Part shown: one piece after another, positions 1-64,000 of the stretch
Numbering within the stretch: the first letter of the stretch is position 1
How the letters are laid out: each line of letters starts with the position of its first letter
NCBI GenBank assembly: GCA_039817025.1
Contig: JBCBWQ010000001.1
Coordinates: 25,422-89,421 of the forward strand
DNA length: 64,000 nt
Direction of reading: 5' to 3'
From: Pseudomonadota bacterium
Lineage (GTDB): Bacteria > Pseudomonadota > Alphaproteobacteria > Caulobacterales > Hyphomonadaceae
Notes under the pieces: model-generated
What the model was told of the DNA's origin: nothing
Database searches by the model: none
The model's input: the letters and a program-made list of their open reading frames with translations, nothing else
Program-made: the position numbers and the translations under genes

Positions 1-1344
1 GGCAAGGCGCGCCGCAGAAATATTGATAGATAGCTTTGGCAAATTAAAACCTGTCGCATCGAGTTTTTGAATCTCCTTGCCAAGTGCTTCAAACACTATT
101 GAATCAATTTTGTCCTCAATTCCAATTTTTCCAGCCACATCTAGAAAATCAGCGGGTAAGAGCAGTCCCCTTTTTGGATGTTGCCATCTGACAAGAACCT
201 CAGCGCAAGCGATCATCCCGGTTTTTGCATCAATAATTGCTTGAAAATACGGAACAAACTCTCGCCTATCACAAGCATCCAATAGTTCGGTTGCTAGCCT
301 TTTAGTGGCATTTGCGTCAGCATGCATCTCCGATGTAAAGTATGACCATCGACCTCGCCCGTTTGCCTTTGCGTGATAAAGAGCCGCGTCGGCGTCCGCC
401 ATGATCTGTTCCGGAGTTGGCATGTCCTTTGTTGCAATCGCAACGCCAACGCTAGCACTTCGAGAGATACCTCGTCCCTCAAAGGAGAACTTCTTCGCTA
501 ACTCTGATATGATTGAGTCTGCGAGGCCACTGATGTTGAGCGCGCTCGTCCCAAGAGGCTTCAGAACCACAAATTCATCGCCTCCAAGCCTTGCAACAGT
601 ATCATTGCTGTCACTTAAGTGCCGAAGTGTTTTGGCGACAGATATGAGAAGCGCATCTCCAGCTTCATGTCCAAGCGTGTCATTTACCGACTTGAAACGG
701 TCTAGATCAACGAAGATCACTGCAAACTCTTCACCCCTTTTTCGAAGCGATGCCAAATAGTCATTTAGCTCGAGTTCAAGGTGCCGGCGATTTGACAGAC
801 CAGTTAATGGATCTTGGTTCGACTCCTGCGATACAATTGTTGCAAGCTCGCGAAGTCGTTTGTTTTCTCTTTCTAGGCGAGCGATTTCATTTTCAAAGTT
901 TTCTTGAGAGTCTAGGTTTGCTACTCTAGGACAACCTGACATTTCGAGTGAGGCGCCGGTTTCTGGATGGTCTAATTCTACTAATGAGCAAAGCCACCAT
1001 CGATTTCCACTTAGTGGATCTGAAAGAGGTGCCCAAGTTATCCGAACATATAGCTGTCCACCATCTTTGCGATTTGTCCGAGTGGTTACAGAGAAAGCCT
1101 CCCAACTCATCAGTTTGTCAATTATGAGAAGGTGGGTGGCTTGATCCATGTCACGCCCGATAATTATGGTACCGCGTCGCCCAATTACTTCTTGTACTTC
1201 GAAACCGGTTATCCGAGAAAATGCCAGGTTACACCACTTCAATACCATGACCGCCCCGTCTTGGCTGCTAGCCAATGCGAGTGCCAGACCTTCGGAACTC
1301 TTTAGCGGTACTTGTTCTAAGATAGACTTTGGCGGTGATGACAT
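1..1344 (-). CDS. PAS-GGDEF-EAL c-di-GMP turnover protein (3' end lies beyond the left window edge)
   Basis: Own minus-strand translation from the ATG at 1342-1344. It is absent from the ORF track because no stop lies inside the window. N-terminal PAS-like segment and coiled linker, then EEFAVIFVDLDRFKSVNDTLGHEAGD...RLGGDEFVV (GGDEF), then FVPYFQAIID...AEVLVRWQHP...LLLPADFL (start of EAL). The frame stays open to position 1. Confidence 0.85.
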   Translation of the reverse strand, partial: MSSPPKSILEQVPLKSSEGLALALASSQDGAVMVLKWCNLAFSRITGFEVQEVIGRRGTIIIGRDMDQATHLLIIDKLMSWEAFSVTTRTNRKDGGQLYVRITWAPLSDPLSGNRWWLCSLVELDHPETGASLEMSGCPRVANLDSQENFENEIARLERENKRLRELATIVSQESNQDPLTGLSNRRHLELELNDYLASLRKRGEEFAVIFVDLDRFKSVNDTLGHEAGDALLISVAKTLRHLSDSNDTVARLGGDEFVVLKPLGTSALNISGLADSIISELAKKFSFEGRGISRSASVGVAIATKDMPTPEQIMADADAALYHAKANGRGRWSYFTSEMHADANATKRLATELLDACDRREFVPYFQAIIDAKTGMIACAEVLVRWQHPKRGLLLPADFLDVAGKIGIEDKIDSIVFEALGKEIQKLDATGFNLPKLSINISAARLA

Positions 1345-1853
1345 CTCTTACTCTTTCGGCGGAAATGGATATCGTGCAGTTCTTGGGGGCTTAATATCCA
1401 GCGCGCCCTAACGCGCTTGTCCAGCGTCGGCGGTCACTCTCGCTAATCGGGGCAGAAGGAAATCAGTGCGTGACGATGAATGCACCAAAGCTCCGAGTCC
1501 TACATTGCGGCGCACCCGTGCCCAATAATTAGTTCGGACAGACCGATTTATTGCATCGGTTTTTGTAGTCTTTTGCGCAAGCGTGAACGTCATTTCCCAA
1601 CCTTAGGTAGGCTCTACAACTGTCTAGGTTAGCTGTATTATGTCAACGGATGGGCTATTTTGTGACGCTGCCATCTTGGTTTAGTGAGTAGCTAGCTAGC
1701 CGAATTAGCAGCACCATGATTGACTAGCTACAGACCCATTTCCAGACTTATCAAATAGGAGAACACTTTGTCTGACGTCAGCACCAATGGGACAGTTTAG
1801 GCCGATTTGATACGAGAGGGTTTCTGGCACATCGTAACCACCAAGGAGTAGAG

Positions 1854-2198
1854 ATGAGACAGAAACCCGGAACGCGAAAGAACCACGGTGAGAAAGTCGT
1901 CAAAGACATCCGCCGCGCGAACCGCAAGCAGTATTCGGCCGAAGAGAAGATCAGGATCGTGCTGGACGGCCTGAAGGGCGAGGACAGCATTGCGGAACTG
2001 TGCCGCCGCGAAGGCATCGCTCCGAGCCTATATTACAGGTGGTCCAAGGAGTTCCTCGAAGCTGGAAAGAAGCGCCTGGCGGGCGACACGGCGCGTGCAG
2101 CGACCTCGACCGAGGTCAAAGTGATTTCCCCCCGACATCTGGGCCATTGCGAACTGGAATTTTCCATCTTTGAATGGACTAAGGAGGAAGACTCATGA
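1854..2198 (+). pseudogene. IS3-family transposase OrfA fragment, interrupted
   Basis: KQYSAEEKIRIVLDGLKGEDSIAELCRREGIAPSLYYRWSKEFLEAGKKRLAGDTAR is a typical IS3 OrfA HTH/leucine-zipper N-terminus. Similarity is lost after about aa 90, where the next IS begins. Confidence 0.7.
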
Positions 2199-2497
2199 AG
2201 CGGAAGCGTTTCACAGAAGAACAGATCATAGATGTGCTGAAGGAGGACGGAGGGGTCGCGAAGGCTGACGACATCTGTCTGCGGCACGGCATCAGCTCGG
2301 CGACGTTCTACAGCTGGCGGAACAAGTACGGCGGCCGGGATGCGTTTGAGGCCAAGCGGCAACGCGAGTTGGAGATCGGGAACGCCAAGCTCAAGCGGAT
2401 CGTCGCAGACCAGATTCTGGACATGTCGTCGATGAAGGAACTGCTGGCAAAAAACTGGCGATACTCATTGTCAAGCGCTAAGCTGCGGCCTTGTTAA
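2195..2497 (+). CDS. IS3-family (IS407-like) transposase OrfA
   Basis: MKRKRFTEEQIIDVLKE...ICLRHGISSATFYSWRNKYGG...LEIGNAKLKRIVADQ. It is a close paralog of the OrfA at 4304. Confidence 0.8.
   Translation: MKRKRFTEEQIIDVLKEDGGVAKADDICLRHGISSATFYSWRNKYGGRDAFEAKRQRELEIGNAKLKRIVADQILDMSSMKELLAKNWRYSLSSAKLRPC
2449..2455 (+). other. A AAA AAC slippery run, candidate -1 frameshift site of the IS3-type OrfA/OrfB
   Basis: An A6C run lies at the very end of OrfA, where the OrfB frame (2491..) takes over. IS3-family elements classically frameshift on A6G/A6C. Confidence 0.4.
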
Positions 2498-2694
2498 TGA
2501 GCGAGGTGGGCCAGAGCGAACGCAGGGCCTGCCGGATCGTCAGGCCAGCGCGGTCAGTGCAGCAGTATCAGCCGCTGTTCAAGTATGACGCAGCAGCGAT
2601 CAAGCGCCTGAAAGAACCGGCATCTGAGAACCGGTGCTATGGCTATCTTCGGTTGCCCGCGATGCTGCGCCGCGAAGGTCTGGTTGTGAACTAA
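2491..2694 (+). pseudogene. IS3-family OrfB N-terminal stub (67 aa)
   Basis: SERRACRIVRPARSVQQYQP...NRCYGYLRLPAMLRREGLVVN matches the OrfB N-terminal region, then stops. The DDE core is missing. Confidence 0.7.
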
Positions 2695-3085
2695 AAGCCA
2701 GAGTAAGCTTTGTGACTGGCGTGCTGGCCTTGTCATCCTTAGGGACGGGCCGTTCCCCGCTGGGAAGTTTTGTTTGCTTCCTGCGACGAACCGTTGCTGT
2801 CCCTGGCACGTCGTAACACGAAGTGTTAAAACCAAGCGACCAGAGCAATTCACCTTCCGCCATGATTGAGTCAACTGGTGGCCCCGACCTAGTGCCCATG
2901 GAGCCTGTGTGTATGGGTCAGCTCAAGGATCACAGTTAGAGATCATCTTCCTGACAATCTTTCTTCCGACGTTTGCCTCAATGAGCGCAACACACACTAT
3001 TCGGTGCAGAGTCGGCGTGCCAGTATCTCAAACTCAGTACTCACAAGTGGAGCACCAATGGGAAGAGCAAGAGTAAGGACGAGGC

Positions 3086-3421
3086 ATGAGATGGCGAACG
3101 CAAAGGTGGGTCGTTGATTTTCCGACCAAGGTCCTGTCCAAGGAGGATCCTCACTCGCTAACTGTTTCCTCGGTGAGCAGTTCAGGTGCTAGGCTGGATG
3201 GTGATCACGACCTTGAGGAAGGCGACCAGATACGCATTAGTTGCTTGACAGATCAGATACATGCGACCGTTGTTTGGGTGAAAGACGGCACATGCGGGAT
3301 CAAATTCTCGCGCCCAATTGGGCAAAAGCATCTTGCAGTCTTTCGTAGGCCGGGGGGCAGAGGCTTGACTGTTTGGGCACGTACTCCGCCGTCAAGCCTC
3401 CACGGGTTTCGCGAATTGTAG
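3086..3421 (+). CDS. Small stand-alone PilZ-like protein (degenerate c-di-GMP motifs)
   Basis: 111 aa. TVSSVSSSGARLDGD...GDQIRISC...IHATVVWVKDGTCGIKF fits the PilZ beta-barrel pattern. SxSxxG replaces (D/N)xSxxG, and RWRTQR replaces a clean RxxxR. Confidence 0.6.
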   Translation: MRWRTQRWVVDFPTKVLSKEDPHSLTVSSVSSSGARLDGDHDLEEGDQIRISCLTDQIHATVVWVKDGTCGIKFSRPIGQKHLAVFRRPGGRGLTVWARTPPSSLHGFREL

Positions 3422-3499
3422 CAAGAGCTGTTTAATGCCGATAGTGCATTACGTTCCGTGCACGCATAAACACAGGTACCTGTCTTTCAACCTGGCCTG

Positions 3500-3606
3500 C
3501 GCAATGCCCGCCCTTTGATCGTGGGATGGCGCGACGACTACAGTGCTCGCCGTACTGCGTCTGGCTTCGAAGGGCTCACCTCACGAGAGTATCACCAATG
3601 GTCATA
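3500..3606 (+). pseudogene. IS3-family OrfB C-terminal fragment
   Basis: Own translation gives RNARPLIVGWRDDYSARRTASGFEGLTSREYHQWS*. This is the conserved ...AWRxDYNxxRPHSSLGxxTPxE... tail of IS3 OrfB in degraded form. Confidence 0.6.
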
Positions 3607-3935
3607 AGAAGACCAACCCCCATGGGAACTAATCAATAAGAGCAAACTCCAAGGGGAGCCAGCCAGTGGGCACTCGAGGCCGCCGGGGACGTATTCTGTT
3701 TTCCGCATTTAATTTAACCTAGGCTCCAAATTCTGGTTGGCTTCGCAAAGGCACTGGATCACAATGATTATGTGGGGTCTCGTCAGAGGCTGGATATAGG
3801 CATTTGAGCCTTTTTTCTGCCTTGTTGCGGTACGTAGTGGGTGTGGGCGTTCGCCTCAGCCTCTCCTGTAGGTACTTTGTGTGACGTGCACGGTTCGTGT
3901 TTTCACCGAGGATGCTGGGCTCAACGTAATTCGGG

Positions 3936-4277
3936 TTGGGTTCCTCGGAAAAAGGGGAAAATATCAATATGGATTGCGGCACTGGCTGCGAGGAGTCGAC
4001 GACGGATCTAGACAAAGCTCTGGGGGGATTGTCGGACAACCACCGAAAGCTATTTCATGCGCTTTTTAAAGGGTCTGGCGAAACAGAAGGACTCCTGACG
4101 ATCGACACGATCGACCTTTTTGTGGCGCTGAAAAAGGATGCTCGACTTCTAAGCCTTATCGAACTGGCGATGAGTATCGACAGCGATGACCTGGACCAAC
4201 TTGTCTTTACGGCCGAGGATTACTACGCTCAGGCGGTGGTGACCTGCTCCCCTGAAGAGTCCGGTGTTTTGAATTAG
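3936..4277 (+). CDS. Small protein paralogous to the C-terminal domain of PraR-like XRE regulators, without HTH
   Basis: DLFVALKKDARLLSLIELAMSIDSDDLDQLVFTAEDYY aligns with EFVAHAISDPVVLSLMEIAAALGSEERDQLLFFAEDLQ of the ORF at 13411..13626. The start is uncertain, and the stop abuts the truncated IS left end. Confidence 0.5.
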   Translation: MGSSEKGENINMDCGTGCEESTTDLDKALGGLSDNHRKLFHALFKGSGETEGLLTIDTIDLFVALKKDARLLSLIELAMSIDSDDLDQLVFTAEDYYAQAVVTCSPEESGVLN

Positions 4278-4303
4278 CCTGTTCTCCAACAAGGAGACAG
4301 ACG

Positions 4304-4642
4304 ATGAAGAGAAGCCGTTTTAGCGAAGAACAGATCATTGGCATGCTGAAGGAGCATCAAGCTGGGCTGGGCGCGAAGGAGCTGTGCCGCAAGCACGGGA
4401 TCAGCGATGCGACATTCTACAAATGGCGATCGAAGTACGGCGGCATGAAGGTGTTCGATGCTCGGCGATTGAAGACGCTGGAATCTGAGAACGCCAAACT
4501 GAAGAAGATGCTGGCTGAGCAGATGATGGACGTGGCGACTGACCTCGAACGCGATGTTGAAGTGGCAGGAGGACCGCCAAGTCGGCTGGCACTAGCTCGC
4601 GCCCGGAAAGCCCATGCAGAACGGTCTGGTCGAGAGCTTCAT
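4304..4642 (+). pseudogene. IS407-like OrfA fused to the distal part of OrfB (internal deletion)
   Basis: MKRSRFSEEQIIGMLKEHQAG...KHGISDATFYKWRSKYGG...ENAKLKKMLAEQMMD, then similarity is lost. A shifted frame reads APGKPMQNGLVESF. Confidence 0.75.
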
Positions 4643-4647
4643 GTATA

Positions 4648-4658
4648 GACGGCCCCGC
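4648..4658. repeat. Left subterminal inverted repeat GACGGCCCCGC of the IS110 element
   Basis: It is the exact reverse complement of 5967-5977. Confidence 0.7.
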
Positions 4659-4903
4659 GGGCGCAAGTGTTTTGATCGCGATCGTCATCGGCGGGTGCGT
4701 TCATGTATTCGGCCTGTTCATGCAGCCTTTACATGACTGCTGGCCCTGATGATGTCCGCGGATCGAGGCCTCATCAACGGGACGCGCTTTGGTGCGCCTA
4801 AAGCTCTCCGGGCTTTCTCGATCCTCAGCTCTGCCGATTTGCCATCACGCTTTCATTGCACTTGTGCCATCTCGTTTTATCGCAGTTGATTTGACCTTCG
4901 TGG

Positions 4904-5917
4904 TTATGCTGTGCGGAACACCTCGCCAGTTGTCAGCATTGCCCAAATGGTCCGCGCCAACTTGTTTGCGACGGCAACGGCAACGACCATGGGTCTGCGT
5001 CGTTCGAGCATTGCTTCGATCCATGGGCCATCAACGCGTGAACGCGCCTTTGGATAGCGCACCACCGTTCGCGCCCCCAAAACGAGCAGGTGGCGGAGGT
5101 ATCGATCACCTTGCATGGTGATGCCACCGAGCCTGTTCTTACCGCCCGACGAGTTCTGTCGCGGCGTCAGGCCAAGCCAGGCGGCAAACTCGCGGCCAGA
5201 TCGAAAGGCCGACGGGTCCGGGACTGTGGCCGCGAAGGCCGTTGCTGTGATTGGCCCGATCCCTGGTATGGTCGAAAGCAAGCGGCAGATCGCATTGGTC
5301 TCGTGGATCTCAGCCAACCGGGCGTCGATCCCATCGATCTGCCGGTTAAGCGCATCCAGTTGTCCAACGAGCGCGTCCAAAGCGAAGCACGCATCCTCTG
5401 GCAGGTCTTCTCGTATCTCGTCCAGCTTTGCGACAAGAGTATCGACGCGATGTCTGCCCTGCGCGACGATAACTCCGTACTCGGCCAAGTGCGCTCGGAA
5501 CGCACAAGCCGCCATGGTGCGTTGCCGAACCAAAAGGCCTCTTGCCCGATGAAGCATCAGAAAGGCCTGATCCTCGCGTGACTTGACCGGGACAAAGCGC
5601 ATGTTTGGCCGAGTTACTGCTTCAAAGATGGCGGCGGCATCAGCGGCGTCGTTTTTCGCCCCGCGCCGAACATACGGTTTGACGTAGCCGGGAGGAATGA
5701 GGCGCACGTCATGTCCAAGCCGTTGTAGCTGGCGCGCCCAATTGTGGGCAGTCGCACAGGCCTCGATGCCGATCAGGCAAGCGGATGAGGCCTCAAAGAA
5801 CGGTGGCAACTCGCGGCGCGTCAGCCTCCTGCTATCAATCGTACATCCAGATGCATCGACGACATGGACATGGAAAACGCTTTTGGCGAGGTCGAGGCCA
5901 ACGGTGGCAGGGGTCAT
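4904..5917 (-). CDS. IS110-family transposase (DEDD type)
   Basis: MTPATVGLDLAKSVFHVHVVDA...IGIEACATAHNWAR...NDAADAAAI...LSTIPGIGPITATAF...GREFAAWLGLTPRQNSSGGK. The preferred start is the ATG at 5917, preceded by AAGGAG. The 406-aa track ORF over-extends upstream. Confidence 0.9.
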   Translation of the reverse strand: MTPATVGLDLAKSVFHVHVVDASGCTIDSRRLTRRELPPFFEASSACLIGIEACATAHNWARQLQRLGHDVRLIPPGYVKPYVRRGAKNDAADAAAIFEAVTRPNMRFVPVKSREDQAFLMLHRARGLLVRQRTMAACAFRAHLAEYGVIVAQGRHRVDTLVAKLDEIREDLPEDACFALDALVGQLDALNRQIDGIDARLAEIHETNAICRLLSTIPGIGPITATAFAATVPDPSAFRSGREFAAWLGLTPRQNSSGGKNRLGGITMQGDRYLRHLLVLGARTVVRYPKARSRVDGPWIEAMLERRRPMVVAVAVANKLARTIWAMLTTGEVFRTA

Positions 5918-5966
5918 GGTAAGCTCCTTTTGCAACGTGGGACCACCATACGGTCCCTTCTCAGCA

Positions 5967-5977
5967 GCGGGGCCGTC
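5967..5977. repeat. Right subterminal inverted repeat (GCGGGGCCGTC) of the IS110 element
   Basis: It is the exact reverse complement of 4648-4658. Confidence 0.7.
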
Positions 5978-5983
5978 TTCCCC

Positions 5984-6181
5984 ATCAACGGACGGATGCG
6001 CGAGGAATGCCTGAACGAACACCTGTTCCCGTCTCTGCGCCATGCCTGCCGCATGATTGCGGCATGGCGCGCCGACTACAATCAAAACCGGCCTCACTTC
6101 AGTCTCGCTGGCCGGACGCCACACGAATATGCTAACCGGTCAAAGGACCACCAAAACCTGAACAGAGCTAACCTTAGTTAG
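5984..6181 (+). pseudogene. Remainder of the IS407-like OrfB C-terminus
   Basis: INGRMREECLNEHLFPSLRHACRMIAAWRADYNQNRPHFSLAGRTPHEYA. Confidence 0.8.
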
Positions 6182-6205
6182 CGGACTCAACGGGGAGTAG
6201 GTCAC

Positions 6206-7225
6206 CTAGATTCCGTTCTGGCGACCAGGCAGTGCGATCTGATCTTCAGCCCGCAATAGCCGTGTTTGGATTCTTGGTTTTCTTGGAGTGACGGGAACGG
6301 TTGGCGCATTGTTGGTCTCTCGCTCCGGCGTCGTCGAAGGATTGGTGCCGTGATGTTCGTAGTGAGATCTGAATACCCCTGTTACGCGCTTTACGGGCCC
6401 GATATTTATCGCGATCTTGTCCAAGACAAATCGAAGCGACATTTCCGCCTCAGGACTGGATCTGTGGATCGTTTCAGCAAGTCTACTTAAATCGAATTTG
6501 GTCTGACCTGAAAATGCGCAAATGAATATTCCATTACCACTATATGTCAGTCTCGATTTACCGTCATGAAAATGCTCAATTATTTTTCGTGCGACAAACT
6601 GCAGTATCTCAAGGAAAACATCTGGGGTCACTTTAGGGAAAATGGTCTCTGCATTCGAAATCTCGATGGCAACAATTCGCATGCTAAATCGCTCTGGTTT
6701 AGACATCGCCTCAAAGTATGCGTCGAATTTACTTCGGCTAAGACAGTTTCGCACACCGCCGATCCTTACTTTATCCGCGAAGGTCAGTTTTTGAAAAGAC
6801 GGGTCTGTATCCAAGGGAGTCTGTAGCGGATGCGAAGCGCTTTGATTGGTGCTTTTCGCCGTATTTGCTTGAGAAGTTCTGCCCAAGATCTGGTCTGGAA
6901 CATCCTCACGCAAGAGATTTCGTTCTGCCCCGAGTTGATGAGCCGTCTTGAAAAGATCAGCGCTCTTTCCCGCATCGATTGTCCATAGCTTCGTCTCGGA
7001 AAATTGAGGAGACTTGCCAACAGTGTTGCACACAATCAAGCCAGATGAATTCGGCAGCCCCAGATCGACGAGCACGTGAGAGGCGCCGTACTCTTGATCA
7101 CCCAATACAGCCAAAGCTGCTCCTGCATCCGACACCGACGTAAATTCAATTGTTGGCATGGACGCAAGGATTTCCCTGCATGAGCTTGTGATCTTCTGAT
7201 CAGCACTTACAAGAAGCAACTTCAT
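6206..7225 (-). CDS. Receiver domain plus degenerate GGDEF-like domain protein
   Basis: MKLLLVSADQ...HVLVDLGLPNSSG is receiver-like. A S/T/P-rich linker follows. The GGDEF-fold region (RNCLSRSKFDAYFEAM...VAIEISNAE...LTYSGNGIFICAF) has SGNGI in place of GGDEF. The stop codon lies 2 nt from the IS3 right terminus. Confidence 0.6.
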   Translation of the reverse strand: MKLLLVSADQKITSSCREILASMPTIEFTSVSDAGAALAVLGDQEYGASHVLVDLGLPNSSGLIVCNTVGKSPQFSETKLWTIDAGKSADLFKTAHQLGAERNLLREDVPDQILGRTSQANTAKSTNQSASHPLQTPLDTDPSFQKLTFADKVRIGGVRNCLSRSKFDAYFEAMSKPERFSMRIVAIEISNAETIFPKVTPDVFLEILQFVARKIIEHFHDGKSRLTYSGNGIFICAFSGQTKFDLSRLAETIHRSSPEAEMSLRFVLDKIAINIGPVKRVTGVFRSHYEHHGTNPSTTPERETNNAPTVPVTPRKPRIQTRLLRAEDQIALPGRQNGI

Positions 7226-7559
7226 AGCACCCGTCCATGGTTTCCCAACACAACGGACATTGCTGCAACATAGGCCAGAAAGCGGCAAGAATTGGGAAAT
7301 GTTTGTCGAGCTCTCTTTCTTACACCTTGTACCACTTGCGTGAGCCCCGTGTTACGAGCCTTGCGCAGCTGTACAAAACGCTCTTAGACATCTAGCAGCC
7401 CCAACAGACTCTGCACTACAGAAGACCTTTCCGAGTGCGAGTTTTTCTAGCTTCTCCGGGGCAATCCAACGGTCCGCCTTTGTAAATCATTGGGCCAGCA
7501 AGGGTCTGACAAGTATTGCTTTTTATTTCCGGCTTTGAACCGGTCTGCACGTGTTTCTA

Positions 7560-7829
7560 CTATGCCGCAAGCGGGATTTCGATTGGCGTGCCGATAGCAG
7601 CGTGCTCGCCAAGGAAGCTCTTCAAGTCGTCGCCCTGAATGCCGGTCTCTTCGAAGTCGCGCAGCTGTTCGGCCAGCCGCAAAAATGAAGCATAGGGCAT
7701 CGACTCGAGCTGCGCACGCATTGCCAAGACTGTTGGGTCATTGCGACGAATGCGGGTCGTAGGGCGCTTTGGTTGAATGCTGGTTTGGCACTGCATTGAA
7801 TTACTCCGTATACCGTTTACACACCTCAC
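7560..7829 (-). CDS. Hypothetical small protein
   Basis: ORF only, with no recognisable motif and an alternative start at 7796. Confidence 0.25.
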   Translation of the reverse strand: MRCVNGIRSNSMQCQTSIQPKRPTTRIRRNDPTVLAMRAQLESMPYASFLRLAEQLRDFEETGIQGDDLKSFLGEHAAIGTPIEIPLAA

Positions 7830-8227
7830 TAATAGGCGCGAACTCGTTCGCTTGTTGGACCCAACTGCGGCGCTTTCGAGGTATGTTGACTATGTCTGAC
7901 GGATGGTCCCGGCCCGCCCTATTTCGCACGCTTTAAATCATGCCCCATTTGAGCTTCTTTCGGCGATGACCGGTGATCTTCGGCGATAAGGCATCTACGA
8001 TGTTGGGTTCTTCTGGCCGGTCACGTTCGGACTGAGCAAAAATACTTGTGAGCGGCCTTTTAAGGGTCGCGGCTTGCCGCTATCTGCGTGGTTTAACGGC
8101 AGCTGCATCTTCGCCGCCGCGATTGGATGACGACGAAACATCCTATCGTCGCCCCGCCGTTAGGGTCAGGACCCATTTACTTCCGATAGTCGCCGTGACC
8201 CACGGCTCAAAAGAACAAGCGGTAAAC

Positions 8228-8984
8228 ATATTTGATCTCTGTTGGCTGACGGACGCGCAAATGGTGCGCCCAACCCCCTTCTTCCAAAACTCCTACGGTA
8301 AGCCACGCCTTGATGACCTACGCGTATTGAGCGGGATTATTTTCATCAAGCGCGATGGGTTGAGGTGGCCAGACGCACCTGCGGCCTATGGCCCACACGC
8401 GACTTTCTAAAACGGATGGAAGCGGTGGAGCGACAAGGGTATCTTCGCTCGGGTGATGGCCGGTCTGGCCGCCGAACACTGCGAAGATAAGGCAGTGATG
8501 ATCGACGCCATCTACCTAGGAGCCCACCGCACAGCGACCAGTTTAGGCGTTAGAAAGGGGGCGTGGACGCCTGATCGGTCGCACGAAAGGCGGCATGAAC
8601 ACCAAGCTGCCTGCCATCTGCGACAGCAAAGGCCCACCGCTCAATCTGTTCGACACGGCCGGGCAAGTCAGCGACTACATCGGAGCGCGTGCACTACGAA
8701 GCAGGGTGCCGGACATTGATTGGTTGGTTCCGGATCGCGGCTCTGACGCCGATTAGTTACGAGAAGTGTTGAAAAACAAAGGAATACGCGCCTGCATCCC
8801 CTGCCGGAAGCAGCCCAAGAAACCGATAAAGCACGACAAGCGCCTCTACAATCGCCGCAACTGGATCGAGATCATGTTCGGCAGACTGAAGGATTGGCCG
8901 CGCGTGGGGAACTCATATGACCGCTATCCGAAAGTTTCCCTCTCGGCATTCGCCCTCGCTGCAACTGGGATCTATTGGATGTGA
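8228..8984 (+). pseudogene. IS5-family (IS427-like) transposase, start codon lost and multiple frameshifts
   Basis: Three consecutive frames read (I)FDLCWLTDAQM...GKPRLDDLRVLSGIIFIKRDGLRWPDAPAAYGPH / WKRWSDKGIFARVMAGLAAEH...MIDAIYLGAHRTA / KNKGIRACIPCRKQPKKPIKHDKRLYNRRNWIEIMFGRLKDW. The first codon is ATA. Confidence 0.8.
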
Positions 8985-8993
8985 TTCCCGATG

Positions 8994-9275
8994 CTAGGCG
9001 GCGATGGCGTATTCTTCGTCGGGCTTGTAGCTGCAGATCTTTTCCACAATGCGATCGGCGTCTTCGATGCACTTAACGCGGCGCAGGACGAACTGAATGG
9101 CTTCGGGGAAAGTATCCTGCTGCTCCGAGCAACGTTCCAACGCCCCTTCAAGGTCGCTGAGGTGTTGTTCGCTAAGCCCGCCGACCACGTCAAAATAGGC
9201 TTGCTTTTGGGCCTTGATCTCGCGCAGGCGGATGACTTCGGAGGCACGCTTCGGAGTTGGGATACATGCAATCAT
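8994..9275 (-). CDS. Hypothetical protein (93 aa from the ATG at 9275)
   Basis: ORF only. Its 3' end abuts the IS5 pseudogene, so the C-terminus may be altered. Confidence 0.3.
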   Translation of the reverse strand: MIACIPTPKRASEVIRLREIKAQKQAYFDVVGGLSEQHLSDLEGALERCSEQQDTFPEAIQFVLRRVKCIEDADRIVEKICSYKPDEEYAIAA

Positions 9276-9934
9276 CGTTATCACTCTTGACTGGCCGCGA
9301 AATGGCGCGGCTTTTAACGCTTTCCGTTTACTTACCGTCCACAGAGTGCCCGGTCTTGAAAAGGGCATTCGTGAGCGGCATCCCATTCTAGGATCTGTGG
9401 AACCGACTTACTCGTTACACTCAAGGCCGGCCAGCACACATGGCCATCCCTGAAACACACTCGGTACTCTTACACTACACCGTCGAAACTCGACGAACTG
9501 GTTACTGGCACTTGTTACACTCTCGACTGCGCCACCCTCGCGTTCGATGACGCTTGTTTGAGGCATTTGACCGTGGTTAACAATTCGCTAAATCTTCAAC
9601 ATGGTGGTGTTTTCTTTCACACCACGTTGGATGATTTGTCACCCATTGAGCCGCCTAGCGTAGGTCAGAGTATCGGTAACCCGCTGGGTCGACTGCTCAT
9701 TGTGCATTCTGGTCTCCAGCTTGCTATGGTCTAGAAATCCTAAACGAGGAAACGCAAATGGCTGTGGCTTTCTTGCCTGCCTTTGAAGCGTCTTCTGGGA
9801 ATTGACGCTTGTCCGTCTAGCTTTGAGCCGGAACGACGGCTTTTATGACGTTCGTGGATGCCGCCAAAGTGCGCCGGTCGTGTGTAAGTACGATGTTGCG
9901 CCGGGGAACTTGACCATCCGGCGCAACGGTTTCG

Positions 9935-10690
9935 CTAGGCCACGATGCTCATGTCGCGCAAGAGTTGGCGTTTCGTTGGCAGTTGCCGTTCTTTGGAGAG
10001 CGCTTTCGGAGATGTCTCCAAGAATTGTTCCATATCTGCACGTCTCATCCAAACAAACGTCTCTTCTGCCTCTAGCTCTTCGTCGGGACCAATCCATGCG
10101 CATGGTTCGCACCGTGAATAGCCGTAACGCACCGGAATGCCCTTCATCGCTAATGCGGTTGGGACCAGCCCGAATAGATAGTCAGGCGACCAAATCTTAA
10201 GTGTGATTTCGAATACGATGCGCGACATTAGTGCTGTAAAACCCTGGTTTCGCAGGCCATCGTCCCCACCCTTCAACCAGAATTCACCATGGTAGCAAAC
10301 GCGGCCCGTTATTTGGTCAAGAGACGGCAACCGTGAGAAATGGGTTTGATCCGGGTCTGCGATCATTCCTGGTGAAAGATACTTGTGCCGGTGGTCTCTC
10401 AGATGCTCTTGAAGAGACGTCTTCGACAGATCCATCAGTCTTATTGCTTGTGTGTGCACAACCTCTCGGCGGTCATTGAATGCGCAAACCCAGAAGGCGT
10501 TTTGGGCATCAATGAAAGAACTTGCAGCGTCGAAAATCGGATAGAGTGCCGTACGGTCGGATTGTGTGTTTCTAAGGCGTCTATATGCAACAAAGTCTCC
10601 GCCGATCTCGATCCGCAAACCCGCGGCCTCGAGCTCTTTTACAATATTAGAAACATTTACGATTGTGGTGAAAAGGCTTAGGGCAGTCAT
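9935..10690 (-). CDS. Hypothetical protein, possibly a GNAT-fold acyltransferase
   Basis: 251 aa. ...YHGEFWLKGGDDGLRNQGFTALMSRIVFEI... contains an (R/Q)xxGx(G/A/T)-like motif in a beta-strand/helix context typical of GNATs. No LuxI signature was seen. Confidence 0.35.
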   Translation of the reverse strand: MTALSLFTTIVNVSNIVKELEAAGLRIEIGGDFVAYRRLRNTQSDRTALYPIFDAASSFIDAQNAFWVCAFNDRREVVHTQAIRLMDLSKTSLQEHLRDHRHKYLSPGMIADPDQTHFSRLPSLDQITGRVCYHGEFWLKGGDDGLRNQGFTALMSRIVFEITLKIWSPDYLFGLVPTALAMKGIPVRYGYSRCEPCAWIGPDEELEAEETFVWMRRADMEQFLETSPKALSKERQLPTKRQLLRDMSIVA

Positions 10691-11255
10691 TTCGTTTTCT
10701 CCTTGTGTGCAGCGTGAGGAGGGAAATTATCAATCGCTTACCAAATCTCTCCAATAGAATTTTTGCAATATAAGTTTGGAAAAGGAAAATTTCATCAATT
10801 TCATGAAAATATAAGTATTATACACGAAATTTGAGCTTTTTGATCGCTCGCTTGCGCGGTTCGTCGTCAAGCCGTAGGGCTTGGAATTAAAGGGTACAAG
10901 AGGCATTATGCGCTAGGTGATTATTACGTGCACTACAGCGCGTCACCTTCCAGGTCTGAATTTGGATTGGAAGCTCCCACTTTTTCCGAGGGAGTTGGGT
11001 CATTTGAATTGCCAGTTTCTCTACTGAGAGGCCGAGGAAGTCCAAAGACGTTAATTGCGCTCAAATCATTTTTGAACGAGTGCATGCGCCGTTCTGATGT
11101 AACTTAATCTAGCCCACCCTAGAGAATAGTCTGGGCGAAACATTGCCTGCGGAATCCCTTTCGTCTCCTACGCCTCTACGAAGCTATGGGTCCTATTCTA
11201 CCTTGAAAAGAAATATACTTCCGGATTGGTGAGTGCCGTTACACCAGAGCTGATG

Positions 11256-12131
11256 CTACGTGAACACGTCGTAGTTTTCTGCAGGACTTGGGTTCATTTC
11301 TTGCGCTAGTGCATCTATTTCGACCTCCCTTGTAATGATCACCAGAACGGCCAATACCGGTGTTTGGTCAGGAAGCAACAGAGTCATAAGCAGTCTTTGG
11401 AAGGTAACGGGTACCGGTTCCGGGCTGTCTTCCCTCGGGAGGTGCGCGAACACATGATCCAGTCTGGCCTCGCCGCCTCGATGGACTTTAGAATAAGTCT
11501 CCGAAACCATGCGATCAAATTCGGTGCCGGCCTGGTCCTCGCTTGACAGGTTGCCAACGGCACTTTTTGACCATGCCCATCCAAACCACCGTGTGTATGC
11601 AGACTGATCACCGATCTCCACGCAGAGCCATCCGCGAGGATCTTTCTTGTAAATGATAATATGGGGTCGAATTTCCTGGAAGGCCAAGGACTCCAACTTT
11701 GCCGATGATGCTGCCCAGGCGGCAAGCGCCTCTTGAACGAGGGGGCTCGCTTTGTGTGACATGTGACAAAGCGGGTGTTGTTGGGAAAATGATTCCCGGC
11801 CATCTCCATCAATACAGTGTGACGTCTCAAGCTGCGGCCTAGTAGGTGTCGTAGTGCTAGCGCGCGCGCACCAGCGTTCGGTGAGCGATAGGATTGCCTT
11901 TGCATCGTCGACCATTGCTGCGCCAAGCGGGGTCAGTGCATAATTGTTCCGATTTAACGCAAACAGCGGTGCGCCTTTGAGTTCCTCAAGGTGGGAAATA
12001 TAGCGCCGCACAGTCTGCCGCGTCAGACCTAGTTCGGAAGATACTCGTGTGAGGTTCGGGCTTTTCGAGAGCGCAATGAATGCTCGGAGCATCTCGAGGG
12101 TCTTGTTATCGCCAATGTGCTTCTGAGCCAA
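11256..12131 (-). CDS. Transcriptional regulator with a LysR-type N-terminal HTH and an unrecognised C-terminal domain
   Basis: LEMLRAFIALSKSPNLTRVSSELGLTRQTVRRYISHLEELKGAPLF is a LysR HTH. The remaining 200 aa do not show the usual LysR substrate-binding pattern by eye. Confidence 0.65.
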   Translation of the reverse strand: MAQKHIGDNKTLEMLRAFIALSKSPNLTRVSSELGLTRQTVRRYISHLEELKGAPLFALNRNNYALTPLGAAMVDDAKAILSLTERWCARASTTTPTRPQLETSHCIDGDGRESFSQQHPLCHMSHKASPLVQEALAAWAASSAKLESLAFQEIRPHIIIYKKDPRGWLCVEIGDQSAYTRWFGWAWSKSAVGNLSSEDQAGTEFDRMVSETYSKVHRGGEARLDHVFAHLPREDSPEPVPVTFQRLLMTLLLPDQTPVLAVLVIITREVEIDALAQEMNPSPAENYDVFT

Positions 12132-12398
12132 GTCTATACATCACAGAGATATTTTCAGTGCCTGCATGATATATCATACGCCTTCGGTCGATGGCTATAC
12201 CAACGGAGACAAATAGACTTGGAATTCACACCGCGCACTCGGGCACTTACGCGTGCGCGGAGGTGTTTGGTCCGCTTGTGCGGGTATTTGGGAGTACACA
12301 GAGGTTGATTGATCGACATCACTATGTGGGCGAACTTGGTGCAGGGCCATGGCACCGCGCGCAATTGGCATTTGATCGCGATGGCTTCCGAGCGTGCA

Positions 12399-12698
12399 AT
12401 GGCGAAGTTTGACATAGACCCAACCGAATTCGATGTCGCCGTAGGTGCAGTTTTGAGGTCGCAGCGTAAGAAAGCCGGTTTGGAGGCAAAGCTCGTTGCC
12501 GAGGCGATTGGAGCCAAAGTGGAACAGATTTCGCGCTACGAAGCTGGCACTAACAAAGTCTCAGTTATGCGCCTTTGCCAGTTGGCGAACGTCTTTGATG
12601 TACCCCCATCCGCATTGATGCTGGAAATTGAAGTGAGAGTTTCACAGGGTGCCAAGCTGTCGCGGTCAGACAGCTTCAGGAAAAATCAAAGAACTTAG
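12399..12698 (+). CDS. XRE-family HTH protein, PraR-like paralog lacking the C-terminal domain
   Basis: LRSQRKKAGLEAKLVAEAIGAKVEQISRYEAGTNKVSVMRLCQLANVFDVPPSALMLEIEV is near-colinear with the ORF at 56260..56688. It ends about 45 aa earlier. The start was chosen by alignment; the track ORF starts at 12309. Confidence 0.7.
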   Translation: MAKFDIDPTEFDVAVGAVLRSQRKKAGLEAKLVAEAIGAKVEQISRYEAGTNKVSVMRLCQLANVFDVPPSALMLEIEVRVSQGAKLSRSDSFRKNQRT

Positions 12699-13410
12699 CC
12701 CAAACGGCTTCGCGGGCATTTGCACGGAGCTCTCGTGTGGCCCGAATGGCACTGATGCTTGCGAGAAGACGGCAGCACACCAGCGTAGCTGTTGCTGGGT
12801 GCATCAAGCCTGGTTCTCTAAATCCGATTTGCGGAAGCAGCAGCGATCTGAGGCGAGGGAACGATTTTGTATGGTGTCGCGTTCAGTAAGTGGGCTCCGC
12901 CTACCAACTTGCACGTTGCGTCGCGCAAATAACGGACTATGGGAAACGCTACCGCAACAGCTTTGAGGTTTTATCATAGACAGCTTCAAGATGCTCGAGC
13001 AGTGTGAAGCCGATGACAGCAGATAGTGCAACGCCGGATACGAGTAATCTGCGCGTGGCTGGTTCTTTAGCGCTAGAAAGCGGCTCAACATGCGCCCGCA
13101 CGTTATATCGCACGCATGTGCACTCCTCTACAGAGTTGATGGCAGCGTTGTATCGCCGCTTTTCGAATCCATGCCTGCCGATCAAGATTCTACCCTAGGT
13201 TAATGGTTGAAGTGAGCATTCCTAATAAGGGTTGATTTGTCAACATCAGCCAGTAATGTGGCCATATGAGTGGTGTTATAGCCGCTGGTCTGCATGGAGT
13301 GTTTAGGCGTACGCGTATGCTGTCGGGATGTAGTTTGAAACCTAATTGCCAGAACTGGCCGAGATGATAAGCAGGCCCGGGGGGGCGAGGAGACTGGTGA
13401 AGAAGGTGAA

Positions 13411-13626
13411 ATGGCGATCGACAAGGATGTACCTGCGCTTGCTGAGCGTTTTTTTGATGGGGCCAAAGAAGACTATGAGTTTGTGGCGCATGCCATAAGC
13501 GACCCAGTCGTCCTGTCGCTAATGGAAATTGCCGCCGCGCTCGGGTCAGAGGAGCGCGACCAACTGCTGTTTTTCGCAGAAGATCTGCAGTTGGAAGCAA
13601 TGCGGTGCAAGAATGGCAACGGGTAG
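13411..13626 (+). CDS. 71-aa protein resembling the PraR-type C-terminal domain only (no HTH)
   Basis: FFDGAKEDYEFVAHAISDPVVLSLMEIAAALGSEERDQLLFFAEDL. The F..(12)..FV..ISDP.V...L..L..AL pattern matches the C-terminal part of PraR/PhrR-like regulators as I recall them. It is convergent with the XRE gene at 13706..14122. Confidence 0.55.
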   Translation: MAIDKDVPALAERFFDGAKEDYEFVAHAISDPVVLSLMEIAAALGSEERDQLLFFAEDLQLEAMRCKNGNG

Positions 13627-13705
13627 CCTAAGCTTCCTGATCGGATACTGCAAAGAAGACATGATCCAGGGGTTGGTCAGAGACTGGCGCCGCCAGTGAA
13701 GAAAT

Positions 13706-14122
13706 TCACTTTCGCTGACTGCGCGACGCAAGCTTCGCTACTGTGGCAAGTGCCGCGCTGAAGTCTTCGTTATCCATTTCCACCAAAGACGACGTCAAAA
13801 TGCGGCCGGTCGAGGAACCAAGAAAGGCAAGCTCTTGGGCGCGTTCATGCGTTTGCGATGCTTCTGGATCGCGAAGTGCGTTTTCAAGCTCACTTAGAAG
13901 CGCCACGGCATCAACGCCGACTGCTTGTGCAATTGCAAGCAGTCTGTGTACGGAAACCCGATTGAGCCCGACCTCATACTTCTGAATTTGCTGAGCTGAA
14001 GTGCCCACTGAGCGCCCAAGGTCTTCTTGTGAAAGCCCGGCCGATTTGCGGTGAAGCCGGATCAGGTTGCCCAAAGCTTCATCAGTCTTCTGTGGGTCAG
14101 GTGCTGTCATCTGTGCCCGCAA
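13706..14122 (-). CDS. XRE-family regulator, PraR/PhrR-like (HTH plus C-terminal domain)
   Basis: LIRLHRKSAGLSQEDLGRSVGTSAQQIQKYEVGLNRVSVHRLLAIAQAVGV..., then ...ELAFLGSSTGRILTSSLVEMDNEDFSAALATVAKLA. Confidence 0.8.
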   Translation of the reverse strand: MRAQMTAPDPQKTDEALGNLIRLHRKSAGLSQEDLGRSVGTSAQQIQKYEVGLNRVSVHRLLAIAQAVGVDAVALLSELENALRDPEASQTHERAQELAFLGSSTGRILTSSLVEMDNEDFSAALATVAKLASRSQRK

Positions 14123-14303
14123 AACTCCGGTTGCTGGTCTAGTATACGCCCAAGGTCACCTCTGTGTTGTTGAACAAGCACGCGCTACCTCTGCGGACGG
14201 CATATGAGCGCAAGTCCTTACGAAATGCGAGAGAATTCTGGTTGAGCGCCGGGAAGGAGCATCATTTTGCTGAAGGATGTGCAAACCCGGCGGGCCTGTC
14301 ATT

Positions 14304-15632
14304 CTATTCAGTGTCAGCCAAGGCGGTTGCCAATGCTTCAAAGGCCTCCTCAGCCGAAACGTTTTGGTTCCCGTCCTGGATAAGCCTTGCCTCCAATGTG
14401 CCCCGGACCGCCACTGCTCGATCAACACTTGCGTCGGATCCTTTCTGGTAGGCGCCGAGCCGGATAAGGTCTGCCATCTTTTCGTACAGAGACAACGCTT
14501 CCCTGGCCTGTCTCAGCATCGCGTTCTCCTGATCCGAATGGCACCCCGGCAGCATCCGAGAGACGCTACGCAAAAGGTCAACGGCTGGGAAACGGCCACT
14601 TTCGGCTATGGTGCGATCCAACAGAATGTGGCCGTCCAGCATGCCGCGAACGCCGTCCGAGATTGGATCGTCCAAATTGTCGCCCTCAGCGAGTACTGTA
14701 TACAGCGCTGTGATATCGCCTTGTTGCTGGCTTCCTGGGCCAGATCGCTCGACCAAACGCGGAAGTTCGGCAAAGACCGTTGGGGGAAAGCTACGTTGAG
14801 CGGGAGGTTCGCCGGTTGCGAGGCCAATCTCGCGCTGCGCGTGTGCAAACCGGGTGACGCTGTCGAGGATTAGCAGGACGTGTCGCCCTGAGTCGCGAAA
14901 GTGCTCCGCCACGGCGGTGGCTGTCCAGGCGGCTTGGCGGCGTGTAAGCGCCGGCTCATCGCCAGTGGCCACCACGATAACCGAGCGCGCCATGCCAATG
15001 GGCCCCAGGTCACGCTGCACGAAGTCTTGCAGCTCGCGCCCGCGCTCGCCAATCAGGCCAATGACGACAACGTCTGCCTGTGCCTGCATGGCCAGTTTTG
15101 CGATCAGGGTCGATTTGCCAACGCCGGGGCCTGCGAAGATTCCCATCCGCTGACCCCGGCAGATCGGTGCAAATACATCGATGCTGGACACCCCGGTGCT
15201 TAGCCGCGCGCCGGTCCGACGACGCGCGTATGCTGGCGGGGGGGCATTGCGTGCGCAGCGCTGGGCGGTTCCATTTTGCAATGGGCCCTTGCCATCAACC
15301 GGCATGCCGAATGCATTCACGACGCGGCCGATCCAGGCGTCATGCGGGCGCAAGGTCGAACCACCCGTTTGTACTTCCACTGGGTCGCCCTCGGTGACGC
15401 CGTCCCAGTTTCCAAAGGGGAGCACGCTGCAACCGAGGCTTTGGATGCTGACGACTTCGCCTCGAACAGGCCCGTTTGCGCCATGTACAAGACAGTGCTG
15501 CCCGATCCCCAAAAAGCCACCAAGGCCGCGGACTGTCAGCAAAAGGCCCGAGACGCTCGCGACTTCACCTTCCAACCGTGTTCCGGTGGTTGTGGCAAAA
15601 ACACTATTAAGATTAGCCAAGCCGGGAGTCAT
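14304..15632 (-). CDS. fliI: Flagellum-specific ATPase FliI
   Basis: Walker A GPGVGKST, then VVVIGLIGERGRE, and a T3SS/F1-ATPase-like C-terminal region. Confidence 0.95.
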   Translation of the reverse strand: MTPGLANLNSVFATTTGTRLEGEVASVSGLLLTVRGLGGFLGIGQHCLVHGANGPVRGEVVSIQSLGCSVLPFGNWDGVTEGDPVEVQTGGSTLRPHDAWIGRVVNAFGMPVDGKGPLQNGTAQRCARNAPPPAYARRRTGARLSTGVSSIDVFAPICRGQRMGIFAGPGVGKSTLIAKLAMQAQADVVVIGLIGERGRELQDFVQRDLGPIGMARSVIVVATGDEPALTRRQAAWTATAVAEHFRDSGRHVLLILDSVTRFAHAQREIGLATGEPPAQRSFPPTVFAELPRLVERSGPGSQQQGDITALYTVLAEGDNLDDPISDGVRGMLDGHILLDRTIAESGRFPAVDLLRSVSRMLPGCHSDQENAMLRQAREALSLYEKMADLIRLGAYQKGSDASVDRAVAVRGTLEARLIQDGNQNVSAEEAFEALATALADTE

Positions 15633-15686
15633 GAATAAAATCCTTGTATCTGATTTTAATCATGATAAAGGTTCTGTTAAATCTTG
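15631..15686. repeat. fliI/flgB spacer: variant copies of the cluster motif (ATGAATAAA, TTAAATCTTG) and two TTAA half-sites 21 nt apart
   Basis: Read directly: ATGAATAAA at 15631-15639, TTAA at 15656 and 15677, TTAAATCTTG at 15677-15686. Confidence 0.4.
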
Positions 15687-15700
15687 CAAAGACGTAAAAC

Positions 15701-16087
15701 ATGGATAGCGCATCTTTTTTTGATCTTGCCTCGAAGCGGATGGCCTGGCTGGCCGAGACGCAGCGCGTCGTCGCGGAAAACGTGGCGAATGCCGACACGC
15801 CTGGCTTCAAGGCGCGGACGACCGAGGGCTTTGAAAAAATGCTGAGCGACGGTGTGCAGGCACATCTAAAAGTGTCGCATCCCGGTCATATCGGCAGCAC
15901 GCAGGCGACAAGCGTTCGTGTTGATGTCGACCCGGATGCGTGGGGGGCCAGCCCCAATGGCAACACGGTCGCGCTGGAACAACAATCGATCAAGGCCAAC
16001 GAGATCAATGAAAACTACCAACTGGCCGCCAGCCTCTATCGAAAGGGCCACGAGCTTGTCCGTCTTGCAGCAACGGGCGTGCGGTAA
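15701..16087 (+). CDS. flgB: Flagellar basal-body rod protein FlgB
   Basis: QRVVAENVANADTPGFKA N-terminal rod motif, and its position before flgC. Confidence 0.92.
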   Translation: MDSASFFDLASKRMAWLAETQRVVAENVANADTPGFKARTTEGFEKMLSDGVQAHLKVSHPGHIGSTQATSVRVDVDPDAWGASPNGNTVALEQQSIKANEINENYQLAASLYRKGHELVRLAATGVR

Positions 16088-16099
16088 GGAGGATTTGCA

Positions 16100-16510
16100 A
16101 TGGATCCCTTGAAATCAATCTCGGCCATTGCCGCCAGTGGCATGCACGCGCAGGGCGTGCGCCTGAAGGTCACGGCTGAGAACGTCGCCAACGCCGGTTC
16201 AACCGGCAACACTCCGGGTGAGGATCCGTTCCGGCGTAAGACCGTGTCGTTCTCAGAGATGGTCGACCGTGCGAGCGGCAATTCGCTGGTTCAGGTCGGC
16301 GCAATCGGACGTGACCAGTCAGACTTCCCGCTCAAATACGACCCCGTGCATCCGGCCGCCGATGAGCGGGGCTATGTGCGCACATCAAATGTGAGCTCGA
16401 TCATCGAGATGAACAATATGCGCGAAGCGTCGCGCAGCTACGAGGCCAACATCAACATGTTCGATGCAGGCCGCCGGATGCGGCGGCAGATGCTGGATAT
16501 GTTGAAGTAA
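16100..16510 (+). CDS. flgC: Flagellar basal-body rod protein FlgC
   Basis: LKVTAENVANAGST... and C-terminal SNVSSIIEMNNMREASRSYEAN. Confidence 0.93.
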   Translation: MDPLKSISAIAASGMHAQGVRLKVTAENVANAGSTGNTPGEDPFRRKTVSFSEMVDRASGNSLVQVGAIGRDQSDFPLKYDPVHPAADERGYVRTSNVSSIIEMNNMREASRSYEANINMFDAGRRMRRQMLDMLK

Positions 16511-16523
16511 AGGGGCAGGGGCG

Positions 16524-16844
16524 ATGTCAGGTATCAACTCAATCGTGTCAAACGCGGCGATCCAAGGCGCTTATCAGACCAGCCAGGATCTGAAGTCACG
16601 CGGCGCGAACACCCAGGACGCAGGCGCCACGAATTTCAGTGAAATGGTGCGCGATGCCTCGGTCGATGCGCTCGACACTGTGCGCAAGGCCGAGCAGGCC
16701 GCCGCGGCGGGGATGCGCGGGGACATGAGTACCCAGGCCGTCGTCGAGGCCACGATGGACATGGAGACCTCCCTGCGCGTCGCCGTGTCGGTCCGCGACA
16801 AGGTCGTCCAAGCCTACCAGGAAATCATGCGCATGCCGATCTAG
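16524..16844 (+). CDS. fliE: Flagellar hook-basal body protein FliE
   Basis: FSEMVRDA...VVEATMDMETSLRVAVSVRDKVVQAYQEIMRM. Confidence 0.9.
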   Translation: MSGINSIVSNAAIQGAYQTSQDLKSRGANTQDAGATNFSEMVRDASVDALDTVRKAEQAAAAGMRGDMSTQAVVEATMDMETSLRVAVSVRDKVVQAYQEIMRMPI

Positions 16845-16872
16845 GCAGCGCGGTCGTGAAGGAACCTCAAAG

Positions 16873-17142
16873 ATGAGTGACCAAGAAGTTTATACCGCAT
16901 TCAGTGCGATGGTCTGGGCGGTTTTGATTGGCTCCGGCCCTGTGTTGGGCGTGGCTCTGGCCGTGGGCCTTGTGATCTCGTTTGTGCAGGCGCTGACACA
17001 GATCCAGGAGATGACGCTGACCTTCGTACCAAAGATCGTTGCGATCTTCGTGGGCCTCGTTGCGTCGGCGCCGTTCATATACACTACGCTGGCACGTCTG
17101 TCGTCGGATGTCTTCGACCGGATTGGGAGCGGCGCGTTTTGA
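16873..17142 (+). CDS. fliQ: Flagellar export gate protein FliQ
   Basis: 89 aa with two hydrophobic helices; ALTQIQEMTLTFVPKIVAIFV. Confidence 0.92.
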   Translation: MSDQEVYTAFSAMVWAVLIGSGPVLGVALAVGLVISFVQALTQIQEMTLTFVPKIVAIFVGLVASAPFIYTTLARLSSDVFDRIGSGAF

Positions 17143-17939
17143 TACGGGCCCTGGCAATTGTAGTGGCAGCCATCTGTACGACAGCAGCGCAGGCAAGCGA
17201 TTGGTCCAGCTTCTATGCGGCCCCCACGCGGGCACCGGTCGAGGCCCCGCGGTCTTCGGAACCGGTCACGGTTGCTGATCATCCCGGTTCATGCGTGCGC
17301 GCGATCCTGGCCGCGCAAGAACGTTATGGTATCCCAAATAACATACTGCTGGCCATTGGCCTGCAGGAGGCCGGGACACGGCGGGATGGTATCTTGACGG
17401 TTTGGCCATGGGCGGCCAACGCTGAGGGCACGGGACGGCTTTTGGATAGCCGGTCCCAGGCAATGTCGTGGGTCCGGGCACAAATGGGCAATGGTGTGCG
17501 GTCCATCGATGTGGGCTGCATGCAAATCAATTTGCGTTGGCACCCCGATGCATTTGCCTCGCTGGAAGATGGGTTCGATCCAGACCGGAACGCCGACTAT
17601 GCTGCCCGGTTTCTCAAGGACCTTTACCATCAGACCGGCAGTTGGACGCTCGCCGCCGGATCGTATCACTCGTTCACGCCGGCAAAGCGCGACAGATACC
17701 TGACCTCGTTGCGCGGCAAAGTGCACTTGGCCAACCAAGAGATTGCCGCACTGCGCCAGCTTGCCGGGCGTATGCCCGCCAGTGTCGATGAACGCGATGT
17801 CGTTGTGGCCCGATCCTCAACGCCCAGCGGTGCTATCTGGTCGTCGTCGCTCAGCGGTGCTGCAGAGGCGCAAGCTGGCGGCCTGTTCGGAACCGGTGCG
17901 GTACGCCCTTTGATGCAAGCCACGCAGCCCGCCCGATGA
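17139..17939 (+). CDS. Secreted lytic transglycosylase (SLT domain), flagellar SltF-like by context
   Basis: The TTG start overlaps the fliQ stop. It has a signal peptide and the SLT core LLAIGLQEAG...WPWAANAEG...DVGCMQINLRWH. Confidence 0.8.
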   Translation: MIRALAIVVAAICTTAAQASDWSSFYAAPTRAPVEAPRSSEPVTVADHPGSCVRAILAAQERYGIPNNILLAIGLQEAGTRRDGILTVWPWAANAEGTGRLLDSRSQAMSWVRAQMGNGVRSIDVGCMQINLRWHPDAFASLEDGFDPDRNADYAARFLKDLYHQTGSWTLAAGSYHSFTPAKRDRYLTSLRGKVHLANQEIAALRQLAGRMPASVDERDVVVARSSTPSGAIWSSSLSGAAEAQAGGLFGTGAVRPLMQATQPAR

Positions 17940-20038
17940 GGAATGTGAAGATGAGCAATCAGTGGCAGCCAAACGCGCTGTTTTCGCGCTTTGGGAAGGC
18001 GAACGGAGATATCGGCTTTGCCGCCGCGGTCACGCTGATCCTTGCCGTTCTTTTTGTTCCACTTCCGCCGATCGTCCTGGATCTTGGCCTGGCCATTTCA
18101 TTGTCGGTGTCGGCGCTGATCCTGATGGTCGCGCTTTGGATCCCGCGCCCCTTGGAGTTCAACAGTTTTCCAACGCTGCTTCTGGTTGTCACGATGCTGC
18201 GGCTGTCGCTCAACGTCGCTTCGACGCGTCTAATCCTGTCCGAAGGTCACACTGGTCCGGGTGCTGCGGGTGGCGTGATCGAAGGTTTTTCGCGGTTCAT
18301 TGTGTCGGGCAACTTCATCATCGGCGTCGTGATTTTCGCAATCCTTGTCGTCATTAACTTCATCGTGATTTCAAAGGGTTCAACCCGGATCGCCGAAGTA
18401 TCGGCGCGCTTTTCGCTTGATGCGATGCCCGGCAAACAAATGGCGATCGATGCCGATCTTGGGGCCGGGCTGATCGATGAGGCCGAGGCGCGCGAACGCC
18501 GCAAGACTCTGGAAGACGAAAGCAGTTTCTTTGGCGCAATGGACGGTGCGTCCAAGTTTGTCCGTGGCGACGCGGTTGCTGGGATCATCATCACGCTGAT
18601 CAACATTATCGGCGGCATCCTGATCGGCGTTCTGCAGTATAATCTGGCAATCGGCGAGGCGGTGAATGCCTACACCGTTCTGACAATCGGCGACGGGCTG
18701 GTGACACAGATCCCTGCGCTGATCGTGTCGCTGGCTGCTGGTATCATCGTTACCAAGGGCGGGACAGAAGGCGCCGCCAACGAGGCCGTGTTGGGCCAGC
18801 TCAGCAACTACCCCAAGGCACTTTACATGGCGGGCGTCCTGCTTTTCGGGATTGGCTTGTTGCCCGGTTTCCCCTTGGGCATCTTCACGTTTCTGGCTCT
18901 TCTGCTTGCAGGTCTCGGCTATATCACGCAGACCACCGTTGTCGCCAACGCCGGCGCTGAAGCGGAAACCCCGGCGAGCGAGGAAGACGCGGCCGATGCC
19001 GAGGGGCGCAATGTCGAGGAAGCCCTGCGGCTGGATGAGATCCGGCTTGAGGTTGGCTCGGCCCTGGTGCCGCTGATCCGCCAGGCGGGCGCGGCGATGC
19101 CCGGCAAGATCAAGAGCTTGCGCACGCTCTTTGCGCGCGATTTCGGGTTTGTGTTGCCCTCGGTCCGGATCAAGGACGAACCGATGCTGGGGCCGAACGA
19201 ATACGCGATCCTGATCCACGGAGTCGAAGCCGCGCGGGGGCAGATCCGGCCCACCGGCATGCTGGTTATCGCGCCGCCCGATGTACCGATCAAGGTGTCG
19301 GGCGAAAAGACGAAAGACCCGACCTTTGGTCTCGATGCGCTCTGGATCGATCGCAGCGAGGCAAGTGCAGCCGAGGAAGAGGGGCTGACTGTGGTTGACC
19401 CCGAAAGCGTAATCACCACGCATCTGACCGAGGTGATCAAAGAGCATATGGCCGACCTGCTGACGTTCGGCGCCACGCAAAGCCTGATCGAGTCGCTGGA
19501 TCGGGAATACCAGAAGCTGGTTGCAGACATCCCCGGCACAACGCCGATGATCCTGGTGCAGCAGGTGTTGCAACAACTCCTGCGCGAACGCGTGTCGATC
19601 CGGAACCTTACCATGATCGTCGAGGCCATCGCCGAGGCCACCCGCAAGAAGAGTGATCTGGTGCATGTTACCAATCATGTGCGCGAACGCCTGTCGAACC
19701 AGATCTGTCGGTCGCTGGCTGACGACCAGGGCTTCGTGTCGGTCATCGCGTTGAATGCCGAGTGGGAAAAGGAACTGGCCAGCGCGATCGGCCCCAACGG
19801 GGACGAAACGAATATCGATATGTCCCCCAGCCGGATGCAAGAGTTCGTGTTGCAGGCCCGCAAACAGATTCAGGAGTTTGCGCAAAAGGACGAATGGCCC
19901 GCGATCATGGTCAGCCCCAATGCGCGCAGTTTTGTCCGGTCGCTTTTGGAACGCGTCAGCCCGATGACGCAGGTGATTTCCCACAATGAAATCCACCGTA
20001 AGGCCGCGCTGAAAACCGTTGGTCGTATCGGGGCCTAG
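17936..20038 (+). CDS. flhA: Flagellar export apparatus protein FlhA
   Basis: 700 aa with an N-terminal polytopic region, GDGLVTQIPALIVS, and a large cytoplasmic C-domain. An alternative start lies at 17951. Confidence 0.96.
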   Translation: MRNVKMSNQWQPNALFSRFGKANGDIGFAAAVTLILAVLFVPLPPIVLDLGLAISLSVSALILMVALWIPRPLEFNSFPTLLLVVTMLRLSLNVASTRLILSEGHTGPGAAGGVIEGFSRFIVSGNFIIGVVIFAILVVINFIVISKGSTRIAEVSARFSLDAMPGKQMAIDADLGAGLIDEAEARERRKTLEDESSFFGAMDGASKFVRGDAVAGIIITLINIIGGILIGVLQYNLAIGEAVNAYTVLTIGDGLVTQIPALIVSLAAGIIVTKGGTEGAANEAVLGQLSNYPKALYMAGVLLFGIGLLPGFPLGIFTFLALLLAGLGYITQTTVVANAGAEAETPASEEDAADAEGRNVEEALRLDEIRLEVGSALVPLIRQAGAAMPGKIKSLRTLFARDFGFVLPSVRIKDEPMLGPNEYAILIHGVEAARGQIRPTGMLVIAPPDVPIKVSGEKTKDPTFGLDALWIDRSEASAAEEEGLTVVDPESVITTHLTEVIKEHMADLLTFGATQSLIESLDREYQKLVADIPGTTPMILVQQVLQQLLRERVSIRNLTMIVEAIAEATRKKSDLVHVTNHVRERLSNQICRSLADDQGFVSVIALNAEWEKELASAIGPNGDETNIDMSPSRMQEFVLQARKQIQEFAQKDEWPAIMVSPNARSFVRSLLERVSPMTQVISHNEIHRKAALKTVGRIGA

Positions 20039-20039
20039 C

Positions 20040-20795
20040 ATGGACCTACAGCAATTCCTTGAAACCCAACTGTTTGCAATGATACTTGTCTTCGCTCGCA
20101 TCGGGTCGGCGCTGCTGTTCATGCCAGGGTTTGGCGAACAGACGGTTCCCGTGCGGTACAGATTGGCGTTGGCGCTTGCGCTGTCGGCCGGGCTGATGCC
20201 GGCAACGCCTGTGTCCGCTGTGACCGCGGGCGTGACCAGCCTGCCGATCATGATGCTGATCACTGAGATCACAATCGGGCTGTGGATCGGGCTGACCGCC
20301 AGGATCCTGCTATCGGCGCTTCAATTCGCCGGTTTCCAGATCGGATTGGTGGCGGGTTTGTCGAACGCCTTCGCGCCGTCGCAAGGATCGTTCGAAGGAT
20401 CGACCATGATCGCAAGTGGGATGCTGATTGCAGGGATCGCGCTGATCTTTGCAACCGATTTGCATCACTTGATCATTGCCGCGCTTATCATGACCTACGA
20501 TATTTTTCCGGTGGGGCAGGTGCCCCTGGGGGATCTGGCCGAACAGGTCGTGATGGCCGCATCGAAGAGCTTCTACATTGGCGTTGCGATCACCGCGCCG
20601 TTCTATGTGATGGGTCTGATCCTGAACCTTGGCCTTGGTCTTGCCAATCGGATGATGCCGACCTTGCCGGTTTTCTTTGTGGCAGTGCCGGTCTTTCTGT
20701 TCTGCGGATTTCTCGTCCTGGCGATCAGCGCGGCCCCCGCGCTGTCAGGATTCCTTCAGGCCTTCGCCCAATGGCTAAGCACCTTGACGTTCTGA
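20040..20795 (+). CDS. fliR: Flagellar export gate protein FliR
   Basis: MDLQQFLETQLFAMILVFARIGSALLFMPGFGE, polytopic. The ATG lies 1 nt after the flhA stop. Confidence 0.92.
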   Translation: MDLQQFLETQLFAMILVFARIGSALLFMPGFGEQTVPVRYRLALALALSAGLMPATPVSAVTAGVTSLPIMMLITEITIGLWIGLTARILLSALQFAGFQIGLVAGLSNAFAPSQGSFEGSTMIASGMLIAGIALIFATDLHHLIIAALIMTYDIFPVGQVPLGDLAEQVVMAASKSFYIGVAITAPFYVMGLILNLGLGLANRMMPTLPVFFVAVPVFLFCGFLVLAISAAPALSGFLQAFAQWLSTLTF

Positions 20796-20804
20796 GGGGG
20801 CGAA

Positions 20805-21929
20805 GTGTCAAACCAGGAAGATCGCAGCTCCAAGTCAGAAGAGCCGACAGACAAGAAGCTGCAGGACGCGCGGAAGAAAGGTGACGTCCCGTCCTCGCGC
20901 GAACCGTCGAATCTCATGGGTGTTTTGTCGTTGTGCCTGATCACGGTTTTCCTGGCGCCGACGGTGTTCACCTCGCTTGCCGAAGTGCTGAGCGGCCCGA
21001 TAAACGCAGCCTCCTCGCTCGAGGTGGGCGCAGGGCGCACCGGGATGCGCGATCTGGGTCTCGTCATGAACGGTCTGGTGGCCTCCACGGCCAAAGTGCT
21101 GATGCCGATCGCGGTGCTCATGGTGATGGCGGCGCTGTTTGGCGTGCTCGTCCAGGGCGAGACCGTCGTTTCGGTGGAGCGGATCAAACCTAAAGCCTCA
21201 AAGCTGTCTTTGATTGAAGGGTTCAAGCGCCTCTTTTCAGCCGATGCCATGGTGGAGTTCGTCAAGAATCTCGTGAAGGTCGCCATTATCGTGGGATTTA
21301 CCTTTTGGTTCGGGCGCGACGCGATCGTGAACATCTGGAAGTCATCAGACTTCGTGCCGGAATCCTTCATGGCATACGGGCGCCAGGCTGCCATCTATGT
21401 GCTGGTCGCTACAACCGCGTTGCTTGCGTTTACGGCGACGGCGGATGTCATCTGGAAGCGGTCGCAATGGTTGAAGAAACAACGCATGAGCGTGCGCGAA
21501 GTGCGTGATGAGTTCAAAGACAGCGAAGGCGATCCGATTATCAAGGCCAAGCGCGCGAGCATCCAGCGCCAGCGGGCACGGCAGCGTCTGACCACTGCCG
21601 TACCCACAGCTTCGGTCGTTGTGACGAACCCAACGCATTACGCGGTGGCCTTGCGCTATGAAATGGGGCGTGATGCGGGGCCGGTCTGTGTGGCCAAGGG
21701 CGCCGACAACATCGCTGCACAAATCCGGAGACTTGCGCGTGAGGCGGAAATCCCGATAGTGGAAAACCGCGCGTTGGCCCGGACCTTGCACGCCAAGGTT
21801 GAAGTCGATGAAATGGTGCCCGTGGAGCATTGGCGCGCGGTTGCCGAAATCATCAGCTACGTGATCGGGCTCAAGCGCGATCTGAACATCCTCCCACCCG
21901 CCGGGGCGCGGCTGCGGGTTGAGGACTGA
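20805..21929 (+). CDS. flhB: Flagellar export switch protein FlhB
   Basis: SEEPTDKKLQDARKKGDVPSSRE N-terminus, ...VVVTNPTHYAVAL (NPTH autocleavage motif), GTG start. Confidence 0.95.
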   Translation: MSNQEDRSSKSEEPTDKKLQDARKKGDVPSSREPSNLMGVLSLCLITVFLAPTVFTSLAEVLSGPINAASSLEVGAGRTGMRDLGLVMNGLVASTAKVLMPIAVLMVMAALFGVLVQGETVVSVERIKPKASKLSLIEGFKRLFSADAMVEFVKNLVKVAIIVGFTFWFGRDAIVNIWKSSDFVPESFMAYGRQAAIYVLVATTALLAFTATADVIWKRSQWLKKQRMSVREVRDEFKDSEGDPIIKAKRASIQRQRARQRLTTAVPTASVVVTNPTHYAVALRYEMGRDAGPVCVAKGADNIAAQIRRLAREAEIPIVENRALARTLHAKVEVDEMVPVEHWRAVAEIISYVIGLKRDLNILPPAGARLRVED

Positions 21930-21996
21930 GCGACCCGGATGAGGCGTGAACCCAGCCGGTCGGGCCGCTCTTAACTCTTTCGGATGCAATGAAAAT

Positions 21997-22026
21997 GCCG
22001 GGCCAGAAGAACTAGCCTGGCCCGGC
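21997..22026. terminator. GC-rich hairpin between convergent flhB and motE (candidate bidirectional terminator)
   Basis: GCCGGGCCAG (21997-22006), a 10-nt loop, then CTGGCCCGGC (22017-22026): a perfect 10-bp stem. There is no clear T-tract. Confidence 0.5.
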
Positions 22027-22085
22027 GCCTTGGTCGCTGCGAGGACGTGTTGGCAGCGGCCCTGTGTGGGTCCACTGCCGGGGGG

Positions 22086-22721
22086 CTATTGCAAGCGTAG
22101 CCCTGTAAAGTCCTGATCCCCCGGGAGTTTTGAGCGTTCCACAAGGATCTTCGAGATGGCCCGGGCGCGCGCCGTGTCGATACCGGCCAGGATCGGGGCT
22201 GCGTCGCGTTCGGGCATCGAGCCGAGGACCAGCACCGAGATTTCGATATCCATCTCGTTGATGATTTCTGCGGCGTCCTTGGGCTTCATGTTGCGGTACA
22301 GGTTCACAAGACGATCCAAGTCGGCGCTTTGCTGTTCCTCTACCTTGGCCAGAAGCGCCTCAAGCGCGGTCTTGAGATCGCGCAGCTGTTGCGCGTCCGC
22401 GGCCAGCTTTTCCTGTCCAATTTGCAGGCGTGCCTCTTGTTGGAGAAGCGCGTCGGACTGTTGGACCAACAGTTCTCGTTCGCGCTTAATCTCGGCGAAC
22501 ACCGCTTCCGGCGCTTCGCATACCTGCGGCGCGGTCTCAGCCATGGGCTCAGCCGGTTCTTCGCTTGCAGCTGCGGATGCGGGGCTAATAACGCTCAGGG
22601 CGCTGGCCATAGTGGCATGCTGATCGGGGCCGGGGATTGAGACGCCCAGCTGTCCTATTTTGCCCGCAGCAGCGACTGCCAATGCGCCGAGAACCACGTG
22701 GGAGACACGAAGCCGTTTCAC
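22086..22721 (-). CDS. motE: MotE-family flagellar protein (coiled coil plus MgtE-N-like repeat)
   Basis: Signal/anchor N-terminus, a long coiled coil, and ...LYRNMKPKDAAEIINEMDIEISVLVLGSMPERDAAPILAGIDTARARAI. Confidence 0.65.
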   Translation of the reverse strand: MKRLRVSHVVLGALAVAAAGKIGQLGVSIPGPDQHATMASALSVISPASAAASEEPAEPMAETAPQVCEAPEAVFAEIKRERELLVQQSDALLQQEARLQIGQEKLAADAQQLRDLKTALEALLAKVEEQQSADLDRLVNLYRNMKPKDAAEIINEMDIEISVLVLGSMPERDAAPILAGIDTARARAISKILVERSKLPGDQDFTGLRLQ

Positions 22722-23071
22722 GCCCGACCCTCGCGCGCATTGTCAAAGAAGCTTTGAATCAATTCCGCCTTTGCGGGAACGCGCATCATACCGCTTGTGC
22801 GGGGTTTGCTCGTAGGCACAGCGGCCCGTTGCGTGCGCACGATACGCTCTTTGACGGGGGCATCGGTGCCGGTCTTCAGATTGGCCGCCGCCGCCCGCAG
22901 TTTTTCGACCGACCCTTCGCCACGATCTACTGCGCGCGAGAACTCATCGATCACGGGTGCCAGTTCGCTCAACGTCTCTTTGAGTGTGCGCAACCGCCGT
23001 TCGACGATGAACGCGTAAGAGATCGTTGCAACGAGAAGGCCAAGAATGATTGCATCAATTAAGAATGTCAT
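22718..23071 (-). CDS. Small membrane-anchored protein of unknown function in the fliL-fliM operon
   Basis: MTFLIDAIILGLLVATISYAFIV is a TM helix, followed by a coiled segment. The start at 23071 lies 7 nt after the fliM stop, and the stop overlaps the motE start. Confidence 0.55.
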   Translation of the reverse strand: MTFLIDAIILGLLVATISYAFIVERRLRTLKETLSELAPVIDEFSRAVDRGEGSVEKLRAAAANLKTGTDAPVKERIVRTQRAAVPTSKPRTSGMMRVPAKAELIQSFFDNAREGRA

Positions 23072-23078
23072 TGTCGTC

Positions 23079-23987
23079 CTACCTTTCCATATCCACATCT
23101 GTCGTCAGCCGCAGAGCTATCGCGCCCGTGTCGCGATGCCCTGCCACGGCGCGAAACGCCGTCCTGTCTTCACAAAACACGGTCAGCTCGCGCGAGGTGT
23201 CGATGCCAACCGCGATGGTTTTGCCTGGCTGCCAGCTCATCGCTTCAGCCAGGGTGATCTGGGCTTCCGCTAAGACAGCAGTCAGCGTGACATCGGCCTT
23301 GCGCAGCAGGTGCGACAGCTCGGTGCGCCATTCGTTTTCTTGGTCACCGTCCGGTTCTGGCACCACAGCGATGAGGTCGCGATCTTCGGCCAGATTGTCC
23401 TCTGGCAGCACGAGCGTCAACGCGCCCGCACATCGCAAGAGCGTCATGTTCGCCTTGAGGGTAAAGCACCGCTCTGCGGTCGCCCACCGCGGGAGGTCTT
23501 CGCCAACCTCCTCGATCTTGACATTGCGCACTGAAATCGGGCGAATGGCGGCGAGGTGGCTGGTCAGGCTATTCAGGATGCTGTGCGCAATTTGGCGTAT
23601 GAGGCGGGTCTCCAACCGCGACAACTGCCGGTCGTCGTTTTCATCTGGTCCCGCCTGCTGCCCGAGCAAAGCGTTGAGCATGGTCAGTATCAGCCGACGG
23701 TCGAATCCTATGCTGATCTCACCGGGCCACGGTGGCAGCTCGGCAGTTAGGCGCATGGTTGTGTCACCACACGCGGCGTGTATTTCCGCGCCTGGCCGGT
23801 AGTCAAACCCATCGAGTTCGGATGTGACCTCGGCGCGCAGGTATTTGGACAGGACCTCGCCCAGTTCTGACGCGAAATCGCTCCCCAGGAGTTCCAGATA
23901 GGACAGGCGTGCAGGCCCACCGCCTGAGGCGCTGATGATCAGGTCTTCGACAGTGGCAGAGGTGGTATCGGTTTGGACGTCTGTCAT
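23079..23987 (-). CDS. fliM: Flagellar motor switch protein FliM
   Basis: A middle domain, ...LNALLGQQAG...RQLSRLETRLIRQI..., and a C-terminal SpoA-like domain ...VTLTAVLAEAQITLAEAMSWQPGKTIAV. Confidence 0.85.
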   Translation of the reverse strand: MTDVQTDTTSATVEDLIISASGGGPARLSYLELLGSDFASELGEVLSKYLRAEVTSELDGFDYRPGAEIHAACGDTTMRLTAELPPWPGEISIGFDRRLILTMLNALLGQQAGPDENDDRQLSRLETRLIRQIAHSILNSLTSHLAAIRPISVRNVKIEEVGEDLPRWATAERCFTLKANMTLLRCAGALTLVLPEDNLAEDRDLIAVVPEPDGDQENEWRTELSHLLRKADVTLTAVLAEAQITLAEAMSWQPGKTIAVGIDTSRELTVFCEDRTAFRAVAGHRDTGAIALRLTTDVDMER

Positions 23988-24562
23988 TGAATAACCAGGT
24001 CCGCGATAAGGAGGTCTTTCGCGGCCTCGCTTTCCGACAAAAGTCGGACGCGGTGCAGCAGTTCGGATTTGAGAAACGCCAGCCCGGCGGATCCATTCAG
24101 ATCGCGCTCCGTTACCTGGCGTAGGAATTCCACAAAGGAGTCACGGATGTAGATCTGGCGCTCTTCAATACGCTCGGCGCCCTCGGCGGTCGGGTCATAG
24201 ACAAGCGCGATATTGAGTTTCAGAAAGCGTGAAGAGGCCTGCCCGTTGATGGTGATCGACGAGATGTTGACGATGATTTCCTTGAACGGCGCCACTGCAT
24301 ATTTCTCTTTGATGGCTGCTGCTTCGCCGTCACCCATTGCGTTTTCTTCCGCATGTTCGCTTTCAGCTTCGCCAGGCTTTTCGGCCATGTCTTCGTCGGG
24401 GCCCGCGCCAAGCATGAAATAGCCACCAACCCCGATCGCAGCGACCGCGATCACGGCGCCAGCGACATGAACAAACTTGCGACGCGGCTTTCTTGCCGGT
24501 GCATCATCCTCACCCGTCTTTGCGTCGTCCGTATCCTGATCTTTGGGTGGCGTTTTGGCCAT
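23984..24562 (-). CDS. fliL: Flagellar basal body-associated protein FliL
   Basis: Basic N-terminus, a single TM helix, and ...FKEIIVNISS...RFLKLNIALVYD...IRDSFVEFL. Confidence 0.88.
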   Translation of the reverse strand: MAKTPPKDQDTDDAKTGEDDAPARKPRRKFVHVAGAVIAVAAIGVGGYFMLGAGPDEDMAEKPGEAESEHAEENAMGDGEAAAIKEKYAVAPFKEIIVNISSITINGQASSRFLKLNIALVYDPTAEGAERIEERQIYIRDSFVEFLRQVTERDLNGSAGLAFLKSELLHRVRLLSESEAAKDLLIADLVIQ

Positions 24563-24609
24563 GAAAGATCTCCTTCCTCGCCCTCTATCACCTATAACAA
24601 GGATAAAAT

Positions 24610-24680
24610 CAAGAATTAAATTGAATTTGTTCTTGCATACGATGATTTAACAAAATATAAAATCGCTAACGCAAGATTAA
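24610..24680. repeat. fliL/fliF divergent spacer: CAAGAATTAA (24610-24619), TTAA-N7-TAAA (24647-24661), CAAGATTAA (24672-24680)
   Basis: Read directly. The minus-strand reading of 24667-24680 is TTAATCTTGCGTTA, identical to 44887-44900. Confidence 0.6.
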
Positions 24681-24683
24681 GAG

Positions 24684-26363
24684 GTGGATGTGAGCAGCAT
24701 CGTTGAAAACATGAAGGCCCTGGGTGGGGTGAAGCTTTCCATTCTGGCGCTGACCTTTGCGGGCACCCTGGGTGCTGTTCTTTTTGGGCTGGGGGCCGTC
24801 ATGGCACCGACCTATGCCGCGCTTTACAGTGAACTGACGCCCGCCAGCGCCAGCCGCATCGTCACCTCTTTGGAGCAGGCCGGCTTCCGCGTGCGGGTGT
24901 CCCCCGACGGATCGCTGGTCAGCGTCCCGCAGGAAGACATTCCGCGTGCGCGCATGGTCCTGGCCGATTCAGGGTTGCCCACAGACGGCATGCCGGGGTG
25001 GGAGCTGTTTGATGGCGCAAGCGGTATGGGCATGAACACCTTTCTGCAGAAGGTCACGCGCCTGCGCGCGCTTGAAGGCGAACTCGCGCGGTCTATCCAG
25101 ACGATAAACGGAATTGATGCTGCGCGTGTGCACCTCGTGCTGCCCGAGCGCGAGGCGTTTGCGCGCCATCGCCCGGAACCTTCTGCGTCCGTGATCATCT
25201 CTGCCGCGCGTGGCAATGCCATCGGTCGGCGCCAGGGCGCGGCGATCCGTGCGCTCGTCGCCTCGGCCGTGCCGGATCTGGCCCCGCAACGCGTGACGGT
25301 GTTGTCGTCAAGCGGTGAGACAATCCTTGGTGAGGACACAGCCGGGGCAGGGGATGCCACTTTGCATTCCCGCCAGTCCGAAATCGAGGATCGGATCTCT
25401 CGCAAGATCACCGATATTCTGAATGCCCGCGTGGGCGTCGGAAATGCACGGGTCGAAGTGAATGTCGATCTCAGTACAGTGCGCCAGGTCACCCGGTCCG
25501 AGCGGTTTGATCCCGAAGGTCAGGTCGTTCGCTCAACTGAGACGCGTGAGCAAACCTCGCGCGATCAGCAGCCGGGCGGCCCCGAGGTGGGCACCGCTGG
25601 AAATTTGCCACCATTCAATGCAGACGGTGTCGCCGGTGGCGGCGCCGTCGCTGAGTCCCAAGTCACGGGCGAGACGATCAACTATGAAATCGCCAGCACA
25701 CTGACCGAAACGGTGGCTGAACCGGGCGCGATCCAGCGGATCTCGGTCGCGGCGCTGGTGGATGGTGTCTATGAGATCGGCGACGACGAGACCGCGACCT
25801 ACTCCGAGCGCGAGGAGGCGGAGCTTGAACGTCTGGCCCAGCTGATCCGCGCTGCCATCGGCTTTGATGCCAGCCGCGGTGACATGGTGTCGGTCGACAG
25901 CTTACAATTCGTAAACATCTCGCACGAGATCGAGGGGCCTGTGGGCGGGTCGCTCGGGCAGATGGTGCAAGCCTACCTCCCTTCGGTCCTGCGCGGTGTG
26001 TTCGCCTTGGTGCTTGTGGTTGCTGTCCTTGCCTTCGGCGTGCGCCCGGTGGTGCGGATGCTTCTGGAAGCTCCGCAGGCGAACGCTCAGATTAGCGCGG
26101 AAGGTACAGATGCCGTAGCGATCGCCGATGGCGGGGCGCAGGTGCAGCAACTGCCCCAGGGCGGGGCCGCGGCCGGGCAGTCCGGCATGGTCCTTGGACC
26201 TGGCGGGATGGCCGACCAAGACACGGTTCAGGTCGCAGCGATCCAGGGCGGCGTGTCGCGTCAAGCGATTGAAGGCGTGGGCGGTCTTGTTTCCGAACGG
26301 CCCGAGCTTGCAACGCAAGCTGTCCAAAGCTGGCTGAACAAGCCCGCAGCGAGGCACGCGTGA
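24684..26363 (+). CDS. fliF: Flagellar M-ring protein FliF
   Basis: 559 aa with a GTG start; ...LYSELTPASASRIVTSLEQAGF...ARVHLVLPERE... and a C-terminal TM helix. Confidence 0.94.
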   Translation: MDVSSIVENMKALGGVKLSILALTFAGTLGAVLFGLGAVMAPTYAALYSELTPASASRIVTSLEQAGFRVRVSPDGSLVSVPQEDIPRARMVLADSGLPTDGMPGWELFDGASGMGMNTFLQKVTRLRALEGELARSIQTINGIDAARVHLVLPEREAFARHRPEPSASVIISAARGNAIGRRQGAAIRALVASAVPDLAPQRVTVLSSSGETILGEDTAGAGDATLHSRQSEIEDRISRKITDILNARVGVGNARVEVNVDLSTVRQVTRSERFDPEGQVVRSTETREQTSRDQQPGGPEVGTAGNLPPFNADGVAGGGAVAESQVTGETINYEIASTLTETVAEPGAIQRISVAALVDGVYEIGDDETATYSEREEAELERLAQLIRAAIGFDASRGDMVSVDSLQFVNISHEIEGPVGGSLGQMVQAYLPSVLRGVFALVLVVAVLAFGVRPVVRMLLEAPQANAQISAEGTDAVAIADGGAQVQQLPQGGAAAGQSGMVLGPGGMADQDTVQVAAIQGGVSRQAIEGVGGLVSERPELATQAVQSWLNKPAARHA

Positions 26364-27028
26364 TGACCGGGATCTTTGAAAGAAACTTTGACCAAGAGCT
26401 GATGCAGGGCGCCCCGTTGGCTGCTGCATCGCTCGCGGCGGACAGCCTTGCGCTCGAGAAGATGAAAAAGCATCTGCAAGACGAGGCCTATACCAACGGC
26501 TTCCGCGCAGGTGAGGCTGAGGCGCGCCAAGAGGCCGAGGCCAACCTGTCCAACCGTCAGCAGGCCGCCCTCGAAACACTCGTCAACTCCCTCGCGGAAC
26601 TGCGCGATGAGACGGATGCCCATCGCCAAGCCGTCGAGCATCAGCTGCTCGAGTTCGCGCTGAACACCTGCGAGCTGGTTTTGCCCGAAGTCCTGAGCGC
26701 CACGTCGAAACAGCGCGTGGTTGACCAGATCAAGCGCTGCATCACGCTTGCGGGGGGTGTGTCCACCCTGACCGTCACCGTGTCCGAAACCGTCATGAGC
26801 GACCATGGTGCTGAGCTGGCGAATTTGGGCGGGTCAGGCGAGGGGACACGCATCACCGTTCAGGCGGACCCGTCGATGGAGGACGGCGATGCCCGCGTTG
26901 CCTGGCAACACGGATCAATGACCTACAGCCTGCCGCGGATTACCCAAAGCATTCTGGGCGCCGTGCGCCAGGCGCTTGCCGAAGCCCAACCTGAGACAAC
27001 ACAAGACAGGAACGTCACCCATGACTGA
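26360..27028 (+). CDS. fliH: Flagellar assembly protein FliH
   Basis: Position between fliF and fliN, a charged coiled N-half (EAYTNGFRAGEAEARQEAE) and a FliH/YscL-like C-half. Confidence 0.65.
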   Translation: MMTGIFERNFDQELMQGAPLAAASLAADSLALEKMKKHLQDEAYTNGFRAGEAEARQEAEANLSNRQQAALETLVNSLAELRDETDAHRQAVEHQLLEFALNTCELVLPEVLSATSKQRVVDQIKRCITLAGGVSTLTVTVSETVMSDHGAELANLGGSGEGTRITVQADPSMEDGDARVAWQHGSMTYSLPRITQSILGAVRQALAEAQPETTQDRNVTHD

Positions 27029-27407
27029 GACCCCCGAAACGACAGAGACCGCGCCGCCTCCGGCAACGGCCCCTGAGGCACCGCAGCCCACTGATGAGCT
27101 GCAGGATCTTGAAGTCTTGGAAGCGACGGGTGCGGCTCCCACCGCAAGTGGATCCGAGGACGGGAAGCTCGATCCCCTGATGGGCATTGGCATGCAGGTT
27201 CAGGTCGTTCTGGGCCGGTGCCATATGCCGATTGCTGATCTTCTGGCGCTGGGGCGCGGCTCCATCGTCGAGCTTGATCGCGAGATCGGTGGAAGCGTCG
27301 ATGTGCTTGTGAACCAAAAGCTTATCGCCCGCGGCGATCTCACCAAGCTGCCCGATGGCCGTGTGGGTGTCACCCTTACCGAAGTTCTAAAGGAAGCCGC
27401 CGCTTAA
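27021..27407 (+). CDS. fliN: Flagellar motor switch protein FliN
   Basis: C-terminal SpoA domain MQVQVVLGRCHMPIADLLALGRGSIVELDREIGGSVDVLVNQKLIARGDL. The ATG at 27021 overlaps the fliH stop. Confidence 0.9.
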   Translation: MTETPETTETAPPPATAPEAPQPTDELQDLEVLEATGAAPTASGSEDGKLDPLMGIGMQVQVVLGRCHMPIADLLALGRGSIVELDREIGGSVDVLVNQKLIARGDLTKLPDGRVGVTLTEVLKEAAA

Positions 27408-27417
27408 GGCGGACAGA

Positions 27418-28263
27418 TTGTGGGGCAAGACAGTGCGACGTTTTTTTGATTTCAATTGCTGCGGTCCTGCATGGATTTGGGCCGCCGGGATGCTGGCCAT
27501 GTCGGCCACGCCAAGCTCGGCCCAGGATACCGGGACCTTCTTGGGCGACCTCGCGGCCACGGTTAGCGGTGCGCCCGCCGAATCTGACGAAAGTGCGGAA
27601 CTCAGCGGCCGGATCATCCAGCTTCTTGCGTTGACGACGGTGCTCAGTGTGGCGCCCGGCCTGTTGGTCGTTGCCACAAGTTTCACGCGCTTCGTGATCG
27701 TCTTTGCGATCCTGCGTTCGGCGCTGGGCCTCAACCAGACACCGCCCAACATCGTGCTAACCAGCATGGCGATGTTCATGACGTTTTTCGTGATGCAGCC
27801 TGTGTTCCAGGATTCCTGGGAACAGGGCGTTGAGCCGCTGATGGAGAACTCAATCACTGAGGCGCAGGCCATGCCCCGCGTCGCAGAGCCGTTCAAAGAG
27901 TTCATGTTCGTCAACACGCGCCCCAAGGACACCCAGCTCTTCATGGACATTGCCGCCGAAGCCGACGGCGTCGAAGCTGAGCCGGTCCCCGACACTGTCG
28001 AAGAAGTCGGGTGGCGGGCGCTTGTGCCGGCTTTCATGATCTCGGAATTGCGCCGGGCGTTCACCATCGGCTTTCTGATCTTTCTGCCGTTTCTGGCCAT
28101 CGACTTGATCGTCGCGTCGATCCTGATGAGCGCTGGTATGATGATGCTGCCGCCAGTTCTGATCTCACTGCCGTTCAAGATCGTCTTCTTCGTATTGATC
28201 GACGGTTGGTACATGCTGGCCGGAAGCATGATCCAGTCTTACTCAACCGCCACCGGTTTATGA
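27418..28263 (+). CDS. fliP: Flagellar export gate protein FliP
   Basis: Signal peptide then ...TSFTRFVIVFAILRSALGLNQTPPN...FLPFLAIDLIVASILMSAGMMMLPP. The start is uncertain (TTG 27418 or GTG 27433). Confidence 0.94.
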   Translation: MWGKTVRRFFDFNCCGPAWIWAAGMLAMSATPSSAQDTGTFLGDLAATVSGAPAESDESAELSGRIIQLLALTTVLSVAPGLLVVATSFTRFVIVFAILRSALGLNQTPPNIVLTSMAMFMTFFVMQPVFQDSWEQGVEPLMENSITEAQAMPRVAEPFKEFMFVNTRPKDTQLFMDIAAEADGVEAEPVPDTVEEVGWRALVPAFMISELRRAFTIGFLIFLPFLAIDLIVASILMSAGMMMLPPVLISLPFKIVFFVLIDGWYMLAGSMIQSYSTATGL

Positions 28264-28294
28264 GCCTTGTGCCCAAGGGATACGGAATACACGC

Positions 28295-29350
28295 ATGTCG
28301 ACAACGTCAGTCCATACCGAGGCTCTTAAAAAGCGACCCTCAGCCATGACCCTTTCAGGACCCGAAAAGGCCGCGATCCTCATCCTTTGTATGGGTGAAG
28401 AGCGTGGATCCGCGTTGATGCAACGTCTGGATGAGGCGGATATTCACACGATCACCCGTGCAATCTCAGGCATAGGGGCGATCCATGCCGAAGTGGCTGA
28501 ACAGGTCATGGCCGATTTCATCGAAACTGCCGCCATGATCCGCCCCAGCACGATGGAAACCGCCAAATCGCTTCTCGCCAGCTTCCTGCCCCAGGAAAAG
28601 GTCGAAGCGATCATGAAGGACATCGGCACAAACTCGGGCAAAGGGGAAAGCGCCCTGTGGCAAGAGATTGCGAATGTCGATGAAAAGACAATCGCAGAAT
28701 ACCTTGAAGGCGAGCAGGACCAGACGATTGCCGTCATTGCGGCAAACCTGCCATCGCCCGTTGCGGCGCGCGTGCTGCCGCTTTTGGGGCAGGATCGCAT
28801 GATGGCCGTGCTGGAGCGGATGCTTGATCTAAGCGAGGTGCCCGAGCACGTGCTGGATGAGATTGAGGCCTCGCTACGCAGCGATATCCTGGCCGCGAAT
28901 GTAGACCCTTCCGAGCTTCCGGGGGTCCAGCGCATGGCCAAGCTGTTCGACAGTTTTGACGAGACGCTGTTTGAATCCGTGTCCGCGCATTTGGGCGAAC
29001 GCGCACCCGAAGAGTTTGAAGCGATCCGGTCGCAGATGTTCACTTTTAACGACCTAATTCGGATCGAAGGTCAAGATCTGGCGCGGGTAATGCGTGGGGT
29101 CTCGGGCAGCGCGGTTCCCCTTGCGCTCAAAGGAGCCAAGGAAGAGGTACGCGATCACTTCCTGAGTGCGCTACCGGGGCGTTCGCGGGACATGCTGGTG
29201 GAGGAAATGGCCGCCATGGGGCCAGTTCGGGCGCGGGATGTGCGCGACGCGCAGGCAGCACTTGTCGACTGTGCCAAACAGTTGCTGGCGCAAGACGTCA
29301 TTCAGCTGCCGATGGACGCGGAAGACGACACGGAAGAATACATCGATTGA
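28295..29350 (+). CDS. fliG: Flagellar motor switch protein FliG
   Basis: LSGPEKAAILILCMGEERGSALMQRLDEADIHTI..., ...MFTFNDL..., and C-terminal charged-ridge region. Confidence 0.94.
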   Translation: MSTTSVHTEALKKRPSAMTLSGPEKAAILILCMGEERGSALMQRLDEADIHTITRAISGIGAIHAEVAEQVMADFIETAAMIRPSTMETAKSLLASFLPQEKVEAIMKDIGTNSGKGESALWQEIANVDEKTIAEYLEGEQDQTIAVIAANLPSPVAARVLPLLGQDRMMAVLERMLDLSEVPEHVLDEIEASLRSDILAANVDPSELPGVQRMAKLFDSFDETLFESVSAHLGERAPEEFEAIRSQMFTFNDLIRIEGQDLARVMRGVSGSAVPLALKGAKEEVRDHFLSALPGRSRDMLVEEMAAMGPVRARDVRDAQAALVDCAKQLLAQDVIQLPMDAEDDTEEYID

Positions 29351-29377
29351 TGGCAGAACTGCCGTGTTGGCGTCGGC

Positions 29378-30034
29378 CTAGATCGATTGCGAGGCGAGGA
29401 ATGTGCGCGCCTCGGTGATCGATGCCGTCACCGTCTCCGCCGCTTTCTCGTCATCCCCGGCTTTAATCAAGTCGATCAGGGCACGGTCATGTGCGATGAT
29501 CTGGGCATTTGACGCTTGCACAACCTCGGGCGGGTGATTTGCCAGAATGCTTGTGCGCGCCATGCAGTGAAACGCCTCACCGGCGATCATCGTGTCAGCG
29601 ACAAACGGGTTCTGGGATGCCAGTGCGATTGAGCTGACAAACTCAAAGTGTTTGTTCAAGAGATCGCCTGCCGGCTCGTCCGGCGTAGCGTTGAGAAGCA
29701 CCGCAGCGGGTTGTGTGATTTCTCCCCGCAGATTGCGTGTGGCGCGCTGAACCAGGAACGGAAACAGCCAATTCGCCATGTCAAAGTAATTGCGCAGCCC
29801 GGCCATTGACGCCGACGCCGCGAAAAAACCGCGATTGGGCTCGTTCACCACAAGTTTCTGTCGTTCAAGCAGGATCAAAGCCTCGCGCACAGGGGTGCGT
29901 GACACGCTGTAGCTTGCCGCAAGCGCTTCTTCGCTAATGTGTTGGGAGGGGGAGATCTCGTTTCGGATCAGCATCGCAAGGATATCTGTCTGTATCGACG
30001 TACGATGACTTACCTTTTGCAACGCTGCGGGCAA
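29378..30034 (-). CDS. GntR-family transcriptional regulator (FadR/FCD-type C-domain)
   Basis: ISEEALAASYSVSRTPVREALILLERQKLVV winged HTH, then an all-helical C-terminal domain. Confidence 0.8.
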   Translation of the reverse strand: MPAALQKVSHRTSIQTDILAMLIRNEISPSQHISEEALAASYSVSRTPVREALILLERQKLVVNEPNRGFFAASASMAGLRNYFDMANWLFPFLVQRATRNLRGEITQPAAVLLNATPDEPAGDLLNKHFEFVSSIALASQNPFVADTMIAGEAFHCMARTSILANHPPEVVQASNAQIIAHDRALIDLIKAGDDEKAAETVTASITEARTFLASQSI

Positions 30035-30256
30035 TTCTTCGATCTCCCGATGTTTTCTCTGGCTTTTGTGCCGGAGATAGTTGTTTTTTCTTTCGATCCT
30101 TTGGCCTTGTTAACGAATACGCGCTATCTGAAGTTGATAGTCAACATGCATATAGTAACCAGAGGTTGGTATCCGGTTCTGCTGCGCTGTTCCTGTGCCA
30201 AGTCGGCAACAGGCGCAGTCATTGGCTCGCAACGGTAATTGCGGCGCGTCGCAGTC

Positions 30257-30946
30257 TTATTCGGATCTGCCTGGGTGGATCAGCGTGCACGTCGACGGTG
30301 TGTCGCCCGACGTTGGAATGCGAGCAGTCTCCACAAGCGCGCGCTGGGCCGCCATCTGCAGGAAAAAGTCCAGAACACGGTGCCCAGACCCCACTGCGAT
30401 ACTGCCATCGCGGGCCAGGACCAGCTCGGGCACGGCCGCGAGCGTGCGCCCGGCGCTCAAGGGGCCGTCGAGTTCGATCATGACATCAGACCCCGATCGA
30501 ACGACCCTCCGCACCATGGCTGTGTGGGGCCCGGGCCGCCTGTTCGCGCCATCAGCGCGGCGTGGATCGCCATAAACACCGGTCGCAGGATCCCTTGCGC
30601 CTGCAAAGGCCATCTTGAACGTCGCTTTCCGAAGCGCGACCTGAAGGCGCTCCTTCACCGTAGGACTGACAACTGCCTCGGCCCGAGCGCGGCGCTGAGG
30701 CATGTGTGGGAGGCCGGCCCAACTTGTAGCCAAACGGTCGTAGGCAGTGTTTATGTCGACCAGGCGCTCATTCGCCCCGGGCATCTTGCGGTGAAGCTCA
30801 CCATGCAAGCGCCGGGCAAGCGACCGGTACGCCGTTTTGATGTCATGCAGAGTGCTGGTTTCACAGCAGCCGAGGATCGCAAGATCCCGCGCGATAGTCC
30901 CGTCCATCGAAGCCCCCAAGGCCGAATTGCGGCCGTAATGGGGCAA
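30257..30946 (-). CDS. J-domain-like protein lacking the HPD motif
   Basis: ARDLAILGCCETSTLHDIKTAYRSLARRLHGELHRKMPGANERLVDINTAYDRLA aligns with J-domain helices I-III, with HGE in place of HPD. The likely start is M14 (30907). The opposite-strand ORF at 30239..31042 is Arg-rich and was rejected. Confidence 0.5.
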   Translation of the reverse strand: MPHYGRNSALGASMDGTIARDLAILGCCETSTLHDIKTAYRSLARRLHGELHRKMPGANERLVDINTAYDRLATSWAGLPHMPQRRARAEAVVSPTVKERLQVALRKATFKMAFAGARDPATGVYGDPRRADGANRRPGPHTAMVRRVVRSGSDVMIELDGPLSAGRTLAAVPELVLARDGSIAVGSGHRVLDFFLQMAAQRALVETARIPTSGDTPSTCTLIHPGRSE

Positions 30947-31076
30947 AGGTTGGCAGAATGTGTGGCGCGCTTCGCGAGAATTCTGCGGAGAGGAGAGAAT
31001 TCAGGGGTTTTTGTTGCGAGACCATGGTCAATCTGCGCCTAAAAGGACCACCAGATTGCTGATCTGGAAACGAAGG

Positions 31077-31520
31077 CTAGCCGCGGTCGCGCGTGCGGCG
31101 GTCGTGCTGGGTGATCATACTTTCGAGAGCTTGCGCCTGCTGCGTCTGGATGATCGCAGCAGCCTCGTTCGCCGCGATCACGTCCGCAGTCAGTCGAAGT
31201 GCCGTGACGCGTTGATACACTGCCTGAAGCTCCGCTTCACTTAGCCTTGCAGCGTCTTCCACACGGGCATGAGACACCCGCTGGTGCGCCGCCCTTTGCT
31301 GCGCTGCACGCAGGAACATCTCCAAGTACGCTGCAGCACCCGCATCGGCGTTTTCAATCTCATGGTCGATGCGTTTCTCCAGAGCGTCCATCTCTTGCCG
31401 AAGGGCATTCGCGTCCGTTTGTCGTTGCTGGTATTGCTGTGAGACCTGAGCAAGCTCGAGGTCATGCATCCTCTTTAGCAACCGCAATGTCGAGATACGG
31501 CGGGGGGCTGTATCACTCAT
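31077..31520 (-). CDS. Coiled-coil protein, FliJ-like by size, composition and context
   Basis: 147 aa, all-helical and Q/A/R-rich (QQYQQRQTDANALRQEMDALEKRIDHE). It is the last gene of the motA operon. There is no direct motif proof. Confidence 0.45.
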   Translation of the reverse strand: MSDTAPRRISTLRLLKRMHDLELAQVSQQYQQRQTDANALRQEMDALEKRIDHEIENADAGAAAYLEMFLRAAQQRAAHQRVSHARVEDAARLSEAELQAVYQRVTALRLTADVIAANEAAAIIQTQQAQALESMITQHDRRTRDRG

Positions 31521-31749
31521 TCACGCCACCACCCGGAGTGTTGTCGGCCCCGGATGCATCGACGGCCGCAAGAGCGGCGCGGATCCGTTCGATTAGCGCC
31601 GGGTCAAACGGCGGCAGTTTTGGCGGGCGCGTCGATTCCAAAGACATAGCATCGGACTCGCCTTCCGGTCTTGGCACCGGGTCAGCGGCGATGGCCGGAC
31701 CGGCCAATGCAACCACACACGCCAAAGCAATGGGTGTGTGCCGCGTCAT
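31513..31749 (-). CDS. 78-aa secreted/periplasmic protein of unknown function
   Basis: Signal peptide MTRHTPIALACVVALAGPAIA-ADP. Its start overlaps the motA stop by 4 nt, and its stop overlaps the next start by 8 nt. Confidence 0.5.
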   Translation of the reverse strand: MTRHTPIALACVVALAGPAIAADPVPRPEGESDAMSLESTRPPKLPPFDPALIERIRAALAAVDASGADNTPGGGVNE

Positions 31750-32612
31750 GCAGCTGCCAGCTCTTTCTGGGCAGTCTCGACCTCATAGAAGTCGGGTTGC
31801 ATGGATGTCGGGATGTTGCCGCGGCCGATCTCGATGCAGATGGCAGGGGGATGTTCGGCAACCATGGCGATAAAGATGTCGCGGATCACAATGTAAAAGG
31901 CGCCGTCCTCGTCTTCGATCTGCTTGAGACGCCCCGCGATGGGCGCAACCATGCAATAGGCCAGGAAGACACCAAGGAACGTGCCGACAAGGGCGCCACC
32001 GATCATCTTGCCCAGCACTTCGGGTGGCTGATCGATTGAGGACATCGTCTTGATCACACCAAGAACAGCCGCAACGATACCGATCGCGGGCAAACCGTCG
32101 GCCATGGTTTGAATGGCCTTGGCGGGTTCGAGGGCTTCGTGGTGGTGCTTCTTGATCTTGGCGTTGATGACGTCTTCGGTTTGATACTTGTCGTCGAACT
32201 GCATCGACAGCATTCGAAAGCTGTCTGTGATCAAATCAAGGGCAAAGTGATCCTTTTGGATCTTGGGGTAGCGCGAGAAGATTGAGCTGTCATGCGGGCT
32301 TTCGATATGCTCGTCGAGCGCTGTCATGCCCTTGGATTTGTAGAGCCGCGTCAGCTCAAACATCAGCAAAAGCAAATCGTTGAAGTCCTTGGCCTTCCAT
32401 CGTGTGCCTTTGAGAACTTTCAACAGCCCGACGCCGGAGCCCTTCACGACCTTCATTGAATTGGCGATCACAAACGCGCCGAAGGCCCCGCCGCCGATCA
32501 TCATGCCTTCATACGGCAACGCATAGAGGACGATGTCCATCTTGCCGCCCGAAAGCATGAAACCCCCGAAGACGAGACCGAAGACCATTGCAAGGCCAAA
32601 AATAAGCGTCAT
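31746..32612 (-). CDS. motA: Flagellar stator protein MotA
   Basis: MTLIFGLAMVFGLVFGGFMLSGG..., ...VGTFLGVFLAYCMVAPIAGRL... The start is the ATG at 32612, preceded by AAGGGTGA. The track ORF over-extends to 32675. Confidence 0.93.
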   Translation of the reverse strand: MTLIFGLAMVFGLVFGGFMLSGGKMDIVLYALPYEGMMIGGGAFGAFVIANSMKVVKGSGVGLLKVLKGTRWKAKDFNDLLLLMFELTRLYKSKGMTALDEHIESPHDSSIFSRYPKIQKDHFALDLITDSFRMLSMQFDDKYQTEDVINAKIKKHHHEALEPAKAIQTMADGLPAIGIVAAVLGVIKTMSSIDQPPEVLGKMIGGALVGTFLGVFLAYCMVAPIAGRLKQIEDEDGAFYIVIRDIFIAMVAEHPPAICIEIGRGNIPTSMQPDFYEVETAQKELAAA

Positions 32613-32649
32613 GCTGTCACCCTTTATATGAGCTTGATCACTGTCTGAC

Positions 32650-32710
32650 ATCTTGTGTATAAGAATAGTTGACATTAATCAAGAATAAATACATGATCTT
32701 ATCAAGAATA
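32650..32710. repeat. motA/orf314 spacer: three direct AAGAATA repeats (32661, 32681, 32704) plus TTGACA (32669-32674)
   Basis: Read directly: TATAAGAATAGTT / ATCAAGAATAAAT / ATCAAGAATAGTA. The spacings are 20 and 23 nt. Confidence 0.65.
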
Positions 32711-32728
32711 GTATGAAGAGCGCCTGAT

Positions 32729-33673
32729 ATGGACCATCCAACAACACTCATCTACCTGGCGGACGTGGAAACGCTGAGCCAACTGCACCGCAACTGGCCG
32801 AGCGATTTGCGCGTCGCATTGTGCTTGGAAGAGGGTGGTGAAAGTGACGTCATCGTTATTCGTCAGGACGAGGTTGATGAAGCGCCGGAACGCGTGGCCG
32901 CTTTGTTGGGTCGGGACGATGCCGATTTCGTAATCGTTCCTGTGCTTGGCGGTTATCCAACGCGGCGTCTGAGTTTTTCGCAAGAACAGCAACTTTGCGT
33001 AATGCTTGCAGATATGGTCGAGCTTCCCGATCAGGCGCGATCGAACTTCGATTATTTGGCAGAGAGTAACGGGCTCTCTGATGAGACTGGTTGCGAGAGC
33101 GAGATCCTGAAAAAGCCTGTAGTGGCGTCAAGCATCGCGCAGGCCCATCCAGCGGTTCACCCGGCGTTGGCCGAAATAGCAGATGAGGTGATCGGTCACT
33201 GGGGCAGGGTGGAACGATCCGGCACGGTTTGGTGTTTTACGGTCGATGGCATGCCAGAGTGCGATGATCACCCGCCCAGCATCTTTGCCCATCCAATTGC
33301 ACTGTCCGACGATCGGCGGCGTCTGCAGGCGGTGCTGGCACTGGCCACTGACTGGCGGGGTGGATTGCCGCAAGCCTTTCAGATGCCCGTCGATGGATTG
33401 CCAGACGGTTGCCCCGACCTGCAGGACGGCACAACGCATCGCGTATTCTTTCGTTCGGAAGGGACCGCGCTGACGATCACTTTGCCTGTCTTGAAACCGT
33501 CCGCTTCCTCATCGCCCCTCGCCGACACTGCAAAACCGCGTCGGCGCCGCCTTCTTGGGCCAGCCTTGGCTGCGGCAACGGCGCTGGTGATGGTTCAAGT
33601 GGGCACATCTCCGGACGTCATCGATGCAATGCGCGCGGCCGGCACATTTCAATCGGGCTTCCAGGACAGGTGA
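32729..33673 (+). CDS. Hypothetical protein with a C-terminal transmembrane tail, divergent from motA
   Basis: 314 aa with no motif I recognise. RRRRLLGPALAAATALVMVQVG near the C-terminus looks like a single TM helix. Confidence 0.55.
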   Translation: MDHPTTLIYLADVETLSQLHRNWPSDLRVALCLEEGGESDVIVIRQDEVDEAPERVAALLGRDDADFVIVPVLGGYPTRRLSFSQEQQLCVMLADMVELPDQARSNFDYLAESNGLSDETGCESEILKKPVVASSIAQAHPAVHPALAEIADEVIGHWGRVERSGTVWCFTVDGMPECDDHPPSIFAHPIALSDDRRRLQAVLALATDWRGGLPQAFQMPVDGLPDGCPDLQDGTTHRVFFRSEGTALTITLPVLKPSASSSPLADTAKPRRRRLLGPALAAATALVMVQVGTSPDVIDAMRAAGTFQSGFQDR

Positions 33674-33925
33674 GGTGGCGAACGGAACTATAAGGACTTG
33701 AGGACGGTTAACCAAGACGTAACCATGCATGCAAATATAAAACGCATATGAGTATCCTAGATTTGTTTGTGACCAATGTTTATAATGGTCTGTGTTCTTG
33801 ACGCAGTGCTAGATAGGTCGAAGAATTCGACGATCATTTTGGTCCCACCTGTGCGCTAAAGGTTGTTTTGCGCGTAAGGGGCCAAGGATCCTCGTGAACT
33901 GCGAGGTGAGAAAAGAGGTCAGAAG

Positions 33926-34402
33926 ATGACACAGCAAGATAAGAAAAGTGAGATGATCGCCCAGATCGTATCGGCCTTCGCGTCGCGCACCGACGTTACG
34001 GCAGCCGATATAGCGGAATTAACCCTGAAATTGACGCAAGAGCTTGCAGCGGCGCCCGACGATGACAGCGCTGTGATGCCTAGCGCCTATAACGCTGCGA
34101 CCGCGCAGGCCGCACCCAAACCTTCCGTTAACAATACCGAACGCGCCGTCCCGGCAATTGCCATCGAAGACGCGGTGACACCGTCAAAGGTGTATTGCCT
34201 GTGCTGCGGAAAGGGCTTCAAGATGCTCAAGCGGCATCTTGGTGCCGTCCATGGTTTGACTGAGGACGAGTATCGCGAAAAGTTCAATTTACCGAAAGAC
34301 TTCCCGCTGGTCGCGCCAGAGTATTCCGCGATGAAAGCAGAGACGGCCGCGAGGCTTGGTCTTGGCAAGTACGAGCGTGCGAAAGCCGATCCTGTCGACT
34401 GA
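33926..34402 (+). CDS. mucR: MucR/Ros-family zinc-finger transcriptional regulator
   Basis: KVYCLCCGKGFKMLKRHLGAVHGLTEDEYREKFNLPKDFPLVAPEYS is the Ros/MucR signature. Confidence 0.9.
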   Translation: MTQQDKKSEMIAQIVSAFASRTDVTAADIAELTLKLTQELAAAPDDDSAVMPSAYNAATAQAAPKPSVNNTERAVPAIAIEDAVTPSKVYCLCCGKGFKMLKRHLGAVHGLTEDEYREKFNLPKDFPLVAPEYSAMKAETAARLGLGKYERAKADPVD

Positions 34403-34533
34403 TCACCACACGCAAACTGTCCCACGAACGGCACCGCGAAGCCCTGGCACCCGTCGCTGTGCCGGACTTCGGCGGCATGCGCTGCGTTGTCCGGTGCGCT
34501 AGCCGGCAACTCTAACCAAATGAGACCTGAGCC

Positions 34534-35601
34534 ATGTCCAAGCAGACCATTCTGATCAAGAAGATTGAGGATGGCGGTCACGATGACCACCATGGCGGTG
34601 GCTGGAAGGTTGCCTATGCCGACTTCATGACAGCAATGATGGCGTTCTTCCTTCTTCTGTGGATTCTCGCTGCGTCAGATGAAGAGGCGCTTCGTGGGCT
34701 AGCCGATTATTTCACCCCTAGCTTGTCGGAGGCGGGCGGCAAGGGGCAAGGTCTGCTCGCAGGGCAGGTTTTGGCCGAGGATGGCATTCTGTCGGGAACA
34801 GACGGCCCAAGCAGTGAAGAGCAACTGCCAAGCTTCGGTCAGGAGAATCCTCTCGCCGTGTTCGATAGTCGCATCCGTTACGACATGGAATTCGAAGCAA
34901 GTCAGACAGGCGCCCCGTTCGAGGAAGGCGAAGCGGGTGAACAGGCATCAATCGCTTCTGGGACTGAACAGACAAACGAGGCGCCGTCGGAGTTGGCAGA
35001 GCGTTCCGATCTTCAAGAGTTGGATTTTGAGGGTGCGGCCGAAGTCTCCCTTTCGGAGCTGATTGAAGCCGAAACAGAACGCCGGGAATCCTTGGAGGAG
35101 ATCGGAGATCAGATTGTGTCGCGCCTTGCGGCAGAGCCAGGGATGGCGGATCTTCAAAACAACCTCACGTTCGAAATCACGCCAGCGGGGCTGGAGATCC
35201 AGTTGGTGGACGGCGATGGAAAGTCGATGTTTGCCATCGGAAGCGCGGCGATTGAGGACAGGACAAGGGCGCTGCTGGCAACGGTGGCGGCGTCTATTGC
35301 CGACAAACCTTGGCCCCTCGCGATATCTGGACACACGGATTCTCTGCCCTATGCCGAGGGCGTGAACTACTCGAACTGGGAGCTTTCGGCAGACAGGGCG
35401 AATGCCACGCGGCGTGCGCTGGCTGAGAAGGGTGTTGATCCGCGCCGGATCACCAGGGTTTCTGGCTTTGCAGAAACGGACCCGATCGTTGGCTTGGAGC
35501 CCGATGCACCGCAGAACCGGCGGATCGCTATTCTCTTGCAGTATCCATCGAACCTGCCTGCGTCAGCCCTCGAACTTGGGGCAGAATTAGGGCTGCAATA
35601 A
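34534..35601 (+). CDS. motB: Flagellar stator protein MotB (long linker, OmpA-like C-domain)
   Basis: GGGWKVAYADFMTAMMAFFLLLWIL plug/TM region. C-terminal ...ISGHTDSLPY...SNWELSADRANATRRAL...NRRIAI. Confidence 0.92.
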   Translation: MSKQTILIKKIEDGGHDDHHGGGWKVAYADFMTAMMAFFLLLWILAASDEEALRGLADYFTPSLSEAGGKGQGLLAGQVLAEDGILSGTDGPSSEEQLPSFGQENPLAVFDSRIRYDMEFEASQTGAPFEEGEAGEQASIASGTEQTNEAPSELAERSDLQELDFEGAAEVSLSELIEAETERRESLEEIGDQIVSRLAAEPGMADLQNNLTFEITPAGLEIQLVDGDGKSMFAIGSAAIEDRTRALLATVAASIADKPWPLAISGHTDSLPYAEGVNYSNWELSADRANATRRALAEKGVDPRRITRVSGFAETDPIVGLEPDAPQNRRIAILLQYPSNLPASALELGAELGLQ

Positions 35602-35933
35602 GAAACAATGCAGCAATGGCAGCGGTGCATACCGCGGATGTGCGAAACAGTGCGGCGCCACAGCGGAAATTAGGCCGTGACACGCTTAAGAAGTCCCCAA
35701 ACAATTCCATAGATCTCGGCAATCATCGCAACCATCCACAACATGTTGTGGGTAGCTGGCGGTCTTTGGTGTCTGGCGAGATTGTATAATGATGTAATGC
35801 AGTCCAAATGCATCATCCATACAGTTTGTATACATCAAGTATACACTTCAATATTCTGAAAAATATAGGATTTCCCGCTTCTGCCGGTACGAATGGCGTC
35901 ACTTAGGCAACAAAACCCTGGAGCAGAAGCCCA

Positions 35934-36545
35934 ATGACGACCAAGACAGATACTCTTTTGCATGCAATTTGGACCTGTGCCGTAAGCCCCGTTCACCCTG
36001 ACGCAAAACACCCGCTCATCGCTCTTGTAGAGACTTTTCTAAAAGTAAAAGCCGTCGTGATCGAAGTCCCCACAGGTCCGCTTTGTGGCCGCGTGTTTCA
36101 GGAAACGACCGAGCTGATGCCCGATCTGCCGATTGCGGATGTCCTGGAGCACGAGCTTGATATCTGCGTTCCCGCTGGTGCGATCATCATCTGCTTATCG
36201 GCCGATGCCCAGGACACAAGGGGCAACTTACGCGCAGCGTCACGGGCATTGGGCACGTTTTGTGCCGAGGTTGTCGTCGACACCGTGCAGCTGGCCGCCA
36301 CCCCGTTTGCCGATGAACGCAAAGAGATGCGTGAACGTGCACAGGCAATAATGTCTCTGGCCCGTCAACTCGCGACTGCGCCCGGCGCCGTGGACGTCCC
36401 AAGTTTCAAGTCCGCACTGGCACGGGGTTTCGGAGAGCTTCTCGGAGGGCCGGCCAATGCGCGCTCCGCCGATGCCACGCTTGCAGCGCTGTACGTTCCT
36501 GAGGCTGACACCACTAATACGCTAGCCGCCGCCCGCAGGGTTTAA
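35934..36545 (+). CDS. Hypothetical protein upstream of the sigma factor gene
   Basis: A 203-aa ORF with coding-like GC3 and no motif recognised. Confidence 0.5.
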   Translation: MTTKTDTLLHAIWTCAVSPVHPDAKHPLIALVETFLKVKAVVIEVPTGPLCGRVFQETTELMPDLPIADVLEHELDICVPAGAIIICLSADAQDTRGNLRAASRALGTFCAEVVVDTVQLAATPFADERKEMRERAQAIMSLARQLATAPGAVDVPSFKSALARGFGELLGGPANARSADATLAALYVPEADTTNTLAAARRV

Positions 36546-36557
36546 TCAAGCATTAAC
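36542..36557 (+). promoter_or_regulatory. Perfect CtrA-type box TTAATCAAGCATTAAC (TTAA-N7-TTAAC)
   Basis: Read directly. It overlaps the stop of the 35934..36545 ORF and lies 68 nt upstream of the sigma gene ATG. Confidence 0.55.
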
Positions 36558-36560
36558 CAC

Positions 36561-36627
36561 TTTATTCTTGAAAATCTCTGCACATCAAGCAGAATAAACA
36601 AGAATAAATAGAAAGTACAAGAATATG
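36561..36627. repeat. Sigma-gene leader: TTTATTCTT (36561-36569, reverse complement of AAGAATAAA), CAGAATAAA (36590), AAGAATAAA (36600-36608), AAGAATATG (36619-36627, includes the start codon)
   Basis: Read directly. Confidence 0.65.
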
Positions 36628-37353
36628 TCCATGTTCTTCGACGCGCTAAGCGGACCAACCCTGGAAGTCAGTGAAGAGCGTGCTGCAATCCACGCCTGGC
36701 AAACACGCGGGGACCGTGCGGCATTGGGTCTACTATTGCGCTCACACGCGCGCCAGGCACGGGCGTATGCCCGCAAGTGGGCCAAGAACCCCACGGATCT
36801 GGATGACTTGATGGCAGAGGGCATGCTGGGGCTCATCGAAGCAGCCTCACGTTTCGATCTGGACCGAGATGTCCGATTCAATACCTACGCCTACTGGTTC
36901 ATTCGTAACCGGATCGCCTCGGCGCAGGTAACGGTATCAAGTGTCGTTGATTTGCCCACGAGGGTATTCATCGATGCGCGCTCTGGCAGGCTAGACCCGA
37001 ACACGAATCCCGATGCGATTGCGGCCATTGAACCGACCCTCGGCGTTGATGATGCCGCGGCGGTGGGCACCCCCGTGATATGCCCCGACAAAACGCCCGA
37101 AGAATTCGTTGCTGAGCAATCCGCACAGGATCAGGTGCGCCGGCTTCTTGATGATGCGCTTTCAAAGCTGGAGCCCATGGAAGAGGCTGTCATCCGTCGC
37201 CGCCTTGACAGCGATGATCATGAAAGCACGACGCCAAATATTCTCCTGAAGGTTTCTGGCCCCCGTCTTCGTGCGATCGAGCGTCGTGCCATCACCCGAC
37301 TGCGCCAGATCCTTCAGCGCAGCGGCTTCAGCCTTGCGATGCTCGACCACTGA
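36625..37353 (+). CDS. Sigma-70 family sigma factor (group 3 / FliA-RpoH-like size)
   Basis: Region 2: DLMAEGMLGLIEAASRFDLDRDVRFNTYAYWFIRNRI. Region 4: EEAVIRRRL...LKVSGPRLRAIERRAITRLRQ. Confidence 0.8.
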   Translation: MSMFFDALSGPTLEVSEERAAIHAWQTRGDRAALGLLLRSHARQARAYARKWAKNPTDLDDLMAEGMLGLIEAASRFDLDRDVRFNTYAYWFIRNRIASAQVTVSSVVDLPTRVFIDARSGRLDPNTNPDAIAAIEPTLGVDDAAAVGTPVICPDKTPEEFVAEQSAQDQVRRLLDDALSKLEPMEEAVIRRRLDSDDHESTTPNILLKVSGPRLRAIERRAITRLRQILQRSGFSLAMLDH

Positions 37354-37362
37354 GGCACACCC

Positions 37363-38799
37363 ATGCAGATGATCCCCATGGCCATCCAAACGCCAGATGC
37401 TGCAGCGGGCCAGGCGCCGAAAGCGGATGCCTCGGCGCAGAACAGCGCAGGTAACGGAGCCGGGTTCCCGGAGTTGTTGAGTCAGACGGCTTCTCAATCA
37501 CCAGCAAAACCCGCTTTGCAAGCGCCTCAATCCAATGGGGCGCCCCTAAAACCAAACGGATTCTTCTCGGACGGCGCATTTGGCACGGCCGAGTTTGCCG
37601 CGTTGTGGGGGGATCTATCCCAGTTGGCGCTCGATGCTCAGAACGCCTTTCAATCGGCGAACAGCCTGAGTGGGCAGGTTGGGGTGATGGAACGTTTCGT
37701 TGCCGATTTTCAAGCGCGCCTAAACCAATATCAACCGATGGCAGGTGGTCTGATTGATGATCTCGCGGGTCAGCTCGGCATTGATCTTTCGCAGCTTCAC
37801 ATCCCACAAAGTGAGGTCGGCGGTGCCGTGTTTGCGGAACCCATGCAGGTCTTTGACAAGGCGATGGAGATGCTGCAGGCGTTTATACCATTGCTCGACC
37901 AGCCTGAAGTTACGGTGCCAACTGCACAACCTGCCAGCCAGAGCGGGAGCGGCGCGAGTGCATCTGCGGCCCTCGCTGCTGTGGCAACGCCGTCTGACGC
38001 ACAGAAACAGGTTACCCCACCCGCCGTGCAGGGTGCTCAACTCGCTGCTACCAACACTGCGGGACCGGACATGCCGATCGCGCAGCCCGCGCCGACCATT
38101 GCGGGGGAAAGTGGCGCGCAACATCCCGCAAATCCTGAATCACTCGCATTGGGACAGACCGAAGACGGGCGGCCGGCTATTGTGACCGACGCGCCCAAGG
38201 CAGCGTTGGCCAACGTCGTGATGGCTGCTGAAGGCGGCAAGCCTTCTGGCCCGGCAGTGGCTGTTTTGCAAAACGCGGTCCCGAATGCACCGCAAGCGCC
38301 CGTGGCGGACGCGGGCCCGTCGCTGGTCACTGATCTTCCCACCGCCAACACGGCACGGACATCTGCGGATCTCGCACCGGCCTTTTCGTTTGCTCGCAAT
38401 GTGGCGGCACAAGTTCGTGGAACCACGTTTGAGGAGGGCAAAACCCGCGTTGAGCTTACGCCGCGCGGGCTGGGCGACATCGAAGTTGAGGTCGCCCGCG
38501 ATGACTCTGGAAAGTTGCGCGTCGTGCTGCGCGCTGAGAATGCCGCCGTGCTAACCGCCTTTCGGAACGACCGCGAGATGATCCTTGGAATGTTGCGGGA
38601 CGGCGGTGTGGCCGTCGACGACGGCGAAGTGGCTTTTGAAAGCTTTGGCGGTCATGGGTCCTACCACGACCGCAGCCAACCCCACGAAATCGAAGCAGTC
38701 GCCGCTGCGCCAATGGTGACAGAAGATGATTTGACGGGTGCGGCCATTGCGCGGCGCGCTGACGTCAAACCATCAGGCGCTTTGGACATCACGACCTGA
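37363..38799 (+). CDS. fliK: Flagellar hook-length control protein FliK
   Basis: P/A/Q-rich N-part. C-terminal Flg_hook-type domain ...KTRVELTPRGLGDIEVEVARDDSGKLRVVLRAENAAVLTAFRNDREMILGML. Confidence 0.85.
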   Translation: MQMIPMAIQTPDAAAGQAPKADASAQNSAGNGAGFPELLSQTASQSPAKPALQAPQSNGAPLKPNGFFSDGAFGTAEFAALWGDLSQLALDAQNAFQSANSLSGQVGVMERFVADFQARLNQYQPMAGGLIDDLAGQLGIDLSQLHIPQSEVGGAVFAEPMQVFDKAMEMLQAFIPLLDQPEVTVPTAQPASQSGSGASASAALAAVATPSDAQKQVTPPAVQGAQLAATNTAGPDMPIAQPAPTIAGESGAQHPANPESLALGQTEDGRPAIVTDAPKAALANVVMAAEGGKPSGPAVAVLQNAVPNAPQAPVADAGPSLVTDLPTANTARTSADLAPAFSFARNVAAQVRGTTFEEGKTRVELTPRGLGDIEVEVARDDSGKLRVVLRAENAAVLTAFRNDREMILGMLRDGGVAVDDGEVAFESFGGHGSYHDRSQPHEIEAVAAAPMVTEDDLTGAAIARRADVKPSGALDITT

Positions 38800-38827
38800 T
38801 CCTTGGCGCGCAGAGAGAGGACAACTC

Positions 38828-39502
38828 ATGACCGATGCTATTTCGCAGACCGGCGCGACACCCATAGTCGAACCCCGGGAACAGGACGCCTCGTCCCTCA
38901 GTCGCCTTGCGGGTGACTTCAACAGTTTTCTTCAATTGCTAACGGCGCAGGTGTCAAACCAGGATCCGCTGGCCCCGATGGACAGCTCGACCTTCGTGAC
39001 CCAACTTGCCCAGTTGAGCCAGGTGGAACAGACGGTTTCGGTGAACACGAACCTTGAAGTCATTTCATCGCAGATTGCGGCGGCCAATAACCTGACCGAT
39101 GTCGATCTGATCGGTCGTGACGTGACCATCGTTGGCGACAGTTTCGGCAACACCTCAACCAGCGGGACGCTTGGCTACGAGCTTGCCGTTGAAGCCACTT
39201 CCGTCTCTGCGCGGATCACAACGGAGGAGGGCGCCCTTGTACGGACTTTCAACAACCTTCCGACACTGCCCGGAACGCGGCAGGAAATCACTTGGGATGG
39301 CCTCGATGAAACCGGTACGCCGGTTGCAGACGAGACCTTGGTTTTCGAGCTTGAGGCCTATGACGCTGATGGCGCACCTGTGCCCTTCATCGGCTATGTC
39401 AACGCGAAGGTCGAAAGCGTTCTGCTGGAAGGGGATGCGTCGGAGCTTTTGCTGAGCAATGGCGAGAAAGTGCCTTCAAGCAGCGTCCTTGCTGTTAACT
39501 AG
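38828..39502 (+). CDS. flgD: Flagellar hook capping protein FlgD
   Basis: FNSFLQLLTAQVSNQDPLAPMDSSTFVTQLAQLSQVEQ. The preferred start is the ATG at 38828. Confidence 0.92.
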   Translation: MTDAISQTGATPIVEPREQDASSLSRLAGDFNSFLQLLTAQVSNQDPLAPMDSSTFVTQLAQLSQVEQTVSVNTNLEVISSQIAAANNLTDVDLIGRDVTIVGDSFGNTSTSGTLGYELAVEATSVSARITTEEGALVRTFNNLPTLPGTRQEITWDGLDETGTPVADETLVFELEAYDADGAPVPFIGYVNAKVESVLLEGDASELLLSNGEKVPSSSVLAVN

Positions 39503-39522
39503 GTTGGGTTTCCCGAGATGGT

Positions 39523-39948
39523 TTAGCGGCGCGGGACGTTGCGCCGCCCCAACAGTGCTATCTCAATGCCTTCAAGCGAAGGCACTTCCGTCAGAATAAC
39601 CTTCTCAAGCCGGTCGCGCAGCACATCGAGATCGACATCGGCAGTCACGTAGTTCGGGCGCACATCGCGGACGCCGGTCAGAACCATGTCGCGCAGCCAC
39701 ACGATTTTCCGTGCCTCACGAAACCGTTCGGCCTCGGCCTCCTCACCGAACTCAAACATGATTCTAGCCACAAGGTATTGCGTGTGCCGGGGTGTTTCGA
39801 CAGCAAAGCTGATGGCACCGATGCTCACGGACGTCGCGGTCTCGGTTGGCAGCTTGGTCACGCTCGCGGCCGCTGCAAAGGCCGCGCCGGTATTGGGCGC
39901 GGGTGCCGCTGCAAACAACAAAGCCGAGATAAGAGCGAGATACCGCAT
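39523..39948 (-). CDS. Secreted protein, FliL-like second copy (tentative)
   Basis: Signal peptide. ...YLVARIMFEFGEEAEAERFREARKIVWLRDMVLTGV... parallels ...RFLKLNIALVYD...RQIYIRDSFVEFL of FliL. Confidence 0.4.
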   Translation of the reverse strand: MRYLALISALLFAAAPAPNTGAAFAAAASVTKLPTETATSVSIGAISFAVETPRHTQYLVARIMFEFGEEAEAERFREARKIVWLRDMVLTGVRDVRPNYVTADVDLDVLRDRLEKVILTEVPSLEGIEIALLGRRNVPRR

Positions 39949-40013
39949 AACCGTCCCATGAGATCCGAACCAGTCTGGTTCGGATCGCAGGTAAATCAGC
40001 CGTAAATGTCTCG

Positions 40014-40778
40014 CTAGTAGGGCAGAATGATGTCGAGTGCCCCTTCGCCCAGGCTTGTCCGCGTCTGGCGCGAGATCTGGCCGCGGCCGGCATAGGTGAT
40101 GCGCGCCTCGGCGATCTTGTCATAGGCGATGACGTTGTTGCGCTGAATGTCCTGGGGCCGGATGATTCCGGCGACCCGCAGCTCGCGCAGCTCGGCATTC
40201 ACCATCACCTCCTGGCGCCCGGCAATCACCATGTTGCCATTGGGCAAGGTCTGCACGACCAGCGCCGCGACTTTTAGGTTGATCGTCTCGGCCCGGTCGA
40301 TCTTGCCCGATCCGCCCGCCGCGCGAGAGGCGTCAAGATCGACGATGTCGCCCGTTGGCAAATCTTCTGGCCCAACATCCGGCAACACCTTGTCGATCTG
40401 GCTGCCGTAGCCAAAGAAGGCCGGGAACCCCATGTTAGCACTGCCTTGTCGGCTGCGCGCACTGGCGTTCGACAACTGTGCCTCGTCATCGATATTGATG
40501 GCAATCGTCAGGATGTCACCGATCTGGTTCGCACGCTGATCAGCGAAAAAGTTGGTTGAGCCCTGCTGCCAAAGCGATGCCGCTTCGGCGCGTTGGAACA
40601 TGGGGGCCGCTTGCGGCGGTGGCATGGGGACCGAGACGCGCGACGCCTCGGGCATGGTGGTGGCATTCAGCTCAATCTGTGACATGCGGGGGTTATAGTC
40701 CCCGAATGTCCCACCGCAGCCGCTTGCCAGCGCGACCAGTGCAAAGCCAAGGGGAAAACGTGAAAGTGTATGACTCAT
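40014..40778 (-). CDS. flgH: Flagellar L-ring lipoprotein FlgH
   Basis: Lipobox LVALASGC. ...IGDILTIAINIDDEA..., ...NGNMVIAGRQEVMVNAELRELRVAGIIRPQDI. Confidence 0.94.
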   Translation of the reverse strand: MSHTLSRFPLGFALVALASGCGGTFGDYNPRMSQIELNATTMPEASRVSVPMPPPQAAPMFQRAEAASLWQQGSTNFFADQRANQIGDILTIAINIDDEAQLSNASARSRQGSANMGFPAFFGYGSQIDKVLPDVGPEDLPTGDIVDLDASRAAGGSGKIDRAETINLKVAALVVQTLPNGNMVIAGRQEVMVNAELRELRVAGIIRPQDIQRNNVIAYDKIAEARITYAGRGQISRQTRTSLGEGALDIILPY

Positions 40779-41431
40779 TTGGAAACCTCGACGATGCCGT
40801 CCGCGGTTGCGATGCCGACGACGGATTGGTTTGAAGACAAATTGACGACCTTGACGTCATCGCCCAGGGCCGCGTCGGAAAGGGCCCGTCCGGTGGCCGT
40901 CAGGTTGAGGCCGCCATCTTGGAAAACAATCCGAATATGCTCGCCGCGTTCCACAAGCCGTGGTGCCATGACCGATTGCGCCATAATGGGATGCCCCGCA
41001 TTCAAGAGCCGCCGCACCTCTTGCCCAACCAGAGCGTCCTTGTCTGTCACGGCGAAGGTGTTGATCCGGCGGGCCGGGAGTTCGACGGTGTTGAGATCGC
41101 TGGCGCGCAGGATTTCGCCGGGTTGCATCTGGCGCGCGGGAACCGGCACCTGCACCATGACCATCGCAAAGCCCGACACCCTGGTCAGGCTGCCATCTTC
41201 GCGGAACGCGTCGGCGACAAACTGGCCCGAGCCTGAATCGGCCCAGAACGCATTCAGCGCCACCGCATCTGGCAATTTGGGGCTGTAGGTAATTCTCACC
41301 GTCGCGCCATCGGGTATTGCGCCCCTCCACTCGACTTGGAACTGCTCTTCGACGAGCGCTTCGATGTCGGTGGCAAAGGCCGCTTGGCCCGCGACCAGCG
41401 CAAGGGCAAAACACAAGTTGCGCATCATCAT
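40775..41431 (-). CDS. flgA: Flagellar P-ring assembly chaperone FlgA
   Basis: Signal peptide, a SAF-like ...PARQMQPGEILRASDL..., and C-terminal ...GALGDDVKVVNLSSNQSVVGIATADGIVEV. Confidence 0.85.
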   Translation of the reverse strand: MMMRNLCFALALVAGQAAFATDIEALVEEQFQVEWRGAIPDGATVRITYSPKLPDAVALNAFWADSGSGQFVADAFREDGSLTRVSGFAMVMVQVPVPARQMQPGEILRASDLNTVELPARRINTFAVTDKDALVGQEVRRLLNAGHPIMAQSVMAPRLVERGEHIRIVFQDGGLNLTATGRALSDAALGDDVKVVNLSSNQSVVGIATADGIVEVSK

Positions 41432-42216
41432 CAGCGCACCCGGTTGGCGGTCGACATCATTTGGTCAGCCGTCTCAATGGTCTTGGAATTCATCTCATAG
41501 GCGCGCTGGGCCGAGATCAGATCGGTGATCTGCTGGATGATGTTCACGTTGGAGTTTTCCAGATACCCCTGCCGCACGATCCCAAAACCGGGATCGCCGG
41601 GGTTGGCCGTTGTGGCGTCACCTGATGCGGCCGTGCCCTCTAGCAGGTTGTTGCCCATCGGTCGTAAGCCGCCATCATTGATGAAGGTCGCGAGCGACAG
41701 CTGACCAAGCTCAACCGGGTTGGGGTCGGACTCGACATAGGCCATCACCACGCCCTGCTCGTTGATTTCGATCGCCTTGGTGTTCTCTGGCACGACAATG
41801 CCGGGGTCGACTTCGTAGCCCTGCATCGTCACAAGTTGGCCCTCGGCGGAAAGCTGAAAAGCGCCATCACGCGTGTAGGCGCGGCCGCCATCGGGTGTGT
41901 TGACGACAAAATAGCCCTGGCCGTCGACGGCGACATCCAGTTTGTTCTCGGTCGACAAGAAACCGCCCTGCGTGTTCAGGCGCACAGTGCCCGACGTTTG
42001 AACGCCAAGGCCGATATCTACACCAGTAGGAGCGATCGTTCCCTGATCCGAAGTCAACGCCCCTTCGCGTGAGACATTTTCATAGATCAGGTCCTGGAAC
42101 GCTGCGCGTGCGGATTTGAACCCGGTCGTATTGGCGTTCGCGATGTTATTGGAGATGACATCCACGTTGTTCTGCTGGGCCAACATGCCGGTCGCAGCGA
42201 TACTCAGAGCTTTCAT
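41431..42216 (-). CDS. flgG: Flagellar distal rod protein FlgG
   Basis: MKALSIAATGMLAQQNNVDVISNNIANANTTGFK...YLENSNVNIIQQITDLISAQRAYEMNSK. Confidence 0.96.
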   Translation of the reverse strand: MKALSIAATGMLAQQNNVDVISNNIANANTTGFKSARAAFQDLIYENVSREGALTSDQGTIAPTGVDIGLGVQTSGTVRLNTQGGFLSTENKLDVAVDGQGYFVVNTPDGGRAYTRDGAFQLSAEGQLVTMQGYEVDPGIVVPENTKAIEINEQGVVMAYVESDPNPVELGQLSLATFINDGGLRPMGNNLLEGTAASGDATTANPGDPGFGIVRQGYLENSNVNIIQQITDLISAQRAYEMNSKTIETADQMMSTANRVR

Positions 42217-42234
42217 TTTGGTGTCCTTTCCTGG

Positions 42235-42969
42235 CTATCCCATACGGCCAATCCGGCGCAGCGCTTCGCGCACCAGCTTGTCCTCGTTCTCGATCAGCTT
42301 GGTCGCCCGTTCGTAGGATTTCTGAACTTCCATCAGTCGCGTCACTTCCGCGACAGGATGCACGTTGGAGGCTTCGATCGACCCCTGAACCAGCTCGGTC
42401 GATTGTGCGGGCTGGGTGTCATCCGGTGCGCCGGGTGGCGGGGCAAACATGCCAGCGCCAAGCCGCTCAAAGGATTGGATGGCGGGCACGTCGAACATGC
42501 CGATCTGCCCCAATTCGCCCGCCTCGGACGAAATCGTGCCTTCGGGCGAGATTTTCAGGTCGGTGATGCCTGGGGGCAGGGTGATCGTCCCGCCGCCACT
42601 GTCGAGCACCTCGGCCCCGGATTGGGTTTGAAGAATGCCGTCTGCGCTGAGCGACAGCTGACCATCCCGGCCATAGGCGATCTGCCCCTCGGGGGTGCGG
42701 TAAGACAGCCAACCATCGCCGTTGAGAGCGATGTCCAAAGGATTACCCGTTCGAACGAGGCCACCCTGCCGCGTGTCGACGTACGACCCCGCGTCAATCA
42801 CGAACTCTGTGTCGGGGCCCCCTGCGTTCGGCAAGAGGTAGGCCTCGAACGCCACACGCTCACCTTTGAAGCCCGCGGTGTTGGCGTTGGCGATGTTGTT
42901 CGCCGTTACCTCAAGGTCACGCCGAGCGGCCGCTGCCAGTGACAAGGATATATAGGAATTTGCTTCCAA
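42235..42969 (-). CDS. flgF: Flagellar proximal rod protein FlgF
   Basis: (M)EANSYISLSLAAAARRDLEVTANNIANANTAGFK...IEASNVHPVAEVTRLMEVQKSYE. The preferred TTG start at 42969 was chosen by comparison with the usual MEN..Y N-terminus. The track starts at 42984. Confidence 0.92.
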   Translation of the reverse strand: MEANSYISLSLAAAARRDLEVTANNIANANTAGFKGERVAFEAYLLPNAGGPDTEFVIDAGSYVDTRQGGLVRTGNPLDIALNGDGWLSYRTPEGQIAYGRDGQLSLSADGILQTQSGAEVLDSGGGTITLPPGITDLKISPEGTISSEAGELGQIGMFDVPAIQSFERLGAGMFAPPPGAPDDTQPAQSTELVQGSIEASNVHPVAEVTRLMEVQKSYERATKLIENEDKLVREALRRIGRMG

Positions 42970-42991
42970 GACGTCCGTCCACAAGTTGTTT

Positions 42992-43023
42992 CAAGATTAA
43001 ATGTTGCACAACCGAAGAATAAA
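42992..43023. repeat. flgF/orf612 divergent spacer: CAAGATTAA (42992-43000) and AAGAATAAA (43015-43023)
   Basis: Read directly. Confidence 0.6.
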
Positions 43024-43041
43024 TGCAAGTATAAATTTGAA

Positions 43042-44880
43042 ATGACCAAGTACAGTAGAAAATTTTCGGCGCTTATCCTTTATTCTTGTCTTGGGGTGGG
43101 GACCGCACTTGCCGCCGATCCGCCGGAGCCGGTGGGCGGCGAAGGGGTGGCTGCCGACGCAGCAACTGCGCATCAGCCACTTGCCAGCACGCCTCAGTGC
43201 TATGGGGGTCACCGCGCCGCACTTCGCCGTCTCGCCGAGACGCAGGAAGCAGATCGTACACCTACGCACCCAAGCCGGGCGGTTGAGCATCTGGAACTGG
43301 CGGAAGACTACTTCGAAAAGGGGCTGATACTCGAAGCGTGGTCGTTCGCTAAAGACATTTCGGACGAAGCTTTGCCACCGGACCTCGCTACCAAACGGCT
43401 TCAGCTTCTGGCGATGGCAACTGTTCTGGATCCGCGCCCGGGCGCGAAGCCGCAAGTGGCCGATAGCGCGTTTGAGGCCATGCCAAAGCGCGCGGTGTTT
43501 CAGGCGCTGGCCCACGCGCGGGCTGGCCGTGCAGCACAAGCCGCTGCATCGCTGGCCGATCACATTGATGATCTTACGTCGCTTCCCGTTGCGATACGGG
43601 CCCGAGCTTTGCCGTATCTTCTGCTTTCTGCGATCGAAGCCAACGATTGGATAACGAGCCGTGCTTTGGTCGTGGCGTTCCAAGATCACCCGGCACTCGC
43701 GGGCTCGGCCGCGTTTTCCTACCTGTTGGGCCATACGGCGCTGCAAAATGGCGAACGGCTGCGTGCGTTTGACCACTTTACCGCTGCATCTGGCAGCGCC
43801 GACAAGTGGGGCCACCGCGCACGGTTGCAGATGGTCGACCTTGCGGTGGCGCATGGGGGCGTTACCGCGAAAGAGCATGAGCACATGCTGATGCGGATCT
43901 ACGGCGCGTGGCGTCTTGGCCCGGAAGCGAGCGGGACGCTGCTGCGCATCGAAGATCTGCAGATGCAGCAGGGCAACCGCTTGGGGGCGCTTCAGACGCT
44001 GTCAACGTTGATGACAAACCACGCGGGATCGGAGGAAGCGCTTGAGGCGCGGGGGCGGGCCCGCTTGATCCTAGCAGAGTTCTACCGCCGTTTGATCAAG
44101 GACGGTGCAGATCTCAATACGGTGATCAAAAGCCACGAAGAGGTTGCCAGTGACTATCGCTTTTTCGAAGGTTTCGATGTCTACGCCGAGATGTTTGCGG
44201 ATCACCTGTTGTCGGTCGGACTTTCGGGACGCGCGGCGCAGGAATACCGCCTGACCGGGGAGTATCTTGCCGCGGCGAAAAGCCTTGGGCTTTTCGAAAC
44301 CCAATCCGAGCGGACCGACGCGTTGCGCCTGAAAGAGGCCGAAGCGCTTTTGGAAGGGGGGCAGATTGCAAGGGCAAAAGGCATACTGGAGGTGTCGTTA
44401 TCCGTCGACGCGCCACGCATGGTGGCGCGGCTTGCATCGCTGCGTGCGGTGTATTTTGCGCGAACCGGCGAGACACTCAGCGAAGCCGAGGCGACATCTG
44501 CGCGCCCAAGCGGTTTCATCCGTGAGCTCGCAGAGCAGTACTTTGAAGCGGAACAATGGGACTTGGCGCGGTTGGAATACCTCAAACTGGCCCGGGTCAT
44601 GGGCGACGATCTTGCCACGCCGGATGCGGTTAACCTGTTTCTGGCTGCGGAGCGCAGTGGGGATGCAGCCCTCTCAAAGGTGCTCGGCGATCTGGTTGCT
44701 CAGCGGCCCGATTTTGATCAGGCCTCTGTTGCCGCAGGGTTGAACATCGCTGCCGAAACGGACGACAAAATCCGCCGCAAAACACTTGACGCTGTTGTCG
44801 AGCGTGCGGAACGAGTGCTCATTGAAGTGGATGCGCTGGCCAGTGAAGGACCGCCGGATCCCGATGCTCTCCAAGAATAA
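43042..44880 (+). CDS. Large secreted helical-repeat (TPR-like) protein of unknown function
   Basis: 612 aa with signal peptide MTKYSRKFSALILYSCLGVGTALA. It is A/L/E/R-rich with repeated helical hairpin-like segments. It sits between flgF and flgE. Confidence 0.6.
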   Translation: MTKYSRKFSALILYSCLGVGTALAADPPEPVGGEGVAADAATAHQPLASTPQCYGGHRAALRRLAETQEADRTPTHPSRAVEHLELAEDYFEKGLILEAWSFAKDISDEALPPDLATKRLQLLAMATVLDPRPGAKPQVADSAFEAMPKRAVFQALAHARAGRAAQAAASLADHIDDLTSLPVAIRARALPYLLLSAIEANDWITSRALVVAFQDHPALAGSAAFSYLLGHTALQNGERLRAFDHFTAASGSADKWGHRARLQMVDLAVAHGGVTAKEHEHMLMRIYGAWRLGPEASGTLLRIEDLQMQQGNRLGALQTLSTLMTNHAGSEEALEARGRARLILAEFYRRLIKDGADLNTVIKSHEEVASDYRFFEGFDVYAEMFADHLLSVGLSGRAAQEYRLTGEYLAAAKSLGLFETQSERTDALRLKEAEALLEGGQIARAKGILEVSLSVDAPRMVARLASLRAVYFARTGETLSEAEATSARPSGFIRELAEQYFEAEQWDLARLEYLKLARVMGDDLATPDAVNLFLAAERSGDAALSKVLGDLVAQRPDFDQASVAAGLNIAAETDDKIRRKTLDAVVERAERVLIEVDALASEGPPDPDALQE

Positions 44881-44920
44881 ACGGGTTTAATCTTGCGTTA
44901 ACCGCCAACCGCAAGATCAA
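44872..44920. repeat. flgE leader composite: CAAGAATAAA-N5-TTAATCTTG, and the inverted pair TTAATCTTGCG / CGCAAGATCAA
   Basis: Read directly: 44872-44881, 44887-44897 and 44910-44920. Confidence 0.65.
44887..44902 (+). promoter_or_regulatory. Perfect CtrA-type box TTAATCTTGCGTTAAC
   Basis: TTAA-N7-TTAAC read directly, 58 nt upstream of the flgE ATG. Confidence 0.6.
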
Positions 44921-44959
44921 ACATGAACACTCCTAAACCAAAAGAAGGACTTTGCTGAC

Positions 44960-46270
44960 ATGTCTATCTCTAACGCCATGCAGGCAAGTGTAAGCGGGCT
45001 TAAGGCGAATGCGTCGGCGGTCAGCGAGATTTCGGCCAATATCGCCAATGCCGGGACGGATGGCTACCGCCGGACATTTGCACAGATGGTGACCACAACA
45101 GTCACGGCGACGGGCGGCGGCGCGGCACCTGCGGGTGGCGTGCGCGCCGTGCAAACCGCCGAGGTAGACACCGATGGTCAGCTGCGCACCACGCAGCGCG
45201 CGACGGATATGGCAATCAGTGGTCCTGGGTTCTTCGTAGTCTCTAAGAACCCCAATGACCCCGATCAGGCGAACTATATGCTTACACGGGCCGGTTCGTT
45301 CCGCCCGGACGAGAATGGTAACCTCAAGAACGCGGCCGGGCTGTATTTGGCCGGGTTCCCTTATGACACGAGCGGGTCCTTGGGTGTCGTGGATCGCAAT
45401 ACCTTTGCGGATCTATCCACCGTCAACACCAGCAACATGACTGTTCAGGGGCAAGCCACATCGGAAATGTCGCTCGCCGGCAACCTGCCTGAGCAGGCAA
45501 CGGGTCTTGCGACACCGGGCGATGCTTTTGTCAGTTCTGCCAGCTTCTATTCGCCCCTTGGGGCAACGGAGCGCTTGCAGTTTTCCTGGCAGCCAAGCGC
45601 CACAGCCAATCAATGGCAGCTGACGGTTAGCGACGGGACCGGCACCGACTACGGCTCCGTCGATGTGGCGTTCCATGATAGCGGCGCGTTCGCCGGGGCG
45701 CCGCAGACATATTCGGGCGTCGCTTCTCTGGCACCTGCACCCGCTGGGTTTGCCTTTGATACCGCGACGGGGATGGCCACGCTGACGGTCAACAACGGTG
45801 CCACCCCGCAGACCATCGAAGTCGCGCTTGGCGCCCCGGACTCCCTTGAAGGGATAACGCAGTTCTCAGGAGACTACTCGCCTCTGGACGTGACGAGCGA
45901 TGGCAGCGCCAGCGGCACATTGGTTCGCACCGAGATTGACGACTCAGGCGACGTCTTTGGTGTCTTCGACAACGGTGGACGTCAGGCGTTGTTCAGCATC
46001 CCTCTTGCCGTGGTTCCCAACCCCAATGGTTTGATCGCGACGGACGCGAATGCTTACTTCCAGTCGCGCGATAGTGGTGCGTTTGAACTCGCCACCGCAA
46101 ACGCCGGACCCACAGGGTCGATCACGTCTGGTGCCCTCGAGGGATCCAACGTCGAGATCGCCCAGGAACTGACGGACCTCATCACGACGCAACGGGCCTA
46201 TTCTTCGAACGCCAAGATCATCACCACTGTGGATGAGATGCTCGACGAAACCATGCGGATCAAACGCTGA
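44960..46270 (+). CDS. flgE: Flagellar hook protein FlgE
   Basis: MSISNAMQASVSGLKANASAVSEISANIANAGTDGYRR...LEGSNVEIAQELTDLITTQRAYSSNAK. Confidence 0.95.
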   Translation: MSISNAMQASVSGLKANASAVSEISANIANAGTDGYRRTFAQMVTTTVTATGGGAAPAGGVRAVQTAEVDTDGQLRTTQRATDMAISGPGFFVVSKNPNDPDQANYMLTRAGSFRPDENGNLKNAAGLYLAGFPYDTSGSLGVVDRNTFADLSTVNTSNMTVQGQATSEMSLAGNLPEQATGLATPGDAFVSSASFYSPLGATERLQFSWQPSATANQWQLTVSDGTGTDYGSVDVAFHDSGAFAGAPQTYSGVASLAPAPAGFAFDTATGMATLTVNNGATPQTIEVALGAPDSLEGITQFSGDYSPLDVTSDGSASGTLVRTEIDDSGDVFGVFDNGGRQALFSIPLAVVPNPNGLIATDANAYFQSRDSGAFELATANAGPTGSITSGALEGSNVEIAQELTDLITTQRAYSSNAKIITTVDEMLDETMRIKR

Positions 46271-46304
46271 TCTCGGCTAACCTGACAGAAGGAGCCCTAG
46301 TGTC

Positions 46305-47717
46305 ATGGGCCTGACAAGTGCATTTGGGCTCAGCCGCAGTGGGCTGAGCACGGTCGAGAAATGGGCCGAAACGACATCGGCCAATATCGCCAACGCCGAC
46401 AAGCCCGGCTATGCGCGCAAATCGGTACTGCGCAGCACCGACGACATGGGCATCGTATCAGTCAGCGGTATCCGGCGCGAGTCAGATGGCGCGATCGACC
46501 GAATGCACCGTATGGAACTGGCGCGCATGGGGCGGCAGGACGCTATCGCCTCAGGGGCGAACCTCTATCTGGGCCAACTCGGTGCGCCGGAAGACCCAAA
46601 CAGTCTGTCCAATCGCATCGCCGATCTGCAAACAGCCATTGTTCAGCTTGCCAACGCCCCAGAACAGATCTCGCGGCAAAACGCAGCCCTCACGGCGGCT
46701 GAAAGCCTAGCGCGCGATCTGAACGCAGCGGATGCGGCGCTGGACGAGGCGGCACTGACGGTTCAAGGGCGGGTCGCGGCCAGCGTCAATGCTGCGAACC
46801 TGGCGATTACGAAAGTGGCCGAACTCAATCAGCGCATAATCGGCGTTGAACCAGGCACCCAACAACATGCGATGCTGACCGACGAATTGAGCATCCAGTT
46901 GGATGCCCTTGCGGAACTGGTCGACACCCGCGCAGTGTTCGACGCAGCCGGGCGTGCATCGGTCTACACCGCCGATGGTAGCCCGCTGGTCGAAGACAAC
47001 GCATACGAGTTGCTGTCGTTTGAACCGGCCACCTCGTCGGTGATACTCGACGGTCGGGATATCACTCCGGGGCGGTCTGGGGCGCGGGGCTTCTCTGAGG
47101 CGCGGCTCGCGGGCGAAATTGAGCTGTTGCGCGATGTTTTTCCACAGGTTCAGCGTCAGCTCGATGAGATGTCGCGCGGCCTGATGGTGGGTTTCGAGAC
47201 GGCAGATGCGACGGTGACTGCGGGCGTAGCGGGGCTATTCACTGATGATGGCGCGGCCTTTGATCCGGCGAACTTCACCGGTCTTGCTGGACGGATCAGC
47301 GTCAACGACGTGGTGCGCCCGATTGCCGGCGGCGATATCTGGCGCCTGCGGGACGGGATTGCCGCAACCACCGAAGGCCCGCCCGCGGACCCAACGCAAC
47401 TTGCCCAGTTCGTTACCATGATGGAAAGCCAGCAAACCTTCGACGGTGCCGCCGGGCTTGGGACAGCCTCGACGCTAAGCGAGTTTGCCGCGGCACTTGG
47501 CGCCGACCAACAACGCGTGCGCACCGATGCCGAGGAACTGCGCGAGACGTTTAAGAACAGCGCCGCCTCCCTTGAGGCGACGCGCAGCAGTCTGTCGGGT
47601 GTCGATGTTGATGATGAGCTTCAGCAATTGATCCTGATTGAACAAAGCTATGCAGCCAACAGCCGTGTGATTACCGTTGTCTCGGAAATGGTCGATACCC
47701 TGCTTGCCGCCGTCTAG
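46305..47717 (+). CDS. flgK: Hook-associated protein 1, FlgK
   Basis: N-terminal ...TTSANIANADKPGYAR..., C-terminal ...GVDVDDELQQLILIEQSYAANSRVI. Confidence 0.9.
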   Translation: MGLTSAFGLSRSGLSTVEKWAETTSANIANADKPGYARKSVLRSTDDMGIVSVSGIRRESDGAIDRMHRMELARMGRQDAIASGANLYLGQLGAPEDPNSLSNRIADLQTAIVQLANAPEQISRQNAALTAAESLARDLNAADAALDEAALTVQGRVAASVNAANLAITKVAELNQRIIGVEPGTQQHAMLTDELSIQLDALAELVDTRAVFDAAGRASVYTADGSPLVEDNAYELLSFEPATSSVILDGRDITPGRSGARGFSEARLAGEIELLRDVFPQVQRQLDEMSRGLMVGFETADATVTAGVAGLFTDDGAAFDPANFTGLAGRISVNDVVRPIAGGDIWRLRDGIAATTEGPPADPTQLAQFVTMMESQQTFDGAAGLGTASTLSEFAAALGADQQRVRTDAEELRETFKNSAASLEATRSSLSGVDVDDELQQLILIEQSYAANSRVITVVSEMVDTLLAAV

Positions 47718-47728
47718 GAGCCTTTCGC

Positions 47729-48808
47729 GTGACCGTGATCCACAATCCATCGACCCTGACCACCGCCAACCTTCGGCGCGAAATCGCTGCCGACATCGAT
47801 GGTCGGCTCAACCAGGCTGCAAATGAGGCGTCAACCGGCAAAAAGGCCGATCCATTCCGCGATCTCGGCACGGGTTCCGTTGAGCTTTTATCGCTTCGGT
47901 CGGGGTCGATCCGGCTGGACGGGTTTATGAAAAGCAATGCGCTTCTAGGCAACCGTATGGACGTAATGGCCAACACGCTCAGCGAGTCCCGCGAGACATT
48001 GCAAGGATTCTTGGAGGCCGCGGTTAGTTTCCGTGAGTCCCAGCAACCCATCGGCACGGTACTTCAGGAAAGCGCGCGCGCCGCCTATGCCCAACTCGCG
48101 ACCCTGTTGAACACGCCATACCAAGGGGCGCAGCTTTTTGCAGGGACCGAGAATACCGGCCCAACGCTGCAAAAATTCAGCGAGACGAACCCAGCCACTG
48201 GCCTGTCGCCAGAAGATATCATCAACGGTATCATCGGAGGCGGGTTCGCTGATGCCGCCGATGCATTGGCAAAGGCCGGCGAGGTCGCAACGGTGTTTGA
48301 CAGTGCGAACACAGCCGCGCCGCTTACGAATTTCGAAGCGACGTTCTTCAATGGAACGCCGCTTGAGGCCGCTCCGGGCGTGCCGTCACCGCGGCAGACG
48401 GCGCTGATCGATAACGGTATGGTGCTGGAGTACGGCGTTCAGGCGAACGATCCGGCGTTTCGCACCGCGCTGCAAGGGTTGGCAATGATTGCCGCGATTG
48501 ATCCGTCGACGATCGCGGATCCGGGCGCCTATGAGGCTTGGGTCGGTGCTGCCATCGACACTGTGGGGCAGGGCCTTCAGCTTCTGGATGCGGTTGAAAC
48601 CCGGCTTGGTGGGGAGCAAAGCCTGCTTGAACAAACCCTGGGCAACCAACAGGTGCGGGCAGACCTCTACGAACAACAGCTTGGTGTTCTGGAGGGCGTC
48701 GATCCCTATGAGGCCGCAAACCGTGTGACGCTACTGTCGACCCAGCTTGAGGCGACCTATGCGATCAACGCGCGGCTGTCGCGGCTGACCTTTCTGAACT
48801 TCATGTAG
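47729..48808 (+). CDS. flgL: Hook-associated protein 3, FlgL
   Basis: Flagellin-fold N and C termini (...EASTGKKADPF..., ...VDPYEAANRVTLLSTQLEATYAINARLSRLTFLNF). GTG start, position after flgK. Confidence 0.85.
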   Translation: MTVIHNPSTLTTANLRREIAADIDGRLNQAANEASTGKKADPFRDLGTGSVELLSLRSGSIRLDGFMKSNALLGNRMDVMANTLSESRETLQGFLEAAVSFRESQQPIGTVLQESARAAYAQLATLLNTPYQGAQLFAGTENTGPTLQKFSETNPATGLSPEDIINGIIGGGFADAADALAKAGEVATVFDSANTAAPLTNFEATFFNGTPLEAAPGVPSPRQTALIDNGMVLEYGVQANDPAFRTALQGLAMIAAIDPSTIADPGAYEAWVGAAIDTVGQGLQLLDAVETRLGGEQSLLEQTLGNQQVRADLYEQQLGVLEGVDPYEAANRVTLLSTQLEATYAINARLSRLTFLNFM

Positions 48809-48825
48809 ATTTAGCGGCGGTGGCT

Positions 48826-49548
48826 CTAACGGGTCGTCGCCTGTTGTCTGTCGAACGCGTCGGCGCTTAGCCGGTAGCCGCGGCCTGGGACCGTTTCGAT
48901 ATAGGCCGAACCTGTCTTGGTCACCGCGTCAAACTTCTTGCGGATTTTGCAGATATAGACGTCCACCACCTTGTCGAATGGCGGCACCTCAGCCACCGCA
49001 TAGACCGAGTCGTAGATTGCGGCTTTCGAGACAACGCGTCCCGCATTCAACGCAAGCTGTTGGAAGATCTCGTGCTCTTTGCTGGACAGGCGCACTCGCG
49101 AGCCGTCGATTTCGGGATCCCGCCCATCAAGGAAAGCGGTGACCGCGCCGACCCGAACCTCTTTCGTGATGTGGCCTTTCGCCCGCCGGATCGTCGCGTT
49201 GATCCGCGCTTTCAACTCAAAGCCCTTGATCGGGATCACCATATCTTGGTCCGCACCCAGATTGATCGACTGGGCCGCCGCCGCAGCGCTTCGGAAGTCG
49301 CGCATCACCACGATGGGATGCGCACATGCCGCAGAGCGAAGGGCATCGATCTGTTCGGCCAGCTGGTCTGTTTCAGCCAGCAGGAAGCCTGCTGCCATCG
49401 TGTCTTCGCGTGTCAAGAGCGACAAGTCGCGTCTGAAGAACGCCTCGTCGATAGAAACCAGTGCGAAGCCAGCGTTGGCAAGTTCGGTGCAAAGCCCCGC
49501 CATCCGTTCGCTACGGGGCTCGTGAACATAAAGCTGCATGAATACCAC
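48826..49548 (-). CDS. OmpR-family winged-helix regulator with a degenerate receiver domain (FtcR-like orphan)
   Basis: C-terminal ...LSSKEHEIFQQLALNAGRVVSKAAIYDSVY...VDVYICKIRKKF...YIETVPGRGYRL is an OmpR/PhoB DNA-binding domain. The N-terminal receiver fold lacks the acidic pocket (LYVHEPR instead of ..VDDD..), and the phospho-Asp position reads FLLAETD. Confidence 0.8.
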   Translation of the reverse strand: MVFMQLYVHEPRSERMAGLCTELANAGFALVSIDEAFFRRDLSLLTREDTMAAGFLLAETDQLAEQIDALRSAACAHPIVVMRDFRSAAAAAQSINLGADQDMVIPIKGFELKARINATIRRAKGHITKEVRVGAVTAFLDGRDPEIDGSRVRLSSKEHEIFQQLALNAGRVVSKAAIYDSVYAVAEVPPFDKVVDVYICKIRKKFDAVTKTGSAYIETVPGRGYRLSADAFDRQQATTR

Positions 49549-49601
49549 GCGTCCTTGCTACACCCCCTATATAAGGATAGATCATGACTGAAGATCTATA
49601 T

Positions 49602-49643
49602 CAAGAATAAAATAATTTTAATCTTGACATTGTGAAGAATAAA
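49602..49643. repeat. ftcR-like/flgI divergent spacer: CAAGAATAAA-N6-TTAATCTTG, TTGACA, AAGAATAAA
   Basis: Read directly: 49602-49611, 49618-49626, 49624-49629 and 49635-49643. Confidence 0.65.
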
Positions 49644-49680
49644 AGTAGTTTTTGCGTGCAGCAGGCGCATGGAGGCGCAT

Positions 49681-50802
49681 ATGATCAATCCAGTTGATGT
49701 TATGGTCCGGGTGGCCGAACTCCTCTTATCGGTGGTTTTGGTGCTGATACCGGCCACAGCCGGGGCGACCGCGCGGATCAAGGATGTCGCCACGTTCGAA
49801 GGTGTGCGGGACAACCAGATCGTAGGCTACGGCCTTGTCGTTGGTTTGAACGGAACTGGCGACAGCCTGCGCAACAGCCCATTCACCGAAAAGTCCATCG
49901 TCGGCATGCTCGAACGGCTGGGGGTCGGGAACCTGGAAGGCTATGACCTTCGCACCCGGAACGTTGCGGCGGTGATGGTGACGGCAACACTGCCGCCGTT
50001 TGCGCGGCGCGGCGCACGCATTGATGTTGTTGTGTCCTCCATGGGCGATTCAACCAGTTTGCGGGGCGGGACACTAATCGTTACGCCACTGACGGCGGCA
50101 GATGGCAACGTCTACGCCGTGGCACAGGGGCCGATCGCGGTGGCTGGGTTCGCCGCTCAGGGGATTAACGCCTCGGTTGTCCAGGGCGTGCCTACAGCCG
50201 CACGGATCGAAAACGGTGCGACCGTTGAAAACGAGATTGCATTCGACTTCGACAGCCTGAGCAGTATCCGACTGGCTTTGCGCTCTCCTGACTTTACAAC
50301 GGCGTTGCGGATTGAGGAGGCTATCAACGAGACGCTTGGCGGCGAACAGGCTGATGCAATTGATTCCGGCACGGTGGTTGTCAGCCCGCCCGCCCGGGCT
50401 GATCTGCCCGAACTCATGGCGCGGATCGAAAATCTGCGGATCGAACCGGACACGATTGCCAAGGTGGTGATTGATGCCCGCTCGGGCACCATCGTGGTCG
50501 GGGCGAATGTGCGCATCAGCGAGGTGGCGATCAGCCAGGGTGGGCTGACGGTTTTGATTCGCGAGGATATCGTGGTCTCACAGCCCGAGCCGTTCTCAAT
50601 CGGGGAAACCGTTGTCGTTCCCGACACGATTGTTGAGGTGCAAGAGCGCGAGGCCCAGTTTGCCGTTCTTGAGGGCGGTTTGCCGCTGCAACGACTTGTG
50701 GATGGGCTAAATGCTCTCGGCGTTGGCGCGACGGAAACGATCTCGATCCTGCAGGCGATCAAGGCGGCAGGGGCCCTGCACGCCGATCTTGAGATTATCT
50801 GA
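49681..50802 (+). CDS. flgI: Flagellar P-ring protein FlgI
   Basis: Signal peptide, then RIKDVATFEGVRDNQIVGYGLVVGLNGTGDSLRNSPFT... The ATG at 49681 follows GGAGG. The track start is 49669. Confidence 0.95.
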   Translation: MINPVDVMVRVAELLLSVVLVLIPATAGATARIKDVATFEGVRDNQIVGYGLVVGLNGTGDSLRNSPFTEKSIVGMLERLGVGNLEGYDLRTRNVAAVMVTATLPPFARRGARIDVVVSSMGDSTSLRGGTLIVTPLTAADGNVYAVAQGPIAVAGFAAQGINASVVQGVPTAARIENGATVENEIAFDFDSLSSIRLALRSPDFTTALRIEEAINETLGGEQADAIDSGTVVVSPPARADLPELMARIENLRIEPDTIAKVVIDARSGTIVVGANVRISEVAISQGGLTVLIREDIVVSQPEPFSIGETVVVPDTIVEVQEREAQFAVLEGGLPLQRLVDGLNALGVGATETISILQAIKAAGALHADLEII

Positions 50803-51137
50803 TGCCGACCGACGCGATCGGATCGCCGACACCCGTATCCAACGCGGTCCGCGATGGCATGCCGTCGGGTGCCAATGCTGCCTCCAAAGAGGCGTGGGCC
50901 GCGCAAGAGTTTGAGGCGGTGTTTCTGACACAGGCGATCGACGAGATGCTCAAGACCGTCAAAATCGGTTCGATGGGCGGTGGGCACGCGGAAGAGACTT
51001 GGCGCGGTTTCCTAGCAAAATCCATTGCCGATGAAATTGCGCAATCGGGTGTGACCAACATTTCTGGCGGCGTCACCACGGCCATTTCGGCCTACGGCGA
51101 GCTTTCCCCTACACAAGGCGATGAGACAGGAGGTTAG
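50802..51137 (+). CDS. flgJ: Rod-binding protein (FlgJ N-terminal-domain type, no muramidase domain)
   Basis: AAQEFEAVFLTQAIDEMLKT...ETWRGFLAKSIADEIA is the rod-binding motif. It is 111 aa only. The ATG overlaps the flgI TGA. Confidence 0.8.
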   Translation: MPTDAIGSPTPVSNAVRDGMPSGANAASKEAWAAQEFEAVFLTQAIDEMLKTVKIGSMGGGHAEETWRGFLAKSIADEIAQSGVTNISGGVTTAISAYGELSPTQGDETGG

Positions 51138-51138
51138 A

Positions 51139-51540
51139 ATGGTCGACAAGCATGGACATATCGAAACGGTTCGGGGCATGACGAAACTGATCAAGCGTGA
51201 AATGGCGGTTCTATCAGAAAACGACCCCGATCAGTTGCGAGACCTTGTCGAACAGAAGGAAACGCTTGCGGCACGGCTCGAAGCGGCAGGTCCAGAGATT
51301 GAGGCCTTTCTGGCGCGAGGGGATGCGCGGGCGCATACTCTGCGCGGGGCCTTGGCTGATCTGCAGCAGCACCTAGAGCGCAACTCAGGCCATGTCTCGT
51401 ACATGGCACGGGCATGCGCCGAACTGGTTGCCGAGCTGACGCGTAACGCCACAGCGGACTCTTTGCGCGGTCTTTACGATCGCAAGGGGCAGACCACAGC
51501 CGAACTGTCACGTCCGCGGGATGTCGATCTTTCTCTCTGA
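51139..51540 (+). CDS. FlgN-like helical protein (tentative export chaperone)
   Basis: 133 aa, all-helical, ...LVEQKETLAARLEAAGPEIEAFL.... It sits between flgJ and the flagellin gene. The ATG at 51139 follows GGAGG. Confidence 0.4.
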   Translation: MVDKHGHIETVRGMTKLIKREMAVLSENDPDQLRDLVEQKETLAARLEAAGPEIEAFLARGDARAHTLRGALADLQQHLERNSGHVSYMARACAELVAELTRNATADSLRGLYDRKGQTTAELSRPRDVDLSL

Positions 51541-51544
51541 ATCG

Positions 51545-51560
51545 TTAACCCAGGCTTAAC
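51545..51560 (+). promoter_or_regulatory. Perfect CtrA-type box TTAACCCAGGCTTAAC upstream of the flagellin gene
   Basis: TTAA-N7-TTAAC read directly, about 85 nt upstream of the flagellin start. Confidence 0.6.
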
Positions 51561-51641
51561 CACGCCGAACAACCTCCTTTGCGTGGGCGAAAGCTCATCT
51601 CCTGTCAGAAGACGGGACACCAACGCTAGAAGCACAGGAGA

Positions 51642-52466
51642 ATGACTATGGCTTCAATCCATACAAACGCGGCGGCCATGAATGCCCTCGCAACCCTTCG
51701 CGACGTCAACAACAGCCTGACCGAGACCCAGAACCGTGTATCGACCGGTTTCAAGGTTCAGACTGCGAAGGACAATGCTGCTTACTTCTCGATCTCTGAG
51801 ACGATGAAAAGCGATAGCGGCATGTACAAGGCCATCGATGAAGGTCTGACCCTGACCAAAAACTCGATTGCAACGGGCCGCCTTGGTGCGGAAACCGTTG
51901 CTGACCTCGCTCAGAGCTTTGTTGAGCGTGTCGCCTTTGCCCAGGAAAACAACATTGACCGCGCCAAGGTTCAGCAAGAACTCGATGAGCTGGTCAATCA
52001 GATGGATACCACGATTTCACAGGCCACCTTTAATGGTGTGTCCATGGTCGAAGGTGGTGCTGACGTCACGGTTGTGACCGGTATCACGCGGGTTGGTGGC
52101 TTTGCCACCACCAGCATGACTGTGTCGCCTGTTGATCTCGCCGCTGTCTCGACAGCGCTTGGTGGCATCGACGTGGGCACCTCGACCGACCTGGCCGCTG
52201 ATCTGGCCACAGCCGAGACGCAGCTGGCCGCAGCGCTTGATGCGGCGACCTCGCTCGGGATCGGTGAAAAGGCTGTCGAGACGCAGCAGGAGTTCCTAAA
52301 GGCCCTGACTGAACGTCTGGACAACGGGATCGGCGCGATGGTTGACGCCGACATGGAAGCGGAAGCAGCCCGTCTGCAGGCACTTCAGGTGCAGCAGCAG
52401 CTCGCAACTCAGTCCCTGTCGATCGCCAACCAGGCACCGCAGAACATCCTGAGCCTTTTTCGGTGA
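51642..52466 (+). CDS. fla: Flagellin (short alphaproteobacterial type)
   Basis: MASIHTNAAAMNALATLRDVNNSLTETQNRVSTGFKV...AARLQALQVQQQLATQSLSIANQAPQNILSLFR. The start is 51642 or 51648. Confidence 0.95.
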   Translation: MTMASIHTNAAAMNALATLRDVNNSLTETQNRVSTGFKVQTAKDNAAYFSISETMKSDSGMYKAIDEGLTLTKNSIATGRLGAETVADLAQSFVERVAFAQENNIDRAKVQQELDELVNQMDTTISQATFNGVSMVEGGADVTVVTGITRVGGFATTSMTVSPVDLAAVSTALGGIDVGTSTDLAADLATAETQLAAALDAATSLGIGEKAVETQQEFLKALTERLDNGIGAMVDADMEAEAARLQALQVQQQLATQSLSIANQAPQNILSLFR

Positions 52467-52529
52467 TCTAGCACCGGAAGTGGAGCAGGGCGATCTGATC
52501 GACCCTGACTCCGTACCATAGCCTGTCTC

Positions 52530-52557
52530 GCGGCGTCCCAGACCACCGGGGCGCCGC
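52530..52557 (+). terminator. GC-rich hairpin downstream of the flagellin gene
   Basis: GCGGCGTCCC, an 8-nt loop, then GGGGCGCCGC (9 of 10 paired). There is no T-tract. Confidence 0.4.
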
Positions 52558-52607
52558 ATCCCCAGGCTATGCCTGAGAGAACCCAGGTTCAAAGGAACGC
52601 AGAAGCA

Positions 52608-53015
52608 ATGAGTATCGCAGCTTACAAGCAAAACATCCGCCAAGTGGAAGCACCGCGCGACATCGAACGCCGTGTGCTGTCGCGGATCACCTCTGACATC
52701 GAGACCAAGAAAGACGAATTCGACGCCGCCGAAACCCGTTCGGTTCGGTTGAGTGTTCTGGCCAATGGCCTGGGACACGCTCTCGCCGAGAACCAGCATT
52801 TTTGGATGGCGCTTAAGCACGACCTGGCAGACCAGGACAACCAACTGCCAACGGAACTGCGGGCATCGCTGATTTCGCTGGCGCTTTGGGTGGAACGCCA
52901 AACCAACGGCGTGATCTCTGGCGAGGCCAAAGTGGCACCGCTGGTATCCATCAACCGCTCTATCACAGATGGCCTGCGCGGTATTTCATCCGTCGCTGCA
53001 GTTGAGGGTGTTTGA
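52608..53015 (+). CDS. flaF: Flagellin synthesis regulator FlaF
   Basis: MSIAAYKQNIRQVEAPRDIERRVLSRITSDI...NQHFWMALKHDL...LISLALWVERQT. Confidence 0.85.
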   Translation: MSIAAYKQNIRQVEAPRDIERRVLSRITSDIETKKDEFDAAETRSVRLSVLANGLGHALAENQHFWMALKHDLADQDNQLPTELRASLISLALWVERQTNGVISGEAKVAPLVSINRSITDGLRGISSVAAVEGV

Positions 53016-53018
53016 GCC

Positions 53019-53456
53019 ATGCCTTTGAAGCTGAACCTTAAACCCGGTGAACGCCTTGTTATTAATGGGGCGGTGATAAGGAATCCTGATCGCCGCCACG
53101 TCCTGATGGTAGAAACGCAAAGCGATGTGATCCGGGGCAAAGACCTGTTGGAACCGGACGCGGCCGCGACGCCCGTCAGCAAGGTTTACTACCTGATCCA
53201 GACCGCGTTGACCCAGGCTGAGACCCGCGACAAGCTTGTGCCGGTGATCCAACGAGATCTGGCGACGCTGGCCACGGTCTTTGGGGGCGCAGAGGTCGCA
53301 CACATCTTTGAAGCCGCGAACTATGTCAGCCAAAGTGACTTCTACAAGGCGCTGACCGAGCTTCGGCCCGTCTTGCGGCATGAAGAAGTCCTGATCCAAA
53401 GATCTTCGCAACGCCCACCGACAAACGCAGGCGTACCGACAGAGGCGCGGCCATGA
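53019..53456 (+). CDS. flbT: Flagellin translational repressor FlbT
   Basis: MPLKLNLKPGERLVINGAVIRN...RGKDLL...PVSKVYYLIQ. Confidence 0.88.
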   Translation: MPLKLNLKPGERLVINGAVIRNPDRRHVLMVETQSDVIRGKDLLEPDAAATPVSKVYYLIQTALTQAETRDKLVPVIQRDLATLATVFGGAEVAHIFEAANYVSQSDFYKALTELRPVLRHEEVLIQRSSQRPPTNAGVPTEARP

Positions 53457-54277
53457 TACCGATTGCCGGTCTGGATACCTCAACGGCGCTGACCCTTGTG
53501 GATGCCACACGGGACCGGCAGATTGAGGTGCTGCGAAGCGCGCCCGAACACGCGCGTGCGATCACCGCGTTTCGGGAACGCATCGCAGATATCCAGACGG
53601 CAGAACAGCTGATCGACGACCGCGAGCTTTACGTGTTCGTCATGAAATCCTTTGATCTGGAAGATCAGATTTTCGGAAAAGCGCTCATCCAGAAACTGCT
53701 GGAAAGCAATGTCGATGACCGCACCGGCCTTGTGAACCGCCTGACCGACGCGCGTTTCCGCGAGATGCACGACACGCTCGGCTTTGGCGAAGACGGAATT
53801 GGCAACACCAACGTGCTGGACGCGCGTTGGCGTGAAGACATGGTTGATCGGTATCTAGAAGCGCAGTTCATCGCGGACGTTGCCGATCAGAACAACAATG
53901 TCGCCGCCGTGCTGGAGTTCCGCAACAAGGCGTCTGAAATCGAGACGCCGATCGATATTCTGAAGGACGCCGATACTGCGGCGTTCATTCGCCGCGCGCT
54001 GGGACTTCCCGACGCAATCGCGCAGGTGAACATCGACCGCCAAGCGGAACTCATCGCTTCGCGGCTCGACCTTGAGACACTGTCTGACCCCGAAGTGGTC
54101 GACAAGCTCGTGCGCAAGTATGTGGCGCTGAGCAACGTATTTGACACTCAGCAGGTGACGCAGAATGCCGCCGTTCAGCTGATGCAAAGCGCAGTGGTCG
54201 CCGGTGGATCGTTTCAACCGATCGCCTTGGATATCTCTGCGGTAAGCCGCCTTTCCACTCAAGCGCGTTCGCTTTGA
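53453..54277 (+). CDS. DUF1217-type flagellar protein
   Basis: ...AFRERIADIQTAEQLIDDRELYVFVMKSFDLEDQIFGKALIQKLLES... with a repeated module, in the usual position after flbT. Confidence 0.7.
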   Translation: MIPIAGLDTSTALTLVDATRDRQIEVLRSAPEHARAITAFRERIADIQTAEQLIDDRELYVFVMKSFDLEDQIFGKALIQKLLESNVDDRTGLVNRLTDARFREMHDTLGFGEDGIGNTNVLDARWREDMVDRYLEAQFIADVADQNNNVAAVLEFRNKASEIETPIDILKDADTAAFIRRALGLPDAIAQVNIDRQAELIASRLDLETLSDPEVVDKLVRKYVALSNVFDTQQVTQNAAVQLMQSAVVAGGSFQPIALDISAVSRLSTQARSL

Positions 54278-54452
54278 ACCCGGGAGGCACCATAGCACTA
54301 GTACAGAATGTCGGCCGGCTCTAACCAGAGCCCTTACGCACCAAAACCACAGTAGTCGCAGACGCGATGCGATCACCCCCGGCGACGACGCCGGACCTGC
54401 CAGAGCCGCCCGGTTCCGGCACGCGCTAGGGCTTTGCTTTCCGGTTGGGGAA

Positions 54453-56165
54453 GTGATGACGATGCTTTATTTTGAGTTGGACACCGGAGAAGCCGCTGTC
54501 GCACCGAATGCAAGCGAAATTGATAGCACCGCGCTTGGGGCACGGTATGTCAGTTATCGCAATGACGCTCGGTTTGAGGCCCATATCGACGAAATGGATC
54601 CGGGGCTCATTGTCTGGCCCGGTGGCGACCTTGCAGAACGCCGCGATGATCGGTTCGGCTTTGAGTATGACGACCTTTACAACGACACGGTCGATCGGCC
54701 TGGTCTGACAGAGATGATGGCGTTTGCGGTGTCACAGGATGCCGCCCTGTCGGTTGTCCTGCCGACCGTGCGATATCTTGGGCGTGAAAACGACCTCAGA
54801 AACGATGTCCAAGGGTTCATGGAAAAGCTCTTGGGCGGGGACTATGGCCCCTTGCCGAACGAACTGATCCTCGAAGTTGGGAGTGAATACTACGCCTACT
54901 TCGAAGACGGCGCGGAGAGCGCAGAAACTCACTACGCCACGCTTGCTGACATCATGGTCACAGAGATTGCATTGTCGTTGAACGATACGACGGTGAACCC
55001 AGGCGGTTTTGACGTGACGATTGCTGTTCAGGCCGGGCGTGAGTTGGCGCGGGATGCAGATATCCGTGATGGGCTCAGTGACTATGCGCTGCAAAACACC
55101 GAGATGGTAATCCATCATCGGTTCCCGGTTCAGACGCAGGGATTTGATGGCCGGATCGATGACCAGATAGAAATCAACGATGCTTGGGAGCAGGATGTCC
55201 AAGACGCCGGCGGTGATGAACCCGAGATGTTGGTTTCGGCTTGGAACGTGGCGCAAATCACACGCGGGTCTGCGCTGTCGATGTTTTTGAACGAGAACGA
55301 TGACGTCGCTGAGAGCGATGTCGATCTTGAAGCGCGCAACCATGTCGAGTTCGAGAGATATTGGCAGTCGCTCCTTAAGGACTATGACTATGGCGCGCGC
55401 CACCCAGGCCTGATTTTGGAAGGTTTCTCCACTTTTGCCGAGGCTGGGATGGATGCTGGTGCCGTGTTTGGCGTTGACGTCATTCATCCGGGGCGCTTGT
55501 CCTGGCGGGACGAGCAGGGCGACGACCATCTGTTTGCCGGTGGCGAAATGCTCAAGATGATCTACGAAAGTGTTGAGGGCACGCGCGCGCTTGCCTCTGA
55601 TGAAGACTATGATCGCACCGCATCCGCGACGACCTATGCGTTTGAAGGGGACGACAAGCTCGTTGTCTTTGTGGCTGCGGGTGCAGACGCGAGCACAGAG
55701 GTCGGGATAGAGATCGATGGTCTCGGCTCAGACTACGTTTCGGTGTTCGCAGATAGGCTTGCAATTGGTGAGAACGCGCATTGGATGACGGATTTTGGTA
55801 TCGTTGATAACCCACATGTGGACGAAAGCCCCGAAGCCGGAACCTATGCGCCCGGGGCGCGCACTGAAGCCGAAGTTTCGGTCTATGACGACGCGGTCGT
55901 GGTGCAACTGGGCACGCATGAGGTGGTTCGGTTGGCCTTCGCGAAAACCACGGATGCCGCGCACGAGTTGAGCGAGGTGTCTGAGGGGGATGAGGTTTTG
56001 CTGCAACTCGCAGATCTGCCCGTGCTGACACCACCACCGGGTAGCGGTGTGGGCGATTTGGGACAATCTGCCTTGTCTGGCGAAGGTGAGGGGGAGCTAG
56101 ATGCTGGTTGGGCAGGCGGAATGCTGGGAGGTTTGATTTTGCCCTTGCTCTTGCTTCTCCTTTGA
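54453..56165 (+). CDS. Large acidic protein with a C-terminal hydrophobic tail, function unknown
   Basis: 570 aa, D/E-rich, no N-terminal signal peptide seen. It ends ...GEGEGELDAGWAGGMLGGLILPLLLLLL*. Confidence 0.55.
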   Translation: MMTMLYFELDTGEAAVAPNASEIDSTALGARYVSYRNDARFEAHIDEMDPGLIVWPGGDLAERRDDRFGFEYDDLYNDTVDRPGLTEMMAFAVSQDAALSVVLPTVRYLGRENDLRNDVQGFMEKLLGGDYGPLPNELILEVGSEYYAYFEDGAESAETHYATLADIMVTEIALSLNDTTVNPGGFDVTIAVQAGRELARDADIRDGLSDYALQNTEMVIHHRFPVQTQGFDGRIDDQIEINDAWEQDVQDAGGDEPEMLVSAWNVAQITRGSALSMFLNENDDVAESDVDLEARNHVEFERYWQSLLKDYDYGARHPGLILEGFSTFAEAGMDAGAVFGVDVIHPGRLSWRDEQGDDHLFAGGEMLKMIYESVEGTRALASDEDYDRTASATTYAFEGDDKLVVFVAAGADASTEVGIEIDGLGSDYVSVFADRLAIGENAHWMTDFGIVDNPHVDESPEAGTYAPGARTEAEVSVYDDAVVVQLGTHEVVRLAFAKTTDAAHELSEVSEGDEVLLQLADLPVLTPPPGSGVGDLGQSALSGEGEGELDAGWAGGMLGGLILPLLLLLL

Positions 56166-56259
56166 TTCGACGTGCGCAACAGCGGTTTCGCCGCTGACCA
56201 TACGTTAACTTTTTCGGGCTGGCTCCACTCTTCTGTTTGGAGCGAGGGACGACAAAAAG

Positions 56260-56688
56260 CTAGGCGTTTTCGCTTGTATTCCGGTGCTGGGCTAGCAGAA
56301 GCACGAGTTGAGAGATCAGGGACACCTGTGACGGGTCCATCGTTCTTTGCAGAACAAAAAGAAGCTTTCGGCCGTCCTCGGTGGAAGACAAGTGATCCAG
56401 GCCGTTTGAAACGCTGCTTGTGTCAGGAATGACTTCGATCTCTGCAATCAGGCGTGATGCAGGTACACCCAGGGCATGTGATAGCTGCATGAGCCGGGAC
56501 ACGGACACCTTGTTTGTGCCTTCTTCGTATCGTTTGATTTGTTGTACCGATACTCCTGCGGCTGTCGCCAGATCCGCCTTGGTCAATCCGCCTTGCTTTC
56601 GGTAGCTGCGCAAGACCTCTCTGAGCGCCCGATCATATTCCGCGGGCGTCAATGGCGCCCCGATCATACGCTCCAAATTCTTCTTCAT
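56260..56688 (-). CDS. XRE-family regulator, PraR/PhrR-like (HTH plus C-terminal domain)
   Basis: LRSYRKQGGLTKADLATAAGVSVQQIKRYEEGTNKVSVSRLMQLSHALGVPASRLIAEIEV, then ...LSSTEDGRKLLFVLQRTMDPSQVSLISQLVLLLA. Confidence 0.8.
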   Translation of the reverse strand: MKKNLERMIGAPLTPAEYDRALREVLRSYRKQGGLTKADLATAAGVSVQQIKRYEEGTNKVSVSRLMQLSHALGVPASRLIAEIEVIPDTSSVSNGLDHLSSTEDGRKLLFVLQRTMDPSQVSLISQLVLLLAQHRNTSENA

Positions 56689-57201
56689 AGCAATCCCCTA
56701 GAACGTTTGGTCTCGGAAAGAGCGAAAGCCGCCTGCGCCGAAACCTACTCACAACACAACCACCACTTTCTTTGATGAACCCCGCTATAGGGTCTGTGGT
56801 GTATCACTCTTTTTGGTGTCGCACGCGACCAACATGCGGTGCCAATTTTCATCTTGCTGCGGCAGGTACCCCCCTCGGCCGACGAGCAGCACTCCGCATG
56901 AACGCAAAGGCCCAACACTCCGACAACGAGCGTTTTGTGCTGCGGCAGCGGCGTAAGCAATCTGTTAAATTTTTGACCAAATGGTAACATTTTTCATATG
57001 GTTCTGGATGACGTTTCACCCATTGGCATTGGATCGCCGGACACCCGGCGACGTCGTTTTGTCCACTCTTGAACAGCCAAGCAGCGATTTTCGCGCCCTT
57101 TTTGGTAGAGTGTCCCGCGTGGGCTGATTGTGTTGAAAGACTCTGCTTGAGCGACGCGTCGGCTGCTTATTCACTTCCCTTGAGGCAAGGGAGGTCTGGC
57201 G

Positions 57202-57690
57202 ATGATGGAGCCAAGGCAGGTGGCGCAGAGCGCGCTGTTCTACGAGCTCTCGATCGAGGATCATGTGTCACCGGATCATGTGTTGCGCGCGATGGACCGG
57301 TTCGTCGATCTCGGCGACATGCGCCGACATCTGGCGCCGTTCTACGGCACGACAGGTAGGCCCTCGGTCGATCCCGAGCTGATGATCCGGATGCTGATCG
57401 TTAGTTACGCCTTTTGGATCCGGTCGGAGCAGCGGCTTTGCGAGGAGGTACATCTCAATCTCGCGTATCGCTGGTTTTTGTCGCCTCGATCTGAGCGATC
57501 CGGTGCCCGACCACTCGACCTTCTCGAAGAACCGGCATTGACGGTTCCGAGATAGTGACCTCTTCCGGCACCTGTTCGAGAGCGTCGTCGCCCGCTGTAT
57601 CTCCGACGGCCTTGTCGGAGGTCAGACCTTCGCTTCGGATGCCAGCCTGATACGGGCGGATGCAAACAAGCAGTACGCAGCGGCCAAGGA
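57202..57690 (+). pseudogene. IS5/IS1182-family transposase N-terminal fragment with a frameshift and an in-frame stop
   Basis: ALFYELSIEDHVSPDHVLRAMDRFVDL...GRPSVDPELMIRMLIVSYAFWIRSEQRLCEEVHLNLAYRWF. After a +1 shift it reads CRLDLSDPVPDHSTFSKNRH*RFRDSDLFRHLFESVVARCI...ASLIRADANKQ. Confidence 0.75.
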
Positions 57691-57732
57691 CGACTCAGGC
57701 CCTGTTCGCGACAGGGGACACCGTCAGAAAAC

Positions 57733-57930
57733 GCCTCCATCGAGATGTTCAACGGGCGGTTTTGAGAAGAATTTGTGAGCAGACATTGGTTCATGGGCCC
57801 TGAAGATACGGCCGAAAAGTTGGAGGCTTGGCGTAGAGACTACAACGAAGAAAGACCGCACAGCGCCATTGGGAACAACGTCCCAGCAGCGCTGATGAAA
57901 TTGTCAGACGCATCCAGCCCGTCTGTGTGA
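57733..57930 (+). pseudogene. IS3-family OrfB C-terminal fragment with an in-frame stop
   Basis: ASIEMFNGRF*EEFVSRHWFMGPEDTAEKLEAWRRDYNEERPHSAIGNNVP. Confidence 0.7.
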
Positions 57931-58128
57931 TTAAAGTACGGAAAATCTAACCACAGGCGGGGACAATTCCGGTAGCACAGCAGAATGGCGGAAACTCTGA
58001 TAACTGCCGAGCGCACGTTGGTTAGCACATCATGACCAGATATAGGTCAAGGGTGAGTTCCAATTGAGTTTTTGGCATCGGTCAAAACAATGCTTCATTG
58101 CCTGTTGTTAACCATCGACCTTGCCAAG

Positions 58129-58144
58129 TTAACCCGCCGTTAAC
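58129..58144 (+). promoter_or_regulatory. Perfect CtrA-type box TTAACCCGCCGTTAAC, plus a TTAACCAT half-site at 58108-58115
   Basis: Read directly, 48-84 nt upstream of the PAS-GGDEF-EAL start (58192). Confidence 0.55.
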
Positions 58145-58191
58145 CAGCGAAAGCAACCTCCCCAAGGCGCACCTTTGGAGACAGAGCATCG

Positions 58192-60804
58192 TTGCAACTA
58201 TTGGAATGGTTTAATCAGACGTCTGAATTTGCCACAGACGGAATCATTGTATTTGAAGATGGGCCACAGCGAACAGTCTTCTGCAATGATGCGTTTTGCG
58301 AGCAATCCGGCTACGCGCGAAACGAAGTGATAGGTCAACCGCCGCACTTGTTTCTTGGGAGTAGCTCAGATGAAGGGACCAAACCTCTAATAGCAGGCAC
58401 GCCGACCGCCAAACAAAGAGTTTTCAAGCGCCTCCAGAATTTTCGAAAAGACGGTAGACCGTATCTTGTGAACCTTGCACTGCAACGGGTCGCCTGCGCT
58501 AGTGAGCGAAAACAGTATTGGATTGGTCTTCAAAATGATCTTTCTAGGACTGAAAGTAACGAGCACAGACTTGCTATGGCTCAGACAGAGGCAGGGCTGT
58601 TTGAAAAGCGTTTGTGGGACGCAATTGAAGCCCTTCCAGATGCGTTTGTCATGTACGACAAAAACGACCGTCTCATCGCATGTAATGACAAATATAGAGA
58701 ATTCTACGCTGCTTCCGCGGACGCAATTTTTCCCGGTGCACACTTTCAGGATATCGTGCTTTGTGGCATCAAGAACGGCCAGTATCCGGAAGCTGTGGGG
58801 CGCGAAGAAGAGTGGTTGGACGAGTGGCGCGCCCGGCACAGAAAACCGGCACAACCCATTGAAAGACAGTTATCAGATGACCGTTTCATTGTGCTGCATG
58901 ACGTCATCACGGACAACGGGGATTTGGTTGGGCTCCGCACGGATGTAACAGAACTTCACAAGCAAAAGAAACAGCTCGAAGAACAGATGAAGTTCGTTGA
59001 GTTGTTGCTCAACCGAAACCCGGCTATCGTCATGTCACAAACCCGGAATTGGGCAATCCAAACCTGCTCCGATGCGTGGACCCAACAGTTTGGGTACAGC
59101 CGGGAAGAAACTGTCGGTCGCGATCTTACGGACTTTATGCCGACAGAGGATGCGAAGGTAAGCAAGACGTTCCGTGAAAGTGACCTTCTGGGTAGCTCCG
59201 GTCCTCCAATCGTCAAAAACGTCCTGACTTTGCTGACCAAGCAAGGCGAAAGGCGGTCTGTCGAGCTTCAGTCGATCATCGAAAACGAAGATGGCGATTG
59301 GCGCAACATCATCGCCATGACCGACATATCACCGATTGTGCGCGCCAGAGATGAACTCCAGCGGCTCGTTGAGAATGATGAGCTCACCGGTCTGAAGTCC
59401 AGACGAGGGCTTCGGCGCAGATTCACAGATGGTGAGAGAAAAACTGACTACGGATTCTTTCTCATCGATCTTGACTACTTCAAATCTGTAAACGACGGGT
59501 ATGGCCATGAGGCGGGCGACCGGCTTTTGCAAGCCGTAGCAGACAGTCTTGTTGACATTACGGAGACCGTTGGCTGCCCATTTAGACTTGGCGGTGAAGA
59601 GTTTGCCGTCGTCCGCCCCTGGGACGGGTGGGCCGAAGCTGCGTTGTTCGCGGAAGAGCTTCGCAGGAAACTCGAACAAGCCTCAGTCTTGTTTCAAGGC
59701 AAACTTATCCAGCGCACAGCCAGTATTGGTTACATTGAGGTTAAGGAAAACGACGAGCTTTCGACAGCGATGCACCTGGCAGATCTTGCGCAGCGCGAGG
59801 CCAAATCGTCAGGGCGAAACAAGTCGCTGCCGGCGGACGCGGAGATGCTGCGTTCGTTGGAGCGGCGAGGCGCCTTCATCGGAATTGACCACATTCAGGC
59901 GGCTCTGGACGCAGGCGAGTTCTACTACGACGTTCAGCCGATCGTACATGCTGGCAATGACCGCATCGCCGGGTTTGAGGCTCTAATTAGATGGCAAAAA
60001 CCCAATGGCGATATCGTAATGCCGGACATGTTTATAGAGCCATTGCATGAAGTTGTGCGTCAGCCATTTTTTGGAAAGCTGAAAAATGAACTTCGCGTTG
60101 ATGTTGTCAAAAGCTTGGCTCAGTTCAAAGGCCGATATGTTGGGTTCAACTTTGTGCTTGAAGAGATTGCACATCCAGGTGCGGCCGAGAAGATCTACAA
60201 GGCATTTTGCGGAACGATCGAGGAAAGTAACATCCGAATACTCATCGAAATCTCTGAGCGAGCTTTTCACTCGCGCGTGGACTCAGAGATGCTTATCGGC
60301 GAGTTGGAGAAATTACGCGATATGGGCTTTCTCATAGCGCTCGATGATTTCGGTGTTGAATCCAGTAACATACAGAGACTGCAACAATTCCCAATCGATG
60401 TCGTGAAACTCGACAGAAGCCTAATTCGCGAGCTGGTCGACAACGAACGACAGCGAACAACGGTTTTTTCCATTGCACGCATGATCGAGAACCTTGGACT
60501 AACGTGCATTGTCGAGGGCGTCGAAACAGAACAGCAGGCCCAAATGCTTCAAGAGATGGGGCTAGTCGTCCATCAGGGCTTCTTTCACGCGAGACCAATG
60601 TCGCCTGAGGCAATTGTTGCACGTCAGCAGGACAAAGGCGGCCAACCCGACGCGGTTCACGGCGACGCAAGCGCACCTTGCGGTGTGTCGAACCCTACGC
60701 CCAAGGCACCGCGTCAGGGCGCTGACCCTGAACCCAACTCTCCCACATCGCCCGACGAAGAAGCTCAAACCCCTCCAATTGTAGAGCGACCGGCGCTGGA
60801 TTGA
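58192..60804 (+). CDS. Multi-PAS GGDEF-EAL c-di-GMP turnover protein
   Basis: 870 aa with a TTG start. PAS-like repeats; FLIDLDYFKSVNDGYGHEAGD...RLGGEEFAVV (GGDEF); FEALIRWQ...EISE...LDDFG...KLDRSLI...EGVETEQQ...HQGFFHARP (EAL with catalytic motifs). Confidence 0.9.
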   Translation: MQLLEWFNQTSEFATDGIIVFEDGPQRTVFCNDAFCEQSGYARNEVIGQPPHLFLGSSSDEGTKPLIAGTPTAKQRVFKRLQNFRKDGRPYLVNLALQRVACASERKQYWIGLQNDLSRTESNEHRLAMAQTEAGLFEKRLWDAIEALPDAFVMYDKNDRLIACNDKYREFYAASADAIFPGAHFQDIVLCGIKNGQYPEAVGREEEWLDEWRARHRKPAQPIERQLSDDRFIVLHDVITDNGDLVGLRTDVTELHKQKKQLEEQMKFVELLLNRNPAIVMSQTRNWAIQTCSDAWTQQFGYSREETVGRDLTDFMPTEDAKVSKTFRESDLLGSSGPPIVKNVLTLLTKQGERRSVELQSIIENEDGDWRNIIAMTDISPIVRARDELQRLVENDELTGLKSRRGLRRRFTDGERKTDYGFFLIDLDYFKSVNDGYGHEAGDRLLQAVADSLVDITETVGCPFRLGGEEFAVVRPWDGWAEAALFAEELRRKLEQASVLFQGKLIQRTASIGYIEVKENDELSTAMHLADLAQREAKSSGRNKSLPADAEMLRSLERRGAFIGIDHIQAALDAGEFYYDVQPIVHAGNDRIAGFEALIRWQKPNGDIVMPDMFIEPLHEVVRQPFFGKLKNELRVDVVKSLAQFKGRYVGFNFVLEEIAHPGAAEKIYKAFCGTIEESNIRILIEISERAFHSRVDSEMLIGELEKLRDMGFLIALDDFGVESSNIQRLQQFPIDVVKLDRSLIRELVDNERQRTTVFSIARMIENLGLTCIVEGVETEQQAQMLQEMGLVVHQGFFHARPMSPEAIVARQQDKGGQPDAVHGDASAPCGVSNPTPKAPRQGADPEPNSPTSPDEEAQTPPIVERPALD

Positions 60805-60873
60805 TCGCGCACGCGAGATCGCTCGACAGCCGCGCGCATAAGCAAATTCTCTTCGACAGAAAGCGCAATTTCG

Positions 60874-62766
60874 ATGGAACAATCACTAGCATTGACCGCA
60901 TCGGCATTGTGGATCTCTTTTGCGTTCTTCGCACAAGGACTGTCGCAAGGCGCGTCGCGGCTTCTAATCTGGTCAACGTTTGCGGTACTGATGTGCTATT
61001 TTGGATGGCGCGTCGCCTTCACTATTCTTCCCTTCTGGCACGACGCGGACATCTTCGTGGTTTGGGTCCTGATCTTCCTGGCCGCTGAGATTCTCAGTGT
61101 CGCGGATTTCCTTCAATGCTGTGCATTCAAAAGCTTGTCCTCCGCGCACCAAAAAACGACTCGTCACCGCGTGCTACCCAGGTTTTCGGCTAAGCGGCAT
61201 CGGTCGACGGTTGATCTGCTTATTCCGACTTATAGCGAACCGGTTGAACTGCTGCGCAAGACTCTGATCCGAGCGAAAGAGATCGATTATGATCACCTGA
61301 CCATCAATTTGCTGGACGATGCGCGAAGAAATGAAGTCAAAGAGCTGTGTCGTGAGCTTGGCGTCACCTACTTCTCGCGCGCCGATAACGTCGGCGCTAA
61401 AGCCGGCAATATGAACAATGCCTTGCCGCAACTAAAGGGTGAGTTTCTGGCAATTCTCGACGCCGACTTCTTGGCATTTGAGAACTTTGCCAAAGCAGCA
61501 CTTCCCTATTTCGATGATTCAGCTGTGGGATGCGTGCAATTCCCGCAGACGTTCTACAATCCTGATCCGTCTCAGATTAACTCAGGGCTTTTTGCGACGT
61601 TCAAAGACGAGCAATGGCACTGGTTTCGGCGGGTCCTTCCAGAGCGCGACCTCTTGGACCTCGCCACGTCTTGCGGAAGTTGTTCGTTTGTCCGTCGGTC
61701 TGCTCTTGAGGCGATCGGGGGGCGGTTTCCTGAAGAGACGATTACCGAGGATTTTGACCTGTCACTTCGGTTCTTGGAACGAGGTTTCGTAACGCGGTAC
61801 GTAAACGAGACTGTCGCGATCGGGCTGTCCCCGTTCACAACGCAAGACTTCTTCAAGCAACGTCAAAGGTGGGCGCTTGGCAATCTTTCTGCGTGGCGTC
61901 GCGCGTTTTTGTCCAGAAAGAAGATCAGGCTTTATGAACTGCTGCTGATTTTTGAATGGAGGATTGTGAGTCTACCTGCCCGTGTTGTCACCTTCCTGGG
62001 TCCGGTCGTCGTCCTGCTGTTTGACCTGTGGCCGCTCAAAGTCACATCCTTTTCTGAGTATGCGCTGTTCACGGTTCCGTTTATCTTCCTGCTCTGCTCG
62101 TTTGAGGCCAGCAGCGGCCCGCGATCTGCTTTCGGGTTTATTGCATCCCAAGCTCGGACGATTGGAGTTGCTTTGGTTTTAGGCGTGCAATTCCTTCTTA
62201 CACCATTGGTGAGCAACAAGCTCGGGTTCAGCGTAACACCCAAGACCGCCGGAAAGCAGGGTGCAGATCGCTTCTTCATGATCATTTTCTTGAGCGCTCT
62301 CCTTTCCGCAGGTGCGCTTGCGGTCGGACTGTACCGCTACGCAGAGGCGGACGCGGTCTCACACACACTGGAAGTCGTATTGGCATGGCAAGCATACAAC
62401 TTGTTGCTTGTTTCAGTCGCGACTTGGATGTTCAGACCAACCGTAGCCAAACGTATGAGCGAACGGTTTTTGCCGATTGATTGTCTGGAAGTGGACGTCG
62501 CAGATACGAAAGGTGCCTTCGTAGCGACGGCAGACACTATTGACGTGTCAGAAGGAGGAATGAGACTTCGCTCACAGCAGGCTCTGAATAGCGAACGATA
62601 CAAAGTGCTATTTGACAACGAATGGGCCGATGTTGAAGTCCTTCGATGTGTTAGAATAAGCGCGAGTGAATGGCACATCTCCTTGGTGTTTTCGGACCCC
62701 AACGCTGTATCTGACCATATTGTAAGGCTGATCTACTCGCAGAGCTTTAAAGCAGAGATCCTTTGA
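60874..62766 (+). CDS. BcsA-like family-2 glycosyltransferase with C-terminal PilZ domain (c-di-GMP-gated polysaccharide synthase)
   Basis: N-terminal TM helices; LIPTYSEP...LDDARR...ILDADF...TEDFDLSLR...QRQRWALGN (D, DxD, TED, QxxRW); further TM helices; PilZ motifs RMSER (RxxxR) and DVSEGG (DxSxxG). Confidence 0.85.
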   Translation: MEQSLALTASALWISFAFFAQGLSQGASRLLIWSTFAVLMCYFGWRVAFTILPFWHDADIFVVWVLIFLAAEILSVADFLQCCAFKSLSSAHQKTTRHRVLPRFSAKRHRSTVDLLIPTYSEPVELLRKTLIRAKEIDYDHLTINLLDDARRNEVKELCRELGVTYFSRADNVGAKAGNMNNALPQLKGEFLAILDADFLAFENFAKAALPYFDDSAVGCVQFPQTFYNPDPSQINSGLFATFKDEQWHWFRRVLPERDLLDLATSCGSCSFVRRSALEAIGGRFPEETITEDFDLSLRFLERGFVTRYVNETVAIGLSPFTTQDFFKQRQRWALGNLSAWRRAFLSRKKIRLYELLLIFEWRIVSLPARVVTFLGPVVVLLFDLWPLKVTSFSEYALFTVPFIFLLCSFEASSGPRSAFGFIASQARTIGVALVLGVQFLLTPLVSNKLGFSVTPKTAGKQGADRFFMIIFLSALLSAGALAVGLYRYAEADAVSHTLEVVLAWQAYNLLLVSVATWMFRPTVAKRMSERFLPIDCLEVDVADTKGAFVATADTIDVSEGGMRLRSQQALNSERYKVLFDNEWADVEVLRCVRISASEWHISLVFSDPNAVSDHIVRLIYSQSFKAEIL

Positions 62767-63025
62767 AGTGCGTGCTGTGTAGCCGAAGCGCGCACAGGTC
62801 TGACAAGTCTCTCTGGACGTGTCGCGGTTTGATGCCGCTCCTTTGATAGAATGTATTGCGGCTTTGCTTGGTTCCGGATTTCTGTCTCATCTCCACTCCC
62901 GGGTGGTTACGATGTGCCAGAAACCCTCCCTTATCAAATCGACCTAAACTGTCCCAATGGTGCTGACGTCGGACAATGGGCGCTGCGAGTAGAACGATGG
63001 ATAGGAACGCGAAAATTCAAGTCGC

Positions 63026-64000
63026 TCAGTCCGGTACACCAACTTCTGCTAAAGCGGCCAGCCATCGGTCACGCGGCGCGGCAACCGTCCAATTCCGAGC
63101 ATTGGTTTCAACTTCTCGCGCAAGCGTCCAATCCGGGTATCGCTCGAGAAACGACCGGGCCGCCATCTGAGCCGCCACGCGGTCCTGAAGACACAAATGA
63201 ACGACCGAAAGCAGCTTCAGCGCCTCAGGTGGGATCACAGGGATCGCCTGCAGGACGTCCAATGCGCCCTCGCAATCGTTGCCCTGCCATGCGGACCAGG
63301 CGCGCATCCAAAGCGTCACGGTATCCTGGATCGGGTCGATGCGTGCGACGCGTTCCAGCACCCTATGCACATCGTCGAGACGGTCGGAATAGATATAGGC
63401 CTGCGCCAGCGCGTTCAAAACGGTGATCGACGATGGGTTCAACGCAGCCGAGACTTCTAAAGCCGCGACTGATCGCTCGATCTCACCCTGCTGCATCAGC
63501 ACCCGGCCCAAAGCGAAATGTGTGATGTAGTTCTGCGGAGCCAGTTCCACGGCGCGCCGCGCGAGCGTCTCTGCCTCGGTGAGCAGGTCTTCGGTGCTTT
63601 CGCCCGACCAGCCGAAGCGCACACCGATCCTCAGCATCAATGCGCGGCCGACATATCCCCATTCCGACTCCGGGAACCTTTCAATCGACTCCTGCGTCAG
63701 GGCGAGCGCATCGATCCAGCGGTCCGGGCCCGGCGCGGATTGAAACAGCACCCGAACGCGCTTGTCGAGGATCAGCGCATCGACCTGGCCTTCGGGCCGC
63801 GCCGCCGCCGCGTTGATTGCGACGACCGAACTGCTGATGGCGTGCGCGACGCGGTAGGCAATCGTGTCGTTGACGTCGAACATGTCCTCGAGCGGCACCT
63901 CGAAACGATCGACCCACACATTGGTGAGATCGCTGGCATCGATCATCTGAACCGAGATGCGCAGAGTGCCATTTTGGACAACATGGCTGCCTTGCACGAG
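63026..64000 (-). CDS. TPR-repeat protein, C-terminal part (5' end beyond the right window edge)
   Basis: ...LRISVQMIDASDLTNVWVDRFEVPLEDMFDVNDTIAYRV... (a TolB-N-like segment common in cyclase/CadC-type proteins), followed by TPR-like repeats. The reading frame is open to the window end. Confidence 0.7.
   Translation of the reverse strand, partial: LVQGSHVVQNGTLRISVQMIDASDLTNVWVDRFEVPLEDMFDVNDTIAYRVAHAISSSVVAINAAAARPEGQVDALILDKRVRVLFQSAPGPDRWIDALALTQESIERFPESEWGYVGRALMLRIGVRFGWSGESTEDLLTEAETLARRAVELAPQNYITHFALGRVLMQQGEIERSVAALEVSAALNPSSITVLNALAQAYIYSDRLDDVHRVLERVARIDPIQDTVTLWMRAWSAWQGNDCEGALDVLQAIPVIPPEALKLLSVVHLCLQDRVAAQMAARSFLERYPDWTLAREVETNARNWTVAAPRDRWLAALAEVGVPD

Follow-up and report, generated by a model that had tools for sequence, protein, structure and literature searches.

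A small acidic protein gene of a rare family lies convergent with a PraR/PhrR-like XRE regulator gene at the edge of an alphaproteobacterial flagellar cluster

Results and discussion

Genes and features at the locus

The 64,000-nucleotide stretch of DNA analysed here (the window) contains a short open reading frame, ORF71, which has ORF78, XRE genes, a LysR-like gene and fliI as its neighbours (Table 1). ORF71 is convergent with XRE138, for which the likely ATG start codon is also the start as called in public records, and the divergent flgB-flgC-fliE-fliQ… genes come after fliI. The first-pass annotation had described this layout correctly, as the frame was present with the sequence quoted there and lacked an HTH or any Pfam or NCBIfam domain, the XRE gene opposite ended 79 bp from the ORF71 stop codon, fliI followed directly at the edge of the flagellar cluster, and three XRE paralogs were found in the window. 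The G+C content to the left of fliI is 47–55% versus ~60% within the flagellar cluster, and this low-G+C region holds several IS fragments, the PilZ gene and a receiver-domain gene. IS elements, recognised with Pfam, also come after ORF113, a second gene related to ORF71.

Table 1. Coordinates of the features at and around ORF71 in the window
Feature	Position	Strand	Description
PilZ-domain gene	3086..3421		ORF113 lies downstream; Pfam
ORF113	3936..4277	+	Long-type ORF71 paralog, 113 aa, pI 4.1; tblastn and alignment
LysR-like gene	11256..12131	-	
XRE129	12309..12698	+	129-aa XRE gene
ORF78	12949..13185	-	78-aa ORF
Translation-initiation region of ORF71	13392..13410	+	Shine-Dalgarno-like GAAGAAGGTGA, ending 2–3 nt 5′ of the ATG; putative start site, from sequence
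ORF71	13411..13626	+	ATG start, 71 codons; acidic, pI 4.2, 15 D+E versus 6 K+R
Spacer ORF71/XRE138	13627..13705	.	79 bp separating two convergent stop codons
XRE138	13706..14122 from TTG (138 aa); 13706..14110 from likely ATG at 14110 (134 aa)	-	Cro/C1 HTH regulator
fliI	14304..15632	-	Flagellar cluster directly beyond
Third XRE paralog	56260..56688		

The sequence of the spacer between ORF71 and XRE138 was not conserved between loci, contained no terminator-like site and had an ordinary fold (z = -1.1), and no Rfam family was matched at ORF71 or the spacer. Terminator-like matches were located only within coding sequence, at the rate expected from shuffled sequence. Copies of GGTTGATNNGTCAA in the window were not in excess over chance, and the PraR operator motif, TTGCAA, has too few bases to be scored.

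ORF71 is a conserved gene under purifying selection

A word-indexed search with ORF71 alone recovered nothing beyond near-identical copies in the same MAG species, and phmmer, run exhaustively over 1.84 billion protein representatives, gave just two proteins, both MAG-derived. Syntenic orthologs were found on contigs carrying relatives of XRE138 (Table 2), and the convergent arrangement of XRE gene and small gene is kept in five lineages, these being the window and loci L013, L014, L015 and L019. Both genes are inverted relative to fliI in L015 and L019 with their mutual convergence retained, and the pair moves as a unit.

Table 2. Syntenic orthologs of ORF71 and the XRE genes convergent with them
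Locus	XRE identity	ORF identity	ORF length	Spacer
L013	84%	67%	71 aa	80 bp
L014	70%	60%	77 aa	81 bp
L015	49%	~38%		69 bp
L019	48%	~32%		156 bp

Nei-Gojobori estimates were dN 0.232 and dS 0.687 for the window versus L013, dN 0.321 and dS 1.278 for the window versus L014, and dN 0.187 and dS 1.383 for L015 versus L019, giving dN/dS values of 0.14–0.34 at dS 0.7–1.4 for the three ortholog pairs. The ORF71 frame stays open with conserved residues, and most of the non-coding DNA around it cannot be aligned between lineages. The presence of syntenic orthologs and the low dN/dS at substantial synonymous divergence show that ORF71 is a genuine conserved gene under purifying selection. An absence from relatives, which the first-pass annotation had said would count against its reading, was not what we found, with four syntenic orthologs recovered.

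A purine-rich Shine-Dalgarno sequence is kept in the orthologs, located before a TTG start in L013, an ATG in L014 and an apparent ATT in L015 and L019. The latter two have GGGGGAAGGG followed 3 nt on by an ATT that lines up in frame with ORF71 residue 3, and an ATG, GTG or TTG was not found upstream of the conserved N-terminal part. This suggests that ATT may serve as a rare start codon in these two lineages. The use of TTG in L013 and the lack of any of the three common start codons in L015 and L019 are weak or non-canonical starts that, together with the extreme rarity of the family, could be taken as signs of a chance or decaying frame without a protein product, but we consider such a frame extremely improbable, given the dN/dS values at this synonymous divergence, the frame staying open across unalignable flanks, and the six invariant residues and the hhalign match between subfamilies described below.

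A rare family of small acidic proteins

By its sequence, ORF71 belongs to a real, rare and undescribed family, here referred to as the DQLLF family. A profile search of 5.8 billion proteins gave ~13 convincing clusters (E 8e-27 to 3e-7), all of unnamed MAG proteins, with full-length members of 71–113 aa and one cluster represented by a truncated gene call of 36 aa; none of the 13 clusters had a Pfam domain or an HTH fusion. Tblastn searches with the orthologs over all DNA gathered identified ORF113 in the window and relatives in L010, L017 and other loci, with ORF113 being 50% identical to ORF107 of L010 and 61% identical to ORF91 of L027, and a metagenome scan added 11 further loci. Members of the family are 66–113 aa in length with a pI of 4.05–4.94, and share the core D(P/A)..S(L/I).(E/D)(I/L)(A/S)…(D/E)QL(L/V)F.AE, or in short form S..E.A…DQLLF.AE. 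Six residues (S36, Q51, L52, F54, A56 and E57 in ORF71 numbering) are invariant in 16 sequences. ORF71 has the core motif, the acidic pI and a length within this range, and is a short-type member; the profiles of the short and long subfamilies matched each other with an hhalign probability of 98%.

The AF2 model of ORF71, built from a shallow alignment, contains three predicted helices (residues 7–29, 32–43 and 46–68) with a mean pLDDT of 79, rising to 86–92 over residues 31–60. Searches of Pfam, NCBIfam, PHROGs and PADLOC with ORF71 and all family members gave nothing significant (best DUF5952, E 0.096), and a profile search of the PDB gave no match, the best being a designed repeat protein at E 0.053. 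Foldseek comparison of the ORF71 model likewise gave no match with E below 5 in the PDB or with E below 3 in BFVD. The weak top matches in BFVD, to HTH proteins or repressors of phages, had a low rmsd across 32–40 residues and were insignificant.

XRE138 is a PraR/PhrR-like regulator

XRE138 has a Pfam HTH_3 domain at residues 21–72, followed by a C-terminal region of ~55 aa with an FL.SS.G..L signature. It aligned with the Sinorhizobium meliloti PhrR ortholog with 33–36% identity over 123–126 residues (E ~1e-17), beginning at residue 6 or 10 and ending at residue 126 or 130 according to the numbering chosen, and as this alignment spans both the HTH and the C-terminal region, the PraR-like label given to the convergent gene in the first-pass annotation was confirmed. 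A PhrR query sequence was 99% identical to a Sinorhizobium gene adjoining lnt, and database sequences were used for the comparisons. XRE138 thus has the layout of PraR/PhrR/CdxA-type regulators, in which an N-terminal Cro/C1 HTH at about residues 19–73 precedes a C-terminal extension of ~60 aa alignable to PhrR, and the alignment shows the FL.S..G..L signature in common; XRE129 aligns to PhrR over the HTH only. The best phage matches of XRE138 were in Sinorhizobium phage PBC5, Agrobacterium phage Atu_ph08 and the phiCbK group, and PBC5, Atu_ph08 and phiCbK-like phages have been named as carriers of homologs of the PraR ortholog CdxA (PMC10688885). There was also a weak NCBIfam match to the RstR family (E 1.4e-8), which was below the cut-off. 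In the AF2 model of XRE138 the HTH has a pLDDT of 83–95 and the C-terminal helices (residues 88–98, 100–111 and 114–133) a pLDDT of 46–62, and the matches from sequence searches and from Foldseek with the model were confined to HTH domains.

The S. meliloti PhrR gene lies next to lnt, and syntenic praR orthologs have metK and a tRNA methyltransferase gene as neighbours (PMC10790750). Synteny of the praR type was absent at XRE138, where the neighbours are ORF71 and fliI, and since XRE138 lies outside a praR-type neighbourhood, we consider it a paralog and not a praR ortholog.

ORF71 has no detectable similarity to the C-terminal domain of the XRE protein

The Bacillus subtilis protein SinI is homologous to the C-terminal multimerisation helices of SinR. 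A similar relationship was proposed in the first-pass annotation, in which ORF71 was thought to resemble the convergent XRE protein's C-terminal region, and such a free copy or mimic of the oligomerisation domain could poison the repressor via mixed oligomers. BLASTP of ORF71 against either adjacent XRE gave no alignment at E ≤ 100. Smith-Waterman scores, compared with 2000 shuffles, were at z = 0.07 (p = 0.44) for the XRE138 C-terminus and at z = 2.5 (p = 0.02) for S. meliloti PhrR, the latter driven by the tetrapeptide ISDP, with three other PhrR-like proteins scoring z 2.1, -0.96 and 0.48. The profile comparison that had been suggested as a check was also negative, as hhalign in local and global modes gave probabilities of 0.2–0.5% for the ORF71 family versus the XRE138 family, and of 0.7–2.6% for the ORF71 subfamilies versus a broad PraR-like C-terminal profile, set against the 98% of the short-versus-long control.

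The PhrR pattern given in the first-pass annotation was correct in that ISDP is shared between ORF71 and S. meliloti PhrR, but the spacings differ (F-x12-FV-x-ISDP-x-V in PhrR versus F-x8/9-FV-x3-ISDP-x-V in ORF71), and ISDP is conserved in neither family: the position reads INDP, LRDP, LQDP or KKDA in ORF71 orthologs, and IADP, IQDD, IPDG or IEDK in PhrR relatives. The tetrapeptide is thus a motif resemblance that fails across ortholog comparison, and the best-conserved segment of the family (EE.DQLLF.AED) has no XRE counterpart. The best hhalign alignments, although insignificant, do fall in the register proposed for the mimic in both the short and the long subfamily, with a hydrophobic-x-D-P sequence followed by the last helix, and three helices are predicted both in ORF71 and in the XRE C-terminus, but in the predicted models these helices have lengths of 23, 12 and 23 residues in ORF71 versus 11, 12 and 20 in the XRE138 C-terminus. 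The phmmer search of 1.84 billion proteins and the profile search returned no HTH-containing protein among the ORF71 matches. As BLASTP, Smith-Waterman and hhalign were all negative and ISDP is unconserved in both families, the resemblance in sequence is at chance level. No copy of the XRE C-terminal domain is detectable in ORF71, the detectable homology to its cognate XRE C-terminal domain by sequence or profile that characterises the SinI type is lacking, and a SinI-like mimic is an improbable explanation of its function.

Members of the family recur beside PraR-like XRE genes

A PraR-like XRE gene was located within 3.5 kb of a DQLLF gene in 11/16 informative contexts, in four architectures, with the count restricted to contexts with enough flank and including many orthologous loci, which are not independent observations. 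The XRE proteins encoded beside distant members carry the same C-terminal signature as XRE138. In L026, ORF94 is divergent from XRE153 at a distance of 426 bp, in a primase-bearing element with Prim-Pol and DUF5681 genes, and in L031 an integrase gene and XRE143 are followed by two tandem DQLLF-family genes on the opposite strand; the DQLLF genes of these two integrase- or primase-bearing elements thus have a Cro-like position. L010, L016 and L038 have ORF107 in tandem with XRE86 and at a distance of 1.4 kb from XRE135, whilst in L017, L032 and L034 the DQLLF gene is the last of an operon with YqcI/YcgG, cupin and amino-acid permease genes, divergent from an AsnC-XRE operon. No nearby PraR-like XRE gene was found in the remaining 5/16 contexts, which are ORF113 of the window (with IS elements between), ORF91 of L027, L028, L035 and L042. 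As the DQLLF genes are repeatedly located beside genes for PraR-type repressors, their products are plausible repressor-binding partners. The anti-repressor idea of the first-pass annotation is therefore retained for its neighbourhood, which recurs, and not for the reason given there, as a copy of the C-terminal domain has no support in sequence or profile comparisons.

The same contexts also allow for an XRE-independent role, in which the small protein would be an adaptor or accessory factor with the permease, the receiver-domain protein RR360 or LysR/AsnC regulators as partner, and with its expression merely under the control of the neighbouring regulators. The closest linkage of the permease-linked subfamily is with the permease gene and not with an XRE gene, the DQLLF gene of seven loci (L017, L029, L032, L035, L036, L037 and L042) coming immediately after the permease gene or overlapping it, so that the stop codon of the one and the start codon of the other overlap or nearly adjoin. 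Furthermore, the DQLLF gene of L028 is divergent from a LysR gene on a contig without an XRE gene, and ORF113-type genes adjoin RR360, PilZ or GGDEF-EAL genes. These candidate partners vary by subfamily, however, with the PraR-like XRE being the only gene family common to three of the four architectures, and the XRE is the only conserved neighbour in the two mobile-element contexts. We regard an accessory role as possible though doubtful.

The association of the short subfamily with fliI is as constant as that with the XRE gene, since 5/5 short-type orthologs are located within 1 kb of fliI. This would be consistent with a flagellum-specific factor, either an export chaperone like FliJ, FlgN or FliT or an anti-sigma factor like FlgM, and flagellar chaperones are likewise small, acidic and helical. 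Such a factor is nevertheless unlikely, to about the same degree as the mimic, as no flagellar family was matched in Pfam or NCBIfam at E ≤ 1, the paralogs and distant relatives are found in non-flagellar contexts, and in L010 the flagellar cluster and the XRE gene beside fliI are present but the convergent small gene has been lost from that site. The retention of the XRE gene in L010 also indicates that the regulator works without the small gene, and this loss and the permease linkage together keep the XRE-independent role alive.

ORF71 as a candidate binding partner of XRE138

The reading we favour, to which we give about an even chance from gene context, is that ORF71 binds the convergently encoded PraR/PhrR-like XRE138 and changes its DNA binding or oligomerisation. 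ORF71 would then be a protein-protein regulator, a small acidic protein of three helices that binds the XRE138 repressor encoded convergently beside its own gene, and the altered DNA binding or oligomerisation of XRE138 would tune the genes of a motility/attachment island adjoining the flagellar cluster. The parts of this island would be the two XRE genes, the LysR-like gene, the receiver protein gene and the PilZ gene, and the islands of L014 and L027 also hold a cellulose-synthase-like gene and a PAS-GGDEF-EAL gene. The small size, acidic pI, predicted all-helical fold and lack of domains would suit a binder rather than an enzyme or a DNA-binding protein. The physical binding, the target genes and an effect as antagonist or as co-factor are inferred from gene neighbourhood in organisms that are uncultured, and the convergent layout offers no argument from co-transcription.

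Several small proteins with comparable activities have been described. In Rhizobium leguminosarum, according to PMC4149787, there citing Frederix et al. 2011, the small protein CinS inactivates PraR by binding it directly. Both CinS and ORF71 are small and without a DNA-binding domain, the target (proposed in the case of ORF71) is a PraR-type XRE repressor, and the output is, or would be, a switch between motility and attachment lifestyles. The binding of CinS was demonstrated, whereas that of ORF71 is deduced from its gene neighbourhood, and unlike the CinS gene, ORF71 lies convergent with the gene of its presumed target and has no luxI-type gene nearby. No homology between the two is evident from the searches with the ORF71 family, in which phmmer gave only two proteins and the profile search only unnamed MAG proteins. 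pAtP4 carries cinX rather than cinS. In Methylobacterium fujisawaense, the 59-aa protein MmaP co-purifies with the PraR ortholog and controls swarming; it is quorum-sensing controlled, its gene being located downstream of mmaI, and acts on a syntenic praR ortholog (PMC10790750). MmaP illustrates that PraR-family regulators of different alphaproteobacteria can be the targets of small proteins unrelated to one another, but compared by description it differs from ORF71 in acting on the syntenic ortholog, and not on a paralog beside fliI such as XRE138. With 71 aa and no DNA-binding or catalytic domain, ORF71 resembles CinS and MmaP (~60–70 aa) in size and type, whereas an adjacent AHL synthase gene of the cinI/mmaI type was absent in the window and in all related loci.

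SinR, the B. subtilis XRE repressor of the biofilm/motility switch, is neutralised by SinI encoded alongside, as stated in passages of PMC4149787 and PMC10688885. SinI is, like ORF71, a small helical protein encoded next to an XRE-family repressor, but sinI and sinR are in tandem where ORF71 and XRE138 are convergent, and ORF71 has no detectable homology to its cognate XRE C-terminus. The L026 and L031 members of the DQLLF family, located in early-gene position opposite a PraR-like repressor and near integrase or primase genes, resemble RstC, a small protein from a mobile element which inactivates an XRE-type repressor by direct binding. RstC was reportedly described by Davis and colleagues in 2002 as the antirepressor of the XRE-type RstR on CTX/RS1 elements of Vibrio cholerae. 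ORF71 differs from RstC in being chromosomal and beside flagellar genes, and we know of no sequence relationship between RstC and the ORF71 family. Finally, the 76-aa anti-activator MirA of Agrobacterium sequesters the flagellar regulator Rem's DNA-binding domain (bioRxiv 10.1101/2021.06.24.449765), and is likewise a formerly unannotated small protein which controls motility genes through a transcription factor. MirA however targets a response regulator of the OmpR type instead of an XRE protein, the mirA gene and that of its target are not neighbours, and the phmmer search of 1.84 billion proteins with ORF71 gave no homology to MirA.

The authors of the study on CdxA, the Caulobacter PraR ortholog, expect 'undiscovered, distinct anti-repressors' (PMC10688885). 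This expectation and the precedents of CinS, MmaP and SinI make an XRE-binding protein the most economical reading of ORF71. As a more tentative extension, which we hold with low confidence, DQLLF proteins may be widely reusable, cis-encoded antagonists of PraR/CdxA-type XRE repressors, present in chromosomal motility/attachment islands, in a metabolic permease operon and in mobile elements. A DQLLF gene opposite a repressor gene, in the Cro position, would in that case form a repressor/anti-repressor switch without a second DNA-binding protein, and DQLLF proteins would be anti-repressors of the sort anticipated for CdxA-type regulators.

Conclusions

The antagonism of XRE repressors by small proteins is already known. 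New is the DQLLF family, apparently unrelated by sequence to those described (with CinS and MmaP set apart by description) and encoded in cis to its presumed target; its genes are not under a quorum-sensing synthase, unlike those of CinS and MmaP. Even without an interaction with XRE138, ORF71 is a clean case of a real orphan small gene, and the catalogue gains a conserved, unannotated family of small proteins. Regulators of the PraR/PhrR/CdxA type are conserved across the Alphaproteobacteria, where they govern attachment, swarming, symbiosis traits and phage development, and their modulation is known in two genera only, via the unrelated, quorum-sensing-linked CinS and MmaP. If ORF71 and its relatives do bind the neighbouring regulators, they would represent a third unrelated family of small proteins, linked in cis to PraR-like paralogs, which would point to antagonism by small proteins as a general mode of control for PraR-type regulators, including those on mobile elements.

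A second conserved small ORF and its upstream sequence

Beside ORF71, the gene for a 71-aa small acidic protein of the rare DQLLF family, lies a second conserved small ORF (ORF78), which is divergent from ORF71, is flanked by two XRE genes of the window and has counterparts in related loci (41–44% identity in L013 and L014). The C-terminal half of its product is hydrophobic and membrane-like, and the protein gave no Pfam or PADLOC family match. In L010, ORF78 is kept and ORF71 is absent. A 27-bp non-coding block (ATTCCTAATAAGGGTTGATTTGTCAAC), located 33–59 bp upstream of ORF78, is almost invariant between lineages, though the intergenic DNA around it cannot be aligned. Within the block lies an imperfect palindrome (GTTGA-N4-TCAAC); the block reads TTGACA on the minus strand and is present even where ORF71 is missing. 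Given its position near ORF78 and its retention without ORF71, it probably serves as promoter or operator of ORF78 and is a candidate XRE binding site.

The ORF71 orthologs of L015 and L019 are shortened to 36–46 aa in public gene calls, and no ATG, GTG or TTG was found ahead of their conserved N-terminal segment. In both, a strong Shine-Dalgarno-like run (GGGGGAAGGG) is followed 3 nt later by an in-frame ATT, which may be a rare start codon.

Coordinates of the features in the window and in related loci
Feature	Locus	Position	Strand	Remark
PilZ gene, single-domain	window	3086..3421	+
ORF113	window	3936..4277	+	long DQLLF paralog, downstream of PilZ gene
Stretch 3′ of ORF113	window	4304..6124		IS elements, before receiver gene
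Receiver-domain gene	window	6206..7288	-
LysR-like gene	window	11256..12131	-	291 aa, PF00126 match
ORF78	window	12949..13185	-	78 aa
ORF78 counterpart	L010	6698..6934
ORF78 counterpart	L013	1656..1892
ORF78 counterpart	L014	about 6931..7212
ORF78 counterpart	L016	2114..2350
27-bp block	window	13218..13244	+
27-bp block counterpart	L010	6639..6665
27-bp block counterpart	L013	1598..1624
27-bp block counterpart	L014	6872..6898
27-bp block counterpart	L016	2055..2081
Third XRE paralog	window	56260..56688	-	45% identity to XRE138 (beside fliI) over HTH region
ORF71 ortholog	L015	6472..6693	-
ORF71 ortholog	L019	6562..6783	-
Permease-linked DQLLF operon	L017	307..4009
Permease-linked DQLLF operon	L032	1405..5114
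Permease-linked DQLLF operon	L029, L034-L037, L042
PraR-like XRE with DQLLF gene(s)	L031	269..3000		mobile-element-like
PraR-like XRE with DQLLF gene(s)	L026	6114..7285		mobile-element-like

A variable regulatory island

Positions 1..14000 of the window form a variable regulatory island with a G+C content of 47–55% (flagellar cluster about 60%), several IS fragments and a gene order that varies among related MAGs; compared with L027, the segment that runs from ORF113 through the XRE gene XRE129 is rearranged. An IS3-type OrfA fragment and an IS110 transposase stand between ORF113 and the receiver-domain gene, and represent a recent insertion, since the ORF113 ortholog directly adjoins the receiver gene in L027. 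The LysR-like protein, conserved in L013 and L027 (68–75% identity), matched only the LysR HTH (residues 12–70), with no match to the LysR substrate-binding domain. Farther along the window, at 56260..56688, the third XRE paralog showed no neighbouring gene of the DQLLF family.

DQLLF genes in other contexts

The permease-linked operons have a conserved make-up of a YqcI/YcgG-family protein, a cupin, an amino-acid permease and a DQLLF small protein, with the small gene overlapping or abutting the permease stop codon; an overlapping AsnC/Lrp-XRE operon is divergent from them in three loci. Finally, in L031 and L026 a PraR-like XRE gene (143–153 aa) and one or two DQLLF genes are arranged divergently, with a phage integrase in one locus and Prim-Pol and DUF5681 genes in the other, and here the DQLLF genes take the place expected of a Cro-type gene.

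Follow-up and report, generated by a model that had tools for sequence, protein, structure and literature searches.

Class II flagellar promoters of Rhizobiaceae carry the Rem box, CAAG-N7-CAAG, at sites that overlap the -35 element. In A. tumefaciens, Rem shifts promoter DNA containing CAAGWCTCRCG-CAAGNYYNNAC; these repeats precede class II transcription starts that have been mapped, and they have been called similar to the Rem-bound repeats of S. meliloti (bioRxiv 10.1101/2021.06.24.449765). In S. meliloti we found CAAG-N6/7-CAAG-N8-CCTAG upstream of fliF and flgB and the looser CAAG-N11-CAAG upstream of flgE; in Phyllobacterium, CAAG-N7-CAAG lies upstream of flgB and motA. A different type of regulator, MucR, is described as silencing AT-rich DNA broadly, an effect that specific activators overcome (PMC12560781). 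Here we analyze a 64-kb stretch of DNA (the window) in which a first-pass annotation reported a 9-mer repeated between flagellar operons and did not recognize the full motif as a described operator. A described relative does exist: the nearest match among known elements is the Rem box, found in class II promoters of Agrobacterium and Sinorhizobium.

Results

The window contains a Rhodobacterales flagellar gene cluster of the fla2 type, with the gene order of the reference fla2 cluster, M. algicola pMaD5; the cluster is horizontally mobile. The exact 9-mer AAGAATAAA occurs eight times (0.13 expected; maximum of 2 in 100 shuffles) and its relative CAAGATTAA four times (0.27 expected). The full word is the 10-mer CAAGAATAAA, with the core CAAG (Table 1). 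Allowing up to one mismatch to this word gives 16 sites, every one in or adjoining seven flagellar promoter spacers; a scan of the whole window found none elsewhere in the 64 kb. No other DNA in the window is as AT-rich as these seven spacers (729 bp, 28–43% GC). They contain 15 sites where 0.18 would be expected, and 2000 dinucleotide-preserving shuffles of the spacers alone never gave more than 3. The remaining spacers, inside and outside the cluster (44–67% GC), contain no site with one mismatch or fewer.

The first-pass observation is confirmed and is stronger than claimed, including its supposition that the excess goes beyond AT-richness. Its coordinates for seven exact copies were all correct, as were the positions and strands of the four CAAGATTAA relatives, every listed near-copy, and the overlap of the copy at 44873-44881 with the stop codon of ORF 43042..44880. 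Its total of seven missed an eighth copy at 43079-43087 (minus strand). Restriction to spacers holds insofar as the 16 sites fall in or beside the seven spacers, but this one exact copy lies inside ORF 43042..44880; it is missing from the three closest relatives (L001-L003) and is therefore probably due to chance or lineage-specific.

Table 1. CAAG boxes, CtrA-type boxes and candidate regulators in the window (single numbers give the first position of a box)
Feature	Position	Strand	Remark
fliI–flgB divergent spacer, box CATGAATAAA	15630-15639	+	overlaps fliI start codon
fliI–flgB divergent spacer, box CAAGATTTAA	15677-15686	-	
fliL–fliF divergent spacer, box CAAGGATAAA	24598	+	
fliL–fliF divergent spacer, box CAAGAATTAA	24610	+	
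fliL–fliF divergent spacer, box CAAGAACAAA	24626-24635	-	
fliL–fliF divergent spacer, weak box CAAGATTAAG	24672	+	over fliF Shine-Dalgarno; spacer region 24598..24681
motA–orf314 spacer, box TAAGAATAGT	32660	+	
motA–orf314 spacer, box CAAGAATAAA	32680	+	
motA–orf314 spacer, box CAAGAATAGT	32703	+	array 32660..32712
Sigma-gene upstream spacer, box CAAGAATAAA	36561-36570	-	
Sigma-gene upstream spacer, box GCAGAATAAA	36589	+	
Sigma-gene upstream spacer, box CAAGAATAAA	36599	+	
Sigma-gene upstream spacer, box CAAGAATATG	36618	+	overlaps ATG; array 36561..36627
flgF–orf612 divergent spacer, box CAAGATTAAA	42992	+	
flgF–orf612 divergent spacer, box GAAGAATAAA	43014	+	
flgF–orf612 divergent spacer, box CAAGTATAAA	43026	+	array 42992..43035
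Isolated exact CAAGAATAAA	43079..43088	-	38 nt into ORF 43042..44880
flgE upstream region, box CAAGAATAAA	44872	+	over orf612 stop codon
flgE upstream region, box CAAGATTAAA	44886-44895	-	5' half of CtrA box
flgE upstream region, box CAAGATCAAA	44912	+	region 44872..44921
Regulator–flgI divergent spacer, box TAAGGATAGA	49572	+	
Regulator–flgI divergent spacer, box CAAGAATAAA	49602	+	
Regulator–flgI divergent spacer, box CAAGATTAAA	49617-49626	-	
Regulator–flgI divergent spacer, box GAAGAATAAA	49634	+	array 49572..49643
CtrA-type box TTAATCAAGCATTAA, upstream of sigma gene	36542..36556	+	separate from CAAG boxes
CtrA-type box TTAATCTTGCGTTAA, upstream of flgE	44887..44901	+	
CtrA-type box TTAACCCAGGCTTAA, upstream of flagellin gene fliC	51545..51559	+	
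OmpR/PhoB-type winged-helix regulator, candidate binder	48826..49539	-	start probably ATG at 49539
Sigma-70-family sigma factor, rival reader	36625..37353	+	Pfam Sigma70_r2
MucR/Ros-family zinc-finger protein, rival binder/possible silencer of AT-rich spacers	33926..34402	+	Pfam ROS_MUCR 8e-34

Boxes recur at matching spacers in 80 marine Rhodobacterales genomes, including genomes of 65–71% GC. Across 239 orthologous spacers from the 80 genomes, CAAG[AGT]AT[AT][AG]A occurred 117 times (1.4 expected) and bare CAAG 662 times (251 expected), and the top 8-mers found de novo were CAAGTATA, AGAATAAA and AAGATTAA. This bears out the proposed specificity for flagellar operon spacers and conservation of position, and the motif is a genuine cis-regulatory element of these spacers. 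Density was 10–20 sites per kb in early-operon spacers (upstream of fliI/flgB, fliL/fliF, motA, the sigma gene, flgF/orf612 and regulator/flgI) and lower upstream of flgE (5.6 per kb); boxes were essentially missing upstream of fliC and from convergent or intra-operon gaps (about 0–0.5 per kb) and from coding DNA (0.28 per kb), and the window's fliC promoter has none. By spacer, boxes were present in 27/27 flgB–fliI loci (20 sites per kb), 7/7 fliL–fliF spacers (also in the M. algicola, Roseivivax and Alloyangia clusters), 55/61 flgF–orf612 spacers and 80/80 regulator–flgI spacers (mean 2.7 per spacer), hence at the regulator's own promoter in 80/80 loci. Those of the motA–orf314 spacer and the sigma-gene upstream region also occur in L081, L083 and L084. 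When whole Roseivivax and Alloyangia clusters were scanned, 17 of 19 and 12 of 16 sites, respectively, fell within about 2 kb of spacers, among them motA–orf314 and the sigma-gene upstream region. The three close relatives L001-L003 keep all three flgF–orf612 boxes though the flanks diverge, and also the regulator–flgI block TTTAATCTTGACA-N4-CAAGAATAAA-N2-TAGTGT. In the fla2 clusters of Thioclava and Histidinibacterium, the spacers have CAAG/CTTG repeats that lack the AT-rich tail; their spacing is regular in Histidinibacterium (N6, 10-bp period) and irregular in Thioclava.

The operator unit is predicted to be 10 bp long, a CAAG core plus an AT-rich tail (consensus CAAG-A/T/G-AT-A/T-A/G-A); the informative part comprises both, and some genera keep only the core at a 10–11 bp period. 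Early-operon spacers (fliI, flgB, fliL, fliF, motA, orf314, sigma, flgF, orf612, flgI and regulator) hold 2–4 units each. Direct pairs are 8–12, 19–23, 30–34 or 41–46 bp apart, and inverted pairs are phased alike. The core-to-core period is 10.5–10.8 bp (Rayleigh z = 44, 173 de-duplicated pair contexts), and bare CAAG/CTTG tetramers gave R = 0.41 against ≤0.12 under random placement; with cores at multiples of ~10.5 bp, the units therefore share one helix face. In the window, boxes are spaced 20 bp and then 23 bp at motA–orf314, and 22 bp and then 12 bp at flgF–orf612, where the last box ends 6 nt upstream of the orf612 ATG. Boxes occupy both strands at similar frequency and form palindromes in divergent spacers, so that palindromic pairs accompany the phased repeats described in the first pass. 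Its two facing half-site loci, 44872-44895 and 49602-49626, are confirmed, and 24610-24635 holds a third pair, but the 44886-44895 arm is better read as the 5' half of a conserved CtrA box: in L001 and L002 it is TTTAATTTTG, so conservation there applies to the CtrA box rather than to the CTTG end.

Neither flank of the box shows a partner element at a constant distance (information ≤0.11 bit, 426 sites). The pattern fits arrays of transcription-factor sites, but neither an RNA element nor one half of a sigma promoter. The registers in which boxes overlap promoter-like hexamers vary: some boxes lie inside a TTGACA-N16/17-hexamer spacer and others supply the TTG of a -35 (partly by eye). A sigma-70-like minus-strand site, TTGCAA-16-TATCAT, overlaps the second fliI–flgB box (15677-15686), a putative fliF promoter (by eye) consists of TTGCAT (24633-24638), N17 and TATAAA (24656-24661), and the central motA–orf314 box falls inside the spacer of TTGACA-17-CATGAT (32669-32697). 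Such overlaps suit a repressor as well as an activator.

Of the binders first listed, we consider the FtcR-like winged-helix protein most plausible; the GntR protein is unlikely because reference fla2 clusters do not include its gene. The winged-helix regulator is a CtrA/Rem-like orphan whose receiver-like domain lacks the phospho-acceptor Asp: alignment A1 has no conserved Asp at the acceptor position, Pfam matched Trans_reg_C only, and the best NCBIfam match, CtrA, scored 119 bits against a 350-bit cut-off. Its AlphaFold model (pLDDT 86) has a (beta-alpha)5 domain and a wHTH, and the best Foldseek matches were full-length OmpR-family regulators. It is nearer CtrA than Rem (hhalign 199 vs 145; BLASTP 108 vs 67 bits), and its helix/wing DKVIDVYICKIRKK ... 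YIETVxGRGY is nearly that of CtrA, KIIDVFICKLRKK ... YIETVWGRGY, while the Rem recognition helix, ENVVESHISKLRKK, differs. By a simple recognition code, this CtrA-like helix should therefore read TTAA-type boxes. The DNA-binding helix is invariant within the family, in step with the invariant CAAG core. Whether this aspartate-less regulator binds the boxes is, in our judgment, an even call.

Discussion

We hypothesize that several molecules of one sequence-specific DNA-binding protein occupy each array, switching the early operons together. The most likely occupant would be the cluster-encoded OmpR/CtrA-like regulator. As in the OmpR/PhoB family, its recognition helix would lie in the major groove and read CAAG, while the AT-rich tail would be read by its wing. 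Like Rem of Rhizobiaceae, it would be expected to activate transcription and regulate itself, possibly by countering silencing of the 28–43% GC spacers by the MucR paralogue. Through their CtrA boxes, flgE, flagellin and the sigma gene may be tied to the phosphorelay of the host CtrA.

The helix of the regulator, being CtrA-like, leaves room for another reader, and the box might instead be a core promoter element for the cluster sigma factor, serving as a -35 when read in its CTTG orientation (TTTATT-CTTG-A) or as a -10 when read as c-AAGnAT-aa; the TTAA box at 36542 would let CtrA or the CtrA-like regulator switch on the sigma gene, and the sigma factor would then transcribe every box-bearing operon. 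The gene is kept in fla2 clusters L081-L084, each with a TTAAC-N6-WTAA box at the matching upstream place, and its product matches RpoH-type families best, though far under cut-offs. Sigma-32-type -35 elements are CTTGAA. Several CTTG ends form -35-like hexamers 16–18 bp from -10-like hexamers, one clade keeps TACTTGAA-N17/18-CTGTTTTACT upstream of flgI, AAGNAT retains A2 and T6 of the -10 hexamer, and Azospirillum has the same regulator helix with neither the sigma gene nor, with few exceptions, CAAG boxes. A sigma factor should, however, leave one oriented copy per promoter, not 2–4 helix-phased boxes in both orientations, and the 426 sites lack a fixed-distance partner. On the promoter side, the bases beside CTTG show no conservation, Histidinibacterium (10-bp period) and Thioclava (irregular) have plain CAAG/CTTG arrays, and Rhizobiaceae have Rem-bound CAAG repeats without a cluster sigma factor, all of which makes this reading unlikely. 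Distinctly unlikely, too, is that the arrays are silencer operators at which MucR/Ros, or the regulator acting negatively, occupies core promoters and shuts the whole cluster. The MucR paralogue is kept in fla2 clusters (L081, L083, L084), the box spacers are the window's most AT-rich, boxes lie within or across promoter-like hexamers and start codons, and phased arrays suit an oligomerizing protein; MucR moreover coats AT-rich promoters, including -35/-10 elements and 5' UTRs, and silences horizontally acquired genes (PMC12560781). Yet the literature consulted gives it no GC-containing consensus like CAAG (PMC12560781), boxes are absent from the cluster's other AT-rich spacers, Thioclava and Histidinibacterium keep the core and not the AT-rich tail, and the same core is bound in Rhizobiaceae by an activator, Rem (bioRxiv 10.1101/2021.06.24.449765).

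Flagellar genes are under CtrA across Rhodobacterales, and the boxes could be degenerate host CtrA sites, with CAAG...TAAA standing for TTAA-N7-TTAA: CAAGATTAAA contains TTAA, TTAATCAAGAATAAA at 32676 reads TTAA-N7-TAAA, and two true CtrA boxes have CAAG or CTTG in the N7 spacer. This is improbable, as most boxes lack TTAA and a conserved half-site 11 bp away and the information resides in CAAG. Canonical CtrA boxes form a separate conserved class at flgE (kept in most of 64 orthologous spacers), fliC (most of about 75 loci) and the sigma gene, in agreement with the first-pass view that the CtrA consensus explains no more than the TTAA part of the motif. The RNA-level role in 5' leaders that it also raised found no support and is scarcely credible: copies at 36599, 43014 and 43026 do lie 6–19 nt from starts without a Shine-Dalgarno and that at 24672 overlaps the fliF Shine-Dalgarno, but the boxes use both strands alike, form palindromes in divergent spacers, follow DNA-helical phasing and in many cases lie upstream of promoter-like hexamers and of any plausible transcription start. 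Rfam families had no match in the window.

The proposed binding by the aspartate-less regulator draws on parallels with Rem. Its gene adjoins flgE-K-L, where rem is placed likewise, both proteins have DGRDPE and RVSK..IY..YG signatures, and the flgI promoter of the window's clade contains CAAG-N8-TAG, like S. meliloti. Many fla2 arrays are inverted, however, whereas Rem and PhoB sites are strictly tandem. The lateral-flagellar regulator of Azospirillum has a recognition helix identical to that of the fla2 regulator, but the boxes of its cluster are TTWAAA-N5/6-TTAAAC, with CAAG boxes nearly absent, and the cluster lacks both a sigma gene and a MucR gene. The ChIP-seq motif reported for Brucella FtcR, TGTGGGCA, is unrelated to the CAAG box.

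The flagellar cluster

Pfam annotation identified a complete flagellar gene cluster at ~14.3-56 kb of the window, in the order fliL/fliF-H-N-P-G ... motA/orf314, MucR, motB, orf203, sigma, fliK, flgD ... flgH-A-G-F/orf612, flgE-K-L, regulator/flgI-J-N, fliC, flaF, flbT and DUF1217. A MucR/Ros protein and FlaF/FlbT are thus encoded alongside the structural genes, and the operon-initial spacers are fliI/flgB, fliL/fliF, motA/orf314, orf203 to the sigma-70-family gene, flgF/orf612, orf612 to flgE, and OmpR-type regulator/flgI. Under the definition of fla2-type clusters in PMC12363192, the cluster is fla2-type: its gene content and order are those of M. algicola DG898 pMaD5 (L081, MALG_04521-04566), and the two regulators are 43% identical. 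Relatives of the regulator are all from Rhodobacterales, and in Roseivivax, Alloyangia and Sulfitobacter there are plasmid-borne clusters whose genes are ordered alike. Clusters of this type spread horizontally, are often plasmid-borne, and their regulation is an open question (PMC12363192; PMC12843797), described as unexplored in a survey of the type (PMC12363192).

Between fliG and motA lie a GntR/FCD regulator gene and an unannotated 267-aa ORF (Table). Neither is at that position in the reference fla2 clusters of M. algicola (L081) and Alloyangia (L084), and in Roseivivax a GntR gene borders the cluster; both are probably accessory insertions. The sigma-70-family factor has its best matches among RpoH-type proteins, far under the family cut-offs. 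It is preceded in all fla2 clusters by the conserved hypothetical orf203, whose product could be an anti-sigma factor.

A CAAG box in the promoter spacers

The exact 9-mer AAGAATAAA occurs eight times in the window, compared with 0.13 expected from dinucleotide-preserving shuffles. On recount, the seven copies reported in the first-pass annotation all had correct coordinates, as did its four copies of CAAGATTAA (0.27 expected), while an eighth copy of the 9-mer, at 43079-43087 (-), had been overlooked. Read from the spacer sequences, the common word is the 10-mer CAAGAATAAA, here called the CAAG box for its CAAG core and AT-rich tail. Allowing up to one mismatch, this word has 16 sites; all lie in or beside seven spacers of 28-43% GC, and the rest of the 64 kb contains none. 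Because these spacers are very AT-rich, they were also shuffled separately, which gave 0.18 expected sites against 15 observed and a maximum of 3 in 2000 shuffles. The remaining spacers, some within the cluster and some beyond it (44-67% GC, ~6 kb in total), contained no site. Chance or AT-richness as the cause is ruled out by shuffles within spacers, both in the window and in 239 orthologous spacers, and is also countered by AT-rich spacers that are free of boxes. In alignments, the copy at 43079, inside orf612, is not kept in the three closest relatives.

The box CAAGTATAAAT ends 6 nt 5' of the ATG of orf612, a conserved hypothetical gene of 612 aa without a Shine-Dalgarno sequence. A TATAAA there has the right spacing for a leaderless mRNA beginning at the A of this ATG, and the arrangement of box, TATAAA and ATG is kept in the three closest relatives (L001-L003).

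Coordinates of boxes, promoter elements and genes (window positions unless another record is named)
Feature	Position	Remarks
Sites ≤1 mismatch from CAAGAATAAA, positions	15630, 24598, 24610, 24626, 32680, 36561, 36599, 42992, 43014, 43026, 43079, 44872, 44886, 49602, 49617, 49634	
Box CAAGTATAAAT, TATAAA and ATG of orf612	43026-43044	TATAAA at 43030-43035
CtrA-type box	36542	upstream of sigma gene
CtrA-type box	44887	upstream of flgE
CtrA-type box	51545	upstream of fliC
CtrA-type box TTAACCCGCCGTTAA, perfect	58129-58143	~50 nt upstream of PAS-GGDEF-EAL gene 58192..60804
Sigma-70-like hexamers, orf314, TTGACA-17-CATGAT	32669-32697	box inside spacer
Sigma-70-like hexamers, flgI, TTGACA-16-TAGTTT	49624-49651	by eye; kept in relatives
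Sigma-70-like hexamers, fliI, TTGCAA-16-TATCAT		
Sigma-70-like hexamers, fliF, TTGCAT-17-TATAAA	24633-24661	by eye
Regulator	48826-49539 (-)	longest ORF from 49548
Sigma-70-family gene	36625-37353 (+)	
orf203	35934-36545	
GntR/FCD gene (-) and 267-aa ORF	29378-31042	GntR gene 29378-30034
Hairpin in fliC 5' UTR	51601-51616	
Second atypical winged-helix gene	L081 35957-36619; L084 36318-36983	between mucR and orf314
Azospirillum sp. B510 plasmid pAB510e (L085) spacers	3866-4032, 12943-13148, 20628-20841, 29906-30031, 37648-37975	

Conservation across related clusters

Sampling one genome per species gave 80 loci, each lying around a homologue of the regulator (44-79% identity). The window proteins were placed on each locus to delimit the orthologous spacers. 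In most of the 80 loci, boxes that differ from CAAGAATAAA at no more than one base are again present in equivalent places, the conservation that the first-pass annotation had proposed to look for, and they are kept even in genomes of 65-71% GC. The 8-mers most enriched in spacers relative to coding DNA were CAAGTATA (188-fold), AGAATAAA, AAGTATAA and AAGATTAA. Across the 239 orthologous spacers (30.8 kb, 41% GC), CAAG[AGT]AT[AT][AG]A was found 117 times against 1.4 expected and bare CAAG 662 times against 251 expected, while control words of equal composition stood at expectation. In alignments with the three closest relatives, the spacers have diverged and the boxes stand out as conserved islands.

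Iterative refinement of a position weight matrix (9-bit threshold) went from 551 to 1084 sites, drifting to generic AT-rich sequence, and was replaced by a fixed 8-position consensus in which a site may depart from CAAGNATANA at no more than one of its 8 defined positions. By this count, density was 20 sites per kb in flgB/fliI, 17 in regulator/flgI, 10 in orf612/flgF, 5.6 upstream of flgE, and 0-0.9 upstream of fliC and in convergent and intra-operon gaps, with fliC itself at about 0-0.5. The 10-20 sites per kb at early operons compare with 0.28 in coding DNA, which bears out the enrichment at flagellar spacers that the first-pass annotation had put up for checking. At least one site was present in every regulator/flgI (80/80), flgB/fliI (27/27) and fliL/fliF (7/7) spacer and in 55 of the 61 orf612/flgF spacers. 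In the fully annotated clusters, ~2 kb of spacers held 17 of 19 sites in Roseivivax and 12 of 16 in Alloyangia, and the box-bearing spacers there include motA/orf314 and the region 5' of the sigma gene. Box arrays were not seen in the outgroup clusters (Azospirillum, Pseudoroseomonas and fla3-type Octadecabacter clusters), and literature searches returned no described CAAG box for Rhodobacterales or fla2. As a cis-regulatory element, the CAAG box is real and conserved, and its statistical support is overwhelming.

Array anatomy and promoter context

Spacers carry two to four copies in both orientations, with a maximum of 4-5 in one spacer. Spacing peaks fall at 8-12, 19-23, 30-34, 41-46 and 52-55 bp for direct pairs, at 13-15, 26, 35-36 and 45 bp for convergent pairs, and at 17-18, 28-29 and 37-38 bp for divergent pairs. 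Measured between CAAG cores, with related sequences collapsed to 173 distinct contexts, the period is 10.5-10.8 bp in any orientation (Rayleigh z ~44). Bare CAAG/CTTG tetramers follow the same period (R = 0.41, compared with ≤0.12 in random placement). Among 426 aligned sites, from -44 to +55, nothing is conserved outside the 10-mer (≤0.11 bit per position). Thioclava and Histidinibacterium have mostly lost the AT-rich tail but keep repeated CAAG/CTTG cores, regularly spaced in Histidinibacterium (N6, 10-bp period) and irregularly in Thioclava (N3, N9). Together with the period, this retention of cores after loss of the tail means that the essential feature is the CAAG core on one helical face.

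Sigma-70-like hexamers overlap some of the boxes (Table); a simple sigma-70 scan gave no more matches than shuffled expectation, and single matches are only suggestive. The register of boxes relative to these hexamers varies between promoters. Box-to-start-codon distances across loci are broad, the start codons themselves being uncertain, and so favour neither an activator site nor a -10 element. The first-pass annotation had offered a role of the motif in the RNA leader as an alternative, which is at odds with boxes that stand in both orientations, are palindromic and show DNA-helical phasing; a scan of the window against Rfam matched 0 families. By analogy with Rem, the flagellar regulator of Rhizobiaceae, a protein bound at the boxes would more likely act as an activator than as a repressor.

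CtrA-type boxes as a second motif

The window contains four TTAA-N7-TTAA sites, against 0.18 expected. Those upstream of flgE and fliC, each followed by a CTATAT-like hexamer, are conserved across loci, and the one at the sigma gene is kept in four other clusters. The "facing half-site" that the first-pass annotation described 5' of flgE reads TTTAATTTTG in two close relatives (L001, L002), and the conserved element at that place is therefore the CtrA box. The CAAG boxes do not fit the pattern of a CtrA box: the four TTAA-N7-TTAA sites are separate from it, and no second half-site is conserved at CAAG boxes. From the two distributions, the cluster thus has two promoter classes, with CAAG boxes at the early operons and the regulator and CtrA-type boxes at flgE, flagellin and the sigma gene.

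The fourth CtrA-type box precedes a PAS-GGDEF-EAL (c-di-GMP turnover) gene outside the flagellar cluster, consistent with a core CtrA regulon that in roseobacters is reported to cover flagella and c-di-GMP genes (PMC12363192). The 5' UTR of fliC contains a conserved hairpin, CCUGUC-AGAA-GACGGG, downstream of the CtrA-box promoter and ahead of the start codon for flagellin, at the same place in ~70 loci. In other genera the AGAA(A) loop is retained and the stem shows compensatory changes (CAGUC/GACUG, CGUC/GACG, GGA/UCC). The hairpin forms in the minimum-free-energy structure (z = -2.5) and matches 0 Rfam families; since flaF and flbT lie just downstream, it is probably a FlbT/FlaF target.

Candidate readers of the boxes

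We consider it an even call whether the cluster's CtrA/Rem-like orphan regulator reads the boxes. Structure prediction (model pLDDT 86; Foldseek) gives it an OmpR/PhoB fold and a receiver-like domain, for which a Pfam search returned no Response_reg match. In 22 homologues Ala, Gly or Ser takes the place of the acceptor Asp, and the conserved Lys has gone too, while the DNA-binding helix is invariant. The regulator adjoins flgE-K-L, as rem does, and has the signatures DGRDPE and RVSK..IY..YG in common with Rem. Over 145 aa it shares 31% identity with Rem of S. meliloti, and it is closer to CtrA, with hhalign scores of 199 for CtrA and 145 for Rem; in recognition helix and wing it nearly matches CtrA, and the helix of Rem is different. 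The regulator of the Azospirillum lateral-flagellar cluster carries the helix DKVIDVYICKLRKK, the same as in fla2 regulators. That cluster has TTWAAA-N5/6-TTAAAC boxes (CtrA-like, 11-12 bp period); CAAG boxes are nearly absent from it, and it lacks both MucR and a sigma gene. For the window regulator, the longest ORF begins MVFMQLYV...; all 21 of 21 homologues start at the second Met (MQLYV), so its true start, judged from these alignments, is probably the ATG at 49539.

The proximity to CtrA, the CtrA-like helix and the Azospirillum case leave the sigma factor and MucR standing as rivals, both weakened. The sigma factor is encoded in the cluster and has RpoH-type best matches, but a bipartite promoter element would need a fixed-distance partner, and at most 0.11 bit is found outside the box. 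Nor do two to four phase-locked copies per spacer in free orientation suit a sigma factor, for which a single copy pointing along the transcript would be expected, and in Rhizobiaceae CAAG boxes occur with no sigma factor encoded in the cluster. Targets of MucR/Ros proteins are long stretches of AT-rich DNA, bound with little sequence specificity. The AT-richness of box-bearing spacers speaks for MucR, whereas the specific CAAG core, kept even without the AT-rich tail, speaks against it. As MucR is a broad silencer of AT-rich DNA that is overcome by specific activators (PMC12560781), it may possibly be an antagonist rather than a reader of the boxes. Two further candidates were discarded. The GntR gene is not at its place in the reference clusters, and a second atypical winged-helix regulator (MALG_04553; helix RRIDVHIARIRQKL, beta-hairpin region deleted) is encoded in M. 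algicola and Alloyangia and is lacking from the window and Roseivivax.

A regulatory map of a mobile flagellum

The box arrays provide a first regulatory map of a mobile flagellar cluster, in which early structural operons and the regulator share CAAG boxes and flgE, flagellin and the sigma gene bear host-type CtrA boxes. Clusters of the fla2 type pass between roseobacters via plasmids, and motility can be conferred by the cluster alone. The map opens three points to direct tests: how the flagellum, once moved, is connected to the regulation of its new host; which of the three DNA-binding proteins encoded in the cluster recognises the boxes; and whether the Rem/CAAG logic of Rhizobiaceae has an earlier origin and a wider spread than believed. 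A further sharp and testable question concerns how specific recognition differs among CtrA family members, and the box can serve as a marker for predicting more regulon members in fla2-bearing genomes.

A joint reading, which we regard as unlikely, is that the fla2 cluster brings along a complete regulatory cassette of its own, by which a mobile flagellum can be carried from host to host. The parts of this cassette would be a CtrA paralogue without the aspartate, a sigma factor and a MucR silencer that both belong to the cluster alone, and the arrays of CAAG boxes. The paralogue would keep the CtrA helix yet read a shifted half-site, CAAG instead of TAAC, and from phase-locked, orientation-free arrays would oust the cluster's MucR from AT-rich promoters; CtrA boxes at the sigma gene, flgE and fliC would tie the cassette to the host cell cycle. 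If true, this would be a new case of specificity re-wiring in the CtrA family, with a silencer and counter-silencer pair travelling with their target genes.

Comparison with known systems

The CAAG box is not categorically new. Tandem sites of the Pho box/OmpR family (PhoB, OmpR, PhoP, KdpE, PmrA) serve regulators of the same fold, and their structure is established for PhoB-DNA complexes. As here, a unit of ~10-11 bp consists of a short specific core and an AT-rich stretch, and several units lie on one helical face near the -35 element. Unlike in that family, the regulator here has no phosphorylation site and box orientation is free rather than strictly head-to-tail.

Counter-silencing, in which OmpR-family or other activators overcome a xenogeneic silencer, is exemplified by H-NS with PhoP/SsrB. 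For MucR the example is CuxR in Sinorhizobium (PMC12560781). Shared features are AT-rich promoters on mobile DNA, a MucR silencer gene at hand, and activator sites flexible in position and orientation, whereas a role of MucR in fla2 spacers would follow purely by analogy. Brucella FtcR is, by description, likewise an orphan OmpR-type flagellar regulator, autoregulated and encoded in a flagellar locus; its reported ChIP-seq motif, the 8-mer TGTGGGCA (PMC9456535), does not resemble the CAAG box. The CtrA box, known from flagellar and cell-cycle promoters of Alphaproteobacteria, shares an 11-bp tandem logic with the CAAG box. CtrA controls flagellar genes of Rhodobacterales, true CtrA boxes occur within the same cluster, and the recognition helices of CtrA and the fla2 regulator are nearly identical; the CAAG box, however, has no obligatory TTAA or conserved second half-site, and the two motif classes occupy different promoters.

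The closest parallel is Rem. In A. tumefaciens, class II promoters carry the repeat CAAGWCTCRCG-CAAGNYYNNAC, and purified Rem shifts such DNA (bioRxiv 10.1101/2021.06.24.449765); this preprint likens the repeat to the Rem-bound repeats of S. meliloti. The S. meliloti footprints (Rotter et al. 2006) are taken from that preprint at second hand, together with our own reading of the S. meliloti record L086, in which fliF and flgB are preceded by CAAG-N6/7-CAAG-N8-CCTAG and flgE by a looser CAAG-N11-CAAG followed by CTAG. This record (PLSDB CP090106.1), labelled as plasmid pSymB of S. meliloti Ak57, is 3.7 Mb long and holds the che/fla/mot regulon of the chromosome, with visN, visR and rem among its genes; it is apparently a chromosome under a wrong label. 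A Phyllobacterium plasmid cluster has a CAAG-N7-CAAG repeat 5' of flgB and motA, and CAAG-N8-TAG is kept at the flgI promoter of the window and three relatives.

The fla2 arrays agree with the Rem box in a CAAG core repeated at 10-11 bp (the core invariant, direct repeats at 8-12 bp and multiples of ~10.5 bp) and in serving early (class II) operons and not flagellin promoters, fliC having a CtrA box instead. Both systems have an orphan OmpR-type regulator without an acceptor Asp, encoded beside flgE-K-L. CAAG and CtrA boxes divide the work as Rem and CtrA are reported to do in S. meliloti, with Rem acting on class II genes and CtrA on flagellin. In contrast to the Rem box, the tail here is AT-rich and itself conserved (AATAAA), and many pairs are inverted besides the tandem ones, with up to 4-5 units per spacer. 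The fla2 regulator, ~31% identical to Rem, is nearer CtrA and has a different recognition helix, and the cluster adds its own sigma factor and MucR. On this sequence comparison, the CAAG boxes are best classed with the Rem-type CAAG operator, as a variant that is AT-rich and free in orientation.

Follow-up and report, generated by a model that had tools for sequence, protein, structure and literature searches.

The window (the whole stretch of 64,000 nucleotides that was analysed) carries a flagellar gene cluster in which motA and orf314 are divergently oriented around a 116-bp spacer (32613-32728, 34% GC; Table 1). The product of orf314 has no Pfam or NCBIfam match, and its homologue lies divergent from motA in nearly all relatives; no known RNA was detected in the spacer with Rfam. 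The cluster is a horizontally transferred fla2-type cluster of Rhodobacterales. The fla2-type assignment, in the Petersen/Tomasch nomenclature for Rhodobacterales (PMC12363192), is by synteny with the reference cluster on Marinovum algicola DG898 pMaD5; gene order and content are common to both, including the OmpR-family regulator gene RR1, the sigma factor gene, the MucR gene, and the orf314 homologue divergent from motA. Clusters of this type are promiscuous, often plasmid-borne flagellar systems of marine Rhodobacterales according to a comparative study with 43 fla2-type and 218 fla1-type clusters, which analyses regulation only for the vertically inherited fla1-type, via the CtrA phosphorelay (PMC12363192).

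Table 1 Genes, repeat units and promoter elements discussed in the text (positions in the window)
Feature	Position	Strand	Remarks
fliI/flgB spacer units	15630..15686	.	
fliL/fliF spacer units	24598..24681	+	
motA	31746..32612	-	first gene of the motA operon; Pfam MotA_N and MotA_ExbB; homologues of 288 aa
Tentative motA promoter	32654..32682	-	read from the sequence
Unit 1 (TAAGAATAG)	32660..32668	+	copy 1 of the initial annotation; abuts the -35 hexamer
TTGACA	32669..32674	+	likely -35 hexamer of the orf314 promoter
Unit 2 (CAAGAATAAA)	32680..32689	+	copy 2; inside the predicted orf314 promoter spacer
CATGAT	32692..32697	+	likely -10 hexamer of the orf314 promoter; predicted start near 32704
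Unit 3 (CAAGAATAG)	32703..32711	+	copy 3; on the predicted orf314 transcript start; lineage-specific
orf314	32729..33673	+	conserved cluster gene; hydrophobic segment near the C-terminus
MucR/Ros-type zinc-finger gene	33926..34402		Pfam 8.4e-34; conserved in the cluster
Upstream of the sigma gene	36542..36627	+	perfect CtrA box (36542-56), then units in both orientations
Cluster sigma factor gene	36625..37353		
flgF/orf612 spacer (57 bp)	42992..43035	+	three units, steps of 22 and 12 bp, with TTGCAC (43004)-N17-AAGTAT
Upstream of flgE	44872..44921	+	units and a perfect CtrA box (44887-901)
RR1	48826..49548	-	paralogue of CtrA; pseudo-receiver domain; candidate unit-binding protein
RR1/flgI spacer	49572..49643	+	four units and TTGACA (49624-29); TTGACA-N4-unit, as at motA; conserved in L079

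A repeat unit confined to early flagellar promoters

A pattern search of the sequence places AAGAATA at 32661-67, 32681-87, and 32704-10, all on the forward strand with steps of 20 and 23 bp, in agreement with the initial annotation, which described three helically phased direct repeats in this spacer. The 13-mer copies occupy 32658-70, 32678-90, and 32701-13, so that the coordinates originally given for the second and third copies stand and those of the first (32659-71) are one base off. The TTGACA hexamer reported between copies 1 and 2 matches exactly, as does the recurrence of the hexamer-repeat arrangement in front of flgI; TTGACA-N4-7-AAGAATAAA is found only at 32669-89 and 49624-43, with 0 matches in shuffled sequences.

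These repeats are not due to chance. Among 20,000 dinucleotide shuffles of the motA/orf314 spacer, some 7-mer reaches three copies in 84, and AAGAATA does so in none; across the window, this 7-mer occurs 16 times vs 2.9 expected. The repeats are contained in a larger unit of 9-10 bp, CAAGnATA(A/G). A degenerate form, [CGT]AAGN[AT]T[AT][AG], has 18 matches in the cluster's intergenic sequence (2,716 bp), compared to 2.04 +/- 1.42 expected when each spacer is shuffled separately (0 of 5,000 shuffles reach 18), and with at most one mismatch allowed, there are 22 matches vs 3.97 expected. All 18 are confined to seven AT-rich spacers of early flagellar promoters (28-44% GC vs the 57% GC background). 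There are no units upstream of the flagellin genes or in the AT-rich stretches upstream of mucR and orf203 (33674-33925 and 35602-35933). In five other fla2-type clusters (M. algicola pMaD5, L079, L080, O. granulosus, and Sulfitobacter SK025), with RR1 identity down to 43-47%, the unit is present in the same spacers.

Within the AAGnAT part of the units, A at position 2 and T at position 6 are invariant. Both orientations of the unit are seen, also at unidirectional promoters, and further units are found within the orf612 coding region in different reading frames. Taken with the unit spacings described below, these features suggest that the units fit a DNA-binding protein better than promoter hexamers. 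A reading at the RNA level, for example as CsrA-type CAAGGAUA sites, was ruled out by the variable fifth base and the presence of units on both strands.

One such protein could be the MucR/Ros product of the cluster, with the units as preferred nucleation sites from which it silences the AT-rich spacers of the acquired cluster. Its gene is conserved, the seven spacers have the appropriate low GC content, and MucR is an oligomerising silencer of AT-rich acquired genes that would tolerate variable site spacing and orientation (PMC12560781) and, in Caulobacter, co-regulates CtrA-activated promoters (PMC4287350). However, the family is described as preferring AT-rich DNA over a strict word (PMC12560781), whereas the units have four invariant positions, G included, that are conserved across genera, and the AT-rich stretches upstream of mucR and orf203 carry none of them; we therefore regard this possibility as quite improbable. 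Orf314 and orf203 were also considered as DNA-binding factors and ruled out, neither having a detectable DNA-binding domain; orf314 has a hydrophobic segment at its C-terminus.

A conserved 41-bp module between motA and orf314

Relatives were gathered via homologues of MotA and RR1; the orf314 query matched only the identical MAG contig. The repeats are present in the motA spacer of relatives with the same gene order, at least two units being found in 58 of the 63 distinct motA-upstream regions. In 44 distinct relatives, a 41-bp module is conserved, ATAAGnATAA-TTGACA-N5/6-CAAGnATAAA(-CAAGAATAG), outside of which the information content falls to background. Across these 44, unit 1 is kept as ATAAGnATAA or AAAGAATAG directly 5' of TTGAC, and TTGAC(A/T/G) is near-invariant; the best-conserved block of the module is CAAGnATAAA, that is, unit 2. 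L008 (MotA 95% identical), L009, and L004 lack the third copy, and L002 and L069 have an inverted unit in its place.

In the conserved arrangement, copy 2 follows copy 1 at a step of 20-21 bp with TTGACA between them, and most relatives add a unit 10-11 bp after copy 2; 38 relatives have three tandem units (A, B, and C). Of the originally described geometry, the step between copies 1 and 2 is conserved, and the 23-bp step is unique to this genome. Units in the same orientation are spaced by 10 (30 times), 11 (13), 20-21 (15), or 30-32 bp (6), and the neighbour distances in the 63 relatives are 10-11 bp in 43 of 72 cases and 20-21 or 30-32 bp in 21 of 72. Tandem steps range from 9 to 12 bp, and 10-12-bp tandems are found in other spacers of the window. 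The direct repeats of a 6-10-bp unit that characterise OmpR/PhoB-type operators, at least two in number, are present here (three units in the window; A/B/C in 38 relatives); the 10-11-bp tandem spacing is not found in the window's own motA spacer, with its steps of 20 and 23. In a second clade, the module in its entirety has the opposite orientation with respect to motA and orf314; there, 24-26 nt separate the end of the tandem from the motA ATG, and a conserved GGAGG lies in this interval.

Units and core promoters

The predicted orf314 promoter, TTGACA-N17-CATGAT, has 10 of 12 matches in a promoter scan and qualifies as sigma-70-type, with a predicted 5' UTR of ~25 nt that contains GAAGAG. 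In most relatives, the position of CATGAT is taken by AAGAAT, which is part of the third tandem unit. The motA promoter was placed within the module because no sequence outside it is conserved. It can be read tentatively in two registers, either as TTGATT (32682-77), N17, and TACACA (32659-54), or with no -35 and TATTCT (32667-62, the complement of unit 1) as the -10, and it falls short of the scan's sigma-70 criteria. Since sigma-70-like sites are not enriched over shuffles, the basis for assigning promoters is their conservation and not the scan.

Units that face a gene lie 7-38 nt from its start codon, with Shine-Dalgarno sequences between, so they would overlap the -10 region or the promoter spacer, where a bound protein would be placed to repress that gene, not to activate it. 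A class II-activator geometry for the gene that a tandem faces was ruled out, given a Shine-Dalgarno sequence or start codon within 7-26 nt; the class II-activator site in R. sphaeroides ends 23-24 nt before the TSS. The repeats had been likened to the binding geometry of OmpR/PhoB-type winged-helix regulators; the repeats themselves hold, and the units are located inside or against core promoter elements, not in an operator of their own further upstream.

A rival possibility is that the units belong to the core promoters themselves and are recognised by the housekeeping sigma or the cluster sigma, not by a regulator. AAGnAT would be a -10 on one strand, with TATnCT as the -10 and CTTG/TTG as the start of a -35 on the other, and very short divergent spacers would reuse one word both ways. 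Several arrangements fit: 38 relatives share the consensus TTGACA-N17-AAGAAT, whose AAGAAT falls within the third tandem unit; TTGCAC-N17-AAGTAT, kept in L079 and L080, lies 7-9 nt before the orf612 ATG, which has no Shine-Dalgarno sequence; TTGAAA-N16-CAGAAT precedes the sigma gene and TTGACG-N17-AAGAAT precedes mucR. The invariant A and T of AAGnAT and the second-clade tandem, with GGAGG between it and the motA ATG, are in line with this model, in which inversion of the module is neutral. Nevertheless, the model leaves unexplained the invariant C/G of CAAG and the trailing TAA(A), the conservation of unit 2 inside a promoter spacer, the 10-11-bp tandems and the 20-21- and 30-32-bp helical phasing, and the units that point away from the sole downstream gene. 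Promoter-like sites, moreover, show no enrichment over shuffles, and the cluster sigma gene is missing at the syntenic place in L003 and L005, although the module of L003 is perfect. On balance, we consider a pure core promoter rather doubtful. For the cluster sigma in particular, an RpoH-like CTTG-N17/18-CYTATNT spacing and a sigma-28-like TAAA-N15-GCCGATAA spacing were tried by hand and did not fit, and this candidate was rejected also in view of L003, which has the module in spite of lacking the sigma gene at the syntenic site.

RR1, a CtrA paralogue without a phospho-acceptor

The atypical OmpR-family winged-helix regulator noticed in the initial annotation is borne out. RR1 contains the OmpR/PhoB-family DNA-binding domain (Pfam Trans_reg_C, PF00486, 3.7e-18) and has no Pfam Response_reg match. 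Its best NCBIfam model is CtrA, at 118.6 bits (next, 64.7), far from the cut-off of 350 of the CtrA equivalog NF045991, and it shares 35% identity with C. crescentus CtrA over residues 69-227 only. Judging by these comparisons, RR1 is a paralogue of CtrA, not CtrA itself. Its recognition helix, KVVDVYICKIRKKF, is nearly identical to that of CtrA, KIIDVFICKLRKKL. In the RR1 family, the position of the CtrA phospho-acceptor D51 is occupied by G, S, or R, the DD acidic pocket is replaced by PR, and K105 by I, A, S, or G, so that RR1 lacks the Asp, acidic pocket, and Lys of a canonical two-component response regulator. The predicted fold is nonetheless of the two-domain OmpR type, receiver-like plus wHTH (pLDDT 85.5), and in Foldseek searches the model matches full-length OmpR-family structures with E down to 4e-14, among them HP1043 and GlnR (2hqr and 8hih). 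Because the phospho-acceptor site is lost, RR1 should act without phosphorylation. Its own promoter region contains four units, and a promoter-like TTCACA-N16-TATTTT is present on the minus strand of the RR1/flgI spacer (49636-49609). An OmpR/PhoB-type regulator had been suggested in connection with the repeats; the encoded protein is of this family and can be narrowed to a CtrA paralogue, and the unit resembles an extended CtrA half-site.

The same resemblance could point to the canonical, phosphorylated CtrA of the host as the binder, with RR1 otherwise employed, for example, at full TTAA-N7-TTAA boxes or as a competitor. Flagellar genes across Rhodobacterales are under CtrA control (PMC12363192, PMC6180460), and perfect CtrA boxes are conserved in the cluster. 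The unit has a TTAA-like half-site, its reverse complement resembles TTAACCAT, and 32675-89 fits TTAA-N7-TTAA at 7 of 8 positions. Genuine CtrA boxes conserve the half-sites and leave the N7 unconstrained. The 7/8 box of the motA spacer, in contrast, is not kept in relatives, where its left half becomes ATTT, CATT, or CTGA, and the conserved CAAG falls in the would-be N7, which rules out a canonical full CtrA box at 32675-89. A mobile, often plasmid-borne cluster with its own CtrA paralogue also suggests a dedicated factor (PMC12363192), and binding of the units by host CtrA appears unlikely.

A model for regulation of the early genes

We favour, with moderate confidence, the reading in which the units are the early-promoter cis-element of the fla2-type cluster, each a candidate docking site for a CtrA-family winged-helix domain, with RR1 as the preferred binder. 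CAAGnATA(A/G) is shared by the early promoters (basal body, hook, motor, and regulators), and one unit would dock one winged-helix domain. The 3' part of the unit, (A/T)TA(A/G), would correspond to the CtrA half-site TTAA, and CAAG would be an extension specific to the family. In reverse complement, the unit reads TTAWTCTTG and has 6 of 8 positions in common with the CtrA 8-mer TTAACCAT. Some units merge with canonical CtrA motifs: TTAATCAAGCATTAA (36542), TTAATCTTGCGTTAA (44887), and TTAACCTTG in L082 and L004. Spacing at multiples of ~10.5 bp puts the units on one face of the helix.

At motA, units 1 and 2 with the intervening TTGACA are the core of a module that appears to hold both divergent promoters, interleaved: the orf314 promoter from TTGACA (32669) to CATGAT (32697) and, on the other strand, the motA promoter with unit 2 at its -35. 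Read on that strand, unit 2 is TTTATTCTTG, at the -35 position of any motA promoter. This would place unit 1 within the motA core promoter and near -40 of the orf314 promoter, unit 2 within the orf314 promoter spacer and around -30 to -40 of the motA promoter, and unit 3 on the predicted orf314 start. From these positions relative to both promoters, we infer that the division of RNA polymerase between the two directions would depend on which units the regulator occupies, with activation from the -35 side and occlusion from the -10/spacer side, as with CtrA. What the analysis demonstrates is the sequences with their enrichment, conservation, and phasing, and the paralogy and degenerate receiver of RR1; binding, the binder's identity, the transcription starts, and the sign of regulation are inferences.

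Some observations run against this model. The inversion of the module in the second clade is hard to reconcile with opposite effects on two genes, and the recognition helix is so CtrA-like that RR1 might prefer the TTAA-N7-TTAA boxes, which are conserved separately upstream of the sigma gene, leaving the CAAG units to another factor. The repressing position of gene-facing units, the tentative motA promoter that fails the scan, and the variation of tandem steps from 9 to 12 bp point the same way.

Relation to known regulators

In R. sphaeroides, divergent flagellar promoters are directly activated by CtrA (PMC6180460). CtrA activates from the -35 and represses from the -10, and a single box can occupy position -39 with respect to one promoter and -14 with respect to a second (PMC4287350). 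The present system resembles the CtrA promoters of Rhodobacter (Cereibacter) sphaeroides fla2 (PMC6180460) and the Caulobacter motifs (PMC4287350) in being an alphaproteobacterial flagellar cluster with short divergent spacers (fliL/fliF, flgB/fliI, and motA), in having a TTAA-type half-site against the -35 as a candidate OmpR-family winged-helix target, and in that one site could serve two overlapping promoters, with binding over the -10 repressing, as by CtrA. Unlike in CtrA boxes, the conserved word is CAAGnATA(A/G), not TTAA-N7-TTAA, with CAAG where CtrA boxes are unconstrained; the units form arrays at 10-11, 20-21, or 30-32 bp and inverted pairs; they come nearer to the start codon (7-38 nt, compared to 35-57 nt from box to ATG in R. 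sphaeroides; PMC6180460); and the putative binding protein is a paralogue encoded in the cluster that lacks a phospho-acceptor, not CtrA itself.

Other OmpR-family systems also show similarities. Rem of Sinorhizobium meliloti and FtcR of Brucella are cluster-encoded OmpR-type master activators of class II flagellar genes that act between global regulators and structural genes and are reported to bind short motifs at class II promoters. Like these, RR1 is an OmpR-family regulator encoded in a flagellar cluster, but its closest model is CtrA, and the cluster type (Rhodobacterales fla2-type) and gene order differ. HP1043 (Helicobacter) and GlnR (actinobacteria) are phosphorylation-independent OmpR-family regulators with which RR1 shares a full receiver-like and winged-helix fold and a non-functional phosphorylation site; identity to RR1 is, however, only 18-21%, the organisms and regulons are different, and their DNA sites are unrelated. 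The operators of PhoB and OmpR are tandem 10-11-bp direct repeats that replace or abut the -35. The units are comparable in being direct repeats on one helical face, with 10-11-bp tandem steps in most relatives, and in consisting of a specific core with an A/T-rich tail; they differ in the steps of 20 and 23 in the window's motA spacer, the frequent inverted arrangements, and the reach into the -10 region.

The analysis yields a cis-element, found across the clade, that picks out precisely the early promoters of the fla2-type cluster; a candidate regulator identified by name, namely a paralogue of CtrA that lacks the phosphorylation site; and a conserved 41-bp module that appears bidirectional. 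Together, these open fla2-type regulation to direct experiments. The candidate docking sites offer a directly testable handle on how a mobile flagellar cluster of marine Rhodobacterales is switched on. The system would also be a natural case of divergence in DNA specificity of a paralogue of a global cell-cycle regulator (TTAA-N7-TTAA vs CAAGnATAA) and of the packing of two promoters into 40-60 bp.

More speculatively, the 41-bp block might be a bidirectional promoter cassette, self-contained and invertible; depending on the lineage, it lies in one or the other orientation between motA and orf314. The 9-bp word would then have two roles, as the predicted docking site, near -40 of one promoter, of a CtrA mimic that does not depend on phosphorylation, and as part of the -10/spacer of the opposite promoter. 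With the mimic, RR1, a plasmid-borne cluster might express its early genes without reliance on the host CtrA phosphorelay, or in competition with it. A further tentative element of this scenario is that canonical CtrA boxes would be kept only at the sigma, flgE, and flagellin genes.

Repeats in the motA/orf314 spacer

The 116-bp spacer between motA and the divergent orf314 (32613-32728) has a GC content of 34%, against 57% for the window. A pattern search located AAGAATA on the plus strand at 32661, 32681 and 32704, in steps of 20 and 23 bp. Some 7-mer was present three times in 0.4% of dinucleotide shuffles of this spacer, and AAGAATA three times in none of 20,000. The initial annotation described three 13-mers here, of which the second and third are placed exactly, whereas the first lies one base further left, at 32658-32670; the TTGACA hexamer between the first two is, as proposed, at 32669-32674. 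The recurrence of TTGACA followed by a repeat is borne out as well: TTGACA-N4-7-AAGAATAAA has two matches in the window (32669-32689 and 49624-49643) and none in shuffles. Hereafter, the 9-10-bp word CAAGnATA(A/G) is called the unit, and the three copies units 1-3.

The mechanically called motA ORF (31746-32675) runs 21 codons further upstream, to an ATG at 32675, across unit 1 and TTGACA; this extended start is annotated in one database homologue (316 aa, P0001), and named homologues share the 288-aa start. The gene orf314 is conserved in the cluster. Its product has no family match and carries a C-terminal hydrophobic segment, LLGPALAAATALVMV; among homologues, conservation is limited to roughly the N-terminal 40%.

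Features of the flagellar cluster and perfect CtrA boxes in the window
Feature	Coordinates	Strand	Remarks
motA	31746..32612	-	Pfam MotA_N and MotA_ExbB
orf314	32729..33673	+	
MucR/Ros protein	33926..34402		cluster-encoded regulator
CtrA box, perfect	36542-36556		upstream of sigma gene, followed by units in both orientations
Sigma-70-family protein	36625..37353		region 2 nearest RpoH models, under their cut-offs
CtrA box, perfect	44887-44901		upstream of flgE; identical sequence in locus L079
RR1, OmpR-family protein	48826..49548	-	cluster-encoded regulator
CtrA box, perfect	51545-51559		about 96 nt upstream of flagellin-type gene at 51642
CtrA box, perfect	58129-58143		outside the flagellar cluster

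Conservation of the module in relatives

Through homologues of MotA and RR1, 77 related loci were obtained. The absence of the repeats from relatives, named initially as a refuting observation, is not what these loci display: at least two units are present in 58 of the 63 distinct motA-upstream regions. The main arrangement, represented by 38 distinct sequences, reads ATAaGtAtAA-TTGACa-N6-CAAGnATAAA-cAAGaATAG, and on either side of this block the information content is at background level. In the subclade of the window (with L008, L009, L069, L002 and L004), the arrangement is (A/T)AAGAATAG-TTGAC(A/G)-N5-CAAGAWTAAAT, with TATAnn, TAGATT or CATGAT in place of the third tandem unit. Thus, the conserved core consists of units 1 and 2 and the intervening TTGACA, to the exclusion of unit 3, which is missing in L008 (MotA 95% identical), L009 and L004; L002 and L069 carry an inverted unit near its position.

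Across the 63 regions, neighboring units in the same orientation are 10 (30 cases), 11 (13), 20-21 (15) or 30-32 (6) bp apart, and a 23-bp step occurs once, in the window itself. The helical phasing originally noticed is therefore real, but it is conserved as multiples of about 10.5 bp and not as the 20 and 23 bp of the window. A second clade, with MotA about 75% identical (L037, L039, L041-L049, L051, L054, L060 and L073), has the whole block upstream of motA inverted relative to both genes: a tandem CAAGGATAAA-GT-AAGAATAG points to motA and stops 24-26 nt before the ATG, with a conserved GGAGG between, and a lone CAAGTATTAT points to the orf314 homologue.

Units across the cluster and in other fla2-type clusters

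In the window, AAGAATA is found 16 times against 2.9 expected, a five-fold excess, and CAAGAWTAAA, with at most one mismatch, 22 times against 3.97. All but one of these 22 matches (21/22) fall in seven places, namely, the fliI/flgB, fliL/fliF, motA/orf314, flgF/orf612 and RR1/flgI spacers and the upstream regions of flgE and the sigma gene. In the intergenic DNA of the cluster, the degenerate form [CGT]AAGN[AT]T[AT][AG] has 18 matches, all within these seven AT-rich spacers, compared with 2.04 +/- 1.42 expected when each intergenic region is shuffled separately; none of 5,000 shuffles reached 18. Units are absent from the upstream regions of mucR, motB, orf203 and the flagellin-type genes. 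Among the 19 instances, A2, A3, G4 and T7 are invariant, C1 is present in 15, and A8 and A9 in 16 each.

The closest named relatives of MotA come from roseobacter-group Rhodobacterales, such as Limimaricola, Profundibacterium, Marinovum and Pseudooceanicola, and the cluster is syntenic with that on plasmid pMaD5 of Marinovum algicola DG898, the reference for the Rhodobacterales "fla2-type" (PMC12363192). Clusters of this type are scattered over clades, plasmid-borne half the time and spread via horizontal operon transfer; regulation by the CtrA phosphorelay was analysed for the fla1-type only (PMC12363192). On pMaD5, units are found at motA (CAAGCATAAaTAAGGATAG), flgI/RR1 (CAAGCATAAcgCAAGAATAG) and sigma (CTATCCTTGaaagCAAGGATAG). 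In L079 (RR1 86% identical), the flgI, orf612 and flgE arrangements are nearly base-for-base those of the window. The RR1/flgI spacer of L080 (about 9850-10000) contains three tandem units in 9-bp steps, TTATCCTTG TTATTCTTG CTATCCTTC; such steps are shorter than one helical turn. A Sulfitobacter SK025 plasmid (RR1 47% identical) carries TTATCCTTG-N8-CAAGGATAG in the 62-bp flgB/fliI spacer and further units of the form TTAACCTTG.

Position of the units relative to predicted promoters

The promoter scan yielded a sole sigma-70-like site in the motA/orf314 spacer, TTGACA(32669)-N17-CATGAT(32697), with 10 of 12 matches. In the main group, AAGAAT within the third unit is the hexamer 17 bp past TTGACA, and this unit is separated from the orf314-type start codon by 20-38 nt that include Shine-Dalgarno-like sequences. 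The 57-bp flgF/orf612 spacer is built on a similar plan (unit, TTGCAC, unit, unit), and a unit stops 7-8 nt before the orf612 ATG in three clusters (window, 43026-43044; L079; L080). Here AAGTAT, kept in L079 and L080, lies 17 bp past TTGCAC. The ATG follows after 9 nt and lacks a Shine-Dalgarno sequence, so the orf612 mRNA is probably leaderless or near-leaderless. The N-terminus of Orf612 is lipoprotein-like. Being so close to start codons, the gene-facing units overlap the predicted -10 region or promoter spacer, which rules them out as activator sites ending 23-24 nt before the transcription start, the CtrA-box geometry of R. sphaeroides.

Because no sequence is conserved outside the 41-bp block, the motA promoter would have to sit within it, on the opposite strand. 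It may be read as TTGATT (32682-32677)-N17-TACACA (32659-32654) or as a -35-less promoter whose -10 is TATTCT, complementary to unit 1; either register would put unit 2 at the -35 position. Neither meets the sigma-70 criteria of the scan, so the assignment is tentative. The RR1/flgI spacer has the same crossed layout, with TTGACA on the plus strand (49624-49629) and a predicted TTCACA(49636-49631)-N16-TATTTT on the minus strand. Upstream of the MucR/Ros gene (33798-33826), there is a promoter-like TTGACG-N17-AAGAAT, with the AAGAAT -10 of the relatives' motA module and without a full unit.

RR1 as the candidate binder

As an explanation of the units, a protein bound along one helical face is favored over promoter hexamers because the units are many, occur in both orientations (also at unidirectional promoters) and are phased by 10.5 bp, and because one is retained in the orf612 coding region in differing reading frames. 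This unit, TTTATTCTTG (43079-43088, 30-45 nt into the gene), is also found at the equivalent place, in a different frame, in L080 and L078, suggesting constraint at the DNA level.

The preferred candidate is RR1. Among curated models it scores highest against CtrA, at 118.6 bits (next model, 64.7), and since this score falls under the CtrA cut-off of 350, we classify RR1 by sequence as a CtrA paralogue. It is 35% identical to C. crescentus CtrA (CtrA sequence confirmed via exact look-up) across residues 69-227, with recognition helix KVVDVYICKIRKKF vs KIIDVFICKLRKKL and wing YIETVPGRGY vs HIETVWGRGY. Family-wide, other residues stand at the positions of the phospho-acceptor Asp and the conserved Lys and in the acidic pocket, and PF00486 is the sole domain detected. 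The predicted structure (pLDDT 85.5) retains a receiver-like domain beside the winged helix and matches full-length OmpR-family regulators, among them HP1043 and GlnR, which act independently of phosphorylation. RR1 is thus distinct both from CtrA and from canonical response regulators.

At its 3' end the unit resembles a TTAA half-site, with (A/T)TA(A/G), and the reverse complement of the whole unit, TTAWTCTTG, agrees at 6 of 8 positions with TTAACCAT, mentioned as a CtrA 8-mer (PMC6180460). The motA-spacer element itself, when compared with the canonical CtrA box, does not qualify as one. Perfect TTAA-N7-TTAA boxes with embedded units start at 36542 and 44887. Upstream of the sigma gene, the box is separately conserved, perfect in four clusters and 7/8 in two (window, L004, L069, L082, L078, L006), which suggests that host CtrA also feeds into the cluster via that gene; RR1 could in principle prefer these boxes over the units.

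The cluster sigma factor is an unlikely reader of the units: at the syntenic site, Limimaricola cinnabarinus (L003, 5850-6620) and Profundibacterium (L005, 6015-6734) lack the sigma gene and retain an orf203 homologue alone, and L003 has a perfect module. Against a MucR-type reader, this family is described as silencing AT-rich DNA with no strict word.

A model of divergent control

In the most likely mechanism, to which we give even odds, RR1, perhaps together or in competition with CtrA, would occupy the units on one helical face and so share polymerase between the two directions. Unit 1 would cover about -44 to -36 of the predicted orf314 promoter and fall in the core of the predicted motA promoter. 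Unit 2 would span about -41 to -26 of the latter and -24 to -15 of the orf314 promoter, and unit 3 would fall at about +1 of the predicted orf314 transcript. By analogy with Caulobacter CtrA, an activator when bound on the -35 side and a repressor on the -10 side, for which a single box may stand at -39 of one promoter and at -14 of a second (PMC4287350), occupancy would set the split between motA and orf314. Inversion of the module in the second clade argues for a net outcome acceptable for both genes, a better fit to a symmetric role (both on or both off) than to a strict toggle. The arrangement would work in the manner of CtrA, PhoB or OmpR-type operators and of the Rem/FtcR tier in the flagellar hierarchies of rhizobia. 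The literature searched, of incomplete coverage, contains no description of the unit word, RR1 or fla2-type regulation; their novelty is not proven. The system is directly testable and of use to specialists, if of little surprise.

Neighboring genes

Between fliG and the motA operon, this genome alone carries a GntR/FCD regulator gene and a DnaJ-domain gene (29378-30946); the relatives examined have other genes or none at that position. In L006 (11789-15273), a Pseudooceanicola batsensis-type contig, RepABC-type partition/replication genes directly adjoin the flagellar cluster, in keeping with fla2-type clusters residing on plasmids or chromids.
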